The position numbers were made by a program, and so were the translations under genes. DNA of 64,000 nucleotides from Candidatus Doudnabacteria bacterium (GTDB taxonomy: Bacteria; Patescibacteriota; Doudnabacteria; UBA920), in the NCBI GenBank assembly GCA_003151625.1, contig PLYC01000013.1, forward strand, positions 29,210-93,209. Direction: 5' to 3'. Shown here piece by piece: positions 1 through 64,000 of the stretch. The notes below the pieces were generated by a model, which searched no databases, was not told where the DNA came from, and saw nothing but the letters and a program-made list of their open reading frames with translations. How positions within the stretch are numbered: position 1 is the stretch's first letter; each line of letters opens with the position of its first letter.

Positions 1-921
1 TCTTGTATAAATAATCTCATTCGAAATTTTGGAAATCTGCTGTAGAAAGATTGCCTAAGGCTTTGCGGCCGTGTTGAAAAACCGCCGAAACCGCGAACGC
101 CAACTCCGGTTCTGGACCAACCGCGACGGCCGTATGGAACAGTATTTGGAGAAGTCGCGGTGGCGCTTGTTCGGCTAACGCTAAAGCTAGCGCCGTCGTA
201 ACCCAGCGCCGATGGAGTTGCTAAAGTTTGCTGGCTGGTATTGACCATAGTCATAGATTGCGCGCTGGCCTGGGCGATGGTTAAGTTTTGGCCATTTTTT
301 ACCGTTGAACTGGAATTTATTTGTATTGTCCCAAAATTATCCAAAGGAATAAACGCGCCGCTCCCCTGGCTCGGCATTTCTTCTATCCACTCCGCGGAGT
401 TCATTAACGAAACGTAGGGCACAACAGTTTGAAAGTTTTGGCCGTTGGTATTGTTCCTAAGCGTAATTGCCCACTGATTTTGAGATTGTTCGCTAATGGT
501 CGCGGTAATTGAGTCTCCGGGGTTAACGGTAATTGATATCGGCTGCGAAAATCCCGGCAAAGCTTCGTACCAGGCTTGGTAAGATACTGCCGAACCATTG
601 GAATTTGTAATCGCCTGGGTTCCGGTTTGAATTAAATCGCTACTGCCTACCCCACCTATGCCCACCCAAGTGGCGTCACCGGTTAGTGATGAGGTAACAG
701 GAATTTGCGGGATTACCCAACTGCCCGTAACCGTGGTAAATGTTCCGCCCGTAGCCACATAGCCGACCCAGTTATATGAAGAGTTTATCCCAGCTCCGGA
801 ATTAGGCGCAGTAGATTGCGTGGTTTGGGCAAAAGCCGTATTTTGGCTAAGCATTAGCGGGGTTGCCAAAAGCAAGCTTATGATTAAAGCAGCATTTAAA
901 TTTTTTGGTTTAAATTTCATA
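1..921 (-). CDS. secreted protein, partial (open frame continues past window start)
   Basis: Minus-strand ATG at 919-921 with signal-peptide-like N-terminus MKFKPKNLNAALIISLLLATPLMLSQ; frame open to position 1 by manual translation; absent from ORF track because no stop lies inside the window. Confidence 0.4.
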
Positions 922-1089
922 GTTAGGTGAAATCCTTGTACCAGTTTATACGTAACTGGCTAAAAAATTGTTTCACTTTTTTTATGGCTTAAGTTGGAAC
1001 AAAAATTAATTTCAAAGGCTTTCATAAAAAAAACTTTTTTGCTATAATAGCAATCTAAACAATTATTTAAGTATTAAAGGAGAACAACT

Positions 1090-1374
1090 ATGATTGTCAT
1101 ACGTGAAGTGTTTGTTGCCAAACCGGGTATGGCCGGTAAAATGGCAAAAATGATGAAAAGTGTAATGCAGGGAATGCCCAATTTTCAGGGGAGAGTACTT
1201 ACTGATATGACCGGGCAATTTAACCGAGTTGTGCTTGAGACCGAATTAGAAAATCTTTCGGCCTTTGAACAACGAATGAAAGATTACGCCCAAAATGCGA
1301 GTTTGCGAGAAAAAATGTCCGGCTATGCCGAAATGTACAAAACCGGCAAGCGCGAGATTTTTCAAATTATATAG
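1090..1374 (+). CDS. small hypothetical protein (94 aa)
   Basis: ORF with RBS AAGGAG 8 nt upstream and TGCTATAAT extended -10 at 1040-1048. Confidence 0.5.
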   Translation: MIVIREVFVAKPGMAGKMAKMMKSVMQGMPNFQGRVLTDMTGQFNRVVLETELENLSAFEQRMKDYAQNASLREKMSGYAEMYKTGKREIFQII

Positions 1375-1535
1375 GTTTCTCAACCAAAAAATCGTCCATG
1401 GAAATTTGGGCGGTTTTTTGGTATAATGGATCAAACCCGCCAAAATTTTGCGTCGGCTGGTTTTTAAATCTTGTTATTGAATTAGTTCGAATATTTATAT
1501 TTGCCCATTGGTTTGGGCAAAATTTAGGCGGGTAA

Positions 1536-2021
1536 ATGAAGCTTAAGGAAAAATATTGGCACGAATTTTTTGTAATAAGCATTTGTATTAAAACCCTAAC
1601 CGGCTTGGTGGAGACGGTTAGCGGGTTTTTACTTTTATGGATGAGCCCGGCCGCTTTGACTTTAGTGTTAAACAGATTTTCCCGTGGAGAGCAGATGGAA
1701 GATCCGCAGGACTTTTTTTTAATTTACGCGCATCAATATCTGCAGCATTTGACTTCAGGAACAAAAGTTTTTGCCGGTTTATACATTTTATCGCACGGAC
1801 TTATAAATTTGGTTCTGGTCGCCGGGTTAATTAAAGAAAAAACCTGGGCTTATTTGGTGGCCATTGGGGTTTTAATTTCCTTTATGACTTATCAGATTTT
1901 TAGGGTTGCTATGAATCATTCTTTGCCACTCGCGGTGTTAACTGTATTTGACGCATTTTTCGTGGTGATTATTTGGCACGAGTATAATTATTTAACCTCA
2001 AAATTGGCAAACTCTAAGTAG
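1536..2021 (+). CDS. membrane protein, DUF2127-like
   Basis: Four predicted TM segments; TGGTATAAT -10 at 1417-1425. Confidence 0.45.
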   Translation: MKLKEKYWHEFFVISICIKTLTGLVETVSGFLLLWMSPAALTLVLNRFSRGEQMEDPQDFFLIYAHQYLQHLTSGTKVFAGLYILSHGLINLVLVAGLIKEKTWAYLVAIGVLISFMTYQIFRVAMNHSLPLAVLTVFDAFFVVIIWHEYNYLTSKLANSK

Positions 2022-2119
2022 TTTTTATACAATGGTGCCCATTGTATCGAGTTACGCCATCGCCACAAATCAAAATTTTTGGTATAATCTTTAAGTATTA
2101 ATACATTAAGAAAAAAATA

Positions 2120-3370
2120 ATGCACAAAGTTAAAGACATAAAATTGGCGCCACAGGGCAAGCTTAAAATTGCCTGGGCCGAAGGAGAAATGCCGGTACTG
2201 GAAATTATAAAAAAAGAATTTGCCAAAACCAAACCGTTTAAAGAGTTGACTCTGGCTGCGTGTTTGCACGTAACCAAAGAGACCGCCGTGCTTATGAAAG
2301 TTTTGGCGGCCGGAGGAGCTAAGATCGCTTTGTGCGGCAGTAATCCCCTTTCCACCCAAGACGACGTGGCCGCGGCTTTGGTTTCCGAGGGCATAAATGT
2401 TTTTGCCTGGAAGCATATTTCCAACGCCGACTATTACAAATGTTTAAACCAGCTTTTGGATTTTAAACCCCAGCTTACAATTGATGATGGCGCGGATGTA
2501 ATTTCGCTTATCCATTCCGACCGCCCCGAGCAGTTAAAAACCGTTTGGGCCGGCCAGGAAGAGACCACTACCGGAGTTATCCGCCTAAAAGCCATGGCTA
2601 AAGATGGTGCGCTGAAGTATCCGGTTGTGGCGGTAAACGACACGCCGACCAAACATATGTTCGACAACTATTACGGCACTGGGCAGTCAACCTTGGACGC
2701 GCTGATGAGAGTTTCCAATATTTTACTGCCAGGCAAGTGCGTGGTGGTTGTAGGCTACGGTTATTGCGGCAAAGGCATAGCGCTAAGGGCACGCGGCCTT
2801 GGAGCCAGGGTGATTGTGACGGAAGTTGATTCCCTGCCCGGACTTCAGGCCGTTATGGACGGTTTCGAGGTAATGCCTATGAACCGCGCGGCTAGAATCG
2901 GCGACGTATTTTTAACCGCAACAGGAGATAAGGACGTTATAACCGTCCAGCACCTTAAACTGATGAAGAATGGGGTAATTTTAGGCAATAGCGGTCACTT
3001 TAACGTGGAAATCAATGTGCCGGATTTGGAAAAGCTGTCTTCCACAAAAAGGATTATGCGCGATGAATTGGTGGAATATAAGCTCAAAGATGGACGCCGC
3101 ATACATTTAATCGCTGAAGGCCGTCTTATGAATCTTGCCGCGGCCGAGGGGCATCCTTCTTCGGTAATGGATTTGTCGTTTGCGGATCAGGCCTTAACAG
3201 CGGTTTGGCTGGTCAAAAATCACAAAAATCTTTCGGCTAAAGTTTATGATGTTCCAGCTGAAATTGATGAGCGCGTGGCCAAATTAAAATTGGCCTCTAT
3301 GGGCGTGAAAATTGACACGCTTACTCCGGAGCAGAAAAAGTATCTGTCTTCATGGCAGGAAGGAACTTAG
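2120..3370 (+). CDS. ahcY: adenosylhomocysteinase (S-adenosyl-L-homocysteine hydrolase)
   Basis: 416 aa; motifs HVTKETAVL, GSNPLSTQDD and NAD-binding GYGYCGKG; full-length family architecture. Confidence 0.95.
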   Translation: MHKVKDIKLAPQGKLKIAWAEGEMPVLEIIKKEFAKTKPFKELTLAACLHVTKETAVLMKVLAAGGAKIALCGSNPLSTQDDVAAALVSEGINVFAWKHISNADYYKCLNQLLDFKPQLTIDDGADVISLIHSDRPEQLKTVWAGQEETTTGVIRLKAMAKDGALKYPVVAVNDTPTKHMFDNYYGTGQSTLDALMRVSNILLPGKCVVVVGYGYCGKGIALRARGLGARVIVTEVDSLPGLQAVMDGFEVMPMNRAARIGDVFLTATGDKDVITVQHLKLMKNGVILGNSGHFNVEINVPDLEKLSSTKRIMRDELVEYKLKDGRRIHLIAEGRLMNLAAAEGHPSSVMDLSFADQALTAVWLVKNHKNLSAKVYDVPAEIDERVAKLKLASMGVKIDTLTPEQKKYLSSWQEGT

Positions 3371-3638
3371 AATAGCTGATGTTATTTAAACTCCAAGCTG
3401 TGTCATCCCGACCGACCGAATGCATCTGCCTTTCGACTGGGCTCAAGGTACCCTGAGCGAAGCCGAATGGGTGAAGGAGCGGAGGAGCCCCTTAACGATT
3501 GTAATTCATCAAATTGTAAAAGTTAAGGGATTCCTCGACTCGCAAAAGTGCTTAGATAATTCTATTCGCTCGGAATGACAAACAATTGTTAATAATAAAT
3601 TATAGAATGATAAAGATCATCTGATTTTTTAAACAAAG

Positions 3639-4079
3639 ATGCATTGTTACAAAGCAGTCCTAATTAACTGTATGGACCCGCGCCTGCAGGGCGAAAACGA
3701 AATTAAAATTGCCACTGCCGCCGGCTTAAAGCAGGGCGAATACGAGGTGCTGGATTATGCCAGTCCCTCGCTTTGGATGACCAATCCGCACCAGCCCAGC
3801 CACACCGAAACCTTTTGGTGGGAGTTTGAAAATGTTTCCCTTCATGTGCACCATATTTCCAGCGTTGTTATAGTCGGTCACAGCAATTGCGGTGGCTTTG
3901 CATTAAAAGGCACGCCCCAAGAACCCGAAGCCGAAAAAGCCGCCATCGTCCAATCCCTAAAATCCGCGGCAGTTGTAATTAAGCAAAAATATCCCCATCT
4001 GGAAATCAAGCTGTTATTCGTAACTATCGGCCCGGAGCCTGAAGACGGCCTTCCCGAGATAAATCCGGAAATAATTTAG
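3639..4079 (+). CDS. beta-class carbonic anhydrase-like protein
   Basis: CMDPRL (CxDxR) and HSNCGG (HxxCG) zinc-ligand motifs typical of beta-CA; short (146 aa), so divergent. Confidence 0.55.
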   Translation: MHCYKAVLINCMDPRLQGENEIKIATAAGLKQGEYEVLDYASPSLWMTNPHQPSHTETFWWEFENVSLHVHHISSVVIVGHSNCGGFALKGTPQEPEAEKAAIVQSLKSAAVVIKQKYPHLEIKLLFVTIGPEPEDGLPEINPEII

Positions 4080-4128
4080 TCTTGTTAGCCTTCGAGTTCA
4101 CCACGCTTCGCGTGGCTTCACACAGCAC

Positions 4129-4166
4129 AAAAAATCCCAAAGCTTGAAAGCTTTGGGATTTTTTGG
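4129..4166 (+). terminator. rho-independent terminator
   Basis: ATCCCAAAGC...GCTTTGGGAT stem followed by TTTTT. Confidence 0.6.
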
Positions 4167-4328
4167 TGGGCACTGTTTGACAAAGTTGGAATCGAAATAA
4201 TGCAATTGGGGCCGCCGTTCTTGCTAAATGAAGAGCGCACATCGTTGCCGGTTAGGGCGAACGTGTGCGCTCGGTTGTGCCGTTAGGCATGACTTGGTGG
4301 GTTGTGGCCGGCTCTCGCGCTCGGCCGT

Positions 4329-4541
4329 TTAGCTGGCGCATATGGCGTGGAAAGTGCGGACGAACGCCCAGCCGAAGCATGAGCTGACCGCCAGCACGGC
4401 CATCCACGCAGGTAGCGTGGCGCGCTTTTCCCGTGGGATAAACCAGCAACAGGTTTTCATCCCCATGAGAAGCGAAATGACAACTAGAAACGCAATCGCG
4501 ATTGCGGCGTCGACAGAGTTAACAGCGTTGATGAGGTGCAT
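4329..4541 (-). CDS. small membrane protein (GC-rich insert)
   Basis: 70-aa ORF with two hydrophobic helices; lies in a GC-rich segment 4170-4860. Confidence 0.3.
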   Translation of the reverse strand: MHLINAVNSVDAAIAIAFLVVISLLMGMKTCCWFIPREKRATLPAWMAVLAVSSCFGWAFVRTFHAICAS

Positions 4542-4551
4542 GTTTTCCTTT

Positions 4552-4854
4552 CTACTTCAGGTATGTGTAAGTCAGCCAGCTATGGACTGACACTTGGTCG
4601 TTGCCGGTGGACTCGGAGATGATGCGGTCAATCTCTTTCCGCATGATTTCCAGAACTCTCTCGTGGGGGTAGTGAGCGCGGAGTAAAGCGTAGGCTCCAA
4701 ACAGCCGGTCTTGAAGCTCTTCGGGAGTTGGGTAGCCTATAAGCGTGATTAGCGTGTTGGGCGGCTGAAGGTTCAGCAAATCGTCAACTATCTTTTGCAG
4801 ACCGGTTGACACATTTAACTGAATTTTCTCCCAAGTCGTTTGCGTATTGACCAT
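4552..4854 (-). CDS. hypothetical protein (GC-rich insert)
   Basis: 100-aa ORF; local GC far above background. Confidence 0.4.
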   Translation of the reverse strand: MVNTQTTWEKIQLNVSTGLQKIVDDLLNLQPPNTLITLIGYPTPEELQDRLFGAYALLRAHYPHERVLEIMRKEIDRIISESTGNDQVSVHSWLTYTYLK

Positions 4855-5121
4855 TCGACCTCCGTTTTGTCCCTAACTTCAGGACACTCAATACTATCAG
4901 GAAAATACAGAAAAGTCCAACGCACCAAACTCAAATTTGGCTTTTCCCTTTATTTGGAGCATAATTTAGTTATGCGGCCAAATATTGGACAAATAAAAAA
5001 TGAATTGGACGAGCTTTTTAAAGCCGTTTTAGAGAAACCGGCTGGTCTTGATTTTTGAAAACTATTTTTACCTTGAATCAAAATCCGCTGCTTAATTAGT
5101 AACGGATTTTGTTAAATGGGA

Positions 5122-5424
5122 TTATTGAATTAAAAAATTTTTGAGCATTTGTCTTAGAACGGTTTTGCCTTTGGTAGTTTTAAAATATCGTTCACGTTTT
5201 AATGCATCAAATTTATTTGGAAAAGCTTCGTAAAAAACTAGCTCCAAAGGTCTACGATTCTTTGTTGATAAGTTTTTCCCTGAATTATGATCTTTAACCC
5301 TTTGCCTCAAATCTTCTGAGTAACCAATATAAAACAGCCCATCTTTAAGGCTGCGGAGTACGTATACATAATGGAATTTTATTGGCATTTTTTTTGTTTT
5401 AGAGAGATTCTGGCCCTGAACCAC
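5122..5424 (-). CDS. GIY-YIG nuclease family protein
   Basis: HYVYVLRSLKDGLFYIGYSEDLRQRVKDHN matches GIY-(x10)-YIG and the downstream R/H/N motif; likely start is the internal MPIKF. Confidence 0.8.
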   Translation of the reverse strand: MVQGQNLSKTKKMPIKFHYVYVLRSLKDGLFYIGYSEDLRQRVKDHNSGKNLSTKNRRPLELVFYEAFPNKFDALKRERYFKTTKGKTVLRQMLKNFLIQ

Positions 5425-5549
5425 TCAGGCCTAAAGGCCTTCGGGTACAGGGCATGAACCAGTCGCACATACGACGACGCTCACATTAGACTTTTTCTAG
5501 ATCGTGGCAGCGCCATGAACCGGAGCGAATCTGATGAGCGACTGGTTCA

Positions 5550-5637
5550 TGGTGGGCAGGATAGGATTCGAACCTATGAAGACGTAAAGTCAACTGATTT
5601 ACAGTCAGTCCCCGTTGACCGCTTGGGTACCTGCCCA
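5550..5637 (-). tRNA. tRNA-Tyr (anticodon GTA), type II with long variable arm
   Basis: Reverse complement reads GGGCAGG...CCTGCCCACCA; 7-bp acceptor stem; anticodon loop CTGTAAA; TTCGAATCC T-loop; long variable arm; encoded CCA. Confidence 0.85.
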
Positions 5638-5832
5638 GACATTTATTTGTTTGACTTTAGATATTTTATCAGCTTTTTAGGATTTTAACAAGGAGCGGGA
5701 GCGTTTTTTGTAGTGCGCTGATTTATCGGCAATGTAGTTGCTCGATTCATCGAGCCTTTGAGCCTGATAAATCAGACAGCTACATTTAGAGTAATCATCG
5801 TTTGCTCGTGAACGGGAATGCCACAATATCCA

Positions 5833-7680
5833 TCAAGCCTTTTCAAAGTTAACCCGAAGTGCGTTTAGGATTACGGCTACGTCCAGGAGTTCCTGGAGCA
5901 GGGCGCCATAAATAGGCTGAATGTAGCCGAGCGCGGCAATTATCATTAAGATAATGCTTACGCCAATGCCAATGAGTATGCTTTGTTTGGCAATTCTTAT
6001 GGTCCTTTTGGCAATTTTTAAGGCCATGCCGACGCGGGAGAGGTCGTCTTTGGTAATTACGATATCGGCGGATTCCGATGACGCGGTACTGCCGTGCCCG
6101 CCAATGGCGATGCTGACATCGGCCACGGCCAGAGCCGGCGCGTCGTTGACCCCATCCCCTACCATACAGACCGAACCGAATTCTTTTTTATGCTCTCGCA
6201 CTTCGTTGACCTTATCTGCCGGCAAACATTCTGCGTGGATGTCCGTAAGTCCCAATTGCCCGGCAATAATATCGGCCACATTTTTTTTGTCCCCCGTAAG
6301 CATAACTATTTTATCCAACCCCATTGTCTTCATTTCCGCAAACAGAGTTTTTATTTCCGGCCTGACGACATCGGAAAAAATTATCGCGCCAAGCAGCAGG
6401 TTTCCACTTCCCAAATAGACGGCAATTTTTCCCTGTTTTTGGATTTCTCCATGCTCGAAAATCCTCTGTTCGTTAAACACAACTCCCTGGTTTTGTAAAA
6501 AAGCAAGTTTGCCGAAAATATATTTTTGGCCGTTAATTTTACCCATAACTCCGTCGCCAAAAGTTTCTTCAAAATCCGTTGGGTATTCCAGCTTGACGTT
6601 TTTTTTGCCGGCTAAAATTCGCAGGGAGCGGGCTAAAATATGGGCGGAAAGTTGGTCTAAAGAAGCGGCCAATTCAAGGATTTTATCGTTTTTAAAAGCG
6701 GATTCAAAAGCTTTAACCTCGGACACCTCCGGGGTTCCAAGAGTTAATGTGCCGGTTTTATCAAAAATAAATGCCCTAACTTCGGCCAGCTTTTCCAGAG
6801 CGCCGCCGCTTTTAACAATAATTCCGCGGCTGGCCGAACGGCTGACACCGGACATAATAGCAATGGGCGTGGCCAGTATTAATGGGCACGGAGTAGCTAC
6901 AACCAAAACGGCTAAAAGACGGATTGGGTCATGAGCCAATTGCCAGGCGGCCGCGGCTAAAAGAAACGTTACGGCCGTAAACCAGACACTGTAGCGGTCG
7001 GCTAAGCGTACCACTGGCGCGCGGCTTTCACTGGCCTGCTTAACCAATTGGATGATTTTTTCGTAAGTGCTTTCTTTGCTGGTCCTTATGGCTTTTATTT
7101 CCAGAGCGCCGTCTTGGCTTACGCTGCCGCTGTAAATTTGCCTGCCCGGCCGTTTTTGTGAAGGGAGAGGCTCGCCGGTAATTGCCGATTCATCCACATT
7201 ACCGGTGCCCAATACCACAAGTCCGTCGGCCGGCACAACCTCGCCGGGTTTTACCACAAAAACATCTCCAGGCTTAAGTTCTGACGCCGGGATATCTTTT
7301 AAATTACCGCTGGTTTTTAAATGTGCCAGGCTTGGCAAATGAGAAAGCAACGCCGTTAATTCGCGGCGTGCCCTTTGTAGCGCGTAAATTTCGAGCCCCT
7401 CGCCCCCGGACAACATTAATAAAATTACCGCTCCGGCCAAATATTGTTTCAAAAAAAATGACGCCAGAATTGCCGTAATAGCAATTACATCAACGCCATA
7501 GTGCCCGGCAAATATATCTTTAAACATCCGATAGAACAGAGGTATGGTGCCTAAAATTAGAATAACTTTTAGCGTGGTTTCGGCAAAAATCAAAAATCCT
7601 GCTAAGTAAAAAATTAAAGATAAAAGTAGCCCAGTCAACACGGAAAATGGAATTAAATAATGCTGGGATTTATCGTTCAT
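5833..7680 (-). CDS. heavy-metal translocating P1B-type ATPase
   Basis: DKTGTLT phosphorylation motif, TPCPL (CPx) in a TM helix, GDGVNDAPAL; no N-terminal metal-binding domain. Confidence 0.9.
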   Translation of the reverse strand: MNDKSQHYLIPFSVLTGLLLSLIFYLAGFLIFAETTLKVILILGTIPLFYRMFKDIFAGHYGVDVIAITAILASFFLKQYLAGAVILLMLSGGEGLEIYALQRARRELTALLSHLPSLAHLKTSGNLKDIPASELKPGDVFVVKPGEVVPADGLVVLGTGNVDESAITGEPLPSQKRPGRQIYSGSVSQDGALEIKAIRTSKESTYEKIIQLVKQASESRAPVVRLADRYSVWFTAVTFLLAAAAWQLAHDPIRLLAVLVVATPCPLILATPIAIMSGVSRSASRGIIVKSGGALEKLAEVRAFIFDKTGTLTLGTPEVSEVKAFESAFKNDKILELAASLDQLSAHILARSLRILAGKKNVKLEYPTDFEETFGDGVMGKINGQKYIFGKLAFLQNQGVVFNEQRIFEHGEIQKQGKIAVYLGSGNLLLGAIIFSDVVRPEIKTLFAEMKTMGLDKIVMLTGDKKNVADIIAGQLGLTDIHAECLPADKVNEVREHKKEFGSVCMVGDGVNDAPALAVADVSIAIGGHGSTASSESADIVITKDDLSRVGMALKIAKRTIRIAKQSILIGIGVSIILMIIAALGYIQPIYGALLQELLDVAVILNALRVNFEKA

Positions 7681-7832
7681 TATTATATTTTAGCACAATT
7701 ATTAACTATAAAAAAACCGCTTCCGAAGCGATTTGTAATAGACACGTGTCTTATATAGCCAACTGATATTTAAGCATCTGATGTCAATTATCTAATGCCT
7801 TACTATTGGCAGAAGGTTCCCGTCGGACTATG

Positions 7833-8480
7833 TTATTTATGATGGAAAAAGAACTCATAATCTTTTTTAAAAAAGTATTTTGCCATGTTAAAAATCCCGT
7901 AGGTAATAAAAAAGGCGGAAAAGACGTCTATGGAATAATGCAAATGTCCGAGTAAAACGGCTCCGCCAAAAAATACCGAAGCAGCCAGGAACAGCACCCG
8001 TAAATATTTATTATTCCAAAAAATTAATGCCATTAAAAATGGAAATCCGGTGTGGCCGGAAAAAAACAAATCATCTCCCGATCCGGAAAGGAGTTTTTCA
8101 AAAAAGCTGACCGAATTTACATTAATTGTATGGAGCGGCGGCGCCAGGTGCGTGAGTGTAATAAAAATGGCTCGGGTAAAAATAAATAAAGCGGAAGCTT
8201 TAAGAACAAAAGGAATGCGGCTGGGCTTGTGGAGACATAAAATAACCACCAGGCCGATAAAAATCATAAAGCCTTCCAGAAAGATAACGCCGACATTTTT
8301 TGAAGGGATATTGTCCAAAATAATGTCGCTGACATAGTTGCTGTAATGGATGGCTGTGTATTTTTGCGCAAAGTAGTTAAAAAACAGGCTGATGAAAAAT
8401 AAAAAAATCCCTGTAACTAATTGCAGGTAAAAAACTTTGTGGGATTTTAGCGACACATACCTTTCGAATGTTTTGTTCAT
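7833..8480 (-). CDS. PAP2-superfamily membrane protein
   Basis: Multi-TM protein with SGHTGFPF (PSGH-like) and HYSIDV (SRx5Hx3D-like) motifs. Confidence 0.5.
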   Translation of the reverse strand: MNKTFERYVSLKSHKVFYLQLVTGIFLFFISLFFNYFAQKYTAIHYSNYVSDIILDNIPSKNVGVIFLEGFMIFIGLVVILCLHKPSRIPFVLKASALFIFTRAIFITLTHLAPPLHTINVNSVSFFEKLLSGSGDDLFFSGHTGFPFLMALIFWNNKYLRVLFLAASVFFGGAVLLGHLHYSIDVFSAFFITYGIFNMAKYFFKKDYEFFFHHK

Positions 8481-8577
8481 TTTGTGGGAATGATTGTCTC
8501 TACATTATAGCATAAAATATAGCATAAAACAATATCCCGCCTCAAATAAGAGGCGGGACATTACAACTGTTTTTCCT

Positions 8578-9021
8578 TTATTGTCCGGGTATTCCGGGTG
8601 GTGTTCCGGGTGGTGTGGAGCTTGCGGTTCTGATTTGCACGTTTTGGGCTGTTAAGCTGCCGTCTGAGTTTGCACTGCCGGTAACAACTATTTGATTGCC
8701 CACTATTATGTCGTCGGCGGTTCCCCCGACAGTTTTGTTAATGCTGGTTGAGCCGGAGTATAAAACAATCTTTGAGCTGCCGTTTTGCATTTTTACGGTA
8801 AAGCTCTGGGCGTCCTTACTCAATACTACGCCGTTAATAAATTGGCTGCCTGCTGCCGCTCCTGCGCGTCCGGCCCCCCCAAAGGCCTGGCCTCTTTGCC
8901 CGGCCGCTCCAGCCGCCCTAACAGGTGTTTTGCTTTGCGCGTACTTCATTCCGCCAAAAAATCCACCCCCGGCAAAAACTATTGCCACAACTACTAATGT
9001 AACCCATTGTTTGGTGTTCAT
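8578..9021 (-). CDS. secreted Gly/Ala-rich protein
   Basis: N-terminal TM/signal peptide; low-complexity G/A stretch; last gene of the efflux operon. Confidence 0.5.
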   Translation of the reverse strand: MNTKQWVTLVVVAIVFAGGGFFGGMKYAQSKTPVRAAGAAGQRGQAFGGAGRAGAAAGSQFINGVVLSKDAQSFTVKMQNGSSKIVLYSGSTSINKTVGGTADDIIVGNQIVVTGSANSDGSLTAQNVQIRTASSTPPGTPPGIPGQ

Positions 9022-9205
9022 ATTCTTTTAGTTAATTATTTGCTTAAACCAAATTAGTTATAAATTCGAAGCACGAAATCCGAAATCCGAAACGAATTCA
9101 AATATCAAAATTTTAAATTCAAATCCCCCAGATGTTCCTGTTTAGATATTAAATATTCAAGTTTTGATATTGTTTCGGCTTTCGATATTCGATATTCGAA
9201 TTTTA

Positions 9206-10462
9206 TTATTCATACCTCAAAGCTTCTATCGGGTTTAATTTTGACGCCCTGACAGCGGGATAATAGCCGAATAAAATACCAATCCCGGCCGAAACTCCAA
9301 AAGCAAGAAGAATAGAATTTACCGAAACCTGCGTGGTAATTGCAAAAAATCTGGTAACCCCCCATGAAACCAGCCAGCCCAGCATGATGCCAATTATCCC
9401 TCCCAGTACGGTCAAGACAACAGCCTCGGCCAAAAATTGCGTGGTAATATCTGTCCTTTGCGCGCCAATGGCTTTGCGGAGCCCGATTTCGCGCGTGCGT
9501 TCGGTTACTGTGGTAAGCATCATGTTCATAATCCCAATCCCGCCAACAACCAAAGAAATTCCGGCGACTGCGGCAAGAAGCGCGGTAAAGGTGCCGGTGA
9601 CAGAGGAAGCGGTGGAAGCGATGTCTGCCTGATTGATAATATTAAAATCGGCTTTGGTGGGATCGGTTATTTTGTGGCGTGCCAACAAAGCGTTGGTAAC
9701 TTCCGTTGTTACCGTGTCCATAACGCCTTGGCTGGCTGCTTCAATGGAAATGCTGCCGACATAAACGCTCCCTGTTATAAATTGTTGCGCCGTGGAAAGT
9801 GGAATGTAAATATTGTTGTCGGTGTTGCCAAACCCGCTTCCGCCTTTGCTGGCGGTAATCCCGATAATCGTAAATGGCAGGCCGTTAATCCTAATGTTTT
9901 GCCCAATAACGGTACTGGTAGCAGTGCCGTTAAATAAATCCCCCTGCACAGTAGGGCCGATTACCGCGACTTTGGCAAAGCCGGAAACCTGGGAATCGGT
10001 AAACCACAAGCCCTGGTCAACGCTCATATTGTGGACTTCCGGGTAAGCCGAGACGGCGCCAATGACGCTGGTGTTGGTGTTACTGGTGCTGGAAACAATT
10101 TGCTCGCGGTTGGTTGATTCCGGAGAAACCGCCTTTACTCCGGAAAGGGAAGTTAAGGAGGTCGCATCGTCTTTGGTTAAGGTTTGGGCATTGCCCCTTC
10201 CGGCATTAACAGTTGAGCCAAAAGTTCTGGGCGCTCCGGGCTGTACGGTTAACAAGTTGGCTCCCAGCGATGAAATACGGGCTTCTATGGAGCTTTGAGC
10301 GCCTGTACCAATGGCAACCATGGCAATAACCGAGGCAATACCAATAATAATTCCGAGCATGGTTAAGCCGGATCTGGTTTTGTTGGAAGAAACAGCGGAA
10401 AAAGTTTCCTCAATTAAATCCACTACTTTTATGGTTGTTTTTGGTATGGATGTTTCAGCCAT
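9206..10462 (-). CDS. ABC transporter permease, FtsX/MacB family
   Basis: 418 aa; N-terminal TM, large extracytoplasmic domain, C-terminal 3-TM FtsX region; adjacent to ABC ATPase. Confidence 0.85.
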   Translation of the reverse strand: MAETSIPKTTIKVVDLIEETFSAVSSNKTRSGLTMLGIIIGIASVIAMVAIGTGAQSSIEARISSLGANLLTVQPGAPRTFGSTVNAGRGNAQTLTKDDATSLTSLSGVKAVSPESTNREQIVSSTSNTNTSVIGAVSAYPEVHNMSVDQGLWFTDSQVSGFAKVAVIGPTVQGDLFNGTATSTVIGQNIRINGLPFTIIGITASKGGSGFGNTDNNIYIPLSTAQQFITGSVYVGSISIEAASQGVMDTVTTEVTNALLARHKITDPTKADFNIINQADIASTASSVTGTFTALLAAVAGISLVVGGIGIMNMMLTTVTERTREIGLRKAIGAQRTDITTQFLAEAVVLTVLGGIIGIMLGWLVSWGVTRFFAITTQVSVNSILLAFGVSAGIGILFGYYPAVRASKLNPIEALRYE

Positions 10463-10473
10463 AGGATAAAAAG

Positions 10474-11154
10474 TTATTTTATCTTCTCGTCTTTTATTAT
10501 TTCCCCGTCTTTAATATGGATAATGCGTCTGGCATGCTTGGCCACGTCTTCTTCGTGGGTAATTAATATAATTGTGTGGCCCTGCTCGTTTAGTTTTTCA
10601 AAAGTTTGAAGGACAATTTCCCCGGTTTTGGTGTCCAAATTTCCGGTTGGCTCGTCGGCCAGCAAGAGACTCGGGTTATTGACCAGCGCCCTGGCAATAG
10701 CCACGCGCTGCATTTGTCCGCCGGACAGCTGGTTGGAAAGATGGTTGAATCTGGCTTCGTCAAAACCGGCTTGGATTAATGCTTTTTTTGCAATTTTTTC
10801 CCGTTCTTGTTTTGGCACGCCGGCGTAAACCAAAGGCAGGGCAACATTGCGGACTACGGTGGCGCGGGGCAATAAATTAAATGCCTGGAACACAAAGCCG
10901 ACTTTTTCTTTGCGAATGTCCGCCAGCTCGTGATCGCCTAGCTTGGAAACATCTTTACCGTCTAGAAAATAAGTGCCGCTGGTTGGGGTGTCCAGCGCCC
11001 CTAAAATATGCATTAGGGTGGACTTCCCGCTGCCGGAAGGCCCCATAATGGCAACATATTCGCCGTCATTTATTGTAAAGGTGAGCCCTTTAAGCACCTG
11101 GGTTGTTTCGTCCCCGGTTTTGTATTCTTTTTTTATATCTTTACATTCAATCAT
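10474..11154 (-). CDS. ABC transporter ATP-binding protein (MacB/LolD-like)
   Basis: Walker [10 protein letters not shown], signature [15 protein letters not shown], Walker [13 protein letters not shown]. Confidence 0.9.
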
Positions 11155-12831
11155 TTAGTTACCCCCCGGCGCGCGGAACCCGGCGGCGCCGCCTCCGCCT
11201 GCGCCAAGGGTTTGCAAAACCGACCTGGATGCGGCCGGAGTGGCGCTGGTTTTGCTTGCCGATCCGGTAATGGTTTGGGTTACCACTTCATCCCCTGCCG
11301 CAATTCCGGTGCCGGAAATTTCCGTGTTGGTATCGTTAGAGAGGCCGACTGTTACGGTGACTTGCGAAATCGCGCCATTTTTTAAAATTTCCACATAGCT
11401 AGACCCGTTGCTCGTGTGTACGGCCGCTATGGGTACGGTTAAAATATCCTGGCTGGATGCGGTAATAACGCTGGCCGTTACGCTCATGCCGGGTTTTATG
11501 GTGGGGTCTTGGGTATCGAGCACAATTTTTACGGTAAAATTAACCACGTTTTGCGAAACAGTGCCGATGTTGTCCACATCCGCCACGGTTCCGGTAAGAG
11601 TTAAATCCGGCACAGCCGAAAAAGTCAGAGTGGCTTTTTGGCCGACTTTAACTTTGGCCGCGTCGACTTCGTTTAAAGAAATTTTGGCAACCTGCTGTTT
11701 GGTAATAACCGTCGCAATTACGGTGCCGGCGGTAACTTTGTCGCCGGCTGAAAACAGGACAGATGCAATAACACCGTCAAACGGGGCCTTTAAAATAGTG
11801 CTGTCGTAGGCGGTTTGGGCGTTTTGCAACTGGGCCTGGGCCGAGGTAATTTGGGCCTTGGCCGAAGCAATATCCGAGGCGGTTGGCGGCTCAACGGTAG
11901 TGGCCAGCGAGAGGTTGGCCTTGTCCAATGCGTTTTGCGCGGAGGTAATTTGGTCTTGGGCGCTTTGCAACGATTGCTGCTGGTTTAAAACCGCCGTATT
12001 ATACGCATCCAAATTATTTAAATAACCGCTCGATTTAATATTGGGAACATTTACGGTCCAAGTGGTGCCGGTGTTTATGGTGCCGGTGCTTGAAAAGGTA
12101 ACATACAGGCTGTTGCCGATTGGCTGGGCAAGGCCTTTGTTAATAACGCCGCCGCCGGAGCCAAGGCCTGAAACACTGTAGCTCATGCCGCTTCCTGTTT
12201 GGTACAGGCTAATGGTATAAGAGCCTTTGTCGGTACCGGTATAATTTCCGGTAACCGTTACCGCAGCCGTGCTGTTGTTGTCGCTGGGGTCTGCCGAGAG
12301 GCCGGAGTTTAACAGGTTTGAGTAGGATTTATCTACCGCCTGCTGCTGCTGGGTTTTAGTGTCTTTAAGGTTTTGGTTGGCCTGATCCAGCTGGGCTTGG
12401 GCCGATGCAATGGAGAGCTTTTGGCTTTGGATGCTCAGGTCGGTGGCGCCGGACATTAATTTGTCGTAGCTGGCCTGGGCCTGTTCCAAATTACCCCGAG
12501 CCTGCGCCACGCTGTTGGCGGCCGATTGCTGGTCGATAATTGCTAAAACATCGCCGGATTTGACCTGCTGGTTTTCTTTTATGTTTAGCGAAGTAATTCT
12601 ACCGTCGGTTTGCGGCTTAATGTCCATTTGGTCCGAGGCTTCAACCTGGCCGGTGCCGGAAACAGAAGTGGTAATAGTCCCTTGGGTTACAGCTGATGTT
12701 ACATATTGGGTGGCGGTGGCTCCGGGTTGGGTTTTTTTGTATATAAAATAACCCCCAATTAAAACAACAATAATAATTAAAGTGTAAAACCTTTTTTTAT
12801 TCGTGTATAAAGATTTAAAAAATTCTTTCAT
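11155..12831 (-). CDS. efflux periplasmic adaptor subunit (HlyD/MacA-like)
   Basis: N-terminal TM, long coiled-coil Q/A-rich segments, beta-barrel-like C-terminus; translationally coupled to the ABC ATPase. Confidence 0.7.
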   Translation of the reverse strand: MKEFFKSLYTNKKRFYTLIIIVVLIGGYFIYKKTQPGATATQYVTSAVTQGTITTSVSGTGQVEASDQMDIKPQTDGRITSLNIKENQQVKSGDVLAIIDQQSAANSVAQARGNLEQAQASYDKLMSGATDLSIQSQKLSIASAQAQLDQANQNLKDTKTQQQQAVDKSYSNLLNSGLSADPSDNNSTAAVTVTGNYTGTDKGSYTISLYQTGSGMSYSVSGLGSGGGVINKGLAQPIGNSLYVTFSSTGTINTGTTWTVNVPNIKSSGYLNNLDAYNTAVLNQQQSLQSAQDQITSAQNALDKANLSLATTVEPPTASDIASAKAQITSAQAQLQNAQTAYDSTILKAPFDGVIASVLFSAGDKVTAGTVIATVITKQQVAKISLNEVDAAKVKVGQKATLTFSAVPDLTLTGTVADVDNIGTVSQNVVNFTVKIVLDTQDPTIKPGMSVTASVITASSQDILTVPIAAVHTSNGSSYVEILKNGAISQVTVTVGLSNDTNTEISGTGIAAGDEVVTQTITGSASKTSATPAASRSVLQTLGAGGGGAAGFRAPGGN

Positions 12832-12857
12832 AGTTTTTTTGGCGTTTAATTAAAAAG

Positions 12858-13370
12858 CTATTTTTGTTCTAAAACCCTGATTAATTTTGCTTCAATTTGT
12901 CCCTGAGGGTTGGGCTCGCCAATAACTACAGTTTCCTCGCCGGTCTTTATATCGGCCGGCTGCAAATTTTGAAAATTTAATCGGATCACGGTACTTGGAG
13001 AAATTAAAACTATTTTTTCCGTGTTGTCCTCATCTTTAATAACCAAAGTATTTTTATCAATGCTTAAAACAGTTCCATCCAAATCATGAGGATTAAAAAA
13101 TGCTCCGCTTGGCGGCGGTTGTATTAAAGTTCTTCTCTCGCCAAAATTATTAATGTAATTTTGCGTCCAGGCGGAAGTAAAATTAGCCTTTTTGAAACCG
13201 ATTTTAATGCCCAACGAAAAAACCCCGACTAAAAGAATTAGTTCAACCAAAAAAACAACCACAAATTTAAATATTCTGGAATGTGGGATTTTGGGGAATT
13301 CCACATTTATGCCAGAATTTGCTGGTTTTTCACTGACTTGGCTTTTTTCCGTTCCGTTGGAGTTTTCCAT
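12858..13370 (-). CDS. membrane-anchored hypothetical protein
   Basis: 170-aa ORF with one TM helix; first gene of the operon. Confidence 0.45.
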   Translation of the reverse strand: MENSNGTEKSQVSEKPANSGINVEFPKIPHSRIFKFVVVFLVELILLVGVFSLGIKIGFKKANFTSAWTQNYINNFGERRTLIQPPPSGAFFNPHDLDGTVLSIDKNTLVIKDEDNTEKIVLISPSTVIRLNFQNLQPADIKTGEETVVIGEPNPQGQIEAKLIRVLEQK

Positions 13371-13424
13371 ATAAGTGATAAGTGGCTTGGTTAAATTTAA
13401 TTCAATGGTTATTTCTAATTGTTA

Positions 13425-13898
13425 TTACAACTGAGACCCATAATGAATTGCGTGCAGTGCTTTACGAAAATTTAAAAGACGGTGAGTGGCAAAGTCTACT
13501 AGCAAAATACTGCCCAGTAAACAGGATAACAGCAGCGCTAAGGCACCCAAAGGCAGACTTTCCAAAATTCCCAAAGAGTAATCCTGCCAATTTGCCATTA
13601 TTAAACCAAAATCGGTAAACATTAAAGAAAAATAGTGTGAAGTGGGAGTCTGAACAAAAGTCATAAAGGAGACATCAAGGGCGAGAGCCAGCAAACCCAA
13701 GCCTGCCAAAAAAATCCCAACTGCCGTCCAAAGTTTGGGTTTTAAAATTTTAAGTTCACGTTCATAATTTAAGCGGTTTAGGATTTTATTTAAAAGGTAA
13801 TTGTTAAAATCCGGCAATTTATTTTGCTCATAATGCCTTTTTATCGCTTGTTCTAAGGCAACGTGGTCGGATTTTGCAAGATTTGGTTCAGTAATCAT
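13425..13898 (-). CDS. putative anti-sigma factor (membrane-anchored)
   Basis: Immediately downstream of the ECF sigma gene; TM helices in the C-terminal half; assignment by context only. Confidence 0.4.
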   Translation of the reverse strand: MITEPNLAKSDHVALEQAIKRHYEQNKLPDFNNYLLNKILNRLNYERELKILKPKLWTAVGIFLAGLGLLALALDVSFMTFVQTPTSHYFSLMFTDFGLIMANWQDYSLGILESLPLGALALLLSCLLGSILLVDFATHRLLNFRKALHAIHYGSQL

Positions 13899-13956
13899 GG
13901 GCGTTGTTAGTTGTTAATTATACGAGATATCCAGCTTTTTGGTGCAAATTCTTGCT

Positions 13957-14520
13957 TTAATTACCCTCAAAACCTCCCCTTATTATAAGTAAAGCCCGCC
14001 TGTAGCGGCTTTTAATAGTGTTTATAGATTCATTCAATACGTCCGAAATTTCCTGAAAAGTTAAATCGTGTTGGAGGTGCAGGACCACAACCGTCTCATA
14101 AATTTTCGGCAAACTGCCAATTGCCGTTTCTAATTTTTTGGAAAACTCCGCAGCCAAAAATAACTCATCCGGCAGTGGGGCGTTATCGGTCATTCGCTCC
14201 AGGTTTTCCGCCATTTGCTGTTCATCGAGAGAGTCCGGCGCCACAAAATTTTTGTGTTTCCTTAAAAAGTCGATGCAGGTATTTTTTGTGATTTGGAATA
14301 CCCAGGTCTTAAATTTTTTGTCGTGATCAAATTTTTTTAAATTTTTCCAGGCTTTGACAAAAACTTCCTGGGCAATATCTTCCGCTTCGGCGTCATTTTT
14401 TACGTAAGTCTTTGCAAAAAAGAACACCTGCTTAAAATAGCGCTTGATCAAGGCATCCAGCGCCCCTTCATTTTTATTAAAATATTGCTTAATTAGCTCT
14501 GAATCGGAAAATTCATCCAT
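13957..14520 (-). CDS. RNA polymerase sigma factor, ECF subfamily
   Basis: Sigma-70 region 2 (AEDIAQEVFVKAW...TWVFQITKN) and region 4 HTH. Confidence 0.85.
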   Translation of the reverse strand: MDEFSDSELIKQYFNKNEGALDALIKRYFKQVFFFAKTYVKNDAEAEDIAQEVFVKAWKNLKKFDHDKKFKTWVFQITKNTCIDFLRKHKNFVAPDSLDEQQMAENLERMTDNAPLPDELFLAAEFSKKLETAIGSLPKIYETVVVLHLQHDLTFQEISDVLNESINTIKSRYRRALLIIRGGFEGN

Positions 14521-14564
14521 ACTGCTAACTATATCATCAAATTAGGCTCTGTTTCAACAGATGC

Positions 14565-14765
14565 TCAGACTGTCTTAATAATATTTTGCACTCTCCCCAC
14601 TTCCCCGCTTTTTAGACGGACTTTGATGCCGTGGGGGTGGAATGGAGAATTGGTTAGAATATCGCGCACTATTCCTGGGGTCAGTTTGCCGCTCCCTTGG
14701 TCTTGCTTAAGCACAATATCAACCTTTTGCCCGACGGTTATGTCTTGTCTATTTTGTGGATTCAT
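14565..14765 (-). CDS. YwbE/DUF2196-like small protein
   Basis: 66 aa with G..V.I....Q..G....G.V..IL.....H..GIKVRL..G..GRV pattern. Confidence 0.45.
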   Translation of the reverse strand: MNPQNRQDITVGQKVDIVLKQDQGSGKLTPGIVRDILTNSPFHPHGIKVRLKSGEVGRVQNIIKTV

Positions 14766-15472
14766 CGCAATGTTTTTTGGAGAGCCTGTTTAATTTTAAA
14801 TAGATCCTGCCCCTGTTGTGAATTGGGAAAATGGTCAAAAAGTCCGAGTAAAAAATCTTTGCCAACAATATAGACATTCTCAATTGGTTCATAGCCAAAA
14901 TGCATGCTGGCAAACGGGCTCGAAAATACCAGAGCCGAATGGATGTGTATGTCTGCGCCGGTTTGCTGTTTGAGGAAATTTTTTAATGCCCAAGTCTGGC
15001 CATGAACCTGGCGCAGGAAACTTTTGTCCGTAAAAGACCGCCCATTTAAGGTTAGCTCGTAGCCGTTATAACCAATTTCGCCTTTGTGGCTTTTGACTTC
15101 AATGATAAAAAGCCCCGGCGGTCCCAGTACCACAAAATCCAAGTTGCCCTTCCCCTCTCCTATGGTTACGTCCTGGAATACGCTAAAACTATCCGCTAAT
15201 TTTTTTAGCTCATTTTTTATTAATTGTTCGCCGCCGGAACCACGGTAGTATTGGTTCGACTTGCGCCTAAAAAAATTTAAAAACGGGTCCGCAAGAAAAA
15301 TTACAAACACGATGCCAATAAGGGCTACAATGCTTATTGTCCCCTGCGGCAGGAATTTCATGGCAACCCAAACAAACAGAACAACGGCCAATAGTAATAA
15401 AATGCTAAAAGAAAAATATTTAAATTCTTTTTTTATAAGATAACCACTGTTTTTTCCGTAAAATTGAGCCAT
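14762..15472 (-). CDS. NERD domain protein (nuclease-related)
   Basis: N-terminal TM; GGEQLIKNEL...VFQDV...NLDFVVLGPPGLFIIEVKSHKG matches the NERD core. Confidence 0.7.
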   Translation of the reverse strand: MAQFYGKNSGYLIKKEFKYFSFSILLLLAVVLFVWVAMKFLPQGTISIVALIGIVFVIFLADPFLNFFRRKSNQYYRGSGGEQLIKNELKKLADSFSVFQDVTIGEGKGNLDFVVLGPPGLFIIEVKSHKGEIGYNGYELTLNGRSFTDKSFLRQVHGQTWALKNFLKQQTGADIHIHSALVFSSPFASMHFGYEPIENVYIVGKDFLLGLFDHFPNSQQGQDLFKIKQALQKTLR

Positions 15473-15486
15473 GCGTCTGCAATAAA

Positions 15487-16083
15487 TTATTTTAAAATTT
15501 CATTTGCTAATTCGTTTACGCCAATTTTCTTTTCTGCTGAATAGGGAATTATTTTGTAATTGCCAATAGCATTTTGAATTTCCTTGAGTTGTTTTATGTA
15601 CGATGATTTTTTTATTTTGTCTATTTTATTGGCAACTATTACGACATCTTTATTTGCTTCGGTTAGGCTGTGGAGCATTTGCATATCGTTATTGGTGGGT
15701 CCCAGTTCGGCGTCTATTATTAGCACAACTTTTTTTTGCTGGTATTGCGAATCAAGTAAATACCAAAATATTAAGGACTGGATTTTTGCCTGGTCTTCCT
15801 TGGATCCTTTGGCAAAACCGTAGCCCGGTAAATCCACCAAATAAAAAGTGTTGCCGCCGGTAAAGTTTCCGCCTTTGGCGGAAATTAAAAAAACGTTTAT
15901 TTGCTGGGTGCGTCCGGGAAATGAGCTGGTTTTTGCCAGATCTTTTTTGTTAGTCAGGGTGTTTATGACGCTGGATTTGCCTACATTGGAGCGGCCAATA
16001 AATGCGATTTGCGGAATGCCGTCTTCCAAAATTTCGTCCGGTTCCACCACACCCTTAATAAATTTTGCTGATGTTATGTTCAT
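15487..16083 (-). CDS. engB: ribosome biogenesis GTP-binding protein EngB/YsxC
   Basis: G1 GRSNVGKSS, DLPGYGFAK, G4 ANKIDK. Confidence 0.9.
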   Translation of the reverse strand: MNITSAKFIKGVVEPDEILEDGIPQIAFIGRSNVGKSSVINTLTNKKDLAKTSSFPGRTQQINVFLISAKGGNFTGGNTFYLVDLPGYGFAKGSKEDQAKIQSLIFWYLLDSQYQQKKVVLIIDAELGPTNNDMQMLHSLTEANKDVVIVANKIDKIKKSSYIKQLKEIQNAIGNYKIIPYSAEKKIGVNELANEILK

Positions 16084-16133
16084 ACAATGTATAATAGCAA
16101 AAAACGAACCTTTTGTCCGTTGTTATTGCCTAA

Positions 16134-16250
16134 TTATTAGCGACGTAGAGCGAGTGAAAGTTATCCGCCTAAGACGAATAACTTTCCGAGCCGAGAAGCT
16201 AATACAGGTTCAATACCTCGGAGTTCTGCTCCGAGGAACCTTTATTTTTT
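16134..16250 (+). ncRNA. structured ~110-nt element, copy 1 (candidate sRNA with intrinsic terminator)
   Basis: Conserved 5' TTATTAGCGACGTAGAGCGAGTG; variable internal hairpin; conserved CGAGCCGAG.AGCTAATACAGGTTCAATACCTCGGAG..CTCCGAGGAACCTTTATTTTTT; stop codon of minus-strand TfoX lies inside the T-run. Confidence 0.4.
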
Positions 16251-16565
16251 AGGTTTTGGTAGCGGCAACGCCGCAACGGTTATAGAAATTAACTCCGCTA
16301 AAAATTGGCGGTCGTCAAACAAGTCCCCGCTTATGTACATGGAAGCTTTGGCCCCTTTGTAGGCAAAGCCCTCTTTATATTTTTTACCCACGAATTTTTT
16401 TCCAGGTCCTGTAATTTTTACAAACAGCTCGTCGTCGCAAACCAAACCCACAACCTTGCCCTGGCAATATAAAGCGTACTCGCCAAACATTTTTCTGGCG
16501 CTGACATTTGTCACTTCCGATAATTGGTCCAGCAGGTAATCTATTGTGGATTGTTTTGTTGCCAT
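16242..16565 (-). CDS. TfoX N-terminal domain protein
   Basis: RKMFGEYALYCQGKVVGLVCDDELFVKI matches the TfoX/Sxy N-domain. Confidence 0.6.
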   Translation of the reverse strand: MATKQSTIDYLLDQLSEVTNVSARKMFGEYALYCQGKVVGLVCDDELFVKITGPGKKFVGKKYKEGFAYKGAKASMYISGDLFDDRQFLAELISITVAALPLPKPKK

Positions 16566-16569
16566 TGGG

Positions 16570-17046
16570 CTACTTGTTTAATTGCCAAATGGAATAATTA
16601 AGTAAAGATGCAAAACTGACCCAGGTAATATATGGCATCATTAACCAGCCGGCCAGGGGTACGGCCATAAAAAAAGATACTACGGATAAAACAATAAAGA
16701 CCCACATAAGGACAATTTCAAAAAATGCCCAACCCAGTTTTTTGGCGCCAAAGAACAACGGAGTCCAAATGGCATTTAAAATTAACTGGATAAGAAAAAA
16801 TATTAAACCAATTTTTGCCAAAGGCCGCTGCTGGTTTTGATAAACAAGGTAAGCGGATAAACCCATAAGGGCGTAAAGAAACGTCCACACAGGTCCGAAT
16901 ATCCAGTTTGGAGGGCGGAAGGAAGGTTGGCGCAATTTTTCGTACCAGGTTGGAATGGCCTTAGCCGTAAAAAACGATCCGGCAATGCCAACTGCTTCGC
17001 AAATAATAATAAATAAAATCAATTGGGGCCAAGAAGATATGCTCAT
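16570..17046 (-). CDS. TspO/MBR family tryptophan-rich sensory protein
   Basis: 5-TM; WYEKLRQPSFRPPNWIFGPVWTFLYALMG signature. Confidence 0.85.
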   Translation of the reverse strand: MSISSWPQLILFIIICEAVGIAGSFFTAKAIPTWYEKLRQPSFRPPNWIFGPVWTFLYALMGLSAYLVYQNQQRPLAKIGLIFFLIQLILNAIWTPLFFGAKKLGWAFFEIVLMWVFIVLSVVSFFMAVPLAGWLMMPYITWVSFASLLNYSIWQLNK

Positions 17047-17155
17047 AAGAATGGTTTAATTGTTACTTATAATTATACACTAAAAAAGCCATTCGCAAAT
17101 TGCGAATGACTTCAGGGCAGTCCCGATTGACTGCCCTTTGCAGATTGTTCCCGTT

Positions 17156-17575
17156 TTATTCCTTGGCGTTCTTGAAATCCTCCCCGGCCATGACTAGAGT
17201 GCGACAGGTTTCCCGTTCTTGTAAATCGCGGGAATGGATCAGATTGTATCCGCCCGCTTTTAGAACCTCCAGCCATAGCTCGTCCGATGGCCGCCGGTAG
17301 GCAACCACAACTTTGCTCTTTCCTGAAATCCGCAGGACGTCTTTCCAGGAGACTTCCCTTCCTATGTATCTCTCGGTCAAAATGACCGCGAACGGTATTT
17401 TGTTTGCCAGTTTCTTTTTGGCTTTCTCGAGCGTCTCCACAAAGACAAAGCCAAACCGCGTCCCTTCGAAGAATTTAAGTAGTAGACTGGGGTCGTCACA
17501 CCGATCATTCTTCCTGAGACCCACACACAGCACCTTCACCCTTTTTGCGGGGAGATTCAAATCTTTCAACGACAC
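17156..17575 (-). CDS. hypothetical protein (GC-rich)
   Basis: 139-aa ORF in a GC-rich patch; weak resemblance to a receiver-like fold only. Confidence 0.35.
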   Translation of the reverse strand: MSLKDLNLPAKRVKVLCVGLRKNDRCDDPSLLLKFFEGTRFGFVFVETLEKAKKKLANKIPFAVILTERYIGREVSWKDVLRISGKSKVVVAYRRPSDELWLEVLKAGGYNLIHSRDLQERETCRTLVMAGEDFKNAKE

Positions 17576-17621
17576 TTTTTTACTTCCTCCTCTGTATTTG
17601 TGCTCACTCTTTTATCACATC

Positions 17622-17657
17622 AAAAAAAGTGGCAATATATATTACCACTTTTTTTGA
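17622..17657. terminator. bidirectional hairpin terminator
   Basis: AAAAAAAGTGGCAATATATATTACCACTTTTTTT. Confidence 0.5.
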
Positions 17658-17680
17658 TTAGAGTCAATGCAAGTATTATC

Positions 17681-18505
17681 CTATTTTGTCACTGACGAAT
17701 CTTTTATCTGCACACCGACAACGGACACGCTTCCGGACAGATGTTTGCCCCAAACTCTTAAGGAGTCGCCGACATTATATTCGTTTAGCTGTATTGGTTT
17801 GCCATTTTTGCTTTGTAAGGTCGCGCCGGATAAATCGACTCCGTAAATTACATTGCCGTTGCCAATTACCGTAAAGTACGAACCGTTTTTAATGGAGAGC
17901 GTGCCGGTAAAATAAATGCTTATTAACCTATAAGCCCCGTTAACCGTCAAGGCGAAAATATTTGAGTTGCTCCTGTCCCACTGGCCTTTCACCGAGGCGG
18001 TCATCCCCAAAATTAAATCTTTAAAAGTCGCGCTGGAACCGTTTTTGGTAAACGAAGTAAAATTATTGGTATGAATGGTTTGGCTGCCGTAAGTTTTGCT
18101 ATCCATAACAAAACTTGAGTCTGTAGTATTGATTGAGGAAATTTTTCCGGAAAAAGTGCTGGTGTGAGCGTAAAGGGAAAGGTCCCGAATTGATGTGGCG
18201 CTTATGCTGTTGTCTCCCCACAAAGTTCCTTTTACTTCTATTTTATCGCCGGTTAAAATTTCCGAAAGTTGCATGGTCGCGCCGTTTTTGCGCAAAAGCT
18301 GAGCGTTGCCGGCATCGGCAGCATACTTGGCCGCGCTGGTGGCCGAAAACATTATTTGATTGCCAACCAAACCGGTTACCGTACCGGTTAAAGTTTTTGG
18401 AGCGGCTGCTAAGCTCGCCAAAGGCACTAAAAAACAGACGGCCGCGGCCGCTGCGAGCGCCAAACAGACTTTTTTCATATTTTTGTTTCCTTTGTGGTTT
18501 GTCAA
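17681..18505 (-). CDS. secreted hypothetical protein
   Basis: Signal peptide MKKVCLALAAAAAVCFLVPLASLAAAP; upstream TTGACA/TATACT promoter and direct repeats. Confidence 0.5.
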   Translation of the reverse strand: MTNHKGNKNMKKVCLALAAAAAVCFLVPLASLAAAPKTLTGTVTGLVGNQIMFSATSAAKYAADAGNAQLLRKNGATMQLSEILTGDKIEVKGTLWGDNSISATSIRDLSLYAHTSTFSGKISSINTTDSSFVMDSKTYGSQTIHTNNFTSFTKNGSSATFKDLILGMTASVKGQWDRSNSNIFALTVNGAYRLISIYFTGTLSIKNGSYFTVIGNGNVIYGVDLSGATLQSKNGKPIQLNEYNVGDSLRVWGKHLSGSVSVVGVQIKDSSVTK

Positions 18506-18681
18506 AATAAACCCACAACTGACGTTCTCAAACCTTATTTGACGTTCACAAAATAATTATATCCATAGAGTATACCTTCGTTCACCATTTGTCAAATAGC
18601 CCTTGTGGATAAGTCTTAATTTACTGTAATTTTTTTGTTTTATGCTTTAGACCGGCCACAACCGGAAGAATAAAAATGGAT

Positions 18682-19395
18682 TTATATTCCCATAACTCCA
18701 AATAACTTTCCAATGCCATAAGTGATGGCCATAGCCAGCATGCCCCCGACCACCACGCGAATAGTGGCCTTGGTTTTGCTGGATCCCCCGGAGTGGGCGC
18801 TTAGCGTGCCGGTAATTATTAGCGCGATTAAAACACCAAAAAAAGTTATGGGTATTCTTAACGGCGCGGGGGCAATGAGTATCATAATTATTGGGATAAT
18901 AGCGCCGCTAAAAAACGCTGCGGTGGAGGCAAAAGTCGCATGCCATGGGTTAGTTAAATTGTGGAGGTCTATACCTAATTCGGCGTCGGCATGGGCAGTA
19001 ACCGGGCCATGAGCCATAAGCTCTTCGGCTACTTTGCGTGCTATTGGTTCCGATAAACCTTTGCCGCGATAAATTTCTGCCAGCTCCGCCATTTCGTGAA
19101 TGGGGTTGTTTTTTATCTCCTCACGTTCTTTGTCTATTAGCGCCTGTTCCGTGTCGAGTTGGGTACTGACCGAGACATATTCCCCAACTCCCATGCTAAG
19201 CGCTCCTGCTACAAGGCCGGCCACGCCGGCCGTTAAAATAAAACGGAGGGAGCTGGAAGCTCCGGCCACGCCCACGACAATAGAAGCCGTAGACACAATG
19301 CCATCGTTTGCACCCAGCACCGCCGCCCGTAGCCAATTTAATTTTTGTCTCGATTTTTGTGCCGATATATCCGATTGTTTTTTTGGATTTTCCAT
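18682..19395 (-). CDS. VIT1/CCC1-family Fe/Mn transporter
   Basis: GANDGIVSTASIVVGVAGA motif; C-terminal TM bundle. Confidence 0.8.
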   Translation of the reverse strand: MENPKKQSDISAQKSRQKLNWLRAAVLGANDGIVSTASIVVGVAGASSSLRFILTAGVAGLVAGALSMGVGEYVSVSTQLDTEQALIDKEREEIKNNPIHEMAELAEIYRGKGLSEPIARKVAEELMAHGPVTAHADAELGIDLHNLTNPWHATFASTAAFFSGAIIPIIMILIAPAPLRIPITFFGVLIALIITGTLSAHSGGSSKTKATIRVVVGGMLAMAITYGIGKLFGVMGI

Positions 19396-19467
19396 ACAAT
19401 TAATTATAACACTAATCCCCAGATGGTACTCATTTGGGGACTGCAGGAGTCATTGTGATAAATTAAA

Positions 19468-19731
19468 TTATTTTAAATATACTTCAAGTGCCCCGTCTCC
19501 GCCGTTGTGGAGTTTGGCGACATCAAAATGGATATCCCGGTTTTTCAGGAAGTTGCTAACAAACGTTCTCATAACCGGACCGGTTTCGCGGAACGTCCCT
19601 TTGCCGGTTATTATTCGGACGTGCCGATACTCCCCCGCCTCAATAAGCTCGTCCAAAATTTCCCCGGCTTCCCGGGTAGTATAGCCGTGCAAATCCAATA
19701 TAAATTCTGGGATCCGTTCGTATTTGTTCAT
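19468..19731 (-). CDS. Smr domain protein
   Basis: LDLHGYTTREAGEILDELI...IITGKG matches the Smr core. Confidence 0.75.
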   Translation of the reverse strand: MNKYERIPEFILDLHGYTTREAGEILDELIEAGEYRHVRIITGKGTFRETGPVMRTFVSNFLKNRDIHFDVAKLHNGGDGALEVYLK

Positions 19732-19735
19732 AAGA

Positions 19736-20545
19736 CTATTTTATATGGCTCGGGCAAACCACAGTGCATTTGTTATTTAAGCAAAGCGATGTAAACGGGC
19801 AGCGCGACAAGATGGCGTATTCCATGGGCGTAACACACTCGCTGTCCTGGGTGCAGGAAGTTTCAGTAATTTTTTCCAAAGAATAATTCGCAAGTGTGTA
19901 TCCTATCGGCAAGCTGTTGTTTAGGCTTTGCGGTTTTGGGGTAAGCTCGTTATTTGAATAAACCAGATACATACTTTTCCCGAGTGAAGGCCGCACGGAA
20001 AAATCTTCCCCCGGGTTCCTGTCTGCGTAATTAACAATTATTTCTCCGTTTTGGATTTGGTTATTTTGCGGCGCTATGCGGTCGCCGAGCAGTACGGCGT
20101 TTGTGCCTTTGTAGCCGCCTTCGGTCTTAATAGCCGCGGCAATGTAATAAAAGGTTCCGCTACCACCGGAGTTTTGTGTTAAAATTACGGCTGTGTCCGC
20201 AAGGCCGTCGCCGTTTATGTCGCCCTGGGTATTGGCCTCAAAAATTTTTGTAATCGTTTGGGAAGCGCCGGCGCTTGGGTCGTTTGTTTGAGCCGTGCCA
20301 TCCTTTAAAGTTACTGTTTTGCCTTCTATGGTATAGGTGGCGCTGGCTGGGTTTAGTGCTGCGACGGCCACGGTTCCGCATCCACTGGTCGGCATTTGTG
20401 CACTGGGGTGGCCATGTTGTACCCATTGTCCGTTTTGGCAGATCCAAACATCCTCGTTCATCCTAGCCGCAAACAAAGCCGCGCCAATAGCCAAAACCGC
20501 GACAACTCCAATCAAAAGTATTTTATTTTTTGTTCCAATAATCAT
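19736..20545 (-). CDS. secreted hypothetical protein
   Basis: N-terminal signal/TM; palindrome TATTCGCGCGAATA 43 bp upstream. Confidence 0.5.
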   Translation of the reverse strand: MIIGTKNKILLIGVVAVLAIGAALFAARMNEDVWICQNGQWVQHGHPSAQMPTSGCGTVAVAALNPASATYTIEGKTVTLKDGTAQTNDPSAGASQTITKIFEANTQGDINGDGLADTAVILTQNSGGSGTFYYIAAAIKTEGGYKGTNAVLLGDRIAPQNNQIQNGEIIVNYADRNPGEDFSVRPSLGKSMYLVYSNNELTPKPQSLNNSLPIGYTLANYSLEKITETSCTQDSECVTPMEYAILSRCPFTSLCLNNKCTVVCPSHIK

Positions 20546-20586
20546 TCAGTACCTTTCAATTAATTTTATCATAAATATCTGGAGCC

Positions 20587-20600
20587 TATTCGCGCGAATA
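20587..20600. promoter_or_regulatory. palindromic operator TATTCGCGCGAATA (copy 1)
   Basis: Perfect 14-bp palindrome; related copies at 20933-20946 and 22593-22606 upstream of the two ArsR genes. Confidence 0.5.
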
Positions 20601-20609
20601 GCTACCAGG

Positions 20610-20870
20610 TTACAAAAGCGCAAGAACTTGCTTGAGCAGTATGGTTTTTTGTTCCGGTAAAAAATAAAACACGTGCAAGCTTTGTTGCTGGCTGTCTACA
20701 AAATCCACCGTTGATAAAACCCTTAAATGTTTGGAGGTAGATTTAATCCCCAATTTAATTTCTCTGGCAATATCGCCCACCGAGGCTTTTCGGAAGCTCT
20801 TAAGATATTTTAGAATTGCCAGCCTTCTTTTATTTGCCAAAGCTTTGTATTGTTTTTCCAATTCCTTCAT
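20610..20870 (-). CDS. ArsR-family transcriptional regulator
   Basis: ALANKRRLAILKYL...SVGDIAREIKLGIKSTSKHLRVL winged HTH. Confidence 0.75.
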   Translation of the reverse strand: MKELEKQYKALANKRRLAILKYLKSFRKASVGDIAREIKLGIKSTSKHLRVLSTVDFVDSQQQSLHVFYFLPEQKTILLKQVLALL

Positions 20871-20932
20871 TTTAGATAAATTACGTAATTTTAGGTGGCT
20901 GCTTAATTATATCATTTTTTATATTTGGCGCA

Positions 20933-20946
20933 TATTCGCACGAATA
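20933..20946. promoter_or_regulatory. palindromic operator TATTCGCACGAATA (copy 2)
   Basis: About 60 bp upstream of the ArsR gene 20610-20870. Confidence 0.5.
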
Positions 20947-21128
20947 GTAACCAAATAACATGGAGAGTATTTTTCTTTGACATAAAAAATTAGGCGATAT
21001 ATGGTTGATGAGTAACGGATATGTACCAGGACAACCTGCTGGCTGAATTTCCCCCGGACCTTAAAAGGTTTGGCCACAAGCTTTGGCATAAAGCCCGCAA
21101 ACCTAAAATTCCGGCGCATCCCTAAAAT

Positions 21129-21159
21129 CCCCGAAAGCGCTTAGTATGCGCTTTCGGGG
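21129..21159 (-). terminator. hairpin terminator downstream of hydrolase gene
   Basis: CCCCGAAAGCGC ttagtat GCGCTTTCGGGG. Confidence 0.5.
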
Positions 21160-21230
21160 ATGCTTTATTAAAAAATCCGCTGGATCAGTATAAAACCTGA
21201 CCCAACGGCGGCGCGCCAAAAATGGCAGCT

Positions 21231-22031
21231 CTACTTTTTACGACTATGCTTACTACGCGGTTTGGGTTTTGCTTCGAGCCCAATCCGGACAGTCAGAGCC
21301 AAATGCCGGGCAATCTGCTCGTAAACTTCGGGGTTTATAACCATCCCAAGGTGTGACGACCAAACCTCGACGTCCACACCTTTTTTGCCAGTCAGACAAA
21401 ACCGCCAATCCACCAAGCCGTCGATGGTCGAAAACACGGCAGTTTGGCGTACCGACTTCGGCCATTGACGTGTCAACGAACGGCCAAAACAACAACAGCA
21501 ACGGCTGGTACCGCATACTGCGGGCAGTTTTGGATCCCGTTGGTGAATTAGGCTGTGCACCAAACCGCCAACCGTGAATACCAGCTTGTGAGCCACCAAC
21601 CCGCGAAACGGCGAGCCGAGGGTTATAACCGAAGCAATCTGCTCCGGCCAGCGGACAACGGCGGAGCGGGCAAAAATGCCGCCCAAGCTGTGACCGATAA
21701 TGTGGACGCGGCGTCCGGTTTCGACAAAAGCTTTTCCGATGGTCTCGTGAAGCTTTTCCGATAGCCTCTGCGGGCAGTCGGCCATTAAGCCGACTCCGGA
21801 AAAATAAGGGCGGTACCCAATTCGGTCCAGCCAGAGATACATCTCCAGCATGTATTCATCCAAGCCTGCAAGGCCAGGGATTAATACGACCGCGGAACCG
21901 TCCCCGTGTGGAATTCCCAATCCGTAATACGCCGGCGTAAAATGCAACACTAAAAATTCCAGCGGGAACAACAGCTCCCACCCAAACGGAGTGGGTTCCG
22001 AAAACTCTCCATGGCGCCGAAAGGCCTGCAC
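21231..22031 (-). CDS. alpha/beta-hydrolase fold protein (lipase/esterase-like)
   Basis: GHSLGG nucleophile elbow; GC-rich relative to flanks. Confidence 0.7.
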   Translation of the reverse strand: MQAFRRHGEFSEPTPFGWELLFPLEFLVLHFTPAYYGLGIPHGDGSAVVLIPGLAGLDEYMLEMYLWLDRIGYRPYFSGVGLMADCPQRLSEKLHETIGKAFVETGRRVHIIGHSLGGIFARSAVVRWPEQIASVITLGSPFRGLVAHKLVFTVGGLVHSLIHQRDPKLPAVCGTSRCCCCFGRSLTRQWPKSVRQTAVFSTIDGLVDWRFCLTGKKGVDVEVWSSHLGMVINPEVYEQIARHLALTVRIGLEAKPKPRSKHSRKK

Positions 22032-22289
22032 TTGATGTGTCGTATAAATCCCCCTTTGGACAAGTATATACCGTCAACCGGTAAAGACCTAATTTCCCAA
22101 AAAATCCGCTCATTTACGAGCGGAAAAATTCTGCTTAAGAACAAGTTGCTGTATTTTTGACATCCCAAACTTTGACAAGGCCGGATCCATAATTTAAATA
22201 AAGTTTGATGGCAAAATAGTTTTCTTTTTGCCCAGCTGGGAAATTCGCTCCTGCCCGTAGTGGACCAAAGGTTCTACTACTGGGGCAAA

Positions 22290-22550
22290 TTAGAGCTCAT
22301 CCAAAGTGGATTTAATAATGGATTTTAGAGGGCGGTTTAAGGAATAAAACATACAAAGGTTAACCTGCTCTCGTTCCAAAATATCCGCCGCGCGCAAAAT
22401 GCCAAGGTGTTTGGATGTGGCTTTAAAGGACAGTTTAATTTGTTTTGCTATGTCCCCAACCGAAGCTTTTGTAGTAGAATTTAAAAATTTTAAAATAGCC
22501 AGCCGACGGCTGTTTGCCAAAGCCTTTAAAATTTTTTCCGTTTCCTTCAT
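22290..22550 (-). CDS. ArsR-family transcriptional regulator (paralog)
   Basis: ALANSRRLAILKFL...SVGDIAKQIKLSFKATSKHLGIL; about 50 percent identical to the ArsR at 20610. Confidence 0.75.
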   Translation of the reverse strand: MKETEKILKALANSRRLAILKFLNSTTKASVGDIAKQIKLSFKATSKHLGILRAADILEREQVNLCMFYSLNRPLKSIIKSTLDEL

Positions 22551-22592
22551 AAAGTTTATATTTATATTTTAACATAAAATTATCAATTCTCA

Positions 22593-22606
22593 TATTCGCG
22601 CGAATT
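22593..22606. promoter_or_regulatory. palindromic operator TATTCGCGCGAATT (copy 3)
   Basis: About 45 bp upstream of the ArsR gene 22290-22550. Confidence 0.5.
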
Positions 22607-22720
22607 AGAGAACGGAAGGGGTGGGATGGTTTTTAATGTTTCTTGCGGGAGGGGTGTTTGGCTTCCTTATAAGACCGTTGACAAGATTAAGGTTATGCTT
22701 ATAATGGAGCGGAAGGAGGA

Positions 22721-23182
22721 TTGCGCATGTCATACGGAACTCGCGATAAACTGGAAGGCCTTTCAATGCTTGCAGAGCTCATACTGCTAATTGGGGTGAC
22801 GTTTTTGGTCTTCCGATGGACCGGCGGATTTGGGGACGCCTGGCAGTTAAGCATTTTCTGGCGGGTGTTGGCAATACCCGCTATAAGTGGCTTTGTTGTT
22901 CTCTTGCTTGGGGCCTGGGGCGTCTGGGGAGATGACGACTACATTAGAGCCCTCAACTGGCGGTGTTACTTTCCCATTCAGTTTTTAGTTTTAAGCGGAA
23001 CAAGCTTTTACGCGCTTTTTGCGCTGTTGTTCCACCACTACAAGCTACACAACCCAAAGCTGGTCGGCGCGGGCGCGGACATGTTTGTGATGTTTTTTAT
23101 TTCCGCCGCGCTGGGCTTTGGTTCGCTTTCCTTGGGCGCTTGGCTTGGGGAAAAGATTGGCAAGACGCTGGCGCGGCGCTAG
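22721..23182 (+). CDS. membrane protein (GC-rich)
   Basis: 4-TM 153-aa ORF followed by terminator 23204-23243. Confidence 0.5.
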   Translation: MRMSYGTRDKLEGLSMLAELILLIGVTFLVFRWTGGFGDAWQLSIFWRVLAIPAISGFVVLLLGAWGVWGDDDYIRALNWRCYFPIQFLVLSGTSFYALFALLFHHYKLHNPKLVGAGADMFVMFFISAALGFGSLSLGAWLGEKIGKTLARR

Positions 23183-23203
23183 CCACAGCCGGAACAAACT
23201 TCA

Positions 23204-23243
23204 GCAGCGGTCGGGACTCACTTCCCGACCGCTGTATTCTTTT
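23204..23243 (+). terminator. rho-independent terminator
   Basis: GCAGCGGTCGGGA ctcactt CCCGACCGCTG then TATTCTTTT. Confidence 0.6.
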
Positions 23244-23281
23244 AATGGGTCATGTCCCCACTGTTTTATTCATATGTTAAC

Positions 23282-23560
23282 TTACTTTTTCTTCCAAAAA
23301 CTTTTTGCCTTTTTTTCCATCGCCTTGAGCCTGGTATAATAATCAGGAAATTCGTTTAAATGCGCGAGCGCGATTTTACCGGTAAGGATATCATTATCAC
23401 CGGTCACATTGGTATGTGGATCTACTGTACCGTGCTCCAGCTCCACTATAAGGCCCATTCTAAATTGATTAATGTCAAACTTATCCCACAAAATGCCAAG
23501 TCGGCTCCCAATCCTCTTGGCGTCTTGGCTAGTGAATTTTTTGGCAATATGATGTTTCAT
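23282..23560 (-). CDS. conserved small protein (DUF5661-like)
   Basis: FRMGLIVELEHG...GKIALAHLNEFPDYYTRL; family recalled from memory. Confidence 0.45.
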   Translation of the reverse strand: MKHHIAKKFTSQDAKRIGSRLGILWDKFDINQFRMGLIVELEHGTVDPHTNVTGDNDILTGKIALAHLNEFPDYYTRLKAMEKKAKSFWKKK

Positions 23561-23787
23561 AAATTTGTGATTATAAATTATTGAAATAAAAGGCTCCCGA
23601 CCCTTTTTTCAGTTTCATTGTTTGTTTATGGCCATATTTTTAACTTTTAAAAATTTAAATTAAAGGTTCCTGACATCTTTTCTATTACATTGTACAAGCC
23701 ACCGGCCCCGGCTCCTGTTTCCCCTTCCCGCATCCCGCTGCAAGCAAAACAAAACCAACTATAATAAATAATGTTTTTTTCATAAAA

Positions 23788-24294
23788 TTACCTATTCCCT
23801 TGGACAACTCCATCCGGAGGGATAAAACTATTAAGAAGTTTTGTGTATTTCAGCTGAAGATCCTTTGAAATTTGAGGGTGGTTGAATGCCTCCATTATGC
23901 CTTGATTTTCAACAATAGTTGCAGCTTTATCAAAGTAAAAGCCTTCTGGTGTTGCAAGAAAGAGATATGACGGCTTCCATGACTCAAACATCCGTTTTGC
24001 ATCAAGAAGAATTCGGTCAGCTCTAGGCGACATCATATATTTTACTTCTATCAAATGAACCTCATGCGTTTCGTTATTAATCACAACAAAATCAGGCGCT
24101 CGTCTAATAATTTCCATTGTTTCCTGAGCATGGATGTCGCGCTGACGATGGGCCAATTCTGGCAGTACGCTTTCATAACCAAAAGCAAGTATGGTAAAGC
24201 ACCCTGTATCCCGAAGCATCTGCTCAAATAATGTCTCTGCTATCCTTCCTTTGACCAGATTTTTTGAAAAATATATTGGGTCACTATTTATCAT
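23788..24294 (-). CDS. hypothetical protein with PD-(D/E)xK-like motif
   Basis: PDFVV...HLIEVKYM resembles the D...E.K nuclease core. Confidence 0.4.
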   Translation of the reverse strand: MINSDPIYFSKNLVKGRIAETLFEQMLRDTGCFTILAFGYESVLPELAHRQRDIHAQETMEIIRRAPDFVVINNETHEVHLIEVKYMMSPRADRILLDAKRMFESWKPSYLFLATPEGFYFDKAATIVENQGIMEAFNHPQISKDLQLKYTKLLNSFIPPDGVVQGNR

Positions 24295-24415
24295 AATTCT
24301 GTTAAATTATTTTTTTAACCAATTTATACAGACTAGTTTATTATTTACCGGGTACACTAAGAGGGAAATTTTGGAAAACCTTCTTTTACAACTTCATTGA
24401 TTGCTTTTACATAAA

Positions 24416-24631
24416 TTAAAGGTTCCTGACACCTTTTCCGTTCCCTGACACCTTTTCCGTTCCTTTCTTAATCATCACGTGTCCCCGGTATTGAGCCAGG
24501 GTTGGCATAGTGTGTTCGTATCCAAACGGGATAACTGTAAATTTTTCTTCTTCTCGAAACATTTGCTCGAAAATTACTTCCGCTACCTTTCCTTTAATCA
24601 AATCTTTGGAAAATTCTATTTCATTGCGCAT
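24416..24631 (-). pseudogene. truncated paralog of gene 23788-24294
   Basis: N-terminal 60 aa align to the neighbour (FSK.L.KG..AE..FEQM.R....FT...FGYE); ORF stops early, ending in a tandem-duplicated hairpin motif. Confidence 0.45.
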
Positions 24632-24686
24632 AAATTTTTAATTACTATTTCAAATTTATAATTAATGGGTCTTGTCCCCATTTTTA

Positions 24687-25931
24687 TTATTTCTCAATAG
24701 TTTTGTTGGTTTCGTAAAGCTCTGCAAATTTAGCTGTCATTGTAGGATTGCCGCGCGTTAGCCTTTTGATTGTCAGGTCTTCTGCTTTATTATTAGCGAG
24801 ACGAAGGTTATTTTCAGAAGACAGGAGAGCCTCTTTGGTTTTTTGGAGATGGTCGATGGTTTTGTCGATTTCACCTACGGCTGTTTTAAAGCGACTAGAG
24901 GCAAGCTCAAAATTTTTGTTAAAACCATCTTTGAACTTATTCATATTTTCCTCAAAGTTGGTGATGTCGATATTTTGGTTCCTTACCAAGGCAAGCTCAG
25001 CTTTATATTTAAGGGAGTTCATGGCCGCGTTGCGTAGCAGTGTTATTATAGGGATGAAAAATTGTGGGCGAACTACATACATTTTGGGATATTTGTGGGA
25101 GACATCGACGATGCCAGTGTTATATAGCTCATTCTCGGCTTCCAGCAGTGTAACAAGGACAGCGTACTCACACTTCTTCTCTGTGCGATCTTTGTCGAGC
25201 TCTTTGAAGTAGTCTTCATTCTTATGTTTGGTTGCAGTGGTGTCTTGCTCATTCTTCATTTCAAACATAATGGAGATAATTTCGTTGCCGGATTCGTCGG
25301 CCTCGCGGTATATATAGTCGCCTTTACTGCCAGTTCTGGAATCATTATCCTTTTCAAAGTATGCATTTTGGAAGCCCGTAGCACGGAGTTTATTAAACTC
25401 AGTCTCACAATGCTGCTCTAAGGTTTCGCCAACCATTTTAGTACTGAGTTTTAATTTAACGTCCTTATAGCGTTCGATCATTTCGTCTTTTAGTCTCAAT
25501 TCGTTTTCATATTTTTCTTTTTGTGAGGATACAAGAAGTTGATTTTCACTATCTTTGCTTTGGAGCTTAGCGGTGAGGCCATCACGTTCTTTTTCGACAG
25601 AATTGACCGCTTCGGTGATGGCAAGTTTTTTCTCAAGCGCTGCATTGTTGATTTTTGATTTCATTTCGGCTATTTCGGTATCCTTCTTTGCAAGGTTTGT
25701 TTGTAGCGCATTTTTAAAATTAGCCTCCGCAAACTCTACGGCATTTTCTTTATCTTTTTCGAGAATTTCCATACGCTCATGCAGTTCTTTTTCAAACTCA
25801 TGGTCGTGGATCTGCTTTAGAATATCGGCAAATCCTGCCTCGTCTACCTTGAAAGTTTTTTTACAATGTGGACATATAATTTCATTCATATTGATTATTT
25901 TAATTTTAATTTGTACCCCGTTGCCTAACAA
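24687..25931 (-). CDS. Zn-ribbon plus coiled-coil protein (DUF2130-like)
   Basis: N-terminal CPHCKKTF zinc ribbon; long coiled-coil middle. Confidence 0.5.
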
Positions 25932-26141
25932 GCTAAAATAAATTAATTAATGACTCCTGATCCATTTCTGATTTGCTAAATTAACTTAACGGCTCCTGAC
26001 CCCTTTTCCGTTCCCATCATTTATTCTAAATATTTTTTCACATCATTCGATGGAAATGAACTCATTAATTCATTATCTGGTTTTTATTTCATTGTCCAAT
26101 TTGTCATAATTTAAATAGAATTATAAAAAAATCCTTACCAA

Positions 26142-28470
26142 TCAAAGAATCTCTTGTACCACCCCTTGAACAGTATCGCCCTCCTCGGGTGTTATTGGCA
26201 TATGGCTTTTGTTTGTGCTTTTGGGTAAAAGTATTCTACGCCCACCCTTTTTATTATACATTTTAATTGTTACATTATCACCCAGCAAAGAAACAACCCT
26301 ATCTCCCGAATAAGCTTTTATTTGTTGCCGACACAAAACTAAATCACCGTCCTCAATTCCGGCCAAATTCATTGAATCCCCGCTAGCTCGTAGTACAAAA
26401 TAATTATAACCAGACTTTATTTTAGTCGCGTTAACGTCAATGTAACCTTCGGTATTTTCTTCTGCATAAAAAGGATTACCACATGGTGCCATGCCTAATA
26501 TCGGTACCCTAAATGTTTTTTTGACAAATTCTTCCACAAGCTGTTTAAATGGTTGCTTTTCGTGCGAAACATCAAAACCCTCTAGTCGACTTTTAAAATA
26601 TTTTTCAGTTTCTTTATTTGTAAAATATACGTAACAGCCTTTCATTCCTCGCGACATAAGAACACGGTAAATATTTTTTACATGTTTTTCAAAATTTTCT
26701 TTATTCCTTTTTAACATCGGATCAGACGTTGCTTTTATGTCAGCTTCGAGTTTACTTTTTTCTGGATTGTATATTAAATCGTCCCCAACTATAACGCCAA
26801 TATAATCAAATTCAAAACCTTGGGCAGTGTATATACAGCCAACTTGCTTAATCCCTTCTGGTTTGTATGCCCACTCAAACCATTTTGCGTAACCTGTTGG
26901 TGGCTTGATTTTATCATGGGTCTCCCAAGGCATTGAAAAATTTCCTATTTTTACATCTTTTACCAATTCTCCTTTTTCGTCTAATTCTTGCGACCATGGC
27001 CAACAGAAGCCGGCTACAAGACGAGCAAAATTTCCTTTTTTTGGATTTTCTTTCTTCCCCATTTTTTCTTTCTCTAAAAGTACAGCATATAAATCCTCAG
27101 GCGTGTCAAAAATTTTAAAATCGAACTTTTCCGTTTTTGAAAGCATTAACCTTTCTTGACTATATCCGAGCGTTGATTCCAGCCAGCTTAAATAATTATT
27201 TGATCCCATGCAACGAAATTGAGTTTCTAGAGTTATTTCGTCTATAGAACAATTAAATTTTTTTGCCGTTTCTCTAATGAGCTCTACGCTTCCTATCTCA
27301 AGTGACCTTATATTTTGCATATCATCAATAAAAAAGACCGATGTTTTTGCAAAACGAATTATTTGATCAATTTGTGGCATATCCGTTCGATGTTCGCGAG
27401 GTGTAAACTGATTATTGCTAGTTTTTCCAATTCTATGTGCTTCGTCAATCAATACTAAATCTCCCTCATTTTCCTTAACCTTTGACGGAATAAACCTATT
27501 TAAATTGGAAATTAATTTTTCTGCTTCTCCGCCCACTAAATTTACAAGGCCGCTAATAAAAGGCTTCGATTTACAAGCATAAAATGCTTTTAAATTTCTT
27601 TTTGTTGCTTCTGCTAAAATATTTAAAGCTATTACAGATTTTCCTGTACCGGGACCGTCGTGTATAATTATGACTGCTTTTTTTTTCTTTTTGTGTCTTT
27701 CTTATCTTTGACCAAATTACATTTTTTGCTACAAGTTGCTCATTTAGTAAAGAAAAAACTGCTTCATTAGAAATTATTTTTGAAACATTTTCCAAGAGTT
27801 TTTTTGAAGGTGTTATAGGACTTTGCATAAATCTATTAAACACCTCGAATCCGTCACCTTTTGAAAGAAGATATTTTATCTTGTCTGCTAATAATTGGGT
27901 ATCATTTTTTGTATAAATAGGAAAATCTCTAACGATATCTTTATAGATAGGTGCAAAAAGGCCCTCATCATCTTGTTTGGGGTAATTATGACAATATGCG
28001 CAACTAAATAGACAAAGAGGTTGGTTCGTCTCAAATTCTGCAATAAAACTTTTTAAATATCCTTCATAACCTTTTACCTGTTGTGATGGATGTGGGACTA
28101 TCCTTGTATTACCGCCTGTATATGTCTCAACGAAGTTACCTTCATCTTCAAGGGTTTGAACACTTGACCATTGTTTTAATTCTATAAGGACAGTATTGTC
28201 ATTATCTGCCTCGTCTTTACCAAAAAGTAAACAATCAATTCTGTTTTGATTGTATGGTACTTCATATTCGAGTGCGACATTAATGTCTTGTAAATCTGCT
28301 ATTTCAATCAAATCCTTAACTCTTGGTAAAGAATTTTGCCAGGAATTAATTTGGCTTTGCCCCGACCTTACTCCAAAAGAAGCCAAAAAAGCGTCGGACA
28401 TTTTATCTGTAAGAACGTTATTTCTAATATCATTACAGAAAGTTTTGGCATCAGCTTTGTATATCAACAT
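26142..28470 (-). pseudogene. DUF2075-family nuclease/helicase fused to C-terminal LexA-like S24 peptidase domain; frameshifted in an A9 tract
   Basis: Upstream ORF (27571-28470) has the DUF2075 N-domain (EYEVPYNQNRIDCLLFG...VLIELKQW). The P-loop IIHDGPGTGKSVIALNIL lies in another frame and is restored by a -1 shift in the A9/T9 run at 27678-27686. The downstream ORF has DLVLIDEAHRI, a UvrD-like YTAQGFEFDY motif, and a C-terminal S24 domain (VLRASGDSMNLAGIEDGDLVL...TIKMY). Confidence 0.7.
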
Positions 28471-28473
28471 ATC

Positions 28474-28821
28474 CTATAGCTCAGTATACTTATTATGTTT
28501 ACCTTTTGCTTTTGCGATTGGATATTTTTTTTCATTCTTTTTCATCTTTCCGCTGAATATTTTAACCAAGTCAATATTCAAATCGTGTGCTATTAACAGT
28601 ACCCAATATAAAGTATCTGCCAATTCTTCGCCAATATCGTTTTTATGTTTTTTTACATACTCAGCTACCTCTTTTTCATTCTTCCACTGAAAATGCTCTC
28701 CAACTTCTGCAGCCTCTAACATCAAAGACAAAGCCAAATCTTTCGGTTTATGGAATTGTTTCCAATCTCGGGCGTCTCGGAAAGCAATTATTTTTTTTGT
28801 TAGCTCTTTGATATCCGACAT
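28474..28821 (-). CDS. MazG-like nucleotide pyrophosphohydrolase
   Basis: All-alpha NTP-PPase motifs LMLEAAEVGEHFQWK and EELADTLYWVLLIA; stop 3 nt from the DUF2075 start. Confidence 0.75.
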   Translation of the reverse strand: MSDIKELTKKIIAFRDARDWKQFHKPKDLALSLMLEAAEVGEHFQWKNEKEVAEYVKKHKNDIGEELADTLYWVLLIAHDLNIDLVKIFSGKMKKNEKKYPIAKAKGKHNKYTEL

Positions 28822-29145
28822 AAAATTAATGACTATTAATCTTTTTCACCGATCTATAAATCATCAAAATACTACCCAGGAAAACTAAACCAAAAAATAT
28901 TTTTTGCAAATGGGTTTGGCAACAATAAATAGGGCAAACGAGAGGACGGTGAGGGGGAAATATAACTAAGGTAAGGGCAGAAATTTTTTTATGCCTTGGG
29001 GAGCCCCATCTCTGCGGACGAGGCAGGATATTTTCCGGCCAAAGGCAAATTACCTTGGAGGTAGCCGCTGGCGTTGGTGATAGGAATTTCCTGGCCTTTT
29101 AGGAAATCTTTGGTATATTGTTCGCCGTTTTCGGACATAAAGATC

Positions 29146-29451
29146 TTATTTTTCCAGATCTTCCGTTAAAATTCCCAAACTTCTTGCGGGCTTAGGCTCC
29201 TCCTTGGCCTGCTCTTTTGGGGCTGGATCAGACTTGGATTTAGGGAGGTCGTCAACATTCACCAAATCCGGTCCCCGGGTTTGCCGATTTTGATCAGCCT
29301 CGGTAAACATCCTTTTGCGGTCGTCCGGACCGATAGGCTTTTCCGTTTCTATCTTCATGGCAGCTTCAAGAGCGGCCCTTGCTTTGGCCGCCCGGGTATC
29401 CCAATGATCAGTTTCTTGATCGAATATACTGGATTGTTCTTTGGTTGGCAT
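29146..29451 (-). CDS. small charged/disordered protein (paralog of 31516-31806)
   Basis: Starts MPT, ends ILTEDLEK; upstream palindrome AAATAGCCTTAATAAGGCTATTT. Confidence 0.45.
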   Translation of the reverse strand: MPTKEQSSIFDQETDHWDTRAAKARAALEAAMKIETEKPIGPDDRKRMFTEADQNRQTRGPDLVNVDDLPKSKSDPAPKEQAKEEPKPARSLGILTEDLEK

Positions 29452-29658
29452 ATGTTTATAATTAAAAATAGCCTTAATAAGGCTATTTTACTCCTTTTTT
29501 TAGGGTTTGCCAACAAAAATTTGGTGGGTTTGACAGGTTTTTGCCAATTCTATATTTATATTAAATTAAAGGTTCCTGACACCTTTTCCGTCTATTGGAT
29601 AATTGGTCTAAAAATTTAAGGGGTATAAATATTTTTCGCTGTTTTCGGACAAAAAAAA

Positions 29659-29970
29659 TTAATTTATCCTAACCGGGTATCCGAGCTCACATTCAGCAAG
29701 GAAGGCTTCCCGATAAACTTTATATTCGGCATCAGGCATACCGGAACCAACCTCCGCGCTTAACTTATCGGCCGCTTGTTTGATAATTTCCTCCGGCACC
29801 CGGTATCCCGGTTGGACTGGTATGTCTTTATTTTGGTGGAAAAAATTTTTCATGTAAGCTATCGCATCGCTTCTCGCCACTTCGGCCACGGCTTCCACAA
29901 GTTCTTTCCACTCTTGTGTTTGCTCTATTTCGTCCGAAAACGACTCAAAATCCGGATCGCCTTCTTTCAT
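29659..29970 (-). CDS. hypothetical acidic protein
   Basis: 103-aa ORF. Confidence 0.45.
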   Translation of the reverse strand: MKEGDPDFESFSDEIEQTQEWKELVEAVAEVARSDAIAYMKNFFHQNKDIPVQPGYRVPEEIIKQAADKLSAEVGSGMPDAEYKVYREAFLAECELGYPVRIN

Positions 29971-30188
29971 AAATATCTAATTAATAATACTCCAATTTTG
30001 CTTTAATTTCATGGGTTTTATCTTAGTTCTGGATCCCGGCTCCCAGCCTTCGCTAAAGCTACGGCGGGCAGGCGGAGGCCAGGATGACACAATCTAAGTA
30101 TATACCCGGGAATATACTTTTGTAAAAAGTAAAAAAAAAGGCAGACTGCGCGACAGCCTGCCTCGATACGCTATTATTTTGTACACCG

Positions 30189-30956
30189 CTATTCCTTGTG
30201 GTGACGTTCGAGAGTCGGAAGAGAGAGCTGGGCGGCATGGCTGGCCTTCCGGTTGTCAGCTTTCCTGTTCTTTGCCGGCTGGCCAAAAAGCAGGCGCGCC
30301 GACACGCCCTCATGGTAAACACCTTTGGTCTTGTCGCTGGTCGGATGCTCCTTGGACTTCATCTTAGTGTACCACCGGTTACAGCCGGCCCGTTTTTGCG
30401 TCTTGGCCTCGGTCGGGTATTTGCCGAACGGCTTGCCGTAAAGCAGCGGTTGCCACTTGGCTTTGACCTTTAAGTCTTGTTCCCCCGCGCGCTTTAGGGC
30501 TCTCTTGTGGTTCTTATATAGCTTGGCAGTTAAGATTTCTGCCGTCACGTGTTCCCGATTTACATCCGGGTAGTGGTGGCAGAAGTTGTCTACTGCCTTC
30601 GCGGACGAAACCGCCTCCGTAATTTTCTTGGGCTTGCCGTTAACGAACACCAGGTACTTGAGCTTACCCAGCCTTTTCAGCTTTTTTTGTTCCTTTTGGT
30701 TGAGCTCATCGGTTAGGAGCACCGCACACAAACGTTCCTTTGCCTCGGGATTGTCAAAGTTCGGGTGGCGGCGGCAGACAAAGCCAATCGCCTCCTGGGG
30801 CGAGTTGGCGCAAGTTTTGTCTATTAGGACTTCTTCATAATAAACCAGGTACGGCGCGTTGCCGTTTGGTGTTATCAGCTGATTCTCCATCATCACATGC
30901 TCCTCCTTTAGGAGCGAACTTAAGCTGATTTTACACCCAATTTTTTGTGTTGACAA
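30189..30956 (-). CDS. hypothetical basic protein (GC-rich); likely start at internal MMENQ
   Basis: 255-aa ORF; Lys/Arg-rich C-terminal half. Confidence 0.4.
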   Translation of the reverse strand: MSTQKIGCKISLSSLLKEEHVMMENQLITPNGNAPYLVYYEEVLIDKTCANSPQEAIGFVCRRHPNFDNPEAKERLCAVLLTDELNQKEQKKLKRLGKLKYLVFVNGKPKKITEAVSSAKAVDNFCHHYPDVNREHVTAEILTAKLYKNHKRALKRAGEQDLKVKAKWQPLLYGKPFGKYPTEAKTQKRAGCNRWYTKMKSKEHPTSDKTKGVYHEGVSARLLFGQPAKNRKADNRKASHAAQLSLPTLERHHKE

Positions 30957-30973
30957 ATCCTTTGCCAGGATTA

Positions 30974-31207
30974 TTAAGAATTTTGCAGGCGTTTGCGTTC
31001 TTCAATAAGCTGCTGATATCGCATTCTTAATCGGCTCTCATTGTCTCGCATTTTTTCGCTCTCGTCAGGATCTGTAGATTCTATTACATTAATATGTAAG
31101 GCTAAAAATTGTTCTTCACATGCTCGGATTTCTTTTGCCAGTTCCAAAAGCCTCTGCTCATTTGTTTTAAAACCTCGGCCACCGTCTATGTTTATAATTT
31201 CTGCCAT
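30974..31207 (-). CDS. small hypothetical protein
   Basis: 77-aa ORF preceded by the same upstream palindrome family. Confidence 0.45.
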   Translation of the reverse strand: MAEIINIDGGRGFKTNEQRLLELAKEIRACEEQFLALHINVIESTDPDESEKMRDNESRLRMRYQQLIEERKRLQNS

Positions 31208-31430
31208 AAATCAAAATAAAATAGCCTTAATATAAGGCTATTTTTAACCTTTTTAGGGGTTTTGGCTATCTTGACTTCCGGATTTAGAGGTGCGGTAAAG
31301 AAGCTGGTCAAATAAGGAAGGTGACAAGATAACAATAGCAAAGCCGGAAGGACCTGCGTCCTCCCGGCTTAAATTATGGGTAGGTATAAATATTATTCGC
31401 TGTTTTCGGACATAAAAATTTTATTAGCGA

Positions 31431-31523
31431 CGTAGAGCGAGTGTCCCGCCAAGGCGGGACCGAGCCGAGGAGCTAATACAGGTTCTATACCTCGCAGCTC
31501 TGCTCCGAGGAACCTTTATTTTT
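31431..31523 (+). ncRNA. structured ~110-nt element, copy 2
   Basis: Same conserved 5' and 3' blocks as copy 1 with a different internal hairpin (GTCCCGCC aa GGCGGGAC); terminator CCTCGCAGCTCTGCTCCGAGG plus T-run; minus-gene stop TAA at 31516-31518 lies inside the T-run. Confidence 0.4.
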
Positions 31524-31806
31524 CCGGCTCTTCCGTTAAAACCCCAACACTTTTTTTGGGACGGCTTGAGGGCTTGGGTTGTGGTTCGTCTGCTACTTCC
31601 TTGGGAGCATAAGGATTTTTTCTTTCCGGCTCCCTGCGCGGGTTGCGCATTGCTTCCATTTCGGCTTCTAATTCTCTTCTTTTCTCAGGAGTTAAAGGCT
31701 TGGCGTCTTTTGGTTCGCTACCTGTTTCTGGTATTTGTTTGCGTAAATCTTTAACTCGCCAATCGATGCCTTCTTGTTTACTATCCATTTCACTTAATGT
31801 TGGCAT
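31516..31806 (-). CDS. small charged/disordered protein (paralog of 29146-29451)
   Basis: Starts MPTLSEM, ends VLTEEPEK. Confidence 0.45.
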   Translation of the reverse strand: MPTLSEMDSKQEGIDWRVKDLRKQIPETGSEPKDAKPLTPEKRRELEAEMEAMRNPRREPERKNPYAPKEVADEPQPKPSSRPKKSVGVLTEEPEK

Positions 31807-31954
31807 ATATTTGTAATTAAAAATAAGCCCTTTATAAGCTTATTTTACCCCAGTTAGGGCTTTATGACAAACACCAAGCTTGGGTATTTTGGGTTGCCTT
31901 GACTAAATTTTGCCCAAGCATATAATCAGTTTACCCCTAAAAGGAGGGGCAACA

Positions 31955-32797
31955 ATGAAACGCTTGCAGATAGCTACCGCTACGCTGTTGGCAATTGCGC
32001 CGGCTTTTGCGGCTGACCCGCCGTCTAATGCCGGCAAAGTGGAATTGCAACTGGAATTCCGGTGGGGAGGAGATATTATTCCAAACCCCATTAAGCAATT
32101 TTCCAACATCCCGGCCTCGTACCGTACGGTGCCGTGGCATCCGGACGACGACCCGACCGGAAAACTAACCGCAACAATAGCCGACTCGACACTAAACCCA
32201 ACTAGTCTGAGCTTTATTAGCTTCATGCCCGCCGTCGGCCTGACGTTTTACGATAGATTGACCCTGCGGATGGGCTTTGACTTCCAGCATTCGGGAGTAA
32301 CCAAGGTTGGTACCGGCAACGACGGCATTGTCCGCGAAACGGAAATCCACAGCTACACCTTCTCGCGGCTGTATGGCACCTCTCTGGTTTACTATGCCAT
32401 ACCGCGCGCGCACTGGTCGTCCTTGCCCAACCCGACACCCGAAGTCGAGATCCGCCTTTGGAGCCAGATAGGGCTGCTCTGCGGAGGCTGGCGGAAGAAT
32501 TTTACCTACAACATCCAGCGCGGCTGGGACCGGTACTCCGCTATGCAGGTTTTGGACAACACGCCGTTTGCCAACGTGGAGATGTACCATCCATATATTG
32601 GCATACGGCTTGCCTGGGCGAGCAGGGAAGATGACGGCCGGCCGTTTATTGGCGTTGTCTTTACTGTCGGCCCCACGATTTTGAAACCCCAATTCGTGGC
32701 CCAGGCTCAGGGCACAAAGTTCTCGGGCGACACCCGCGGCATAATGTTCAACGTGGCCTTCACTTTTGGCGGCGCTGTCATGGAGCTGGTCAAGTAA
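31955..32797 (+). CDS. secreted beta-rich protein (GC-rich, likely acquired)
   Basis: RBS AAAGGAGGGG 6 nt before ATG at 31955; signal peptide MKRLQIATATLLAIAPAFAA; terminator follows. Confidence 0.6.
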   Translation: MKRLQIATATLLAIAPAFAADPPSNAGKVELQLEFRWGGDIIPNPIKQFSNIPASYRTVPWHPDDDPTGKLTATIADSTLNPTSLSFISFMPAVGLTFYDRLTLRMGFDFQHSGVTKVGTGNDGIVRETEIHSYTFSRLYGTSLVYYAIPRAHWSSLPNPTPEVEIRLWSQIGLLCGGWRKNFTYNIQRGWDRYSAMQVLDNTPFANVEMYHPYIGIRLAWASREDDGRPFIGVVFTVGPTILKPQFVAQAQGTKFSGDTRGIMFNVAFTFGGAVMELVK

Positions 32798-32820
32798 ATG
32801 GCGCAAGCTTGCAATCACGC

Positions 32821-32854
32821 AACCCGGAAGCACTGTCTTCCGGGTTCGTTTTTT
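32821..32854 (+). terminator. rho-independent terminator
   Basis: AACCCGGAAG cactgt CTTCCGGGTT then CGTTTTTT. Confidence 0.65.
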
Positions 32855-33011
32855 ATATGCTAATTTTTTTGGAAGTTTGGTAATAAATGGTCTTGCCGTT
32901 AGAGCCGTTTGTGGAAAGATTTAAATACTCCGATTCAATTTTGTACAATTTGCCGGGGCGGGATTTTTTAAAGACTTTGCCATAGCAAAAGCCCCAGCCA
33001 GGGGCGGGGGC

Positions 33012-33269
33012 TTAAGCGTAAGCACCTTGGCCGCGGTGTTTAATTTTAATTACTGTTACCAAAAGTTCGTGTTTATAAATATCATAAATAATCCGGTAAG
33101 GCCATACTCTTACAGTATAAGATCCTTCGTACTTTCCTTTAAGCTTTTTTCCTATCCAAGGGTTATTGGCAATAGTTGAAAGGGTAATTTTAATCCGCTC
33201 GTTATAAGGGCTGGGAATTTTATTTAGTTGCTTTTCGGCCCTTGGGTCCAGTTTTAGTCGGAACGCCAT
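33012..33269 (-). CDS. RelE/ParE-family toxin
   Basis: MAFRLKLDPRAEKQL...YRIIYDIYKHELLVTVIKIKHR. Confidence 0.75.
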   Translation of the reverse strand: MAFRLKLDPRAEKQLNKIPSPYNERIKITLSTIANNPWIGKKLKGKYEGSYTVRVWPYRIIYDIYKHELLVTVIKIKHRGQGAYA

Positions 33270-33582
33270 ATGGTTTTTTTGCTTTCTCGGCCAAAACAAA
33301 ACCCTGCTTGGCCAATAATTCTTCCAGCGTAGTCCAATTTTTATGTTCACCTCTTTTAACAGCCGCGCGACTTTCTTTTAATTCCTTGTCTAGTTCGGGC
33401 ATCTCCTCCATGACATCCATAGTTTCTATTATGGATTCGTATTCTTCGTAGGAAAGAATAACGGCTTTGGGTTTGCCGTTTTCGGTTAAAGTATAAATAA
33501 CACCGGGGTTTTGCACATCTTGGGCAATATCAAAAATCTTCTTCCGAGCTTCGGTAATGGATAATGTGGTTTTAGAATTCAT
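33220..33582 (-). CDS. Phd/YefM-family antitoxin (ORF overlaps toxin start)
   Basis: TLSITEARKKIFDIAQDV...PVIYTLTENGKPKAVILSYEEYESI; palindrome ATGTACATAATAACGTACAT 20 bp upstream. Confidence 0.7.
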   Translation of the reverse strand: MNSKTTLSITEARKKIFDIAQDVQNPGVIYTLTENGKPKAVILSYEEYESIIETMDVMEEMPELDKELKESRAAVKRGEHKNWTTLEELLAKQGFVLAEKAKKPYGVPTKTGPKGRKATK

Positions 33583-33602
33583 AAAATATTGATTAGATTT
33601 AT

Positions 33603-33622
33603 ATGTACATAATAACGTACAT
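33603..33622. promoter_or_regulatory. putative TA operator palindrome
   Basis: ATGTAC ataataac GTACAT just upstream of the antitoxin start. Confidence 0.4.
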
Positions 33623-33716
33623 TAAAATGTAAGTCAAGTGGAAAACTGAAAGTACTCCAACCACCTCTCCCAGCTAGCGCTGGGTACTCCTCGCTTTTCA
33701 AGGAGGAGAGACTGCA

Positions 33717-34381
33717 CTAAAATAAACTCTTTTCTTTTAAGCTTACATATCCCGCGCCGGTTACTATAACGTGATCTAAAATTTCTATGCCAAGCAAACG
33801 GCCGGCAGCGGTTAATCTTTTTGTGACGGCGATATCTTCGTCAGAAGGTTCTAAACTGCCGCTGGGGTGGTTGTGGGCGACAATGATGTGCGAGGTAAGG
33901 TGTTTTATGGCCGGTTCAAAGACTTCGCGGGGATGGATGAGGCTGGAGTTTAGGGTGCCAATGGATATTACTTCGCGTTTTATTTCCCGGTTTTGTGTGT
34001 CCAAAAAGAACACCACAAAATGCTCTTTTTTGCTTTCGCGGATTTCTTTTAACTGTTCCCAAACTTCGCGGGGAGAAAGAATTAATGCAGAGGGTTTGTC
34101 TTTAAGCAAGCGGCGTCCGAGCTCAAAACAGGCAATTAACTCCCCTGCCTTAACCGGGCCGATGCCGTTTATTTTTTTAAGTTCCTCAAACCCGGCATTG
34201 GCAAGGCTCGTGCCTTTGTATTTGCGCAGAGCGCTTTCCGCCACCCGAATAACGTTGCTTCCTTTTGGGCCGGTCCTTAAAATAATTGCCAAAAGCTCCT
34301 GAGTCCCAAGCTTTCCCGGCCCATATTTAACCAGCCGCTCTCTTGGCATTTCTATTTTGTGGTAATTTTTTATTGCCATTT
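33717..34381 (-). CDS. RadC-family JAB/MPN protein
   Basis: HNHPSGSLEPSDEDIAVTKRL JAMM motif; likely start MAIKNYH at 34381. Confidence 0.8.
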
Positions 34382-34408
34382 TGTTTTGGTTAATAAACTT
34401 TTTAAATA

Positions 34409-34436
34409 TTGACAAGCGCTTTGTAAGTGCTATAAT
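34409..34436 (+). promoter_or_regulatory. consensus sigma-70 promoter
   Basis: TTGACA, 16 nt, TGcTATAAT. Confidence 0.6.
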
Positions 34437-34443
34437 AAATTTG

Positions 34444-34551
34444 TCCGAATACGTCCGTATGGTCGGTGTTTGTCCGCTTAAGGCGGGCAGAATAGGAACA
34501 GCCAACCTCTTAACAATGTTGGGTTGCCGGGTCATTGACAGCCCGGTTTTT
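34444..34551 (+). ncRNA. candidate small RNA (~108 nt)
   Basis: Starts about 7 nt after the consensus promoter; internal hairpin GTCCGC uuaag GCGGGC; ends in terminator CCGGG ucauugacag CCCGG UUUUU; no plausible ORF. Confidence 0.4.
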
Positions 34552-34557
34552 GGTTGC

Positions 34558-35136
34558 CTAAAGTTTTTTAATTAAACCTGTTTTAATAGATTTGTCGTAT
34601 AGTTTTTTCATATTGTTATCTCCTTCCAAAAAATCCCTAACAAAACCCGCTACTGCGTCTGCAAGGTGAATAATACAATTTGACTGGTCCGAAATTCCTC
34701 GGACTTTTTTAACTTGTATTTGTCTGCGGCGAAGTCCGGCGGCAACCCCGACCCTTTCTTTGCCTCCTAGCGCATCAATAAAAATAGATGCCTCGTAATT
34801 GGTTATTGGCGCAGTGGAAATAATAGCTTTAGCCGCAGCAATAATTGTCATTTCTTGGTAATCTCTCCGTCCAGAAAATGCGGCGTAATTGATTTTATTT
34901 ATAAACAAGGGATTCTCAAGAATTTTTTCCAAATAAGCCAATCTCCTGATTAAGCTGGTCTTTTTCCATTTACTAATCCCTTTTAAAGTTTTCTTTTCTA
35001 TTTTTTCCAGCTCCCGAATTAGCAACTCCCGTTCGGCGCCCGTAATAACAATTGCTACAAGAAAAAAACGTCATTGAGTATCCTGGCCGGTTTCGTCTAC
35101 GTAGCAGTAAAGTTTTTGTTTTGGTTTTATAGACAT
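34558..35136 (-). pseudogene. DUF3800-like gene interrupted by in-frame TGA
   Basis: One frame reads MSIKPKQKLYCYVDETGQDTQ-TGA-RFFLVAIVITGAEREL then the 155-aa ORF; the YCYVDETG start is typical of DUF3800; TGA at 35071-35073. Confidence 0.5.
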
Positions 35137-35289
35137 TTTGTTAGATATTATTATAGTATACAATCGTTCACCTAATGTCAACATTAAAAAATAGCCCATT
35201 TTTAGGCTATTTTTAAAATTTATCCACAATTTAAGCTGCTTTGGCTAAGCGGTCAAAGATTGGATATTACGACTTATGTGCATTTTGTA

Positions 35290-35472
35290 TTATTCGCTTT
35301 CTTCAGTACGCGTTTCGCCTGCAAGATGCCTTTTTGCTTTTTTTATTTTGTCTTCCAATTTAGGCGGCGGATTGGTCGGTTTTTCCAGGTCTTTAAATAG
35401 CCCAGGCTTGTATCCTGGCTCATCTCCAAATAAGTTGCCGGACTCCACCGGTTGCTGAGTCTCTTTTCTCAT
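35290..35472 (-). CDS. small hypothetical protein
   Basis: 60-aa ORF, charged. Confidence 0.3.
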   Translation of the reverse strand: MRKETQQPVESGNLFGDEPGYKPGLFKDLEKPTNPPPKLEDKIKKAKRHLAGETRTEESE

Positions 35473-35623
35473 ATATTTAAATTAAATATTCAATGTATCC
35501 CTATATTACCCTTTTTACATCCAATTTACAAATTTTATAGACTATTGTAATAAGGCAATTTTTGCGGATAAAGAAAAAAGGATATACTTTTGTATGTACT
35601 TTTTTCCAATTTCCCTAAATATT

Positions 35624-36169
35624 TCACGCTGCAGGCCTTTTTTGCCATTCTTGCGGTTCGGATTCAGCAGGTTTAGGTTGCAGTTTGGGTCGGATTGGTT
35701 TAACCACACCTAGTGTTGGCCTTGGTTCCGGTATAGGCACAAGCGGCTCAGTTAAGGGCGCGGGCTCATAAGTCCGCTCGACAGGATGTATCTCGCCGGT
35801 GATGTGCCAGTCCTTTTCCGCTAAAATTTTAAGCAGCAAATTTTTTTGTTCCTCGGCTTCATTGTTAAAAATAATTTTCACACCTTCTGTGCGCCCCGGG
35901 TCTGCCGCGGCCTTAACTGAAACCACTCGGCTGTATTCTTTATTAATAAAATCAATTACTTCGTCTCTAACCTCGGTGGCGGATTTCTTATCCGCTTTGG
36001 CAAACATAATATAATACGTTAGCCCTTTTACTCGTTCCTTTCTTGCCTGTAAAGCTTGCTCCACTGGATAGTGTTGTGCTTCATAGTCTATTTTTTTTTG
36101 CGCTCGGGCAAAGTCGGCCTCGGACATGCCGTTGTCTTCGTCGTTTGAAAGTTCGGAAGTTTGTTGCAT
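35624..36169 (-). CDS. hypothetical protein
   Basis: 181-aa ORF; Pro-rich C-terminus. Confidence 0.45.
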   Translation of the reverse strand: MQQTSELSNDEDNGMSEADFARAQKKIDYEAQHYPVEQALQARKERVKGLTYYIMFAKADKKSATEVRDEVIDFINKEYSRVVSVKAAADPGRTEGVKIIFNNEAEEQKNLLLKILAEKDWHITGEIHPVERTYEPAPLTEPLVPIPEPRPTLGVVKPIRPKLQPKPAESEPQEWQKRPAA

Positions 36170-36175
36170 ATTATT

Positions 36176-36282
36176 ATTCGCGACGTAGGCGAGACAAAGT
36201 AATGCCTTAAGGTATTACTTTGCGAGCCGAGGAGCTAAGAAAGGTTCAATACCTCGCGGCTTGCCCCGAGGAACCTTTATTT
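36176..36282 (+). ncRNA. structured ~110-nt element, copy 3
   Basis: Conserved blocks with a third internal hairpin (CAAAGTAATGCC ttaa GGTATTACTTTG); terminator plus T-run; minus-gene stop TAA at 36277-36279 lies inside. Confidence 0.4.
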
Positions 36283-36537
36283 CCATCGTTCCAGATGTGG
36301 AACGCCTTTAACCATCCACCCGGCCAAAAAGCCCGGGAAGCCCATTTCTTTTAATTTTTCTTTACAAAAAGCTTGCATTTGCTGGGCGTTCCAGCCTGGG
36401 TTTTTAAACGCGCCGTTTTGGTAGCAATAAGAGCAATACATTGTGTTCTTTGTGCCGTCCGCGTTGGTTCCTCCGCCGGCAGGGTCTTTTTTCATTGGCA
36501 TCCCGCAACTTTGACAATTTTTGTATGTTTGAGCCAT
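36277..36537 (-). CDS. putative zinc-ribbon domain protein
   Basis: CQSCGMPM...YCSYCYQNG pattern. Confidence 0.6.
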   Translation of the reverse strand: MAQTYKNCQSCGMPMKKDPAGGGTNADGTKNTMYCSYCYQNGAFKNPGWNAQQMQAFCKEKLKEMGFPGFLAGWMVKGVPHLERWK

Positions 36538-36602
36538 AGATTGCGTATTTAAATGTTAATAACTTAGCCCAATTTAATTTTACTCCCAAATAAAACAAAA
36601 AT

Positions 36603-36640
36603 CAAAAAAAATCGGCGCGCGGAAGGAAGATCCGCGCGCC
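36603..36640 (-). terminator. rho-independent terminator
   Basis: GGCGCGCGGA/TCCGCGCGCC 10-bp GC stem followed on the minus strand by an 8-nt U-run. Confidence 0.65.
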
Positions 36641-36664
36641 ACATGGTTAGAGAGTCGTGCTGCG

Positions 36665-37105
36665 CTAGCCTTTGAGATATTTGATGAAGCTCATTCGGGC
36701 GGCTTTATAAGATCGAGCCGCGCCTACAGCCTTATGGTACTTTTCCCCATGGAACACTAAGTTTGCGGTAAACATTAGTATCAAAAGGGTTACTGTTACA
36801 GTCCAGTTGAGCTTGAAACAGAAATAGCTCAACCAAAATGCAATACTCCCTAACGCAATGATCGTTGCCTGGTTGCACCAGATCCGTTTCTGACACCAGT
36901 AGTAGTAATTGCGTATGTTTGTGTCGTCCAAGGTTGGCCATTCCCCGCGAAGCGTCAATGTGAGGCTGGTTGTTACGATTGATGCAGCGACCGCGAGGGA
37001 GAACAAACTTTCTTGGACGGTAAGGTGTAGGGTGTACTTCATCCCCGCAACGCAGAACACAAACGCAAACACTTCGGCGGCTGACAGCACAAACACTCTT
37101 CTCAT
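36665..37105 (-). CDS. membrane protein
   Basis: 146-aa ORF with 3-4 TM helices. Confidence 0.4.
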   Translation of the reverse strand: MRRVFVLSAAEVFAFVFCVAGMKYTLHLTVQESLFSLAVAASIVTTSLTLTLRGEWPTLDDTNIRNYYYWCQKRIWCNQATIIALGSIAFWLSYFCFKLNWTVTVTLLILMFTANLVFHGEKYHKAVGAARSYKAARMSFIKYLKG

Positions 37106-37244
37106 TCTTTATCTTTCTCCTCTTTTAGAATTTGATTTGGGAATAAATTATTTTACTACAGAATGAGACTAATGTAAAGGGGGCGGAAAATTTATAAAAC
37201 AAAAAAACCCTTCGAAAATTAATTGAGGGGTTTAATTTAAAATT

Positions 37245-38012
37245 TTAGATCTTTTTTAACTCCAAACACATAAAGAGAGGGATTTCTTTTCTGGCCACAT
37301 CTTCGGCGGCTTTACGCGGGCCTTTATCGGAAGTTTTGTGGGAGACCCATTCTTCCAAGCGAGTTACGCAAAGTCCGGCTTTGGCAAAAGCTTTAAAGTA
37401 AACCTGCAAAGGGTGGTGAAAGGACATAGTAAATCGCTTCTTTTTTTCATCAGTTATCCCCTGTGTCATATCTACTTCCTGTGTTATTTCGGAAAGATAT
37501 TTATTGATATTGCGATACTGCGTACTGGTTTTTTCGTCGTATGCCCAAGATGAAGCGCCGGGTATTCTAAATGTGGGATGGTTTAAGACCAACACCAGCC
37601 TGCCGCCGGGTTTTAATACGCGCGATATTTCCGATATTGCCGCTTGTAAATTTTTTATATTTTGTAAAGCCAAAATGCAAATCGCCGCATCAAATCTGTT
37701 TGACGACAATGAAACCATTTTTTCTGCTGACAAAACCAAATATGTTTCGTTTTTTCCGGGGTGCTCTTTGGCCAACTTAATTAACTCCCCTGCTACATCC
37801 ACTCCTACAACTTTTGCCCCGGCCCGAGCCAGCTCACGCGCAAAAAAACCCTGCCCGCATCCCACGTCCAAAATTTCCTCCCCGGGTTTTGGGGAAAGGA
37901 TTCTTAAGAGATTTGGCTTTATAAGTTTTTCCTGGTAAGTGTCGTCGTTTTCTTCCAAATGCTGATTGTACCACCCGGCCACGTTGCCCCAGGACGTAGA
38001 TTTCTTTTGCAT
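37245..38012 (-). CDS. class I SAM-dependent methyltransferase
   Basis: Motif I ILDVGCGQGFFARELA; post-I acidic residue; Rossmann-like pattern. Confidence 0.8.
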   Translation of the reverse strand: MQKKSTSWGNVAGWYNQHLEENDDTYQEKLIKPNLLRILSPKPGEEILDVGCGQGFFARELARAGAKVVGVDVAGELIKLAKEHPGKNETYLVLSAEKMVSLSSNRFDAAICILALQNIKNLQAAISEISRVLKPGGRLVLVLNHPTFRIPGASSWAYDEKTSTQYRNINKYLSEITQEVDMTQGITDEKKKRFTMSFHHPLQVYFKAFAKAGLCVTRLEEWVSHKTSDKGPRKAAEDVARKEIPLFMCLELKKI

Positions 38013-38014
38013 AA

Positions 38015-38260
38015 TTAAATCTCTTTATAAAACTTTTTAAAAGCTGCAATATATTTTTCGCGATTTTCTTCCGTCCACTTATAAATTGCCGCGGCTTTGT
38101 CGTAGTAGTCCGAAATAACCGCGTTATCAAGTTCGGGCTCATGCTTGCGGTCTGGCAATGAATCCATTTTTTTGCGAAGGACTACGTCCTGCTTAGCTGC
38201 GCTCTCCACAAGCTCATTATGCAATTGTTCCGGGGTAGTTATTTCATTTACGTCGCCCAT
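38015..38260 (-). CDS. small hypothetical protein
   Basis: 81-aa ORF abutting the methyltransferase. Confidence 0.4.
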   Translation of the reverse strand: MGDVNEITTPEQLHNELVESAAKQDVVLRKKMDSLPDRKHEPELDNAVISDYYDKAAAIYKWTEENREKYIAAFKKFYKEI

Positions 38261-38439
38261 ATGAGTAATCGTTAATTAAAGGTATTTTAACTTAATTGGA
38301 ACTAAAATACAATAAAAAACCTTTCAAATCCACCATCTGCAAGCCGGCAAGCTCCCTCGCGCCGGCTGTTGTATTTATAGTTATGGAATAATTAAAAAGA
38401 TAAGCGCGCTTCGGGAGTGAAGCGCGCTGTGCGACCCGT

Positions 38440-39999
38440 CTAACGGGCGTGTGCAAGCGAAAAGGTGCGTTTGAATTGCACCCGCACGTCCCAGAGCCGG
38501 TTGTGGCTTGGCTGGGGACGGCAAAGGTCGGTGTAGGGGTACACCGAGAACCATGACCAGGCACTCTCGGGTTTGCCTATAGTATCGCCGATATTGACAA
38601 TCGGGCCAACCATAAATTCAACCCAATGACCGCCTCCAGGGCCATTTATGTGCCAGTTTTCCATCTGCAGGGCGAGCCCCTGCAAAAACCGCGGCGTTCC
38701 CTTGGTTGGTCCGCGGATAGTTTGGATATGGCGATCTGCAAAACGGACTTTGGGGTCCGTGGGCGCCATCAGCTTTACCAAACTGGAAAATTGGAAGTAG
38801 CGTGTACGCCAGTTGCTGATGATAAGGGTAATTATCTGGTGGTTAAAGCCACCAAGATTACCCCTAGTGTCATAGTTGAACGCCGGACCGGCGGTTCCTG
38901 TAAGGTCGAACGACTTGCCGAAGCGGTGCGACCAGCCAAAGGTGGTGTTTCCGGTTGCCGTTGCGGCGTCCGATGTCTGCCGGCTCTGCTGGAGAACTGT
39001 AAATCCTGGAAAGGGAGTATCAAGGCCGGCGGTAAACACAAAAATCAGTTGCCTGTCGTGGCTGGCCGTGCCGGTTGCATCGCCGAACAGCCACACGGTC
39101 AGGGTGCTGGGTACAGCGGTTGGCTTTTTGACAGGGTTGCCCCCTTCCCCGCTTGCGAGCGGATCGGGAGCTTCCAATTCCAAAGCCTTTTCCTGTTGCT
39201 GGTCTGCCCGGCTGATTTTTAACAGTAGCTGTTGAGCGATTGCCGGACCGCCGCCGATTGTGGCAAAAGTAAAGCCGGCAAGCATTGTGGCAAAGCGGAT
39301 GGTTCGTCGCCCTACAAGCCGTTCAAATGTCCAGCCCGTAGAAAGTCCTCGCTCTATAACAAGGACAACTAATGCCAATAATGTTAGCAGGAGCGAACGG
39401 GTAATCCTGTACCGCCACGTTCCGATGACTTCCGCGCGGAACCCCTGTTCCCATTCAATCTTTACTTTCTTGGAGTCTTCAAGGGAAAGTTTTTCAATAA
39501 GTTGGCGGTTTTCGGGCGAAGTAAAGCGGTCGCGGAAATTCATTATCCGGATTTCCAGATTCTGCATTTCCGAAAAAATCGGCGCCGGGGCTTCGTCAAA
39601 TTCATACGTCAGCCCGCGGTCCTCCTCTTTGGAAATTGTCCGGAGCTGGATTTTGAACAGGCGGCTTTCCAGCGCAAAGCTGGCCTTAATTATTTCTTCG
39701 GCCGGAAGCTTTGACGCCCCAAGCGCTTGGCGTTCGCGTTCGATTTCCCGAATCAAGGAAACAGCTTCCATCTCGTGGATTTCTTCCCACGGATGGATAA
39801 CATGTTTCGTGATTTTCGGGTAGTTGTCATAGAAGCTGCTCCAAAGCCAGTAGTTGGGGTCTTTTAAAAACCAACTCCCGATTGCGCAAACAAATAACAA
39901 GAGCGCAAGCAGGCGCGGTTTTGTAACTTTTCGCATAGTTTTCCTCCTGTGCGATTTGTGTTTGCCATCTGAACAATTCTTTGATCTTTGCCCAAGCAA
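38440..39999 (-). CDS. large hypothetical membrane-anchored protein (GC-rich)
   Basis: 519-aa ORF; probable start MRKVTKP; GC-stem terminator right after the stop. Confidence 0.45.
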   Translation of the reverse strand: MLGQRSKNCSDGKHKSHRRKTMRKVTKPRLLALLLFVCAIGSWFLKDPNYWLWSSFYDNYPKITKHVIHPWEEIHEMEAVSLIREIERERQALGASKLPAEEIIKASFALESRLFKIQLRTISKEEDRGLTYEFDEAPAPIFSEMQNLEIRIMNFRDRFTSPENRQLIEKLSLEDSKKVKIEWEQGFRAEVIGTWRYRITRSLLLTLLALVVLVIERGLSTGWTFERLVGRRTIRFATMLAGFTFATIGGGPAIAQQLLLKISRADQQQEKALELEAPDPLASGEGGNPVKKPTAVPSTLTVWLFGDATGTASHDRQLIFVFTAGLDTPFPGFTVLQQSRQTSDAATATGNTTFGWSHRFGKSFDLTGTAGPAFNYDTRGNLGGFNHQIITLIISNWRTRYFQFSSLVKLMAPTDPKVRFADRHIQTIRGPTKGTPRFLQGLALQMENWHINGPGGGHWVEFMVGPIVNIGDTIGKPESAWSWFSVYPYTDLCRPQPSHNRLWDVRVQFKRTFSLAHAR

Positions 40000-40121
40000 A
40001 GACTAATGGCCGGGCGGTTGCCCTATGACGCTTAAAATAGGTTTTAGGCGCTAAGGAAAACCGGCGATTTTTGAACAATAACCCAAAATTATAGGAAAAT
40101 TTGAGGAAAATGTCAATTATT

Positions 40122-40145
40122 AAAAAATCCCCTAAAGGGGATTTT
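40122..40145. terminator. bidirectional hairpin terminator
   Basis: AAAATCCCCTAAAGGGGATTTT. Confidence 0.55.
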
Positions 40146-40195
40146 AGTGGAGTGCCCATACAACGAGGTGCGAACTGACTTTGTTCAAAACTGCT

Positions 40196-40500
40196 GACCT
40201 TGCCCAGGGCTGTTTTTTGATTTAATATGTAGGCATAAACTAGTTGAACAGCTAGTTGAATGCGGGTTCAACCAGTAAAGCTGTTAAAGCCCTTAATTCC
40301 ATTATCTTTGTCCTAACCCGCCATCCCTGACTATCACCACGATTTCCACTATACGACAAAGAAATAATAATACTAAAAACCAATAACTACTTACTAATAC
40401 TAATCAATACTTAATACTAAATACTATACTCTAATCTAACTTAAATACTACCAACTAACCTAAAACACTGAAACAAATGGGGAAATGGGGGGGGTGGAGA
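40196..40500. repeat. left terminal inverted repeat (~300 bp)
   Basis: About 90 percent identical to the reverse complement of 62440-62757; contains internal palindrome GTTGAAtgcgggTTCAAC, TACTAA-rich iterons and an inner poly-G. Confidence 0.7.
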
Positions 40501-40760
40501 ACAAAAGGCAAAAAAATCAGAAGTGTGGGGGCAAGAGAGGCAAAAATGTAACTAATAAGGCAAATCTTGTATACTTAACTTATATGAATCTTGTCTGGCT
40601 TTTCCTGATTTACATTTTAATAGGGCTGGTTATGGTGCTATGGGATTTCCGTCCTAATAATACTCTACACGACCCGCCACGCTTTATCCAAGACCGTAGC
40701 ATTAGCACGGCCACAATGTTTATATTGCTTTGGCCTTATAAGCTGTTAAGAAAGTTGTAA
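40485..40760 (+). CDS. small membrane protein
   Basis: 91-aa ORF starting in the poly-G at the TIR inner edge; one TM helix. Confidence 0.35.
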   Translation: MGGVENKRQKNQKCGGKRGKNVTNKANLVYLTYMNLVWLFLIYILIGLVMVLWDFRPNNTLHDPPRFIQDRSISTATMFILLWPYKLLRKL

Positions 40761-40860
40761 TTTCGTCCTATCCCCGGCTCTATAAATAGGAGCTGGGGGT
40801 TTTTGTTATTGAACCTAAAAAGTGTTAAAATAAAGGAAATCTTTAAATACTACTAATAAG

Positions 40861-43800
40861 ATGGCTTCCGATTCAACGTCAATAACAAATGAAGGTCAGA
40901 ACACGCTCTCGGCGGCGTTAAAGGATATTTTGCCAAATTGTGACAGAGTTGACGCGCTCGTCGGGTATTTTTATTTTTCTGGTTTTCGGGATCTGCATAA
41001 AGAACTTCAGAGCAAAAAGATCCGAATTCTCGTAGGTATGGATATAGATAGGAAAATGATAGAAAAGATTTCTACTTTGAAGGATGCCAATCTTGACTCT
41101 TATCTCACGGATTCAAAAATTTCGTCGCGGGCAGGCGTAAAAGAAAATTATTTTGAGATTTTTTCTCGTGTTTTTAACGATACTGATTATTTTGATGATA
41201 CAGAAGCCCAAGAAGCTTTTAAGAGTTTTTTGGAGAAAATCAAAGACGGAAGTTTGGAAATTAAGAAGTCGGCTAAAGCGAATCATTCGAAGTATTATAT
41301 CTTGCACAATAAACCAGAGCTTTCAGCGAATGGCAGAACGCCAGGCGTTATTGTCACAGGTTCGAGCAACCTAACACTATCAGGGCTTAAGGGGCAAGGA
41401 GAAAATAATATAATCTTGCAGGAAAAGCATTACTACGATGACCACTTCAAACGATTTGAGGAACAATGGAATGATCCAGAAAATATCGGGATTGCAGATA
41501 TAAATTCTGCTGATGAATTTATACAAGAAGTAAAACAGAGGGTTTGGCTTTATGCCCTACCGAAACCTCTCCATATGTTTTATAGGGTTCTTGATGAGTA
41601 TTTTTCAGTAGACGATGTGGAAGATAGAAAGTCACCAGAAGAAATTACTTCCGGTAAATTCTATAACTTAAAATATCAACGGGATGCAATAAATTTAGGA
41701 ATTGACAGAATTGAGAAATTCGGAGGAGTTATTATTGCGGATGTTGTAGGCCTAGGTAAAAGCATTGTCGCATCAGCCATTGCTCATAATCTTAATTTGC
41801 AGACAGTTATTATTGCCCCTCCACACCTTGAAAGTCAGTGGAAAGATTATATGTCTGATTTCGACTTCAAGGGTCAGGTGTATTCAACTGGAAAAATTAA
41901 AGAAGCACTTGAGCGACACGGAAGCGAGGGTGGAAAGTTATTGATAATTTTAGATGAAGCTCACAAGCATAGAAACGAAGATACTGATAATTATATTCTG
42001 CTTCATAAACTTTGCGCGGGCAATCGAGTTATGGCTCTTTCCGCTACTCCTTTTAACAATGACCCAAGGGACATTTATGCCCTTATAAAATTGTTCAGCA
42101 CTCCCGGTCAATCCACTTTAAAAACTGTGGAAAATTTAAGTATGTCATTTCATCAGCTTTTCAAAAGTTATCGTGCGTTAAGAAGGAGTATGCGCCAGAG
42201 CGGGAAGAAGCAAGATGAAAGCGGTGTTGAGGAAATAACCAAGCGCAGTCAAGAAATCGCAAATGAATTACGGAAGATGATTGAACCACTGGTCATTCGC
42301 CGTTCAAGGTTGGATTTGGACGAGATTGAGGTTTATAGAAAAGATTTGAAAGAGCAAAATATTTCGTTTCCAAAAGTTAAAGACCCGGAATTACTTGAAT
42401 ATAAACTAGGCGAAATATCTGATCTGTATATAAGTACGTTAGAAAAAATTGCATCTGATGAGGAGCGAGCAAGTTTTCTCGGCACAAGATATAAATCTGC
42501 TAATTATATTCGACCGGGTTCGGATTTCTTTACGAAACTCATTGAGCAGGAAGAAACAACTGATGGCGAGTCACCCCAAGAGACTATTCAAAGAATGCAG
42601 CAGGCGCAAGTTAACATAGCCAAATTTATGCGGCGTCTACTAGTGAGGAGATTTGAAAGTTCCATAGCCTCTTTCAAAATCTCACTAAATAACATGATCA
42701 CCTCGTCCGAGCTTATGTTGGACTGGTATCTAAATCGCGGCGAAGTGCCAATCTATAAAAAAGGAGATCTTCCTGACACTACCGATCTTGAAGATATGGA
42801 GCCATCTGAAGCAGAAGCGGCGCTTAATAAGCTAGAGGGCAAAGGACTTATCCTTATTCCAAAAGCTGAAATTGATCCACGTTTTGAAGAACACCTGCGA
42901 CACGATATAGAGTTACTAAAAGGTATTTTGGCAAATTGGGATGGTGTAACAGCAGACCCAAAGTATGAATTCTTTGTTAAGAAAGTTACAGAATCTCTAG
43001 CGAAAGAAAATAAACGAAAGCTTGTTGTATTTACCGAATTTTCGGATACTGCGGATTATATATATGAAAAATTAAAGGCTGATGGTTTGCAACGAATTTT
43101 TAAATACACCTCGGGCGATGCTTCGGAAGCAAACAGAAAAACAATTAAAGCCAACTTTGACGCAAGTTTAGATTTATCAAAACAATCTAATGATTTTGAT
43201 ATTATAGTAGCAACGGATGCAATTTCTGAAGGGTTTAATTTGCATCGAGCAGGGACGGTTATAAATTATGATATTCCCTATAATCCTACACGAGTAATTC
43301 AGCGTGTCGGGCGCATTAATCGTATTAGTCAAAAAGTATTTGACGAACTTTTCATTTGGAACTTCTTCCCTACTCCGACGGGAGAATTTGAGACACATAC
43401 ACGGGCTATTTCTACATTAAAAATGAATATGATTCATTCGCTCCTTGGTGAAGATACGAGGATATTTACTAGCGACGAGGAGTTGAAAAATTATTTTGCA
43501 AAACAGTATACGGAAGAAAATAAAAAATTTGATGGGTCCTCATGGGATGCAAAATACAGGAATATCTGGCTGAATATAAAAGGCAATAAAAAAGTTATGG
43601 ACGAAATTGCCAAGATACCGCGTCGGTCGAGAATTGCTAGGAAATCATTAAAAAATGGTGTTGTCGCATTCGCAAAGAACGGCGGTAGTTATGTTTTCGC
43701 TTATGGAAACACAGCAGAAGATGTGATGGTTATTTCTCCCGAAATTGCCCTACCATTATTTGAAGCTAGTGAGGTCGACAAAGCAGAGGAAACGACAACC

Positions 43801-44163
43801 AGCTTTGAGCCAATATACCAGGTCGCTAAAGATCATATATTTAAGAATAATACTCACGCTTCTGTTACCGGCGGGCGTAAACAAGATGCGCTAGGTAAAT
43901 TAAAAGTGTTATCTGAAATGTATCAACCTGCAAAAGATTTATGTTTAGATGCTATCAAAACCATAAAAGACTTGGATGCTCTTCCGAACGGTATTCTAAA
44001 AGAAATCGCGGAATTATATTTAGATAAGGCAAACCTTGCCAAATCCTATACTATTCTCAAAGAGATGCTACCGCCAAAGTACCTTGAGGATATTTTTACA
44101 ACAGCGAAAAGAGCCGAGGAAACGGCTCGGCTGATTGTGTTGTCTGAAGAGTTAATTGCATGA
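40861..44163 (+). CDS. PLD-like nuclease domain fused to SNF2-family helicase
   Basis: N-terminal HKD-like motif NHSKYYILHN...VIVTGSSNLTLSG; helicase motifs I GLGKS, II ILDEAHKHRN, III LSATPFNN and VI QRVGRINRISQ; ATGA overlap with the next gene. Confidence 0.8.
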   Translation: MASDSTSITNEGQNTLSAALKDILPNCDRVDALVGYFYFSGFRDLHKELQSKKIRILVGMDIDRKMIEKISTLKDANLDSYLTDSKISSRAGVKENYFEIFSRVFNDTDYFDDTEAQEAFKSFLEKIKDGSLEIKKSAKANHSKYYILHNKPELSANGRTPGVIVTGSSNLTLSGLKGQGENNIILQEKHYYDDHFKRFEEQWNDPENIGIADINSADEFIQEVKQRVWLYALPKPLHMFYRVLDEYFSVDDVEDRKSPEEITSGKFYNLKYQRDAINLGIDRIEKFGGVIIADVVGLGKSIVASAIAHNLNLQTVIIAPPHLESQWKDYMSDFDFKGQVYSTGKIKEALERHGSEGGKLLIILDEAHKHRNEDTDNYILLHKLCAGNRVMALSATPFNNDPRDIYALIKLFSTPGQSTLKTVENLSMSFHQLFKSYRALRRSMRQSGKKQDESGVEEITKRSQEIANELRKMIEPLVIRRSRLDLDEIEVYRKDLKEQNISFPKVKDPELLEYKLGEISDLYISTLEKIASDEERASFLGTRYKSANYIRPGSDFFTKLIEQEETTDGESPQETIQRMQQAQVNIAKFMRRLLVRRFESSIASFKISLNNMITSSELMLDWYLNRGEVPIYKKGDLPDTTDLEDMEPSEAEAALNKLEGKGLILIPKAEIDPRFEEHLRHDIELLKGILANWDGVTADPKYEFFVKKVTESLAKENKRKLVVFTEFSDTADYIYEKLKADGLQRIFKYTSGDASEANRKTIKANFDASLDLSKQSNDFDIIVATDAISEGFNLHRAGTVINYDIPYNPTRVIQRVGRINRISQKVFDELFIWNFFPTPTGEFETHTRAISTLKMNMIHSLLGEDTRIFTSDEELKNYFAKQYTEENKKFDGSSWDAKYRNIWLNIKGNKKVMDEIAKIPRRSRIARKSLKNGVVAFAKNGGSYVFAYGNTAEDVMVISPEIALPLFEASEVDKAEETTTSFEPIYQVAKDHIFKNNTHASVTGGRKQDALGKLKVLSEMYQPAKDLCLDAIKTIKDLDALPNGILKEIAELYLDKANLAKSYTILKEMLPPKYLEDIFTTAKRAEETARLIVLSEELIA

Positions 44164-47100
44164 TGAAATTTAATGAAAAATATAACCATGAGAGCTTCCT
44201 TGATTTTTTGAACAATTTTCTCCCTGAAGATTTTTTAGAAAAAGAAGAAGACATTGTTATAAACAAAGAAAGATATAAGGAAATAGCCAAAGCTAAAATA
44301 TTGGGTTTTTCAGAGTGTTTAGATTTATATGTTTTAGAAATGGATCACTCCCGGGAAAATGATCCCAGAATTGCTATTGCAACGGACGCTTTTAAAATAC
44401 TTGCTGACCATTGGATACACAGAGCCCTTGTAGTATTTAAAAATAAAGAATCAGAGAATTATAGACTTTCCTATTTAACCATTTCTCTCGATTTAAATGA
44501 TAAAAATAAAGCTGTAAAAAGATACTCAAATGCTCGTAGATACTCTTTTTATCTTGGCCCTAATGCTAAAATAAACACCCCGACGAAGTTTCTTATTAGC
44601 AAAGGTAAAGTTACTGACTTTGACGATCTGAAAAGTAGATTTTCTATTGAGGTTGTTAATAAAGAATTTTACAAAGAAATATCCCAAGCATTTACTAAAC
44701 TTATTGATGGATTACTTAAGCTCCCTTCGAATGAAGATAAAAATCAGACTAGCATAGAATTTGCGGTTCGTTTAATTGGCAGGATCATCTTTTGCTGGTT
44801 CTTACGCGAAAAAAAAAGCCAAACTGGGTCAGCTTTGATGCCGAAAGAACTATTGTCTCTGTCTGCTGTCCAGGAAAACAGCGACTATTATCACAGGATT
44901 CTTGAACCTATTTTTTTTGAAGTTCTCAATAAGCCTGTTAAATCCAGAATAGATGGTTTTGCCAAGGAGCCTTTTTCCTATGTGCCTTATTTGAATGGTG
45001 GTTTATTTTCACCTCAAGATAACGATTATTACAAACGCATTAATAGCGCTTTTCAATCGCAATATCAAAATAATTTAGTAATTCCTGACGATTGGCTTAA
45101 AGACTTTTTTGAAATCCTTGAGACTTATAATTTCACAATAGACGAAAATACTAGCTTTGATGAAGAACTTTCCATCGATCCGGAGATGCTTGGAAGAATT
45201 TTTGAAAACCTTCTTGCAGAAATAAACCCGGAAACAGGAGAATCTGCGCGTCAAAGTACGGGTAGTTTCTATACACCGAGGACAATTGTAGATTATATGA
45301 TTGACGAAAGTTTGATGCTGTACCTAAAAAATCTAACACAGATTGAAGATAAAAAGCTAAAAGCTATTGTAAGTTATGATTTGAATGATGATGCGGCTAA
45401 TCCACTCAATCTTGATGAGAAGCAAAAAATTGTTGATGCCCTCGAGAGAGTAAAGATACTTGATCCAGCTTGTGGTTCGGGAGCTTTTCCCATAGGTGCT
45501 CTTCAAAAAATAGTTTTCATTCTCCAGCAGGTAGATCCTGATGGGCAAATGTGGTTTACAAAACAAATTCAGAATACATCCCCAGAAATAAAAAGGGTAA
45601 TAGAGCGCGAATTTGCTCATAAGAATTTTGATTATATTAGAAAACTTGGAATTATAAGAGAAAATATCTACGGTATTGATATTCAGTCAATCGCTATAGA
45701 GATATCTCGGCTAAGATGTTTTTTAACCTTAGTTGTCGACGAACGTATACAGGAGGACTTAGATAATAGAGGAATTGAGCCTTTACCAAATTTGGATTTT
45801 AAGTTTGTGGTCTCTAATACTCTTTTTGGTCTTCCAGGATCAGAGTCCTTAAGTCAATCTGAACTGTTCGAAGATGATGCTGGAATACAAGAATTAAAAG
45901 GGCTTAGGGACTTGTTCTTTAATGCTTCTGGGGTTGAACGAGATCAATTACAGCTTAAATTTGTCCAAGCTCAAAATAGAATGTTTCAACGTCTTATTAG
46001 TGAAGGCAGGAGGGGTTTGGGTCAATTAACCACTCAATTAACCACATGGGATCCATTTAGTCACAATCTTTCATCGTGGTTTGATTCTGAATGGATGTTC
46101 GGGATAAAGGACGGCTTTGATATTGTGATTGCTAACCCACCCTACGTATCGACAAAAGGAGTTGAAGAAAATTCAAAAGAACAACTTGAAAATAAATATG
46201 GTTTTGCAGATGACCTGTATTCCCATTTTTATTTTAGAGGTTTTGAACTATGCAAAGGCGGAGGCTTTCTTTCTTATATAACTAGTAAGACCTTCTGGGT
46301 CATTCAAACAAAAAAGAACCTTCGTGAATTATTGCTTAAAAATAATATTATTGATATTTATGATACCGCTAATCCGTTTGAAAGTGTGATGGTAGATACT
46401 TGTGTAGTTCTGGCTCAGAAAGAGAATAGGCAGGAAAATAAAATTAACTTCTTGAAAGCAGATAATGATTATTCGAATCCGATTCGGCTGGAAGTAGATA
46501 AGTCAATTTATGAAAATGCTGTAAATACAGTTATTTTTAGTCCGTCTCATGAAAATCTTGTGATATATCATAAATACAATACTGCAGTGAGTGAACTGAT
46601 GAAAAAATGGTGGCCATTAATCAATACGAGTAAAAATATTACAAAATATGGCACACAGCTAACAAAATACAGAGATAATTTAAAATCAGGAGAGGTTACA
46701 CTTTTAGGGTTAATTACAGATGGTGGACAAGGTCTCGCAACTGCAAACAATGGTAAATATGTTGGCGTGCTTTCCAGCACAAAGGAAGCAGTAAAAATAG
46801 AGGAAGCACGTATTAAGAAGTTTTTTGAATTTGTTACTCAGCGAACAATTAGTGAATATGGAACTAGTAAAGAATCTATTCGGGCAAATTTAAATAAATT
46901 ATCAGAGCAACAACTTCGGGCACTTTTTGATACATTGAAAGATAAATATGGGCAAGATCTTTTCGGAAAAGGATTCCTGTACCGCATCGTTGATTCTAGA
47001 GAGATAAAGAATATAGATAAAATGACTGACAATGAAAAAGAAGACGGCCTAGTTGGTGATCAATCATTTGTACCGTATGATAAAGGAGACAAGGAAGGCA

Positions 47101-47666
47101 ATCGATGGTATGTCCGTACGCCATATTATATTGATTGGAATAAGGTTAATGTAAGTTTTTTAAAAGAAAATACTGGTAAGAAAGGTAAAAATATGCCTGT
47201 TTTTCGAAATCCACAATTTTATTTTAAGGATGGATTCTCGTGGAATCTTATTAACGGGACCAGAACGACTAATGAACTTAAATTTACAATTACGGCACCT
47301 GCCGTAAATGATATGGCCTCGAATAAATTAACTTCCTTACTAGATAATGTATCTAACAAATACATCGCCACTGTTTGTAATTCTAGGTTTATAAACACAT
47401 ACACCGAAAATTTTATAAATTTTACATTAAATTTTCCTCATAATAGCACTCGTCAGGTACCCATAATTATTCCTACTGAAAAACAACTTGTCGACTTTGA
47501 AGATCTGTTTGACCGTGCCTATGCTATAAAAGTTAACCAGTTCGACGGAAAAATTACCGAGACTGCCGCAGGTCTAAAACTTCAAGAAATCCAAGAAGAA
47601 TTAGATGAAAAAGTGTTAAAACTTTATGGCCTCACGTCCGAGGAGGTAGAGATTGTAAAAAATTAA
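44160..47666 (+). CDS. N6-adenine DNA methyltransferase, Eco57I/PglX-like (1168 aa)
   Basis: Motif I LDPACGSGAF; motif IV IANPPYVS; large N- and C-terminal extensions. Confidence 0.8.
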   Translation: MMKFNEKYNHESFLDFLNNFLPEDFLEKEEDIVINKERYKEIAKAKILGFSECLDLYVLEMDHSRENDPRIAIATDAFKILADHWIHRALVVFKNKESENYRLSYLTISLDLNDKNKAVKRYSNARRYSFYLGPNAKINTPTKFLISKGKVTDFDDLKSRFSIEVVNKEFYKEISQAFTKLIDGLLKLPSNEDKNQTSIEFAVRLIGRIIFCWFLREKKSQTGSALMPKELLSLSAVQENSDYYHRILEPIFFEVLNKPVKSRIDGFAKEPFSYVPYLNGGLFSPQDNDYYKRINSAFQSQYQNNLVIPDDWLKDFFEILETYNFTIDENTSFDEELSIDPEMLGRIFENLLAEINPETGESARQSTGSFYTPRTIVDYMIDESLMLYLKNLTQIEDKKLKAIVSYDLNDDAANPLNLDEKQKIVDALERVKILDPACGSGAFPIGALQKIVFILQQVDPDGQMWFTKQIQNTSPEIKRVIEREFAHKNFDYIRKLGIIRENIYGIDIQSIAIEISRLRCFLTLVVDERIQEDLDNRGIEPLPNLDFKFVVSNTLFGLPGSESLSQSELFEDDAGIQELKGLRDLFFNASGVERDQLQLKFVQAQNRMFQRLISEGRRGLGQLTTQLTTWDPFSHNLSSWFDSEWMFGIKDGFDIVIANPPYVSTKGVEENSKEQLENKYGFADDLYSHFYFRGFELCKGGGFLSYITSKTFWVIQTKKNLRELLLKNNIIDIYDTANPFESVMVDTCVVLAQKENRQENKINFLKADNDYSNPIRLEVDKSIYENAVNTVIFSPSHENLVIYHKYNTAVSELMKKWWPLINTSKNITKYGTQLTKYRDNLKSGEVTLLGLITDGGQGLATANNGKYVGVLSSTKEAVKIEEARIKKFFEFVTQRTISEYGTSKESIRANLNKLSEQQLRALFDTLKDKYGQDLFGKGFLYRIVDSREIKNIDKMTDNEKEDGLVGDQSFVPYDKGDKEGNRWYVRTPYYIDWNKVNVSFLKENTGKKGKNMPVFRNPQFYFKDGFSWNLINGTRTTNELKFTITAPAVNDMASNKLTSLLDNVSNKYIATVCNSRFINTYTENFINFTLNFPHNSTRQVPIIIPTEKQLVDFEDLFDRAYAIKVNQFDGKITETAAGLKLQEIQEELDEKVLKLYGLTSEEVEIVKN

Positions 47667-48968
47667 ATGACCCAAGGATACGTACTTAAAATCCCATTCG
47701 GCAGGCGTGCTATTTTTGCAGATAATATCGACGGTCAATTCGCTCAGCCCGTTCCAAGTTTTTCCCATGGCCGTGGCTCACCACTTGTGGTTTTTATCTC
47801 TGCAGAAGAAGGATGTATCACTCATTTAGCAACGGGGCGTCCGGGCGTAAACGCGGGGACTGATCTACGAAGATTAAACTTAGAAGAAATTCATGTCCCA
47901 CAAACACCTTTACGATTTGCAGATATCTTAGAATATGTTCCTGCCAACGTACGGCGACATATTGCTAGTGTATTTGAACGCGGTGGAGTCTTACCGCCAG
48001 GAAGCTTTACTGGAGTAGTGGGCGCTATTCACGAACTAGACCCAAATATTAGTCCATTACTAACGCGATATGGGGTAGGGCGTGCAGAGGCAATTGCAAA
48101 TTTACCTTTACGTGCTCGTGAGTCGTTAGCCGCACAAAAAGAAGCCGTGAATACGGCTCTGGGTTTAGCTAACTTTGATCGGAAGCCTCTACTTGAGTGG
48201 ACTCCTAGTCCAACCGAGCAACGCACTTCATTTCTTGATGGATTGCCACAAGCATACTTACGAGAAGATCTCATGATTTTAAATGACCTGAATCATATTC
48301 CTGGGTTAAACCATATTAGGTCTTCAATTACCAGCACTGCACGTTTTGAGGGGCAAGGTGTAAGGTTGGATGTTATTTTGGCGAACCGCATGCGCCTAGA
48401 AGAACAAACAGGTGCAGACCTTATTTATTATAATGCAACATATCAGTCATTTGTTATGGTTCAATATAAGGCCATGGAGCAGGTTGAGAACGAGCATGGT
48501 CCCTCGTTTAGGCTTCCTAATTCTCAGCTGAACGCTGAAATTTTTCAAATGGATCGATTGATTGAGCAATTGAGGCCAGCCTCGCCCCCGTCTAACCGTG
48601 ATGAGTATCGTTTTACTGAAAACCCTTTTTTTATAAAGTTGTGCCCTAGAATTATATTAGATCCAGATAATGTTGATCTAACACCAGGTATGTATTTCTC
48701 GCGAGATCATTGGCGCTTTCTTGAGGTTGATACTGATTTAGTTGGTCCTCGTGGTGGTCACAAAATTACCTATCAAAATATGCGGAGGTACCTCAATAAC
48801 ACACAGTTTGCTGACCTCGTGCAAAATGCTTGGGTTGGAACGACACCCGCGCAGAGCTCCATGCTGGAGGCAATCATCTCAGAAATCCTTCAAGAGGGAA
48901 AAGCAGTAATTATTGCCATAAAATCAAAAATCGAAATACAACTCACAGAAACAGAAGATAATTTATAA
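47667..48968 (+). CDS. hypothetical protein (433 aa), third gene of operon
   Basis: Start ATG directly follows the methyltransferase TAA; possible D...QxK segment GADLIYYN...FVMVQYK; no confident family. Confidence 0.5.
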   Translation: MTQGYVLKIPFGRRAIFADNIDGQFAQPVPSFSHGRGSPLVVFISAEEGCITHLATGRPGVNAGTDLRRLNLEEIHVPQTPLRFADILEYVPANVRRHIASVFERGGVLPPGSFTGVVGAIHELDPNISPLLTRYGVGRAEAIANLPLRARESLAAQKEAVNTALGLANFDRKPLLEWTPSPTEQRTSFLDGLPQAYLREDLMILNDLNHIPGLNHIRSSITSTARFEGQGVRLDVILANRMRLEEQTGADLIYYNATYQSFVMVQYKAMEQVENEHGPSFRLPNSQLNAEIFQMDRLIEQLRPASPPSNRDEYRFTENPFFIKLCPRIILDPDNVDLTPGMYFSRDHWRFLEVDTDLVGPRGGHKITYQNMRRYLNNTQFADLVQNAWVGTTPAQSSMLEAIISEILQEGKAVIIAIKSKIEIQLTETEDNL

Positions 48969-49086
48969 ACTGTACAGTCTAGCAGGTTAAGAAAGAAGCC
49001 TAAAGGCGCTAGGCATTTAGGTTTCTTTTCGGCTCCACACTATTCATTTTTCGATATTAAATAGGGTTATTATAGTTATATAAAAT

Positions 49087-49120
49087 AAAAGACCGTGGCT
49101 ATTTTGGCCACGGTCTTTTT
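49087..49120. terminator. bidirectional hairpin terminator
   Basis: AAAAGACCGTGGC tatttt GCCACGGTCTTTTT. Confidence 0.65.
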
Positions 49121-49168
49121 AAGACTTTGATTCCATTTTAATTTATGTTTATTTCTTTTTGCAACCAA

Positions 49169-49369
49169 CTATTTCTGCCTGTTATAAGGTGACTGATTTG
49201 TTGGGTGAAGCGAGAAACCCAATTCAGAAGCTTTGGAATATACTGCTTCCGGCGTGCGCCCTAGTTTTAGAGCAATAACCCTTGTTGGTGTGTTCTCTTT
49301 TGCCATAGTTTTTAAGTTTCTCTCGTCTTGTTGTTCCCATTGCTTTCCAAAATTTTTTGGCCAAGTCAT
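49169..49369 (-). CDS. small putative HTH regulator, divergent from LexA-like gene
   Basis: 66 aa; TRVIALKLGRTPEAVYSKASELG HTH-like segment. Confidence 0.4.
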   Translation of the reverse strand: MTWPKNFGKQWEQQDERNLKTMAKENTPTRVIALKLGRTPEAVYSKASELGFSLHPTNQSPYNRQK

Positions 49370-49524
49370 TGATTTAATTTCCTTTCAAATTTTAACTGTT
49401 CGACCTTTGCTTTTTGTTTCTGGCGTTTTTCCTCCGCCATTAACTATACATTAGTAAGTTTTTGAAAATCCGTCAAGTATTAAGGACTTATTGCATTTTT
49501 AAAATATTTATGTTAGTATGAGTT

Positions 49525-50193
49525 ATGCACCAAATACAAGAAAAGTTATTAGAGCTGTCAAAAAGTCAAAATTTGGCTAAATTAAGCCTTAGAGATATGG
49601 CAAAGGCTATAGATTTACCTTTAGAATCCCCTCAAAAAATTAAGCACCATTTATTACAGCTTCAAAAAAAAGGTTTTTTGACGATTGATAGGGTAAAAGG
49701 CTTAATGGATAGAGCCGTAGATACGCCTATGTGGGCTTCAAAATTACTTAAAAAGACTACGAAGTTATTTTCTATCCCAATTATTGGCATGGCCAATTGC
49801 GGCCCGGCAGAAATCTTTGCAGAGCAAAATTTTCAAGGGTTTTTAAAAGTTTCCAGTAGGCTAATTCACCGTTCAAAGCCCGATGGCCTCTATGCCATAA
49901 AAACAGATGGCTCATCTATGAACCGAGCAGAAATAAACGGAAAACGAATAGAAGATGGGGATTTCGTAATTGTGGACGGGGAAGATAGGAACGCAGAAAC
50001 CAACAATGTTGTTTTGGCTATTATTGATAATAAAGCTACAATCAAAAGACTTATACATGACACTCAAAATGGGCAAGTTGTTTTAAAAGCAGATTCGTCC
50101 TTTGACTACGAACCTATTTATCTGCACCCAGACGACAACTTTTTTATAAATGGTAAGGTGGTGGATGTAATAAAAAAACCGATGAAAAATTAA
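49525..50193 (+). CDS. LexA-like repressor (HTH plus S24 peptidase)
   Basis: N-terminal winged-helix; C-terminal GSSMNRAEINGKRIEDGDFVIVD...ATIKRL Ser/Lys dyad region; possibly leaderless. Confidence 0.75.
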   Translation: MHQIQEKLLELSKSQNLAKLSLRDMAKAIDLPLESPQKIKHHLLQLQKKGFLTIDRVKGLMDRAVDTPMWASKLLKKTTKLFSIPIIGMANCGPAEIFAEQNFQGFLKVSSRLIHRSKPDGLYAIKTDGSSMNRAEINGKRIEDGDFVIVDGEDRNAETNNVVLAIIDNKATIKRLIHDTQNGQVVLKADSSFDYEPIYLHPDDNFFINGKVVDVIKKPMKN

Positions 50194-50206
50194 TACAACT
50201 AAAATT

Positions 50207-51256
50207 ATGGCATACGAAGTAGACTATATGCCGGTTGGTGAAGGAGAAAAAAGCGGCGACGCCATCGTCTTACGCTTTGGCAATCTCACAGGACCGCGTG
50301 AACAACAAACAGTTATCGTTATTGATGGGGGCTACCAGGAATCTGGCGAGCTACTTGTTAACCATATTAATGAGCATTATGGGACAAACGAAGTTAATTA
50401 TGTTATTTTAACCCATCCTGATATAGATCACGCCTCCGGCCTTTGTGTTGTTCTTGAGAAAATGAAAGTTGGGGCACTTATTATGCATAAGCCATGGGAA
50501 CACGCGGAAGATATAAAAAGCTTATTTCAAAATGGTAAAATAACCGCATCTGGCTTACAAGACAAAATTGAAAAGTCGCTTCAGCACGCTAGTGATTTAG
50601 AGTCTATGGCTCAAAAAAAAGGTATCCCAATTTACGAGCCCTTTGAAGGCACCTATTTAGATAATGTTTTTCACGTTCTTGGCCCTTCAAAAGATTATTA
50701 TCAAAGCCTACTGCCTCATTTTAAAGATATGCCAGCACCCAAGATAAGCCTTGGAGCATTTGCACCTATTTTTAGAAAAGCTGAAGAAGTCGCGAACTGG
50801 ATTCAAGATCATATAGGCATAGACTTGCTCGATGATGATAACGACACAACCTCCGCAAGTAATAATACTAGCGCAATTATAGTTTTTGTCATCGATGGTC
50901 ACAAACTACTTTTTACCGGTGACGCTGGAAAAACAGCTTTACTTAATGCCATAGCTTATGCTGACAGTAAAGGGTTTTCACTTACTGACCTTAATTTTTT
51001 AGATGTGCCTCATCATGGGAGTAAGCGTAATCTCAGCAGTAAAATATTGAAAAAAATTAAAGCAACAACCGCTTTTATTTCAGCCCCAACGGATTCTCCC
51101 AAACATCCTGCAAAAAGAGTAACCAATGCTTTAAGAAAGCATGGTCATTCAGTTTATGTTACTCGTGGAAAATCAATTCTTCATCATAACCAAGGTAATG
51201 CGAGGGGGTGGGGAGATATAGAGTCAGAGCCCTTCCATGATAGATTTGAAGAATAA
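50207..51256 (+). CDS. MBL-fold metallo-hydrolase
   Basis: LTHPDIDHASG metal-binding motif; later HHGS; about 350 aa. Confidence 0.65.
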   Translation: MAYEVDYMPVGEGEKSGDAIVLRFGNLTGPREQQTVIVIDGGYQESGELLVNHINEHYGTNEVNYVILTHPDIDHASGLCVVLEKMKVGALIMHKPWEHAEDIKSLFQNGKITASGLQDKIEKSLQHASDLESMAQKKGIPIYEPFEGTYLDNVFHVLGPSKDYYQSLLPHFKDMPAPKISLGAFAPIFRKAEEVANWIQDHIGIDLLDDDNDTTSASNNTSAIIVFVIDGHKLLFTGDAGKTALLNAIAYADSKGFSLTDLNFLDVPHHGSKRNLSSKILKKIKATTAFISAPTDSPKHPAKRVTNALRKHGHSVYVTRGKSILHHNQGNARGWGDIESEPFHDRFEE

Positions 51257-51965
51257 AAATATTACCGCTATGTTTGAAAAGATTAAAGAAAATTTTGATG
51301 ATTATAATTTAAAAGCAAGGGTTTACCCGAGCCTAATAGCATTGGCTCCATTTTTTTTACTTGCCTATATTCTTATAAAAAATCAAGCAGGTCTTAATAT
51401 AATTGCGAGCTTGGCCAGTAGCTCATTGATAACAATGCTTTTACTATTTTTCATTTCTGATATTGTAAGAAATTTAGGAAAATTTCTAGAATCGAAAGTA
51501 TTTGGTAATGAGTTGTATTTCCCCACCACGGAAATTTTGTTGCACATAAATACGTATTTAACAGCCGAAAAAAGGCTTAAAATTTACGACAAGATCAGAA
51601 GCGACTTCCAATTTTCTCTTGCTACGGAAGTAGAAGAAAAAAACAATGAGAACCTCGCAAGGCAAAAGATAAAAGAAGCCGTAGGATTAGTTAGACAAAA
51701 AGTTACAAATGGAAGATTATTGCTTCAATTTAATATAAGATACGGGTTTTGGAGAAACCTAATAGGAGCCTCCCTATTTTCGTGCGCTTTTTGTATAGTA
51801 GACTTAGTTATTTTTTTACTATTTTATACAAGCTTTGCTAGTTCGTTTATAGCACTGATTTTATTTTTATTCTATTTATCAATTTTTTTATTTAGAAAGT
51901 TGTTGCTCAAGTTTTTTGGTTTTCAATATGCTGAACAGTTATTTTTGGAGTACCTAACTAAATAA
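51237..51965 (+). CDS. membrane protein
   Basis: 242-aa ORF with multiple TM helices. Confidence 0.45.
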   Translation: MIDLKNKNITAMFEKIKENFDDYNLKARVYPSLIALAPFFLLAYILIKNQAGLNIIASLASSSLITMLLLFFISDIVRNLGKFLESKVFGNELYFPTTEILLHINTYLTAEKRLKIYDKIRSDFQFSLATEVEEKNNENLARQKIKEAVGLVRQKVTNGRLLLQFNIRYGFWRNLIGASLFSCAFCIVDLVIFLLFYTSFASSFIALILFLFYLSIFLFRKLLLKFFGFQYAEQLFLEYLTK

Positions 51966-52160
51966 AGTAAATATATTTTCCCATGCCACTTGAAGATTTG
52001 GGCGACGAAATAAGAATGGAGGTAGACGAAGACGGACTTAAGGAAGAATTGGCCGAGCAGATTAACAATGGCGACGCGGACGAGGCTTTACAAAGAATGG
52101 AAGATTTGGGAATAGATATTGACGAGTTAGATTTATAAAATTTTTACTAATTTTGAATTT

Positions 52161-52697
52161 ATGAATAAGGAATACGAATTAGTTGTGAAGCCGTTGATTA
52201 AATGGTTTAAAAACCAAAAGTCTAATTGGCAACTGGAATTCCCCAAATACCATACTGCGGCCACGGGTTGGGATTTACAAGCAAGACGCAAAAACCAGGA
52301 TTTACTCATTGAAGCTAAATATATCAAGGGGCGGTTTGTTTCTTATTTTGCTGGTATGGTTTGCGCGCCAATGTCCAACAAAAGACAGTCTTTTATGAAA
52401 AGAAAGGCTCATGGCTGGAACGAGGGCGTGTGCTGGGCAATAGGCACTTCGTTTAAGTCCAGAGATATAATGCAAATATTGCTAGATTATTTTTCCAGAA
52501 ATTTGGTATTTTGGGAATTCTATGGCAAATATTTTAAAATGAAATATGTATTTTTTGTGAATGATTTGGAAGTCAAAAAAGTAGATTGGAATAAACTGAT
52601 CTTTATTGCCGGTAAATATTTAGAAGCGCAAAATAAAAATAAATTGAGTTTATTAGAAAGAAGAACTTTGGCCGCTAAACTTTGCTCAATAAAGTAA
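52161..52697 (+). CDS. hypothetical protein with PD-(D/E)xK-like motif
   Basis: GWDLQA...DLLIEAKY resembles the D...ExK nuclease core. Confidence 0.35.
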   Translation: MNKEYELVVKPLIKWFKNQKSNWQLEFPKYHTAATGWDLQARRKNQDLLIEAKYIKGRFVSYFAGMVCAPMSNKRQSFMKRKAHGWNEGVCWAIGTSFKSRDIMQILLDYFSRNLVFWEFYGKYFKMKYVFFVNDLEVKKVDWNKLIFIAGKYLEAQNKNKLSLLERRTLAAKLCSIK

Positions 52698-53434
52698 TTT
52701 TAAATTTTGTGCTGCAAACTTATTTCAAAAAAACTTTTAAAATTGAACTAAAGTTATTTTTGTTCGTTTTGTATATTGTTTATTTAGCCTTTTTATTAGT
52801 AAAAGGGTACGGCTGGAGATATGTACTCGTTACTCATATTTCGGCGGTATTAATCTACAGTATCTATAAATTTGGCTTGGAATTTTTATGGATTTTATTA
52901 GCGCCACTTATAGCAGTATTTACTTTTTTTGAAGTCTTGATTATTGAAAGGTACATAAAAAGTTTTCAACAAAATGTTCCGGCGGAAGTAGTTATTATTT
53001 TAGGACACTCCAATTGGCTAAAACTGGAGGCATGGATTAAGCCTAATGCTTCCTTGGATGATATTAAATTGCTGGTCAAATATTTAGAACTGAAAAAACA
53101 AGGCTTTTCGTTTTACCCTGATGCCAATACCTCGGAGGTAGAAAGTATTATGGCAAATGAAAAAGTAAAAGAAGTTTATTTTATGGGGCACGGAGCGTCC
53201 CATACTTTCCAATTAAATACTGACGAAATTTTGTATTATTGTGATTTTGCTGGAGCCAAATATGAGAAAGAGTTTGTTCATCAGGTACATTGTGGCACCC
53301 AGGACGGGAAAAGCCTAATTGATTATGTGGTCCCGGAAAGGAATAGGAACGGCTGCTTTTTAATTAGAAAGTCGATAAACTCATTTAGAATCCAAAAAGA
53401 ATTTAAACAAAAAATCAAAATGTTAGAAAATTAA
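52682..53434 (+). CDS. membrane-anchored hypothetical protein
   Basis: 250-aa ORF with N-terminal TM helices. Confidence 0.4.
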   Translation: MLNKVILNFVLQTYFKKTFKIELKLFLFVLYIVYLAFLLVKGYGWRYVLVTHISAVLIYSIYKFGLEFLWILLAPLIAVFTFFEVLIIERYIKSFQQNVPAEVVIILGHSNWLKLEAWIKPNASLDDIKLLVKYLELKKQGFSFYPDANTSEVESIMANEKVKEVYFMGHGASHTFQLNTDEILYYCDFAGAKYEKEFVHQVHCGTQDGKSLIDYVVPERNRNGCFLIRKSINSFRIQKEFKQKIKMLEN

Positions 53435-53450
53435 ATTTTAACACTTCCAC

Positions 53451-53476
53451 AAAAAACCACCTTACGGTGGTTTTTT
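53451..53476 (+). terminator. rho-independent terminator
   Basis: AAAAAACCACC ttac GGTGGTTTTTT. Confidence 0.65.
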
Positions 53477-53540
53477 CATAAAAAATTAAAACAAAACCTT
53501 TTTTGCTTCTTAGGGCTTCCCATTGTAACTCTGGGTTTTT

Positions 53541-53661
53541 GCCCGTCAAGGGTAAAACCTCTTTATCTGCCGTAAGCCATAAATCGGTTTTAATCCCGTT
53601 GACCGCCAAAACATTCCAGAGTTTTTTTGCTTGCCATAATAAGTAAGCAAAAAGGAGTTTT
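53541..53661 (+). promoter_or_regulatory. conserved ~120-bp leader (copy 1) upstream of RadC-like gene
   Basis: Shares GTCAAGGGTAAAACC...GGTTTTAATCCCGTTGAC.GCC...CCATAATAA.TAAGCAAA.AAAGGAG with 56121-56242. Confidence 0.45.
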
Positions 53662-54144
53662 ATGGAATATCAAGTAAATATTAGCTACCAGTTTAAAGCT
53701 GATAGCGACAACGAAGCTAACGAAAAAGCCAAAAGCTATATTAGCCAGAATTTGCAGGTTAAAGCTATTAAGGACGGCGTTTACAGCCCTTTGGAAATAG
53801 CCTCAAAGTGCAAGAATTTCAGGAAAGCTAAAAAAGAACACTTTTGCGTCTTTTTCCTGGATACCCAAAACAGGATTCTTGGCAAAGAAACCGTCAGCAT
53901 TGGCACATTAAACACAAGCCTGATTCATCCCAGGGAGTGTTTTAGGACTGCTATATTAAAAAATTCTGCTTCTGTAATTTTCGTCCACAATCATCCAAGC
54001 GGGGGTTTAGAGCCGTCAGCGGAAGATCTTAATGTTACCAAGCGGTTAAAAGATGCCGGGAAACTCCTTGGCATAGAAGTTTTAGACCACGTGATTGTAA
54101 CAACTGATTCTCACACCAGTTTGAAGGAACGACATTTATTATAA
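53662..54144 (+). CDS. RadC-like JAB domain protein (short form)
   Basis: HNHPSGGLEPSAEDLNVTKRL; paralog of the C-terminal half of 33717-34381. Confidence 0.8.
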   Translation: MEYQVNISYQFKADSDNEANEKAKSYISQNLQVKAIKDGVYSPLEIASKCKNFRKAKKEHFCVFFLDTQNRILGKETVSIGTLNTSLIHPRECFRTAILKNSASVIFVHNHPSGGLEPSAEDLNVTKRLKDAGKLLGIEVLDHVIVTTDSHTSLKERHLL

Positions 54145-54263
54145 AAATTAAAACCCATCCAAATCATGAAATAAAGAAAAACGTCAGCGCCCGAAGGTGC
54201 TGACGTGCTCGGCTGACGAGCGTGAATGCGTGTTGTATTGGTTTGAACTTTGCCGTTCCGGAT

Positions 54264-54845
54264 CTACGCCGGAAATATTTCCGCTTGCACCGTAATCCAG
54301 TCACTGCCCCTGCTGTCGTCGGCCTCCCGCGTAACCATGGCGGCGACACGCCCCTTCCCCTGGAAGTTGTACTGGACGTAATGGAGGAGCTTCCCTCCGA
54401 ATTCCGGCTGGGCAAACCGAACGCGCATGGCGTGGATTTTGTGGCCTTCGTCGCCTTCCTGCAATATCGCCTCCACATCGACGATTTGCTTGAAGTGACG
54501 GGGGTGATATGTGCCGTGCTGGTCTGCTGTGATGTAGATCCATGCGTTGAAGAGCTTGCGAATGGCAGCAAAGTAGTCGACCGAAGTCGAGCTTTCATAG
54601 TTGTAAGCTGCCATCGCGTTGTCCAAAATCTCCGTGAGTTTCATTGCATCTTCCTCCTCAGGAATTGTAGGGATTTTTAACCCTTCCAAAGTCACAAAAT
54701 AATTTATGAGCTTAGAAGAATGTCCGAGTTTAACCTCTCGGACGTAGGTCTTATGGTTTGTACCACGTTCCAGCACTGCCTGCTGGTTGGTTTTATGAAT
54801 GTTGACTACTTCGTGACGGGCTCGATGGTCAGCCTGCAAAGCCAC
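54264..54845 (-). CDS. hypothetical protein (GC-rich cargo)
   Basis: 193-aa ORF chosen among overlapping frames; uncertain. Confidence 0.3.
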   Translation of the reverse strand: MALQADHRARHEVVNIHKTNQQAVLERGTNHKTYVREVKLGHSSKLINYFVTLEGLKIPTIPEEEDAMKLTEILDNAMAAYNYESSTSVDYFAAIRKLFNAWIYITADQHGTYHPRHFKQIVDVEAILQEGDEGHKIHAMRVRFAQPEFGGKLLHYVQYNFQGKGRVAAMVTREADDSRGSDWITVQAEIFPA

Positions 54846-55897
54846 TGCCGCAGATCGGCGACGGCTTTGAGTTGCCAGCGTTCCTCGTCGGTCGAACTCT
54901 GTTCCTTGGGCCGGATATGGCCGCCGGAAATCTCCAGAAAGGCGCCCTTTTCATCGGGCATTTGAAGAATCGTCCGCTCGATGATCCGTTCGACTTCCTC
55001 GCCGGACGGAACTTTCTGTCCGCCCCACGCAGCGCCGCTGTATGCCTGAAAACTGACATGGCCGCTGTTCCTTAGCCTTACGAACACCCTACCATCTACA
55101 GCTTCCGGATCGAAGTCGGGCCGCCGCAGGCAGAGTTTGAACTCCATGCGACGTGCGACGTCATCGTAGTGATTGAAGACGAGCGGATTCCACTTCGGTT
55201 CCCACCGCATCATGGACAACTCGTTCAAGCTGTCCTCGTAGAGCCAGAGTAAGTTCGTGTCTCCAGTGACCTTGAGCGCTTCCGTCAGCATGTAATACCT
55301 CGTGGCCATTTTGCCGACGGTAAAGGCGAATCGCGATCTCTCGGAGCAGTCGATCAAGTGGTCGCGCATCATCTGGCTGTGGAAGTTGCCGCTCTTGGCT
55401 TCTTCGTTGAGCTTGCGCAGCGCTTTGGCGACGATTTCGGTTTGCCCACTGCGTTCCACCCACACTTGCCGTAACGCTTCGGCATACTTGGGATTCCACC
55501 AGTCCGCCATCTGAAGCAGCATGTCGAACTCCCAAGGGTCGTGGTCCATCCAGTGATAGACCTCGTCCTGCTGGGGAACCGAAGCCTTGGTTGCAGGCAT
55601 CGAATACGGGGGAGAAAACTTCTCCTGCCATAAGATACCGGCAATTTCAGCCCCTTTCTTGTATTCGCAGTTGGCGGCCGCGAGAATGGCTTGGACGATA
55701 AGGGAACGCGGTTTGCTATCAACTGTCGCAGCGACCAGTTCGTCCAAAGTGAATTTATGACCGGCAGAACAAACTATGCTTCCGTCGATCATGAGAGTGG
55801 ACCCGCAGCGCTTGCCGCGAGTGCGGCCAGCGAGGCCACATTTCATCTTCCCGTCCTCGACGTAAAACCGTTGACGGGTTGCAGATGTTTCCAACAT
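54806..55897 (-). CDS. hypothetical protein (GC-rich cargo, 363 aa)
   Basis: Longest ORF in the GC-rich patch 54.2-55.9 kb. Confidence 0.45.
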   Translation of the reverse strand: MLETSATRQRFYVEDGKMKCGLAGRTRGKRCGSTLMIDGSIVCSAGHKFTLDELVAATVDSKPRSLIVQAILAAANCEYKKGAEIAGILWQEKFSPPYSMPATKASVPQQDEVYHWMDHDPWEFDMLLQMADWWNPKYAEALRQVWVERSGQTEIVAKALRKLNEEAKSGNFHSQMMRDHLIDCSERSRFAFTVGKMATRYYMLTEALKVTGDTNLLWLYEDSLNELSMMRWEPKWNPLVFNHYDDVARRMEFKLCLRRPDFDPEAVDGRVFVRLRNSGHVSFQAYSGAAWGGQKVPSGEEVERIIERTILQMPDEKGAFLEISGGHIRPKEQSSTDEERWQLKAVADLRQWLCRLTIEPVTK

Positions 55898-56120
55898 TCA
55901 GAACCTCCTGTTTCGTTGTATTTCACTCCTGTTTGCACAGTGAGTGTCCCAGATTAAGGGAAAATTGAGCAGAAAACTAGAAATTTCCACGCACTTTTCC
56001 CCTAACATTGGAACTTACTATTTTACTGTTTTTATTATGTTTTGTCAAAGCCCAAAAATACACCAAATGTACTTTTCCTTTGCTTTCTTATGGCTTTCCA
56101 TTTTACTGACCGTTTACGGC

Positions 56121-56242
56121 CGGTCAAGGGTAAAACCAATTTATTTCCCGTAGGGCATAAAAAGGTTTTAATCCCGTTGACTGCCATAACCTGCGGCCAG
56201 TTCTCCGGAGTCCATAATAATTAAGCAAAGAAAGGAGTTAAT
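56121..56242 (+). promoter_or_regulatory. conserved ~120-bp leader (copy 2)
   Basis: See 53541-53661; precedes RBS AAAGGAG and ATG 56243. Confidence 0.45.
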
Positions 56243-56443
56243 ATGCCCAAGTTTCAAAAACAGGCAGTTAGCACCAAGCAGGGTTTAACGCCGGAGATGA
56301 AGTCAAATATCATCAAAGCGTCCTTGCAGAGAAGTATCAACTACTACTTAGAGTTGAGAAACTCCGTAGACCCTAAGAGCAGCGACTATCACGATTTCGG
56401 AAAGAAAGTTTCCGCGTATATCGCTGTTAAGCAACAGCTTTAA
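56243..56443 (+). CDS. small hypothetical protein (66 aa)
   Basis: Strong RBS; conserved leader upstream. Confidence 0.45.
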   Translation: MPKFQKQAVSTKQGLTPEMKSNIIKASLQRSINYYLELRNSVDPKSSDYHDFGKKVSAYIAVKQQL

Positions 56444-56510
56444 ACAAACACAAAAACCCAAACAAAAACAAAAACAAAAATTCTTTCTTTAAATCATTAA
56501 ACTAACACCA

Positions 56511-56672
56511 ATGCCAAAAGCATACACCGTTTACTTTCAATACTTAATCACCTGCCCCTGCTGCCAAAATTGCTGGAGCGCCAACAGGCAGGAAATCATA
56601 GACCTGGACACCGTTACCTGTCCATCTTGCGGTTCCTGCAACTTAAACATTCAGAAGTATTTTGAAGTCTAA
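56511..56672 (+). CDS. small Cys-rich zinc-ribbon protein (53 aa)
   Basis: Manual ORF MPKAYTVYFQYLITCPCCQNC...CPSCGSC; followed by terminator 56689-56716; below the ORF-track size cutoff. Confidence 0.35.
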   Translation: MPKAYTVYFQYLITCPCCQNCWSANRQEIIDLDTVTCPSCGSCNLNIQKYFEV

Positions 56673-56688
56673 ACCCAAAACAAGATTA

Positions 56689-56716
56689 AGCCACTCTGAA
56701 AAGGGTGGCTTTTTCT
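56689..56716 (+). terminator. rho-independent terminator
   Basis: AGCCACTC tgaaaag GGTGGCT then TTTTCT; near-duplicate at 57589-57625. Confidence 0.6.
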
Positions 56717-56801
56717 ATGTTCAATAATAAAGCTTTTTTACACTAGCCCCTTCTTGCTTAAATAAGTCAACTCTGCTATTGTATCGTAAATAAGAGGAAC
56801 T

Positions 56802-57368
56802 ATGTCCTTAGCTGATCAGCAAAATCGGGCCAAAGATGCCCGCATTACCTTTACTCCGCTTAGGCAGGGACGGTACCGTTGCAACTGGAACGGTGCTGTT
56901 ATAACGCATGGCGCAGTCCATGCCGCCCGCAACCGCCGCTGGAGCGAATTGCATCCGCACGTAGAGATGCCCGCTCCGGCTCCCAAACCGCTCATCACCA
57001 CATACGTTGGACCGCCGCCACAGCCCAAGCCTACACTCAAAGAGGTTGTGGCCGACTCCACCGGTTACATCCGGTGCCCCAACTCATCTTACGGGTCGCT
57101 CTGCGGATCCTACAAGTTCGTCGGATACGCAGCTACCGGCGAGTATACCTGCAATAGCTGCTCCAAGCCGTTTCTCGTCGTTACAGCCGCCACTCAATCG
57201 GCGGCGAACCAACTCCGTGAAGCGGAAGCCATCAACGCCTACGGCGACGTGAACTGTCCCAACTGCCGCGGGATAAACACCGATGCGGTGCATGGAAACA
57301 AGCCCATGGAAGTCACGTGCGAGTATTGCCACCAGAAATTCCTCGCAAAACCGCGCACCGCCGTGTGA
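56802..57368 (+). CDS. Cys-rich hypothetical protein (GC-rich)
   Basis: 188 aa with several CxxC pairs (CNSCSK, CPNCRG, CEYCHQ). Confidence 0.45.
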   Translation: MSLADQQNRAKDARITFTPLRQGRYRCNWNGAVITHGAVHAARNRRWSELHPHVEMPAPAPKPLITTYVGPPPQPKPTLKEVVADSTGYIRCPNSSYGSLCGSYKFVGYAATGEYTCNSCSKPFLVVTAATQSAANQLREAEAINAYGDVNCPNCRGINTDAVHGNKPMEVTCEYCHQKFLAKPRTAV

Positions 57369-57768
57369 CCCACGCCTCCTGGCACTGTAACCAACGTAAT
57401 TGATCTGCTATAACCCAACCGGCGACTTTCCCCCCTGAAGGAAAGTCGCCGCTGTTGTTTTATTATTGTTCAGTATAAATTTTTTTAAAATAGTCGAAGA
57501 TATTTTTATTTTTGCAAAAGTATTTCTGCAACATTGACTTTAGAAATTAACAAATCAGTAGTATTTTAAAACCAATACCCAAAACTAGATAAAGCCACTC
57601 CGCAAGGAATGGCTATTTCCATGAGCCATAATTGCCTAAATGTTGGTTTTTTTTCAAAATTTAATAGTAAGAGGCATTGACCCCAAAAAGAATTTCTGCT
57701 AAAATTTTGCCACCAGACATGCCATATGTTATATGTGTCTGACTACAATGTAAAGGAGATTAACGCCA

Positions 57769-58083
57769 ATGGCAGGGCAACCGCAGGCTTACACTTTGCC
57801 CAAAGGGTATATCGTCAAAAACTTCGATGGTCGCTTTCTGACCCGGAGCATGAACTGGGCGCGCCACCATGGAAAACCGGATCGTGCATTCGTCCACCCG
57901 AAGGAATTGCTACTCGGGACGCAGGATTGGATGTCTGATGCCGACCAAGTCTACCTGGCACAATATAACCCCGTGCATGACCATACGGAGGTTGTCGGAA
58001 ACGAGCCTCTCTCGTTCGAGAAGTTCGCCGCCTACATCAACTCCAATATCCCGTTGCCGGAGCAATTCAGGACAATCGTATGA
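57769..58083 (+). CDS. hypothetical protein (GC-rich)
   Basis: 104-aa ORF. Confidence 0.4.
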   Translation: MAGQPQAYTLPKGYIVKNFDGRFLTRSMNWARHHGKPDRAFVHPKELLLGTQDWMSDADQVYLAQYNPVHDHTEVVGNEPLSFEKFAAYINSNIPLPEQFRTIV

Positions 58084-58484
58084 CACCGACAACGCCGCAA
58101 GCTTGGCAGAGCCAACTGCCGCGCATCAATGTAAACAGGCGAGGCGAGACGGACAAGATGAGGGTCTTGGCCCGTTTCAAGCACCAAGCCACGAACACCT
58201 ACTTCTACGTCTTGCAGGGCGACTCTTGCAAGAACTTCTGGCTTTACTGGGGATTTGCCGTAGTGTCAGGGCGCCAGTTCCCGATTCAGGTCACCGTCTC
58301 CTCACACGATTTGGAGTCGGGAGTCTGGCTCGGCGGCGTACCGTGCGAAGTGGACACCAGCTTCCAGTCGGGCCAGTGGGTGGAATTCAAGAATCTTCAT
58401 TTTCCACCTTCAGGGCCTCTTGCTGGTGGACGGATGAATGACCGCGGAAGCGGAAAACTCACGCACCCGCACGTCTTGCAGTAG
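58080..58484 (+). CDS. hypothetical protein (GC-rich)
   Basis: 134-aa ORF overlapping the previous stop (ATGA). Confidence 0.4.
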   Translation: MTPTTPQAWQSQLPRINVNRRGETDKMRVLARFKHQATNTYFYVLQGDSCKNFWLYWGFAVVSGRQFPIQVTVSSHDLESGVWLGGVPCEVDTSFQSGQWVEFKNLHFPPSGPLAGGRMNDRGSGKLTHPHVLQ

Positions 58485-58700
58485 CACAGATGGCGCATTG
58501 GCAACAATAACCGCTTTGCAACTCGCATTTTGAGTTGCCGCTGAAACACAAAAGTCGGTAAAGAAAGATTTTAGAAGACACCAAATCTAAATCACTTTAC
58601 CGACTTTTTTAATTACTATTTATCTCTGTAAAAGTATTTCTGCAATGTTGGCCTGCTGATTGCTGTTTATGCACAAACATATTTGGCAGAATTTGACAAC

Positions 58701-59582
58701 TCATAAAAAATCAAACAACTTTATTCGCCTGGAAGTATCCACCATCAATTTTACCGGCTTGGATAGCTTAACTGTTTCGCGGGTAGCGTAAATCTCGTCA
58801 ACGAATTTATGCTGGTCTTTAAGTAATAAGGTGTTGGTAGTGGTAATCCTTAAGGTATTTAAAAGCTGTGGCCGGTTAGTATAAATATTTAGCCAAAAAG
58901 ATTGTTCCATTTCGGGACTTTGAAAAATTATTCGTAAAGTCCTATTTTTAATTTGTTCCTGCTTAAGAAAATTCTTGTACCGTTCCACCTTGCGGAGCAT
59001 GGCCAGTTTGCTTTTTTGGGTGCGTTCCAGTTCGCTGTAAACTATTTCCGTTTGGTTTGCGTGGGTATAGAACACTGTATAATCTGGAGTTAAGGCTTCT
59101 ATGGTCTTATCGTCCATAAAGTCCGTTCCTTGGGAGGCTATTTCGCCCTTAAATTTAATGCCTAAATCCATTGTCTGGTTTTTTGCTTCCAAGCTGGCCA
59201 GTTCCACTATTTGCTTTTCATGCTCAAACAGGCCGGAAGAAAACAGGATTTTGGGCGAGGGGTATTTGGCCAGTTGGCTGGGGCTGTAAAGGTTATTCTG
59301 GGCCAAAACTTTTAGGCCTGACCGTGATAGCGTGTAGTATATGGGTATGCCAGCTAAAGAACCGCTAAAGAGCTTAAAGCTGTCTAAATATCCAGCTTGC
59401 CACATCCGACGGAGCTTGAGATAGATATACTTGCTTTGGTCGCGCTGCGACAGGAACCTAGCAATATGCCAACTTGCGGCTATCTTGAATTCAAAGACAA
59501 GGCCCAAAATTTCCAAAGTGGATTGGTTTAATTTTAGGTTATAGATTTTGGTTTCCTTGCGCGGATTTAACTGAATTTCCAT
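58701..59582 (-). CDS. replication-relaxation (Replic_Relax)-like protein
   Basis: N-terminal winged-helix pattern ILGLVFEFKIAASWHIARFL...LKLRRMWQAGYLD...YYTLSRSG typical of the family next to coupling ATPases; from memory. Confidence 0.5.
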   Translation of the reverse strand: MEIQLNPRKETKIYNLKLNQSTLEILGLVFEFKIAASWHIARFLSQRDQSKYIYLKLRRMWQAGYLDSFKLFSGSLAGIPIYYTLSRSGLKVLAQNNLYSPSQLAKYPSPKILFSSGLFEHEKQIVELASLEAKNQTMDLGIKFKGEIASQGTDFMDDKTIEALTPDYTVFYTHANQTEIVYSELERTQKSKLAMLRKVERYKNFLKQEQIKNRTLRIIFQSPEMEQSFWLNIYTNRPQLLNTLRITTTNTLLLKDQHKFVDEIYATRETVKLSKPVKLMVDTSRRIKLFDFL

Positions 59583-59615
59583 ACAGTTTGAATTAAGGGA
59601 ATTTTATTACAAAAA

Positions 59616-62372
59616 TTAAACTGATTCCGACTGGATGTCTCCCCTATCCGGCGCGGCAGCAGTCTTTTTTTTGTTCATGGCTTTGTTAAATTGCTCTTCG
59701 TTGTCGCTTGAGTAATATATGGAGTTTACAGCAGTGCGCTCCCAAACAATATCGTCTTGGGGTGTGCCGTATTTGTCCATAGCCTGGGATATGTAATAGT
59801 CTTCGGTTTCTTTGGCGTTGTCCGTGTGATGTTCGGTTTTTTGGATGTTTATGGACATAGCGTCCTGCGGCACGCCCTTAACCAGGGTTTTAATGTATGC
59901 CGTACCCGTGGGCAGATTAATAATGTCCTCAACCAAAGCCTTGCCGCCTAAAATCTTTTCGGCGATCTCGGCGTCATCTACCGACTGGGTGCGCATAAAG
60001 ATTTTAGTGGCAATGTTGGATTCTATGGATTTTTGTATTCTTTGGTCCAACTGGCCCATAAATTGGTTACTAATAACTAATGCCGTGTTAAAAGCCCTGA
60101 CTTCGGAAAACAGAGTTTCAAAAATATCACTGGCCACCCTTTGGAATTCGTCTACTACAAAAACCGTCGGTTTTCTCTGCTCGCTAGCCAGTCTGGCTTG
60201 GCCAAAGATAGCCTCGGCAATATGAGCGGTTAGGTAGACAGAATAGTACTTTTTCATCTGTTCGCTGGAAGAGCCTAAATTGGCGATAAATATCTTGCCC
60301 GTGTTAATCATGTCCTCAAAAGATATTTTGGCTTCTTTTCGGTCTACAATATTCATAAACTCCGGGTAGTCCAGGAATTTGCCCAGCTTGTTGTTAGTGG
60401 TGGCCAAGTATTTGGCCAAGTCATTATTACTACGCTTTAAAATTGAGGTAGACCAAAAGTTTTGTAAGCGTGGGGGCAAATAGGCTATCAGTCTGCCAAT
60501 TTGCTCGGGCTGGTGAAGGAGCATGTCCAAACCGGACAGTGATTGTTCCGGCAAAATGTAGGCCGTGGCAAATAATTGCCTTAAGATGTTTTCCAGTTCC
60601 GGCCCCCAGGAGTAGGCGGAGTCAATTTGCACAAACCGTTTCATTATGGAGATTAAAAATTCCAGTTTTTCCTCGTCGGTTTTGCTGCCGGAAAACTTGG
60701 AAAAAAACGGAAAAGCCAAAGGCCTGTCTTTTTGCCTTTGGGGATTAAAGTAAATCACATCAGCTTTCCTGCTCTCGGGAATCATAGTTAATAAGTCCGT
60801 GGCAAAGTCGTTTTTGGGGTCGACAATCAACATGGCGGGTTTTTCGCCACCTTGTTTCTGTAAAAGACTGTGGAGAATAGTTTTTAGGGTTTCCGACTTT
60901 CCCGCTCCTGTGCCGCCTAAGATGTAGATGTGCTTTTTCATATCGTCCCAGGTGGCTATGCCGATGGGGGTTTCGTCTTGCATACGGAAGTTAGACTTCC
61001 CCAAGGACAGGAAAAAGTTGTCGGGATATCTTCTGATTTGCTGACTGGCAGGGAGTTTTTTAAAACGGGTAAGGTTAATGGAGGAAACAGTTTCCTCCTG
61101 GGTATTGGGCAAATGCCAAAAGGAGTAAAGCTCGCCGTCCGAAATCATCTGCCCGTAGTTTATGAATTTGGCAAAGGGCCACAGTAAAAATCGTCTTAAG
61201 CGGAGCACCGGCTTGGCGGCAACTATATCTGTCAGCCAGCCATTTTTCTCTAGATTGTCCACCTGTTTCGTAAATAGCAGCCTGTGCTTTAAGGTATTCA
61301 TATTTTTTTGGTTCAGTTCGGCCAGTGTACCCTGGATACTGCGGAGTTTGGCCTTTGACTCCTGGGGGTTGTCTGCTACGGTCCAGTAGGAAACTATTGT
61401 CTGAAACAGCGGGGCTTTCATTTTTTCAATCATGGCGCTGTTCAAGGAATTGGCCAGTTCCGAACCGGCTCCCCACTTTTGGATGGCAAATTTTTTGTCG
61501 CTTTGGTTTACGGCCCCTTGCTGTTCCTGCTCCTCAATGAGATAGTGGATTATTTGGTTAAAATAATGGGAGGAGGGAGAAACCAGGACATTGTAAACCA
61601 TAAATTGGCCTTTCTTCAGGCCTTCCATAACTGAGATAATGGAATCTACGGGGTCGCTGGAAACGTCTTTAAAAGTTTTAACTCTATGGAAAAACTTGCC
61701 TTCTATGGTAGTTTCCCCATAACTTAAAAACCCTTGTGGAAACTCTGTAAGTTCCTCAAGGGCTTTATCTTTGTCCAGCATTGTTATTTCCGCGCTTGGG
61801 TAGGCGTTAAAAATGGCCTTTTCCACGCGCTCAAAGTCCTTGCCCGGCACCTGGAGCCTAAAGGAGATAAAGGGGTGCTGGGCCCAGATTTGCATGCTGA
61901 AAAATATCTGTCTGGAACGCTTAACCTTCCAGATCCGCCACAGCTTTTGGAAGAAGTAGATAAAGCCAAATGTGCTGGAAAAATTATGCGCGCCCTCCAC
62001 CGGGTCAATGTATATGGCGTGGAAGGCTTTAAGGATTTTTTGCTGGATTTGAAAAGCCGTGGCTTGGGAGTTTTTGGGGATGGTAATTTCAAAATACAGG
62101 CTGGTGTCCAGCCATGCTTCCAAATCTTTTTTCTTTAGCTTTATCTTTTCAAAAGAGTGGCGGTTAAAGCCCGGAAGTTTGTCAAAAACGAACATGAAGA
62201 ACAAAATCGTAATGCCTATCCAGCCAGCGATATTTTCCCAAAACGGCATTCGGCTGAAATAGTAAGTCCACATGATTTGGCCCATAGTCATCGGGCCGTG
62301 AGGCGTGGTAAAGACATGTTGAAAGACATCAGTTGTGGCTGGATGAGATACAATATGATGTACTACTGCCAT
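59616..62372 (-). CDS. conjugation/T4SS-type P-loop ATPase (VirD4/TraG/TcpA-like coupling protein or VirB4-like)
   Basis: N-terminal TM helices; Walker A ILGGTGAGKSETLKT; Walker B TVFVVDEFQRV; 918 aa. Confidence 0.6.
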   Translation of the reverse strand: MAVVHHIVSHPATTDVFQHVFTTPHGPMTMGQIMWTYYFSRMPFWENIAGWIGITILFFMFVFDKLPGFNRHSFEKIKLKKKDLEAWLDTSLYFEITIPKNSQATAFQIQQKILKAFHAIYIDPVEGAHNFSSTFGFIYFFQKLWRIWKVKRSRQIFFSMQIWAQHPFISFRLQVPGKDFERVEKAIFNAYPSAEITMLDKDKALEELTEFPQGFLSYGETTIEGKFFHRVKTFKDVSSDPVDSIISVMEGLKKGQFMVYNVLVSPSSHYFNQIIHYLIEEQEQQGAVNQSDKKFAIQKWGAGSELANSLNSAMIEKMKAPLFQTIVSYWTVADNPQESKAKLRSIQGTLAELNQKNMNTLKHRLLFTKQVDNLEKNGWLTDIVAAKPVLRLRRFLLWPFAKFINYGQMISDGELYSFWHLPNTQEETVSSINLTRFKKLPASQQIRRYPDNFFLSLGKSNFRMQDETPIGIATWDDMKKHIYILGGTGAGKSETLKTILHSLLQKQGGEKPAMLIVDPKNDFATDLLTMIPESRKADVIYFNPQRQKDRPLAFPFFSKFSGSKTDEEKLEFLISIMKRFVQIDSAYSWGPELENILRQLFATAYILPEQSLSGLDMLLHQPEQIGRLIAYLPPRLQNFWSTSILKRSNNDLAKYLATTNNKLGKFLDYPEFMNIVDRKEAKISFEDMINTGKIFIANLGSSSEQMKKYYSVYLTAHIAEAIFGQARLASEQRKPTVFVVDEFQRVASDIFETLFSEVRAFNTALVISNQFMGQLDQRIQKSIESNIATKIFMRTQSVDDAEIAEKILGGKALVEDIINLPTGTAYIKTLVKGVPQDAMSINIQKTEHHTDNAKETEDYYISQAMDKYGTPQDDIVWERTAVNSIYYSSDNEEQFNKAMNKKKTAAAPDRGDIQSESV

Positions 62373-62439
62373 AATACAGATTTAATTTTTAATCCACTCC
62401 CCCACCCCGCCGCTTCGCGGCGGGAAACTTTCTTCCACC

Positions 62440-62757
62440 CCCCCCCATTTCCCCATTTGTTTCAGTGTTTTAGGTTAGTTGGTAGTATTTAAGTTAGATT
62501 AGAGTTAGTTAGTATTTAGTTTAAGTATAGATATTAGTAGTTATTGGTTTTTAGTATTATTATTTCTTTGTCGTATAGTGGGAATCGTGGTGATAGTCAG
62601 GGATTATGGGTTAGGACAGAGGCAATGGAATTAGTGACTTTAACAGCTTTACTTGTTGAACCCGGATTCAACTAGCTGTTCAACTAGTTTATGCTCTCAT
62701 TTTAAATCAAAAAATAGCCTTGGGCAAGTTCAGGCTGTGGCCAAGATTGTGGCCAAG
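62440..62757. repeat. right terminal inverted repeat (~300 bp)
   Basis: Reverse complement aligns to 40196-40500 at about 90 percent, including poly-G, TACTAA iterons and the GTTGAA/TTCAAC palindrome. Confidence 0.7.
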
Positions 62758-62988
62758 GTTAACCATTGATGGTAAAATAAGTGCGACCTTCACTATCCAA
62801 GCACTCCACTATACAACTCAAGGGGACTTTCCCCACTTTTGCACGGGCGGCCTTAACGGCCGCCCATTGTTTTTGTGGGGTGAAAACAACTTTTTGATTT
62901 TTTAGGAACAGGTGCGAGCCGAAGATTTTTTGTGCAAAGACTTTTTTGGGGAGACGCAGGGCGCAGGAAAGCCAAAACTTTTTTATAT

Positions 62989-63867
62989 TTATTTTGTAAA
63001 TTTAAAAGTTGAAAGGATTTGCATTAATTGACCCTCGTCCTCAAAAGTGTGATTAATAAATCTAATTTCTCCACAAATCTGAGAACCGGTAGTATTAGTT
63101 GAAAAAGTTACCCATTGTTTTACTAATTTTTTTTGACCCTGATCCATAACCAAAAGATTTTTTTCAATAAAATTGTTCCCATATATCTCAATTGGGTTAT
63201 TTTCTTCGATATATTGAGTAGGTCCAGAAGAGTTAAAAATAGAAGAGCAATTCAAATCTAATGAAATTTTACTGCCGCGGTTATAAGTCGCTATGCCAAA
63301 ATCCAAAAAATCAGGATTTTGTTCAACAAGTGGCCAATCTTGGGGATATTTAAACTCAAATCCATATTTTTTATTTTGATAACTATTCCAGGACGCTGTT
63401 TCTGACTTTGAATAATAAATAATGGGAAAACCTAAGCCAAGGGGAGACCTACTACTGATTATTAAGCCATCAGAAGTTTCCGCCTCGGCCCAAAAACTTT
63501 CGGAAGTTAAATTAGAGGGTATCGGAAATAACCACGTATCATCTTGAGTAGAGAGTCTTGAGGCGTTTCCAACAAAAATATCATCTGGAATTTCTCCTCG
63601 CCCAGTGTCAGCAGGCCAACGATAAATTTTAACCCACTTCAAATTTTTACCTACAACTTTTGCAGCCGCACCATCCTCGTAAGCAATCCAATCGCCATTT
63701 GCTCTCCATGACGGTTCAATACTTAAAGATAATGAAGCTACAGTTCGCTGTGCATGGTGGATTGTAATAGGGCCTAAATCCAAAACAGGCTGTTTGATGT
63801 AATAAACAGCCACTGTGATTATTGCCAAGGATCCTACAATCATTAAAGTCCAATTTTTTGGTTTCAT
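62989..63867 (-). CDS. membrane-anchored hypothetical protein
   Basis: 292-aa ORF with N-terminal TM. Confidence 0.5.
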   Translation of the reverse strand: MKPKNWTLMIVGSLAIITVAVYYIKQPVLDLGPITIHHAQRTVASLSLSIEPSWRANGDWIAYEDGAAAKVVGKNLKWVKIYRWPADTGRGEIPDDIFVGNASRLSTQDDTWLFPIPSNLTSESFWAEAETSDGLIISSRSPLGLGFPIIYYSKSETASWNSYQNKKYGFEFKYPQDWPLVEQNPDFLDFGIATYNRGSKISLDLNCSSIFNSSGPTQYIEENNPIEIYGNNFIEKNLLVMDQGQKKLVKQWVTFSTNTTGSQICGEIRFINHTFEDEGQLMQILSTFKFTK

Positions 63868-64000
63868 AAAATTTTTTTATTTTTTGCTCATTTTAACAAA
63901 TCTTCAATTAACACATCTAGCACTTTGGCTATTTTGGCGACCATCTGAACGCCCGGTTTTTTTACAAAGTCACCCTCAATTTTAGTAAGAGTGGAATATG

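Follow-up and report, generated by a model that had tools for sequence, protein, structure and literature searches.

The DNA analysed here, referred to as the window, is a 64,000-nt stretch of a Candidatus Doudnabacteria contig. Gene content was checked with Pfam, PADLOC and PHROGs, which mostly confirmed an earlier annotation made from the letters alone (the sequence-only reading). The features from ~40 kb to the window end are as follows, REPEAT denoting the inverted repeat (IR) extended outward and LSR a large serine recombinase.

40123–40146 (−): chromosomal hairpin and T-run (AAATCCCCTTTAGGGGATTTTTT, minus strand), read as the original terminator of the target tRNA gene
40147–40496 (+): REPEAT copy L, the left IR extended outward; faces inward, upstream of the cargo operon
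40584–40760 (+): 58-aa predicted membrane protein, first gene past REPEAT L
40861–44163 (+): PLD and SNF2 helicase protein (DrmD-like / HKD+Snf2), defence cargo
44160–47666 (+): type IIG / PglX-like N6-adenine methyltransferase (Eco57I family), defence cargo
49525–50193 (+): LexA-like S24 peptidase repressor (domain match)
50207–51256 (+): MBL-fold protein (PADLOC candidate PDC-M48B, E = 4e-81)
53662–54144 (+): RadC-like JAB protein, a backbone gene adjoining the relaxase gene in relatives
54164–58700 (no strand): mostly GC-richer insertions relative to relatives L003 and L014
58701–59582 (−): MOBC-class (Replic_Relax, PF13814) relaxase-like protein, 293 aa, with an N-terminal winged HTH and a PD-(D/E)XK-type domain
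59616–62372 (−): VirD4/TraG-like coupling ATPase (TrwB/TraG-D_C/DUF87 domain matches), 918 aa
62406–62424 (−): GC hairpin CCCGCCGC-GAA-GCGGCGGG, between G-run and TraG start
62439–62808 (−): REPEAT copy R, the right IR extended outward; faces inward, upstream of the TraG-relaxase operon
62809–62950 (−): arm2, a copy of the LSR gene 3′ end (C-terminal ~50 codons), found by tblastn with the L010, L012 and L015 LSRs
62989–63867 (−): 292-aa secreted or membrane protein, in a variable slot between HTH and arm2
63888–64000 (−): XRE-type HTH protein, C-terminal 36 codons, truncated at the window end (match to the L015 HTH, E = 8e-7)

The domain matches agreed with the LexA-like, MBL-fold, RadC-like, 918-aa VirD4/TraG-type and helicase/methyltransferase assignments of the sequence-only reading. 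The small HTH gene that it had placed divergent from the LexA-like repressor (49169–49369) gave no family match in the domain search. The Replic_Relax-like assignment of that reading was borne out by homologues carrying PF13814, a family equated with MobC in PMC5357655; the 293-aa protein itself had no Pfam match. Among the PHROGs it matched phrog_9381, which bears the annotation ‘replication initiation by nicking’. The invariant residues P166-D167, E184, E186 and K190 form a PD..ExE..K motif. The coupling ATPase has one N-terminal hydrophobic segment and a Walker A motif, GGTGAGKS, at residue 486. In L003 and L014 the gap between the RadC and relaxase genes is ~100 bp or less (23 bp in L014); within the corresponding stretch of the window, 56072–56760 is conserved backbone (small genes). 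A 91-aa ORF contains the 58-aa membrane protein.

Structure of the inverted repeat

An inverted-repeat search of the window verified that 40194–40494 pairs with the reverse complement of 62439–62733, so that the ~300-bp IR described earlier is genuine. It comprises one pair of arms of 198 nt (40194–40391 versus 62536–62733; 90% complementarity) and a second pair (40428–40494 versus 62439–62505; 67 nt, 100%), and the same search of the 64-kb window gave no other inverted repeat of at least 60 nt. In a MAFFT alignment weaker likeness reached ~40147 and ~62808, where TAGTGGAGTGC is common to both copies; with the outermost block, B1, counted, the two copies are only ~80% identical. A 29-mer and a 28-mer derived from the REPEAT each occurred exactly twice in the window, where shuffles expect 0. 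The mobile-element DNA with its conjugation-type DNA-processing module, as first proposed, is bounded by a real long IR. The sub-blocks of copy L are:

40147–40185 (+): block B1 (TGGAGTGCCCATACAACGAGGTGCGAAC...), tRNA T-arm-like, read as the P′ half of attP
40200–40228 (+): promoter-like TTGCCC-17-TAATAT, from conservation of hexamers and spacing
40240–40275 (+): core, CTAGTTGAA(C/T) twice direct with an inverted copy, GTTCAACCAG
40327–40360 (+): block B4 (CTGACTA..N..ACTATACGACAAA), the non-coding block with the widest conservation, and a candidate nic region
40361–40496 (+): G-less, A/T/C-rich low-complexity tract, terminating in the G-run GGGGAAATGGGGGGGG

In copy R (−) the counterparts are a promoter-like TTGCCC-17-TAAAAT at 62727–62699, the core at 62655–62687, B4 at 62567–62600 and the G-run at 62439–62467. 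The G-run and the GTTGAA....TTCAAC palindrome reported previously are both found in the REPEAT, as is the ‘TACTAA’ tract; the last is low-complexity, lacks G, has indels between the copies and is not a regular iteron array.

B1 was kept across all 14 REPEAT copies aligned. The promoter-like hexamers and their 17-nt spacing were retained in the right copy of the window, L003, L010, L012 and L017, and also in L015, though the spacer sequence there differs; the motif was missing from the more distant copies in the alignment (L001, L002, L004, L018 and L022). Both B1 and B4 were kept even where TraG is only 46% identical and the promoter motif missing. The core half-site varies in concert between lineages, direct and inverted copies together (CTAGTTGAAC, CTGTATGAAC, CTAGTAGTAC), with 90.7% of cells paired and both-side changes in 4 of 10 pairs. 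The REPEAT leader showed no significant fold as RNA (z = −0.15), and the GC hairpin occurs in TraG-side copies only.

We infer that the part of the REPEAT inside B1 is most likely the promoter and leader of both inward-facing operons, and that it is also the probable origin of transfer (oriT) for the MOBC relaxase. Its components would be the promoter-like motif, a lineage-specific 10-nt site present three times, B4, the A/T-rich G-less tract and the G-run.

Related loci, tRNA genes and the empty site

The REPEAT core was restricted to Patescibacteria/Doudnabacteria contigs and two MAG contigs labelled Gammaproteobacteria (L002, L007), with a TraG-like gene or an operon downstream wherever the contig sequence extends that far. 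The IR is specific to this element family, and its reading as a generic genomic repeat fails. Comparison showed a common backbone in L010, L012, L015 and L022, namely LSR(−), XRE-HTH(+), variable gene, arm2, REPEAT, TraG and PF13814 protein, with which the window agrees from the HTH inward. The HTH gene is divergent from the LSR gene in relatives, and the LSR (508–556 aa; Resolvase/Recombinase/Zn_ribbon_recom) lies directly past it in all four relatives with enough flank. The slot between HTH and arm2 is empty in L010; in L012 it is occupied by a HAD-family gene, in L015 by one encoding 323 aa. The tblastn matches defining arm2 had E values of 1e-9 to 3e-12, and arm2 bears a covarying hairpin at 62845–62865.

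A second REPEAT copy was found in both L010 (368 nt, 99%) and L012 (~380 nt, 93–97%), each facing inward upstream of cargo. Identity between REPEATs is 97–99% within one element in the relatives with a second copy, versus 63–83% between elements. In L010 and L012 there are also extra LSR remnants outside the far repeat, which the simple model set out below does not predict.

The sequence-only reading had found no recombinase. This held for the ORFs scanned within 40196–62757 (17 larger and two of 66 aa), none of which had a recombinase domain; as a statement about the whole element it is most likely an artefact of the window edge. Because the window holds arm2 and the HTH C-terminus of the shared backbone, the missing enzyme, an LSR in every relative examined, is most likely encoded just past base 64,000; neither this LSR nor the tRNA gene of the element lies within the 64-kb window. 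Pilin, PrgI, VirB4 and M23 peptidase genes lie directly past the relaxase in L009, L022–L025 and L026–L027, and none was found in the window. Lacking mating-pore (type IV secretion) genes, the window copy, which carries defence cargo, is therefore a derivative, mobilizable or decayed, of relatives with full conjugative gene sets.

The LSR ORFs of three relatives end antisense inside complete tRNA-Glu, tRNA-Leu and tRNA-Lys genes. This LSR 3′ end (arm1) matches arm2 at 98–100% identity as far as TGGT(G/A), past which the sequence is either tRNA or B1. Since an arm is followed in one case by the tRNA and in the other by the outer block B1, arm–B1 is read as an attP-type site. The outer edge of REPEAT L, at ~40147, passes from the terminator through TAG|TGGAG into B1 and has the form of an attL-type junction, with the terminator read as its B side. 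An empty-site comparison, which had been suggested earlier, succeeded: L029 shares MTase-RadC-Phd-ParE synteny with the window and has at this locus an element-free tRNA-Thr(ggt) ending in CTCCA, followed by CTTCTTCGCCAAGGCTACGAAG. The flank downstream of this tRNA-Thr is equivalent in position to 40123–40146. In L017, and similarly in L003, the reverse complement of the L029 flank joins B1-REPEAT-TraG, B1 taking over from the tRNA sequence exactly at TGGAG.

A probable integrated element and rival explanations

We consider it about 80% probable that the window is a chromosome of Patescibacteria (Candidatus Doudnabacteria-like) carrying an integrated element, of a family that an LSR inserts at tRNA 3′ ends, in which the IRs are internal modules; this figure covers the whole explanation jointly, including the layout, the two-attP circle and the promoter and oriT roles. 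The element would span from ~40147 to roughly 2 kb past the window end. From the left, attL and REPEAT L would be followed by the cargo (defence genes, LexA-like repressor, RadC) and then the MOBC relaxase; the relaxase gene is read from the TraG-like coupling protein side and REPEAT R, outside which lie arm2, the 292-aa gene and the XRE-HTH. Beyond the window we would expect the divergent LSR gene, its 3′ end (arm1) abutting an antisense tRNA-Thr.

At each REPEAT outer edge B1 would form one half (P′) of the LSR attachment site, and the LSR 3′-end arm the other (P). Integration via one arm–B1 site would account for the flank–B1 junction at 40147 and, outside the window, for an arm1–tRNA junction, leaving the other (arm2–B1, ~62808) as a putative unrecombined attP-type site; as the B1 of the right copy is a divergent variant, this attP may be inactive. 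With one site used and the other intact, the excised circle would have two long IRs (arm plus REPEAT, ~0.5 kb), each with an attP; between them would lie two unique stretches, the short one termed U (LSR, HTH, variable gene) and the long one S (TraG to cargo). Supply of a recombinase in trans, as once proposed, would be needless for integration or excision.

S would change orientation relative to the chromosome if the repeats recombined or the other attP were used; such recombination would also homogenise the two copies. Past the tRNA-Thr-side junction comes TraG in L003 and L017 and the cargo operon in the window, so S appears to be inverted between genomes; L003 and L017 are short-read contigs crossing a repeat, and their flank-REPEAT-TraG path could be an assembly choice. 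This gives some support to the earlier suggestion of a large invertible segment. A programmed switch (Hin/Gin-like or LSR-catalysed), with the repeats as crossovers toggling the operon by the HTH/LSR end, is nevertheless unlikely. Both orientations at one tRNA-Thr locus speak for it, as do the serine recombinase gene adjoining the repeat in relatives and a second perfect IR (113–218 nt) bracketing their LSR-HTH segment. However, both repeats have the same upstream sequence and inversion would thus produce no obvious expression change, while 300–400 bp of homology suffices for RecA-type flipping. Furthermore, TraG is on the LSR side in all four long assemblies and the window, the opposite orientation coming from the two short-read contigs.

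It is very improbable that the REPEAT is a mere duplicated promoter/operator region with no part in integration or transfer. The −35/−10 hexamers at 17-nt spacing kept in the Doudnabacteria clade, the palindromic site just downstream and the operon following each copy would fit such a region, but not the replacement of tRNA sequence by B1 precisely at the att core, nor the retention of B1 and B4 in copies that lack the promoter motif.

Also very improbable is a transposon-like unit of 22.6 kb with 300-bp terminal IRs, its transposase acting in trans or unrecognised, although the long IR exactly brackets the segment and the ORFs scanned inside it lack a recombinase domain. No target-site duplication was found at the IR edges. 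Only the left copy is an element end, of attL type; outward of the right IR, conserved element DNA (LSR 3′-end copy, 292-aa gene, XRE-HTH) continues in the window and four relatives, contrary to the initial view of the IRs as both termini. The IR outer edge behaves like an att half-site of a serine recombinase where it meets tRNA 3′ ends, and the repeats face inward as operon upstream regions in every element. In L003, L009 and L017 the REPEAT adjoins TraG, and the stretch of contig available shows no second copy.

An integrated linear plasmid or phage-like replicon with telomeric repeats, another early suggestion, is just as implausible: the inverted terminal-like repeats, plasmid-type genes and many related contigs of 20–30 kb starting at the repeat inner edge recall one, but assemblers yield contig starts at any repeat edge, 0 of 11 full-length contigs (three with TraG and relaxase) had matching inverted ends, the junctions are of tRNA att type, and the scanned ORFs include no protein-primed polymerase, terminal protein or telomere resolvase.

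Comparison with known systems

LSRs are used by integrative conjugative and mobilizable elements (IMEs) of monoderm bacteria, such as Tn5397 with TndX, and tRNA 3′-end targeting is typical of tyrosine integrases. The window family resembles these LSR elements, and streptococcal IMEs with Rel_PF13814/MobC relaxases (PMC5357655), in several ways: the LSR sits at one extremity, insertion is site-specific, and accessory cargo is carried along with a coupling protein–relaxase module and a regulatory HTH or LexA-like repressor. It differs in its targets, which are the 3′ ends of several distinct tRNA genes, in the LSR ORF running antisense into the tRNA, in the two inverted modules of attP half plus upstream region, and in its Patescibacteria host.

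Two long IRs also flip two unique segments in the yeast 2-micron plasmid and like replicons. The predicted circle is similar, with two long IRs, short and long unique segments, a recombinase gene and both isomers observed; here, however, a serine integrase would act at sites on the IR outer edges, S probably flips by homologous recombination, and an amplification role is without support. Plasmid R6K reportedly has two functional oriTs (Avila et al. 1996), and two candidate copies per replicon are a likeness to be taken as a lead only, the relaxase class and context being unrelated.

A passage of PMC12857230 citing Francia et al. 2013 describes TraX of pAD1, the prototype MOBC relaxase, as binding direct repeats 70–120 bp from nic, in an oriT where an inverted repeat and short direct repeats form the binding site, tens of bp from nic. 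The relaxase of the window likewise has a winged HTH and a PD-(D/E)XK domain and a gene beside a TraG-like gene. In contrast, oriT sequence similarity to pAD1 is absent, and the candidate oriT is duplicated, inverted and fused to an att half-site.

The T4SS clusters of Patescibacteria have MPF-FATA-like VirB4, PrgI, VirB6 and pilin genes, and of the relaxase classes in the phylum MOBC is the one found most often, frequently close to t4cp; most clusters were concluded to lack relaxases and probably not to be conjugative (PMC12102498). The window copy has lost its T4SS genes; its relatives differ from that survey in that a single unit inserted at a tRNA gene unites LSR, att sites, T4CP, MOBC relaxase and T4SS genes.

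The inverted repeat and the gene content of the window

The following features of the window are used below.

37245-38012, conserved Doudnabacteria chromosomal methyltransferase gene
40147-40496, left copy of the ~300-bp inverted repeat (REPEAT), upstream of the cargo operon
58701-59582, minus strand, relaxase-like 293-aa protein
59616-62372, minus strand, TraG-like ATPase
62439-62808, right copy of REPEAT

A repeat search across the whole window returned two inverted blocks and no others of at least 60 nt: 40194-40391 against 62536-62733 (198 nt, 90% identity) and 40428-40494 against 62439-62505 (67 nt, 100% identity). MAFFT alignment showed both blocks to be one repeat, split by an indel-rich low-complexity stretch, with fainter similarity extending outward to a common TAGTGGAGTGC at ~40145 and ~62811. 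The inverted repeat proposed in the sequence-only reading was confirmed, and the G-run, GTTGAA/TTCAAC palindrome and TACTAA-rich tract that it described were all found in REPEAT. Diagnostic 28-29-mers occurred exactly twice each in the window, with none expected in shuffled sequence. Over the inner 67 nt the two copies match perfectly; in the outer B1 region they have diverged. The copies point towards each other, and an inward-directed operon starts directly after each. Downstream of the left copy are genes for a 58-aa membrane protein, a PLD+SNF2 helicase and a type IIG/PglX-like methyltransferase; downstream of the right copy are the TraG-like ATPase and then the 293-aa protein.

The cargo comprises DISARM/BREX-like helicase and methylase genes, a PDC-M48B MBL protein and a LexA-like repressor, and the element contains GC-richer insertions that are missing from two related loci, L003 and L014. 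The genes named in the sequence-only reading were recovered, with two qualifications: its 'small HTH' gene had no family match, and its 'Replic_Relax-like' label for the 293-aa protein was supported only through a PHROG match and homologues. Its view of the segment as mobile and conjugation-related was upheld. A direct repeat of 64-72 nt, 85% identical in the window (53541-53612 / 56119-56190), flanks RadC and the adjoining insert; it has a counterpart in the sister element L010 (11233-11296 / 12611-12674) and no match in Rfam.

The remainder of the window is ordinary chromosome, with genes for AdoHcy hydrolase, a P-type ATPase, an ABC exporter, a sigma factor and tRNA-Tyr, and also a full-length RadC with Phd/ParE. 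Within it, 24687-28821 encodes a DUF2130 protein, a Schlafen-type helicase-S24 peptidase fusion (464 aa), a 299-aa protein of unknown type and a MazG-like protein, and is a probable defence island. A 64-nt intergenic element ending in a hairpin and T-run is present in three copies (16186-16249, 31460-31523 and 36222-36285) and is probably a dispersed terminator or REP-like repeat.

The anatomy of REPEAT was drawn from an alignment of 14 copies.

Anatomy of REPEAT, read from the outside inward
B1, the outermost block
Promoter-like TTGCCC-17-TA(A/T)AAT, inward of B1, in the Doudnabacteria clade
Core, two to three direct copies and one inverted copy of a 10-nt site
B4 (CTGACTA...ACTGAACGACAAAG), inward of the core, the most conserved non-coding block
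G-less, A/T-rich low-complexity tract, 100-200 nt, inward of B4
G-run, at the inner end of REPEAT after the G-less tract
GC hairpin, inward of the G-run, in TraG-side copies only

In the related element L015, the promoter-like hexamers and their spacing are kept although the spacer sequence differs. The 10-nt core site has a lineage-specific sequence, with all copies changing in concert: 90.7% of cells were paired, both sides had changed in four of ten pairs, and slid registers came nowhere near these values. B4 is retained even in elements where TraG is only 46% identical. The core site tracked neither of two candidate readers: the XRE-HTH protein, since L015 has an L010-like HTH yet an L012-type core, and the relaxase, whose recognition helix is nearly invariant. 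A structured RNA leader was rejected, as the putative 5′ leader folded no more stably than shuffled sequences (z = −0.15). Neither the REPEATs nor the surroundings of RadC matched any RNA family in Rfam, at gathering or at permissive thresholds.

When a 21-mer from the REPEAT core was scanned over one genome per species, the matches were confined to Patescibacteria/Doudnabacteria contigs, besides two MAG contigs labelled Gammaproteobacteria; the core was found in five metagenome contigs as well. L003 is 85% identical to the window over REPEAT-TraG-relaxase, and a 699-kb Doudnabacteria contig has two inverted, inward-facing copies 12 kb apart. The PLSDB plasmid collection contained no REPEAT match. 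In IMG/VR, the relaxase profile detected no relative and the core matched once (L008), inside a phage coding region, which we dismissed as chance. Because the matches were restricted in this way, REPEAT is specific to one element family, and the concern raised earlier that it might be a generic genomic repeat was not borne out. Four independent assemblies (L009, L023, L024 and L026) start close to the inner edge of REPEAT, 94-424 bp ahead of TraG, which would follow from REPEAT being multi-copy in these samples as well.

The predicted recombinase and its probable attachment sites

Four related elements, L010 and L012 (both in the 699-kb contig), L015 (in an 868-kb contig) and L022 (64 kb), each encode a 508-556-aa Resolvase/Recombinase/Zn_ribbon_recom protein, a large serine recombinase (LSR). 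The LSR gene is followed by a divergent XRE-HTH gene, a variable gene, the non-coding REPEAT, the TraG-like gene and the PF13814 gene; RadC is next, on the opposite strand, in L010 and L015.

Domain and profile searches found no recombinase among the scanned window ORFs. The last 111 bases of the window, on the minus strand, encode the C-terminus of an XRE-HTH protein, and 62809-62950, in the TraG direction, is a copy of the final ~50 LSR codons (E = 1e-9 to 3e-12, tblastn). Because both match the backbone of the relatives, an LSR gene is expected directly past base 64000. The recombinase thus very likely sits just outside the window, and on this point the earlier reading, of a segment with no recognisable recombinase, is very likely wrong.

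In all four relatives, the 3′ end of the LSR gene (arm1) and an inverted copy of it beside REPEAT (arm2) form an inverted repeat of 113-218 nt with 98-100% identity.

Arm pairs; each complete pair brackets the LSR body and HTH gene (and the variable gene where present)
L010, 4708-4820 / 6640-6752
L012, 4281-4393 / 6700-6812
L015, 3668-3780 / 6511-6623
L022, 4620-4837 / 6561-6778
Window, 62809-62950, second arm only

In L010, L012 and L015, the LSR ORF extends in antisense into a complete tRNA gene (tRNA-Glu, tRNA-Leu and tRNA-Lys, respectively), the arms starting 5 nt inside the tRNA 3′ end; no tRNA was detected in the sequence adjoining the L022 arm. Aligned at the junctions, the two arms share one sequence as far as TGGT(G/A)/TGGAG and then diverge, one into the tRNA and the other into B1, which itself resembles a tRNA T-arm (..GCTCGAAC..). 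This switch of partner is the pattern expected if the arm-B1 junction is attP and the arm-tRNA junction is one recombinant junction. Identity up to a short core, a partner switch and alike half-sites, the pattern of serine-recombinase attachment sites, were all observed.

The left REPEAT edge in the window (~40147) reads ...AAATCCCCTAAAGGGGATTTTAG / TGGAGTGCCCATACAAC, exactly the expected flank-B1 form, with the left part of the junction being a terminator hairpin on the minus strand. By this form, ~40147 is an attL-type junction. No LSR remnant was found in the left flank at 38-40 kb by tblastn with the LSRs of the relatives. In L029, an element-free relative (949-kb contig), the ortholog of the 37245-38012 methyltransferase (84%) lies 265 bp from tRNA-Thr(ggt) on its near side, the tRNA ending GGCTCCA followed by CTTCTTCGCCAAGGCTACGAAG; the genes on its far side, RadC, Phd and ParE, match the window. 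In L017, which has a 77% methyltransferase ortholog, the L029 flank is present in reverse complement and at TGGAG gives way to B1-REPEAT and the beginning of TraG; the flank of L003 is similar. These junctions indicate that the family inserts here at the CCA end of tRNA-Thr, with the crossover in or beside TGGAG. The window family therefore has the defined attachment junctions, and a relative the empty site, required of an integrative and conjugative or mobilizable element (ICE/IME).

Between the methyltransferase and the attL-type junction, 38015-39999 contains an 81-aa ORF and a 519-aa membrane-protein ORF, the latter with a GC of ~0.50 and no family match. With a methyltransferase-tRNA gap of only 265 bp in L029, this stretch is a separate insertion or variable region. 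A perfect consensus sigma-70 promoter (TTGACA-17-TATAAT, 12/12) at 40116-40088 on the minus strand, just outside the left REPEAT, points leftward towards a 110-aa ORF and the 519-aa ORF.

A short match of the L003 and L017 flanks to 30046-30070 was rejected as an attachment site because it belongs to a generic class of intergenic hairpins in these genomes; short palindromes of the type CTTCGCTAAAGCTACGGCGGGCA / CTTCGTAGCCTTGGCGAAG turn up repeatedly between the genes of several Doudnabacteria.

Generic hairpin motifs
Window, 30046-30070
L003, 2441-2466
L017, 746-769
L029, 7580-7610 and 7737-7760

The C-terminal coding region of the LSR contains an 8-bp hairpin (window 62845-62865, with equivalents in L002, L010, L012, L015 and L022), the stem of which is kept via compensatory changes (GGGCGGCC, GGGCTGCC, GGGCAGCC, GGGCTGCG). 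Since a T-rich run comes after it when the antisense strand of the LSR gene is read, the hairpin looks like a terminator. Outside the far REPEAT, L010 has a second, N-terminally truncated LSR of 446 aa without the catalytic-serine region (19142-20482), and L012 has an LSR 3′ remnant and a partial third REPEAT (19850-20183). These extra remnants suggest past tandem or rearranged copies.

Relaxase and putative transfer functions

A coupling protein and a relaxase, which an ICE/IME also requires, were found as the TraG-like ATPase and a PF13814/MOBC-like protein. The 293-aa protein of the window had no Pfam match at E ≤ 0.01 and matched PHROG 9381 at E = 1.4e-8. Its homologues are numerous in Patescibacteria; those at 48-78% identity carry PF13814, and two are named 'replication-relaxation family protein'. 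PF13814 corresponds to MobC (PMC5357655) and has been placed in the PD-(D/E)XK superfamily (PMC3424549). Both characteristic MOBC features, an N-terminal winged HTH and a PD-(D/E)XK catalytic motif, were found.

Beyond the relaxase, the related loci L009, L022-L025 and L026-L027 encode a type IV secretion system (T4SS) pilin, a VirB6-sized protein, PrgI, VirB4 and an M23 peptidase, and are on this gene content predicted to be full conjugative elements. By tblastn, VirB4, PrgI, the M23 peptidase and their neighbours from L009 had no match in the window. Since the window has no mating-pore genes, its element can be at most mobilizable, and this copy appears to be a mobilizable or decaying derivative. 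Two further observations concern this region in the relatives. A reverse transcriptase and bAvd, forming a diversity-generating retroelement, directly follow the relaxase in L012 (10980-12397), and the TraG-like gene of L015 is split into 508-aa and 435-aa ORFs (7197-9972), the cause being a frameshift or else an error in assembling the long reads.

In where it lies and how it is built, REPEAT is as expected of an origin of transfer, with conserved B1 and B4 blocks and a covarying core of direct and inverted repeats. From position and architecture only, we infer a putative origin of transfer that is also the promoter region of both operons. TraX of pAD1, the MOBC prototype, is described as binding direct repeats 70-120 bp from nic (PMC12857230).

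Orientation, alternative structures and comparison with known systems

From one and the same junction with the chromosome, REPEAT continues into TraG in L017 and L003 and into the cargo operon in the window. Recombination between the REPEATs may have turned the long segment round, or integration may have made use of the other attP. Exchange between the copies is independently indicated by sequence identity, which within an element is 99% (L010) or 97% (L012) as against 63-83% between elements, and by the identical inner 67 nt of the two window copies. The large invertible segment considered earlier is probably real, with opposite orientations seen between genomes. A site-specific inversion of the Hin/Gin type would show both orientations within one population and depend on the recombinase; the two orientations observed come from a comparison of genomes. 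Alternatively, the L017 and L003 orientation may reflect the path chosen by the assembler, as both are short-read assemblies that cross a repeat.

A linear plasmid or phage with terminal inverted repeats found no support: no protein-primed polymerase, terminal protein or telomere resolvase domains were found, three assemblies place the REPEATs inside contigs of chromosome length, and a terminal-inverted-word test on 11 full-length contigs was negative. Contrary to the earlier reading, the REPEATs are not the element's termini, and a transposon with terminal inverted repeats is contradicted by the internal position of the right copy, the absence of a target-site duplication flanking the REPEATs and the lack of any transposase domain found.

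The reading we favour is of an integrated element that would span ~40147 to ~2 kb past the window end. Its excision would give a circle with two inverted arm+REPEAT units of ~0.5 kb, each holding an attP and an oriT-like module, which would separate a short segment (LSR, HTH and variable gene) from a long segment (TraG through to cargo). Each ~0.5-kb inverted repeat would then be a complete LSR attP (the copied 3′ end of the LSR gene with a half-site that mimics a tRNA), MOBC oriT and promoter, and the isomers of the circle would flip; we give this full reading a probability of about one in three. If it is true, integration at a tRNA 3′ end would be possible through either attP and in either orientation, and transfer could start on either DNA strand. 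A flip of the LSR-HTH segment between the arms would leave the LSR ORF intact and directly upstream of REPEAT-TraG; this segment has the same orientation in all four assemblies (L010, L012, L015 and L022).

Serine integrases and MOBC relaxases are each already known from ICEs and IMEs. In Patescibacteria, MOBC genes near t4cp have been counted, and the T4SSs were reported to be mostly without relaxases and probably repurposed for tasks other than conjugation, with a conjugative role left open (PMC12102498). A literature search of incomplete coverage found no description of the present arrangement. Three aspects appear to be new: an LSR that targets tRNA ends and has one half of attP in its own gene, an attachment half-site that is duplicated in inverted form together with an oriT-like module, and a coherent ICE architecture in Patescibacteria. 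Both the duplication and the use of the LSR 3′ end as half of attP are unusual.

The family joins a tRNA-targeting LSR, a coupling protein, a MOBC relaxase and an origin-like module in single units, to which full members add a monoderm-type T4SS; attachment junctions can be defined and an empty site is present. This combination makes conjugative DNA transfer in the uncultivated, reduced-genome Patescibacteria directly testable. If these features work, the module could also serve as a compact integrase/att pair for targeting conserved tRNA ends. The window copy illustrates the decay of such elements into islands carrying defence genes. Should the flipping circle prove correct, it would be an unreported ICE design and direct evidence for bona fide conjugative elements in Patescibacteria. 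With its two inverted repeats and flip-flop isomers, the predicted circle would resemble the yeast 2-micron plasmid.

Follow-up and report, generated by a model that had tools for sequence, protein, structure and literature searches.

Three adjoining genes on the forward strand, bounded by predicted transcription signals, lie at positions 40861 to 48968 of the 64-kb window (the whole stretch of DNA analyzed here). The features of the locus are as follows.

40770-40800, + strand: terminator-like hairpin, upstream boundary (consensus scan only)
40803-40831, + strand: promoter-like site, TTGTTA, 17 nt, TAAAAT with TG (consensus scan only)
40861..44163, + strand: gene 1, 1100 aa, predicted nuclease-motor subunit
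44160..47666, + strand: gene 2, 1168 aa, gamma-class N6-adenine DNA methyltransferase with an MmeI/Type IIL-like scaffold
47667..48968, + strand: gene 3, 433 aa, member of a family without annotation, candidate Type IV-like nuclease
49087..49119: bidirectional terminator-like hairpin (consensus match only)

The initial annotation gave the same three reading frames, coordinates and junctions: genes 1 and 2 share an ATGA overlap at 44160-44163 (reading ...GCATGATGAAA), and the TAA of gene 2 is followed directly by the ATG of gene 3 at 47664-47669 (reading ...AATTAAATGACC). Gene 1 starts 30 nt downstream of the promoter-like site; the downstream hairpin, which has a G+C-rich, 13-bp stem with A and T runs on either side, lies 119 nt past the gene 3 stop. 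From this layout, it is plausible that genes 1–3 form a single transcription unit. The other open reading frames of at least 500 aa in the window encode a P-type ATPase, an HlyD-like protein, a type IV secretion coupling protein [59616-62372(-)] and a 519-aa product that gave no matches; there are radC genes nearby as well. The operon had also been placed next to a TIR, but neither a TIR-domain gene nor a terminal inverted repeat was found adjoining it.

Genes 1 and 2 as a conserved pair

The product of gene 1 consists of an N-terminal PLD/HKD nuclease domain (Pfam PLDc_2, residues 52-203, 5e-10), a SNF2-type SF2 ATPase (SNF2-rel_dom, 361-497, 4e-12; Helicase_C, 708-822, 3e-18) and a conserved C-terminal region (about 870-1100). 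The nuclease and SNF2 motifs read from the sequence at the outset are borne out by these matches and by conservation: the single HKD motif (H142-x-K144 with G167-S-S-N170), Walker A (GLGKS, 297-301), DEAH (365-368) and motif VI (QRVGR, 814-818) are all invariant across 26 homologues. It shares 92.6% amino acid identity with a protein of Candidatus Giovannonibacteria.

Gene 2 matches the Pfam families Eco57I (2e-29), N6_Mtase, MmeI_Mtase and MmeI_hel. Motif I (DPACGSGAF, 434-442) precedes motif IV (NPPY, 658-661), and both are kept in 54 homologues, in agreement with the gamma-class m6A assignment made initially. Column conservation of 0.5-0.75 drops to 0.14-0.35 past about residue 750, leaving a hypervariable C-terminus, the putative target-recognition domain, as in restriction systems. 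Residues 1-135 have a restriction-endonuclease-like fold, followed by a helical spacer (about 140-330). Among the 54 sequences, this N-terminus has no conserved D...(D/E)xK triad, acidic or lysine, and no invariant acidic residue: D55 is present in 44, E60 in 35, and position 62 is D, K, E, N or T. The nuclease-like domain of gene 2 itself appears to have lost a conserved catalytic triad.

The two genes recur together. In surveys limited to 79 gene-1 loci and 80 gene-3 loci, which were found by pattern scans and whose neighboring genes were called with a crude ORF finder, a gene-2 homologue directly follows the gene-1 homologue in 57 of the 62 metagenomic loci that have a downstream ORF, and in 10 of 11 further loci from viral-labelled contigs. 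The paired genes mostly share a 4-nt overlap, usually the same ATGA, at identities from 93% down to 30%. Viral contigs seldom carry the pair (12 loci in 2.9 million), the locus has no near match in 72,556 plasmids or 50,697 phages, and in candidate-phyla-radiation (CPR) genomes the pair is flanked by housekeeping genes. Against the Giovannonibacteria locus, in which gene 1 is 92.6% identical, residues 1-714 of gene 2 are 65% identical, no relationship is seen in its C-terminus beyond a single weak segment of 24% identity, and a different gene stands third; this pattern of divergence shows the mosaic evolution typical of restriction systems. Genes 1 and 2 therefore look like a conserved two-gene core, restriction-modification-like, widespread and so far without a name.

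What follows the pair varies. The position 3′ of gene 2 is taken by 36 distinct downstream genes, including those for Ppl-like ATPases, AbiP2/DRT reverse transcriptase, the pAgo-associated Aga TIR protein, Shedu SduA, CBASS cyclase, PDC-M50A and PDC-S42. Relatives of gene 3 were found in 0 of the 79 gene-1 loci, and the gene 1-gene 2 pair in 0 of 78 gene-3 loci. The third position appears, from these comparisons, to be a freely exchangeable cargo slot, filled elsewhere by unrelated, known stand-alone defenses.

Gene 3, a member of an autonomous family

Searches of Pfam, PADLOC and NCBIfam gave no match to gene 3, described at first as a protein of no recognized family, and no sequence similarity to EVE, YTH, ASCH or SRA profiles was detectable. 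The PD-QxK segment then regarded as possible proves to be real, since E245, D251, Q266 and K268 (an E-D-QxK core) are invariant in 40 homologues. An AF2 model (pLDDT 79.6) predicts that an N-terminal PUA-like (YTH/EVE/ASCH-like) domain (about 1-125) is joined through a helical linker to a PD-(D/E)xK-type nuclease core. ASCH, EVE-like and McrB N-terminal domains were matched independently by Foldseek (probability 0.9-0.99), and the closest structural neighbors that are defense proteins are the VcaM4I and McrB N-terminal domains. A PUA-like N-terminal domain joined to a nuclease core is the architecture of modification-dependent (Type IV) restriction enzymes, and the predicted fold suggests that gene 3 reads modified DNA; no conserved aromatic cage is visible among the 40 homologues. 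We regard gene 3 as a candidate nuclease of the modification-dependent, Type IV-like kind that was taken up as cargo.

The family comprises 1786 cluster representatives without annotation; nearly all of the 150 representatives listed are about 420-480 aa in length, except fragments, and none of them is a fusion. Homologues occur in BREX type 3 (11 loci) and BREX type 2 (1 locus), between hsdS and hsdR of Type I restriction-modification systems (4 loci), and adjoining OLD/UvrD, GHKL-ATPase, SIR2-HerA, DUF6119, HipA or Schlafen genes; in 16 of the 78 loci there is no operonic neighbor. About 20% of the relatives sit within methyltransferase-containing systems, and none was found in the 2.9 million viral contigs. 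To judge by these neighborhoods, the family to which gene 3 belongs is autonomous and spread over many defense contexts.

Comparison with known systems

DrmD models are the top PADLOC and NCBIfam matches for gene 1, but the scores fall far below the cut-offs (161.6 bits against 610 for the DrmD equivalog NF038317; 85.4 against 950 for NF038318), and the HmaA model aligns over Helicase_C only. Gene 2 also matches PglX and DrmMI models, with 137.5 bits for BREX-1 PglX (cut-off 500) and lower scores still for the remaining PglX models. DISARM class 1 likewise unites a helicase of the SNF2 type (DrmD) with an m6A methyltransferase (DrmMI) and a PLD nuclease (DrmC), but here the PLD domain is fused to SNF2, and the defining DrmA (large helicase) and DrmB (DUF1998) are absent from the ORFs of at least 500 aa in the window; thus the locus is not a complete DISARM. 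Nor is it BREX, because no ORF in the window has a size or family fitting the BrxC/PglY ATPase or PglZ. The initial annotation, which called the locus restriction-like and noted both sets of missing genes, was correct on these points. Gene 2 differs from MmeI-family Type IIL/IIG enzymes and BREX PglX in that its N-terminal domain lacks the conserved D...ExK triad and its partner is a PLD-SNF2 gene; the PLD-SNF2 adjacency of Cj0031-like genes has been mentioned only in passing (PMC9881135).

Parallels are found in Type ISP enzymes (LlaGI, LlaBIII), which combine the same activities: nuclease, SF2 translocase, gamma-class m6A methyltransferase and C-terminal target-recognition domain. By analogy, genes 1 and 2 would be expected to use asymmetric sites, methylation of one strand (hemimethylation) and ATP-driven translocation before cleavage (PMC3874165). 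Type ISP enzymes, however, are single polypeptides with an Mrr-like PD-QxK nuclease, whereas here the activities are split over two proteins, with a PLD/HKD nuclease and an SNF2-type motor. In MANTIS/Gao_RL/BR type 2 and Hma/BR type 1, too, the effector joins an N-terminal HKD/PLD nuclease to an SF2 (Swi2/Snf2-like) ATPase and has an N6-adenine methyltransferase as its partner. In MANTIS, the PLD-SF2 effectors work with the m6A methyltransferase, and MtsD is a dimer with one PLD active site (bioRxiv 10.64898/2026.09.23.753747). MANTIS differs in having a DUF499 (BrxC-like) AAA+ ATPase, MtsA, and a DUF3780 protein, MtsB, neither of which is in this three-gene operon; here the SNF2 protein is the only ATPase, and gene 3, of no matched family, has a different predicted fold. 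The methyltransferase here belongs to the Eco57I/MmeI/PglX type and carries its recognition domain at the C-terminus; it is not of the BrxXI type, in which that domain is inserted. MANTIS/BR and Hma loci are hotspots of embedded defense genes (PMC12839542; bioRxiv 10.1101/2024.01.29.577857; PMC11232893).

Fusions of PUA domains and nucleases are modification-dependent restriction enzymes (PMC6765204, PMC7897488). Gene 3 resembles such PUA-superfamily enzymes (VcaM4I/TspA15I, EVE-HNH; YenY4I, PUA-PD-(D/E)xK) in its predicted order of PUA-like reader and then nuclease core, and differs in its linker and C-terminal parts. In being a single autonomous protein, and in its BrxU-like embedding in BREX and Type I loci, it resembles BrxU/GmrSD (PMC6765204, PMC7897488). 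Unlike most characterized PUA enzymes, relatives of gene 3 often adjoin methyltransferases.

A probable composite defense operon and its alternatives

Most likely, the three genes are not one new three-part system, as first proposed, since the core has two genes and the third position is exchangeable. The reading that we prefer, with a probability of roughly 0.6, is a composite defense operon in which a Type ISP/MANTIS-like, split ATP-dependent restriction-modification module is co-transcribed with an add-on Type IV-like nuclease. Module A, genes 1 and 2, would be a two-subunit, ATP-dependent, restriction-modification-like system: the variable C-terminal domain of gene 2 would recognize a short, probably asymmetric site, gene 2 would methylate host DNA, and gene 1 may be recruited or licensed by unmethylated sites in incoming DNA. 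A gene 1 dimer would, on the model of MtsD, SauUSI and BfiI, bring two single-HKD domains together into one PLD active site, and the SNF2 motor would drive translocation and cutting. The pair would then function as a Type ISP or Type III enzyme does, but distributed over two polypeptides and with PLD taking the place of the Mrr or PD-ExK nuclease. In Module B, gene 3 would act by itself as a single-protein nuclease: its PUA-like domain would read a modified base and so bring the PD-QxK nuclease to phage DNA that carries modifications, probably other than m6A. If this is true, gene 3 would cover phages that escape Module A by DNA hypermodification, as GmrSD/BrxU complements BREX. Type IV enzymes and other defenses are often embedded in methylation-based systems (bioRxiv 10.1101/2024.01.29.577857). 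Against the composite reading, Lutz et al. (2019) found genuine modification-dependent enzymes of the PUA type to lie, as a rule, away from methyltransferases. Moreover, methyltransferase loading in MANTIS requires two more proteins, MtsA and MtsB, so a two-gene system may not be self-sufficient.

Two alternatives are unlikely, though each has evidence on its side. In the first, gene 3 would be integral to the machine formed by genes 1 and 2, either reading methylation and thereby licensing or blocking the PLD-SNF2 nuclease, or serving as a second nuclease. The abutting TAA/ATG, and the one promoter-like site and one terminator for three genes, fit a true third subunit too; relatives of gene 3 recur within m6A-based systems (BREX types 2 and 3, Type I), and reader modules have been proposed alongside HKD-SNF2 and methyltransferase systems (PMC12839542), DUF3780 and its ASCH/PUA fusions being the proposed methylation readers in BR type 2 (MANTIS). 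A genuine three-component system is nevertheless at odds with the mutual absence of the pair and gene 3 from each other's surveyed loci, with the unrelated stand-alone defenses in the slot after gene 2 elsewhere, and with the gene-3 relatives that lack an operonic neighbor.

The second improbable alternative makes gene 3 an abortive-infection or toxin-type effector: on sensing RNA, a nucleotide signal or a phage protein through its PUA-like domain, it would use its nuclease to kill or arrest the infected cell. RNA is bound by ASCH and YTH domains, and ZmASCH is a ribonuclease (PMC5615036); the lack of a visible conserved aromatic cage points the same way, as does the frequency with which homologues adjoin OLD-like ATPases, HipA, SIR2-HerA, Schlafen and AbiEi. 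However, the closest structural neighbors among defense proteins are DNA modification readers, and DNA is the substrate of Hjc/RecU/PvuII-type PD-(D/E)xK cores.

Far less probable is a role in anti-restriction or in the establishment of a conjugative element (DarB-like or orphan-methylase-like), the DarB-like form of which was also raised in the initial annotation; the DNA of the element would be methylated on entry and so escape restriction in the recipient. A methyltransferase and a helicase do occur together in the locus, with the type IV secretion coupling protein and radC genes nearby, but the DarB-like reading is unlikely in view of the invariant catalytic residues of the PLD domain and of a specificity region in gene 2 that shows hypervariability, not breadth. 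In addition, the pair stands amid housekeeping genes in CPR genomes, turns up seldom in viral contigs and is without a near match among the plasmids and phages searched. Equally remote is the idea that the locus is what remains of a DISARM class 1 or BREX system after decay, with the core genes gone and function lost: despite the best matches of gene 1 to DrmD and the matches of gene 2 to PglX and DrmMI, all scores lie far under the curated cut-offs, and the two-gene arrangement is conserved, with intact ORFs and motifs, over a wide range of identity.

Organization of the Operon

The operon consists of three open reading frames on the forward strand, recovered in the ORF table at the positions that the initial annotation had assigned to them.

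Genes of the operon (ORF table)
40861-44163, + strand: gene 1, 1100 aa
44160-47666, + strand: gene 2, 1168 aa
47667-48968, + strand: gene 3, 433 aa

Both junctions proposed for the set are present in the DNA: genes 1 and 2 share an ATGA overlap, reading GCATGATGAAA, and at the junction of genes 2 and 3, which reads AATTAAATGACC, TAA is followed without a gap by ATG. By pattern matches only, gene 1 is closely preceded by a terminator-like hairpin and by a promoter-like site, and a strong bidirectional hairpin lies 119 nt 3′ of gene 3, so a single transcript for all three genes is plausible. A 91-aa ORF 5′ of gene 1 was considered as a member of the system and rejected because it has no relatives in any fetched locus. 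No plasmid, phage, or E. coli genome searched gave a near-identity DNA match to the operon. When the Pfam and PADLOC scans suggested at annotation were run, genes 1 and 2 were matched in Pfam and gene 3 in neither.

The PLD-SNF2 Protein and the Methyltransferase

Gene 1 encodes a phospholipase D (PLD) nuclease fused to an SNF2 motor, with Pfam matches to PLDc_2 (52-203), SNF2-rel_dom, and Helicase_C. In an alignment of 26 homologues the single HKD motif (H142-x-K144, with GSSN at 167-170) is invariant, as are Walker A GLGKS, DEAH, SATP, and QRVGR, in keeping with the HKD-type and SNF2 helicase motifs first read from the sequence. More than 6,000 relatives are found at E < 1e-30; the closest are mostly from candidate-phyla-radiation (CPR) bacteria, and the best is a Candidatus Giovannonibacteria protein with 92.6% identity in protein and 79% in DNA. 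SauUSI was rejected as a direct relative, since phmmer against the PDB did not return it, and the PADLOC model "C3a139 HKD+Snf2," which matches gene 1, was set aside as a defined system because this is the name of a type III CRISPR-accessory cluster (PMC6546367).

Gene 2 matches Eco57I, N6_Mtase, MmeI_Mtase, and MmeI_hel in Pfam, and the gamma-class m6A motifs recognized at annotation, DPACGSGAF and NPPY, are kept across 54 homologues. Over these homologues conservation is high in the methyltransferase core and drops steeply past approximately residue 750, as would be expected of a target-recognition domain under diversifying selection; identity with the Giovannonibacteria counterpart is 65% over residues 1-714, beyond which similarity is confined to a single weak segment (24% identity) close to the C-terminus. 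The N-terminal domain shows no conserved catalytic triad in the 54-homologue alignment: D55 and E60 are only partially conserved, the position of the expected lysine is occupied by D, K, E, N, or T, and a distant clade has K at this position but lacks the glutamate. The lack of a conserved triad leads us to regard gene 2 as a Type IIL-like enzyme with a probably degenerate nuclease of its own; cleavage would then fall to the PLD domain of gene 1.

Conservation of the Gene 1-Gene 2 Pair

Searching metagenomes with a gene 1 profile retrieved at least 79 loci, ranging from 93% to 30% identity; this locus set and that of gene 3 (see below) come from pattern-based scans, with neighbours called by a simple longest-ORF routine. 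A gene 2 homologue lies directly 3′ of the gene 1 homologue in 57 of the 62 loci that have a downstream ORF, mostly with an ATGA overlap, and the same order is kept in 10/11 cases on viral-labelled contigs, which supplied 12 gene 1 loci (41-67% identity). The gene 2 homologue of Giovannonibacteria likewise comes next after that of gene 1, with an identical 4-nt overlap, and is followed there by a third gene unrelated to gene 3, a 904-aa ABC-type ATPase matching the Ppl model. In the metagenomic loci the ORF following the gene 2 homologue is 91 to 1165 aa long or lies on the opposite strand; among 36 distinct ORFs from this position, matches include Ppl-like ATPases, AbiP2/DRT reverse transcriptase, a pAgo-associated TIR protein, Shedu SduA, CBASS cyclase, PDC-M50A, and PDC-S42, and the remainder include proteases, HTH proteins, and numerous ORFs without assignment. 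Retention of the pair beside a variable third gene argues that the conserved functional unit is gene 1 plus gene 2, the 3′ end of which appears to be a slot for unrelated defence cargo. Of the three-gene candidate system put forward in the initial annotation, the restriction-like gene 1-gene 2 pair is thus retained and gene 3 is not, a relative of it occurring in 0 of the 79 metagenomic gene 1 loci retrieved.

Neither PADLOC v2 nor NCBIfam holds a curated defence model covering the pair as a system. PLD-SNF coding sequences adjoining Cj0031-like Type IIG genes are listed in a table of inversion loci (PMC9881135); the literature search yielded passing mention alone of a PLD-SNF2/methyltransferase pair and no paper defining or testing it. 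At one locus on an IMG/VR contig (L175), short gene 2-like fragments on both strands lie 3′ of the gene 2 homologue and resemble a shufflon of target-recognition domains that would give phase-variable specificity, of the kind reported for Eco57I-type methylases.

Gene 3 and Its Family

Gene 3, in which no family had been recognized at annotation, indeed has no match in Pfam, PADLOC v2, or NCBIfam. Its relatives are numerous: a word-indexed search gave more than 841 matches, all unnamed, and a search of 1.84 billion cluster representatives gave 1786 with E-values of 1e-3 or better, 848 of them at 1e-30 or better, the family size of ~1,800 counting representatives at 50% identity. The closest GTDB relative is from Candidatus Zambryskibacteria (67%). 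Among the 150 matches listed of the 1786, length is nearly always ~420-480 aa, fragments aside, and no fused domains are present.

The possible PD-QxK segment noted earlier gains substance from the family alignment, in which E245, D251, Q266, and K268 are invariant. In the AF2 model of gene 3 (pLDDT 79.6, pTM 0.75) a beta-rich N-terminal domain (~1-125, pLDDT mostly 77-96) is followed by a helical linker and then by a core; in this core a helix carries E245, one strand opens with D251, and the strand after it bears Q266-x-K268. Foldseek returned ASCH, an EVE-like protein, and the McrB N-terminal domain with probabilities of 0.9-0.99 and modest E-values (~1e-2). Judged by the secondary structure of the model, the PUA-like matches would belong to the N-terminal domain and the nuclease matches to residues 220-330. 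A PUA-superfamily sensor joined to a nuclease is an established layout of modification-dependent restriction enzymes (PMC6765204, PMC7897488). The family sequence profile gave chance matches only against the PDB, and when each of the 40 family members was scanned against Pfam with E allowed up to 5, nothing came up beyond scattered nuclease matches below threshold (YhcG_C, Mrr_cat, DUF4365, RecC_C). END nucleases were rejected as a model for gene 3 because their sensor is an inactive EndoIII and not a PUA-like fold (PMC12191111).

Genomic Contexts of Gene 3 Relatives

For gene 3 relatives, the survey covered 78 loci after removal of redundancy, the majority of them in GTDB species genomes. Eleven of these lie within BREX type 3-like operons, in the order BrxC/PglY, gene 3 homologue, small protein, PglXI, BrxHII, and PglZ; one adjoins BREX type 2 PglW and PglX; and four have an HsdM-family gene in the cluster, the Type I locus examined in full placing the gene 3 homologue between hsdS and hsdR. 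OLD-like AAA_21/TOPRIM proteins, often with UvrD-like helicases, adjoin 13/78, a ~620-aa GHKL ATPase precedes the homologue in 9/78, and further neighbours include SIR2-HerA, DUF6119, HipA, Schlafen, and AbiEi genes. No same-strand neighbour occurs within 150 nt in 16/78. The gene 1-gene 2 pair stands beside a gene 3 relative in none of the 78 loci, and a search of 2.9 million viral contigs yielded no gene 3 relative. By these contexts, the family appears to consist of autonomous defence genes that frequently reside inside other systems, and comparable embedding is known for GmrSD/BrxU and others (bioRxiv 10.1101/2024.01.29.577857; PMC12839542).

Two recurrent partners were observed. In BREX type 3-like loci (L002, L018, L019, L027, L043, L074) a small gene regularly separates the gene 3 homologue from PglXI, encoding either a 219-222-aa protein with no family match or a 251-aa SfsA-like protein (OB fold plus nuclease); this partner is absent beside gene 3 of the operon. 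The GHKL (HATPase_c) ATPase of ~620 aa lies directly 5′ of the gene 3 homologue in L001, L019, L039, L042, L049, L051, L054, L056, L062, L063, and L078, sometimes with an AbiEi-like regulator between the two, and may form with it a distinct two-gene system around the same nuclease.

Proposed Mechanism and Relation to Known Systems

The gene 1-gene 2 pair (Module A) would act as an ATP-dependent restriction-modification-like system. The variable C-terminal domain of gene 2 would recognize a short site at which adenine is methylated, and unmethylated sites in foreign DNA would license gene 1, which would use its SNF2 motor and dimerize so that two single-HKD domains form one PLD active site. Gene 3 (Module B) would cut DNA carrying modified bases, covering phages that evade Module A; judging by how regularly its relatives reside with m6A methyltransferases, the m6A mark of the host is presumably not what it targets.

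The opposite reading of this co-residence, which we consider improbable, makes the gene 3 family a portable effector recruited by methylation systems (BREX types 2 and 3, Type I R-M, and the PLD-SNF2/methyltransferase pair): the mark recognized by the PUA-like domain would be that of the host itself, m6A or hemimethylated, and gene 3 would cut unmarked DNA or fire once the partner methylation system is inhibited. If true, the family would provide a nuclease step for systems like BREX, the restriction mechanism of which is still debated. As an independent part of the same reading, gene 1-gene 2 could be a minimal version of MANTIS/BREX-related logic, self-sufficient without a loader ATPase.

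For the preferred Module A/Module B scheme, Module A has its nearest mechanistic models in the Type ISP enzymes (PMC3874165) and in MANTIS, whose effector MtsD is paired with the methyltransferase MtsC; MANTIS has been shown to hemimethylate asymmetric sites and to prefer pairs of inverted sites (bioRxiv 10.64898/2026.09.23.753747). MANTIS / BR type 2 and Hma share with the locus the idea of an HKD-SF2 effector, but they need a DUF499 ATPase (type 2 also DUF3780) and use a methyltransferase family other than that of gene 2. Type IIG/IIL enzymes match the scaffold of gene 2 but not its nuclease. As the annotation had stated, the locus lacks DrmA and DrmB of DISARM class 1 and BrxC and PglZ of BREX; it also scores below the cut-offs of the DISARM class 1 models and of those for PglX. 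On this comparison, and since no paper defining or testing the pair was found, we place gene 1-gene 2 in the class that combines a motor-nuclease with a methyltransferase, as a two-gene member still without a name, carrying as cargo an unannotated PUA-nuclease family.

If this reading is right, the PLD-SNF2/MmeI-like pair would be the simplest arrangement known to link sequence-specific m6A methylation to a PLD motor-nuclease, and therefore a convenient case against which to compare the mechanisms of MANTIS, DISARM, and Type ISP. The gene 3 family would offer defence-finder tools a concrete candidate for inclusion as a new Type IV-like defence gene, and the locus would show clearly how the 3′ end of a methylation-based system can serve as a "cargo slot," supporting guilt-by-embedding as a discovery method.

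Genomic Surroundings

The operon lies in a low-GC stretch (0.34-0.44, vs. 0.42 for the window) that holds further defence-like genes.

Other features in the window
24687-25931, - strand: DUF2130 protein, weak PADLOC PDC-S41 match
26142-27536, - strand: Schlafen-group-3 helicase domain fused to S24 peptidase
27571-28470, - strand: NERD-like protein (weak), weak PADLOC PDC-S41 match
33717-34535, - strand: RadC-like JAB-domain paralogue 1
49525-50193, + strand: S24/LexA-like gene, directly 3′ of the terminator-like hairpin of the operon
50207-51256, + strand: metallo-beta-lactamase-fold gene, full-length match to PADLOC candidate PDC-M48B (4e-81)
53662-54144, + strand: RadC-like JAB-domain paralogue 2
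59616-62372, - strand: type IV secretion coupling protein

The S24/LexA-like gene, whose best matches lie on contigs bearing close gene 1 homologues, and the metallo-beta-lactamase-fold gene are probably a second, separate candidate defence module; a 242-aa ORF overlapping the latter (51237-51965) gave no matches. Taken with the Giovannonibacteria and Zambryskibacteria affinities of genes 1 and 3, the matches of the S24/LexA-like gene point either to a CPR host or to recent exchange of the island with a CPR bacterium. The Schlafen/S24 fusion with the NERD-like and DUF2130 genes (24687-28470) is possibly another defence gene set. The initial annotation placed a TIR next to the operon; neither a TIR-domain protein nor a terminal inverted repeat was found adjacent, and the sole long inverted repeat found around the operon is the radC paralogue pair, which brackets ~20 kb including the operon with inverted 125-nt arms that are 72% complementary. 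This pair and the type IV secretion coupling protein suggest a conjugative or integrative element, and the region has the appearance of a defence island located on such a conjugative element or close to one.

Between 38000 and 40200 the GC content is 0.50, well over that of the operon and the genes after it; the sole content of this stretch, which has no match in Pfam, PADLOC, or Rfam, is a 519-aa TTG-start ORF on the - strand overlapping + strand ORFs. Two sets of intergenic direct repeats, at 53541-53612 and 56119-56190 (72 nt, 85% identity) and at 31461-31521 and 36223-36282 (~60 nt, 90-95% identity), could be regulatory sites or element boundaries.
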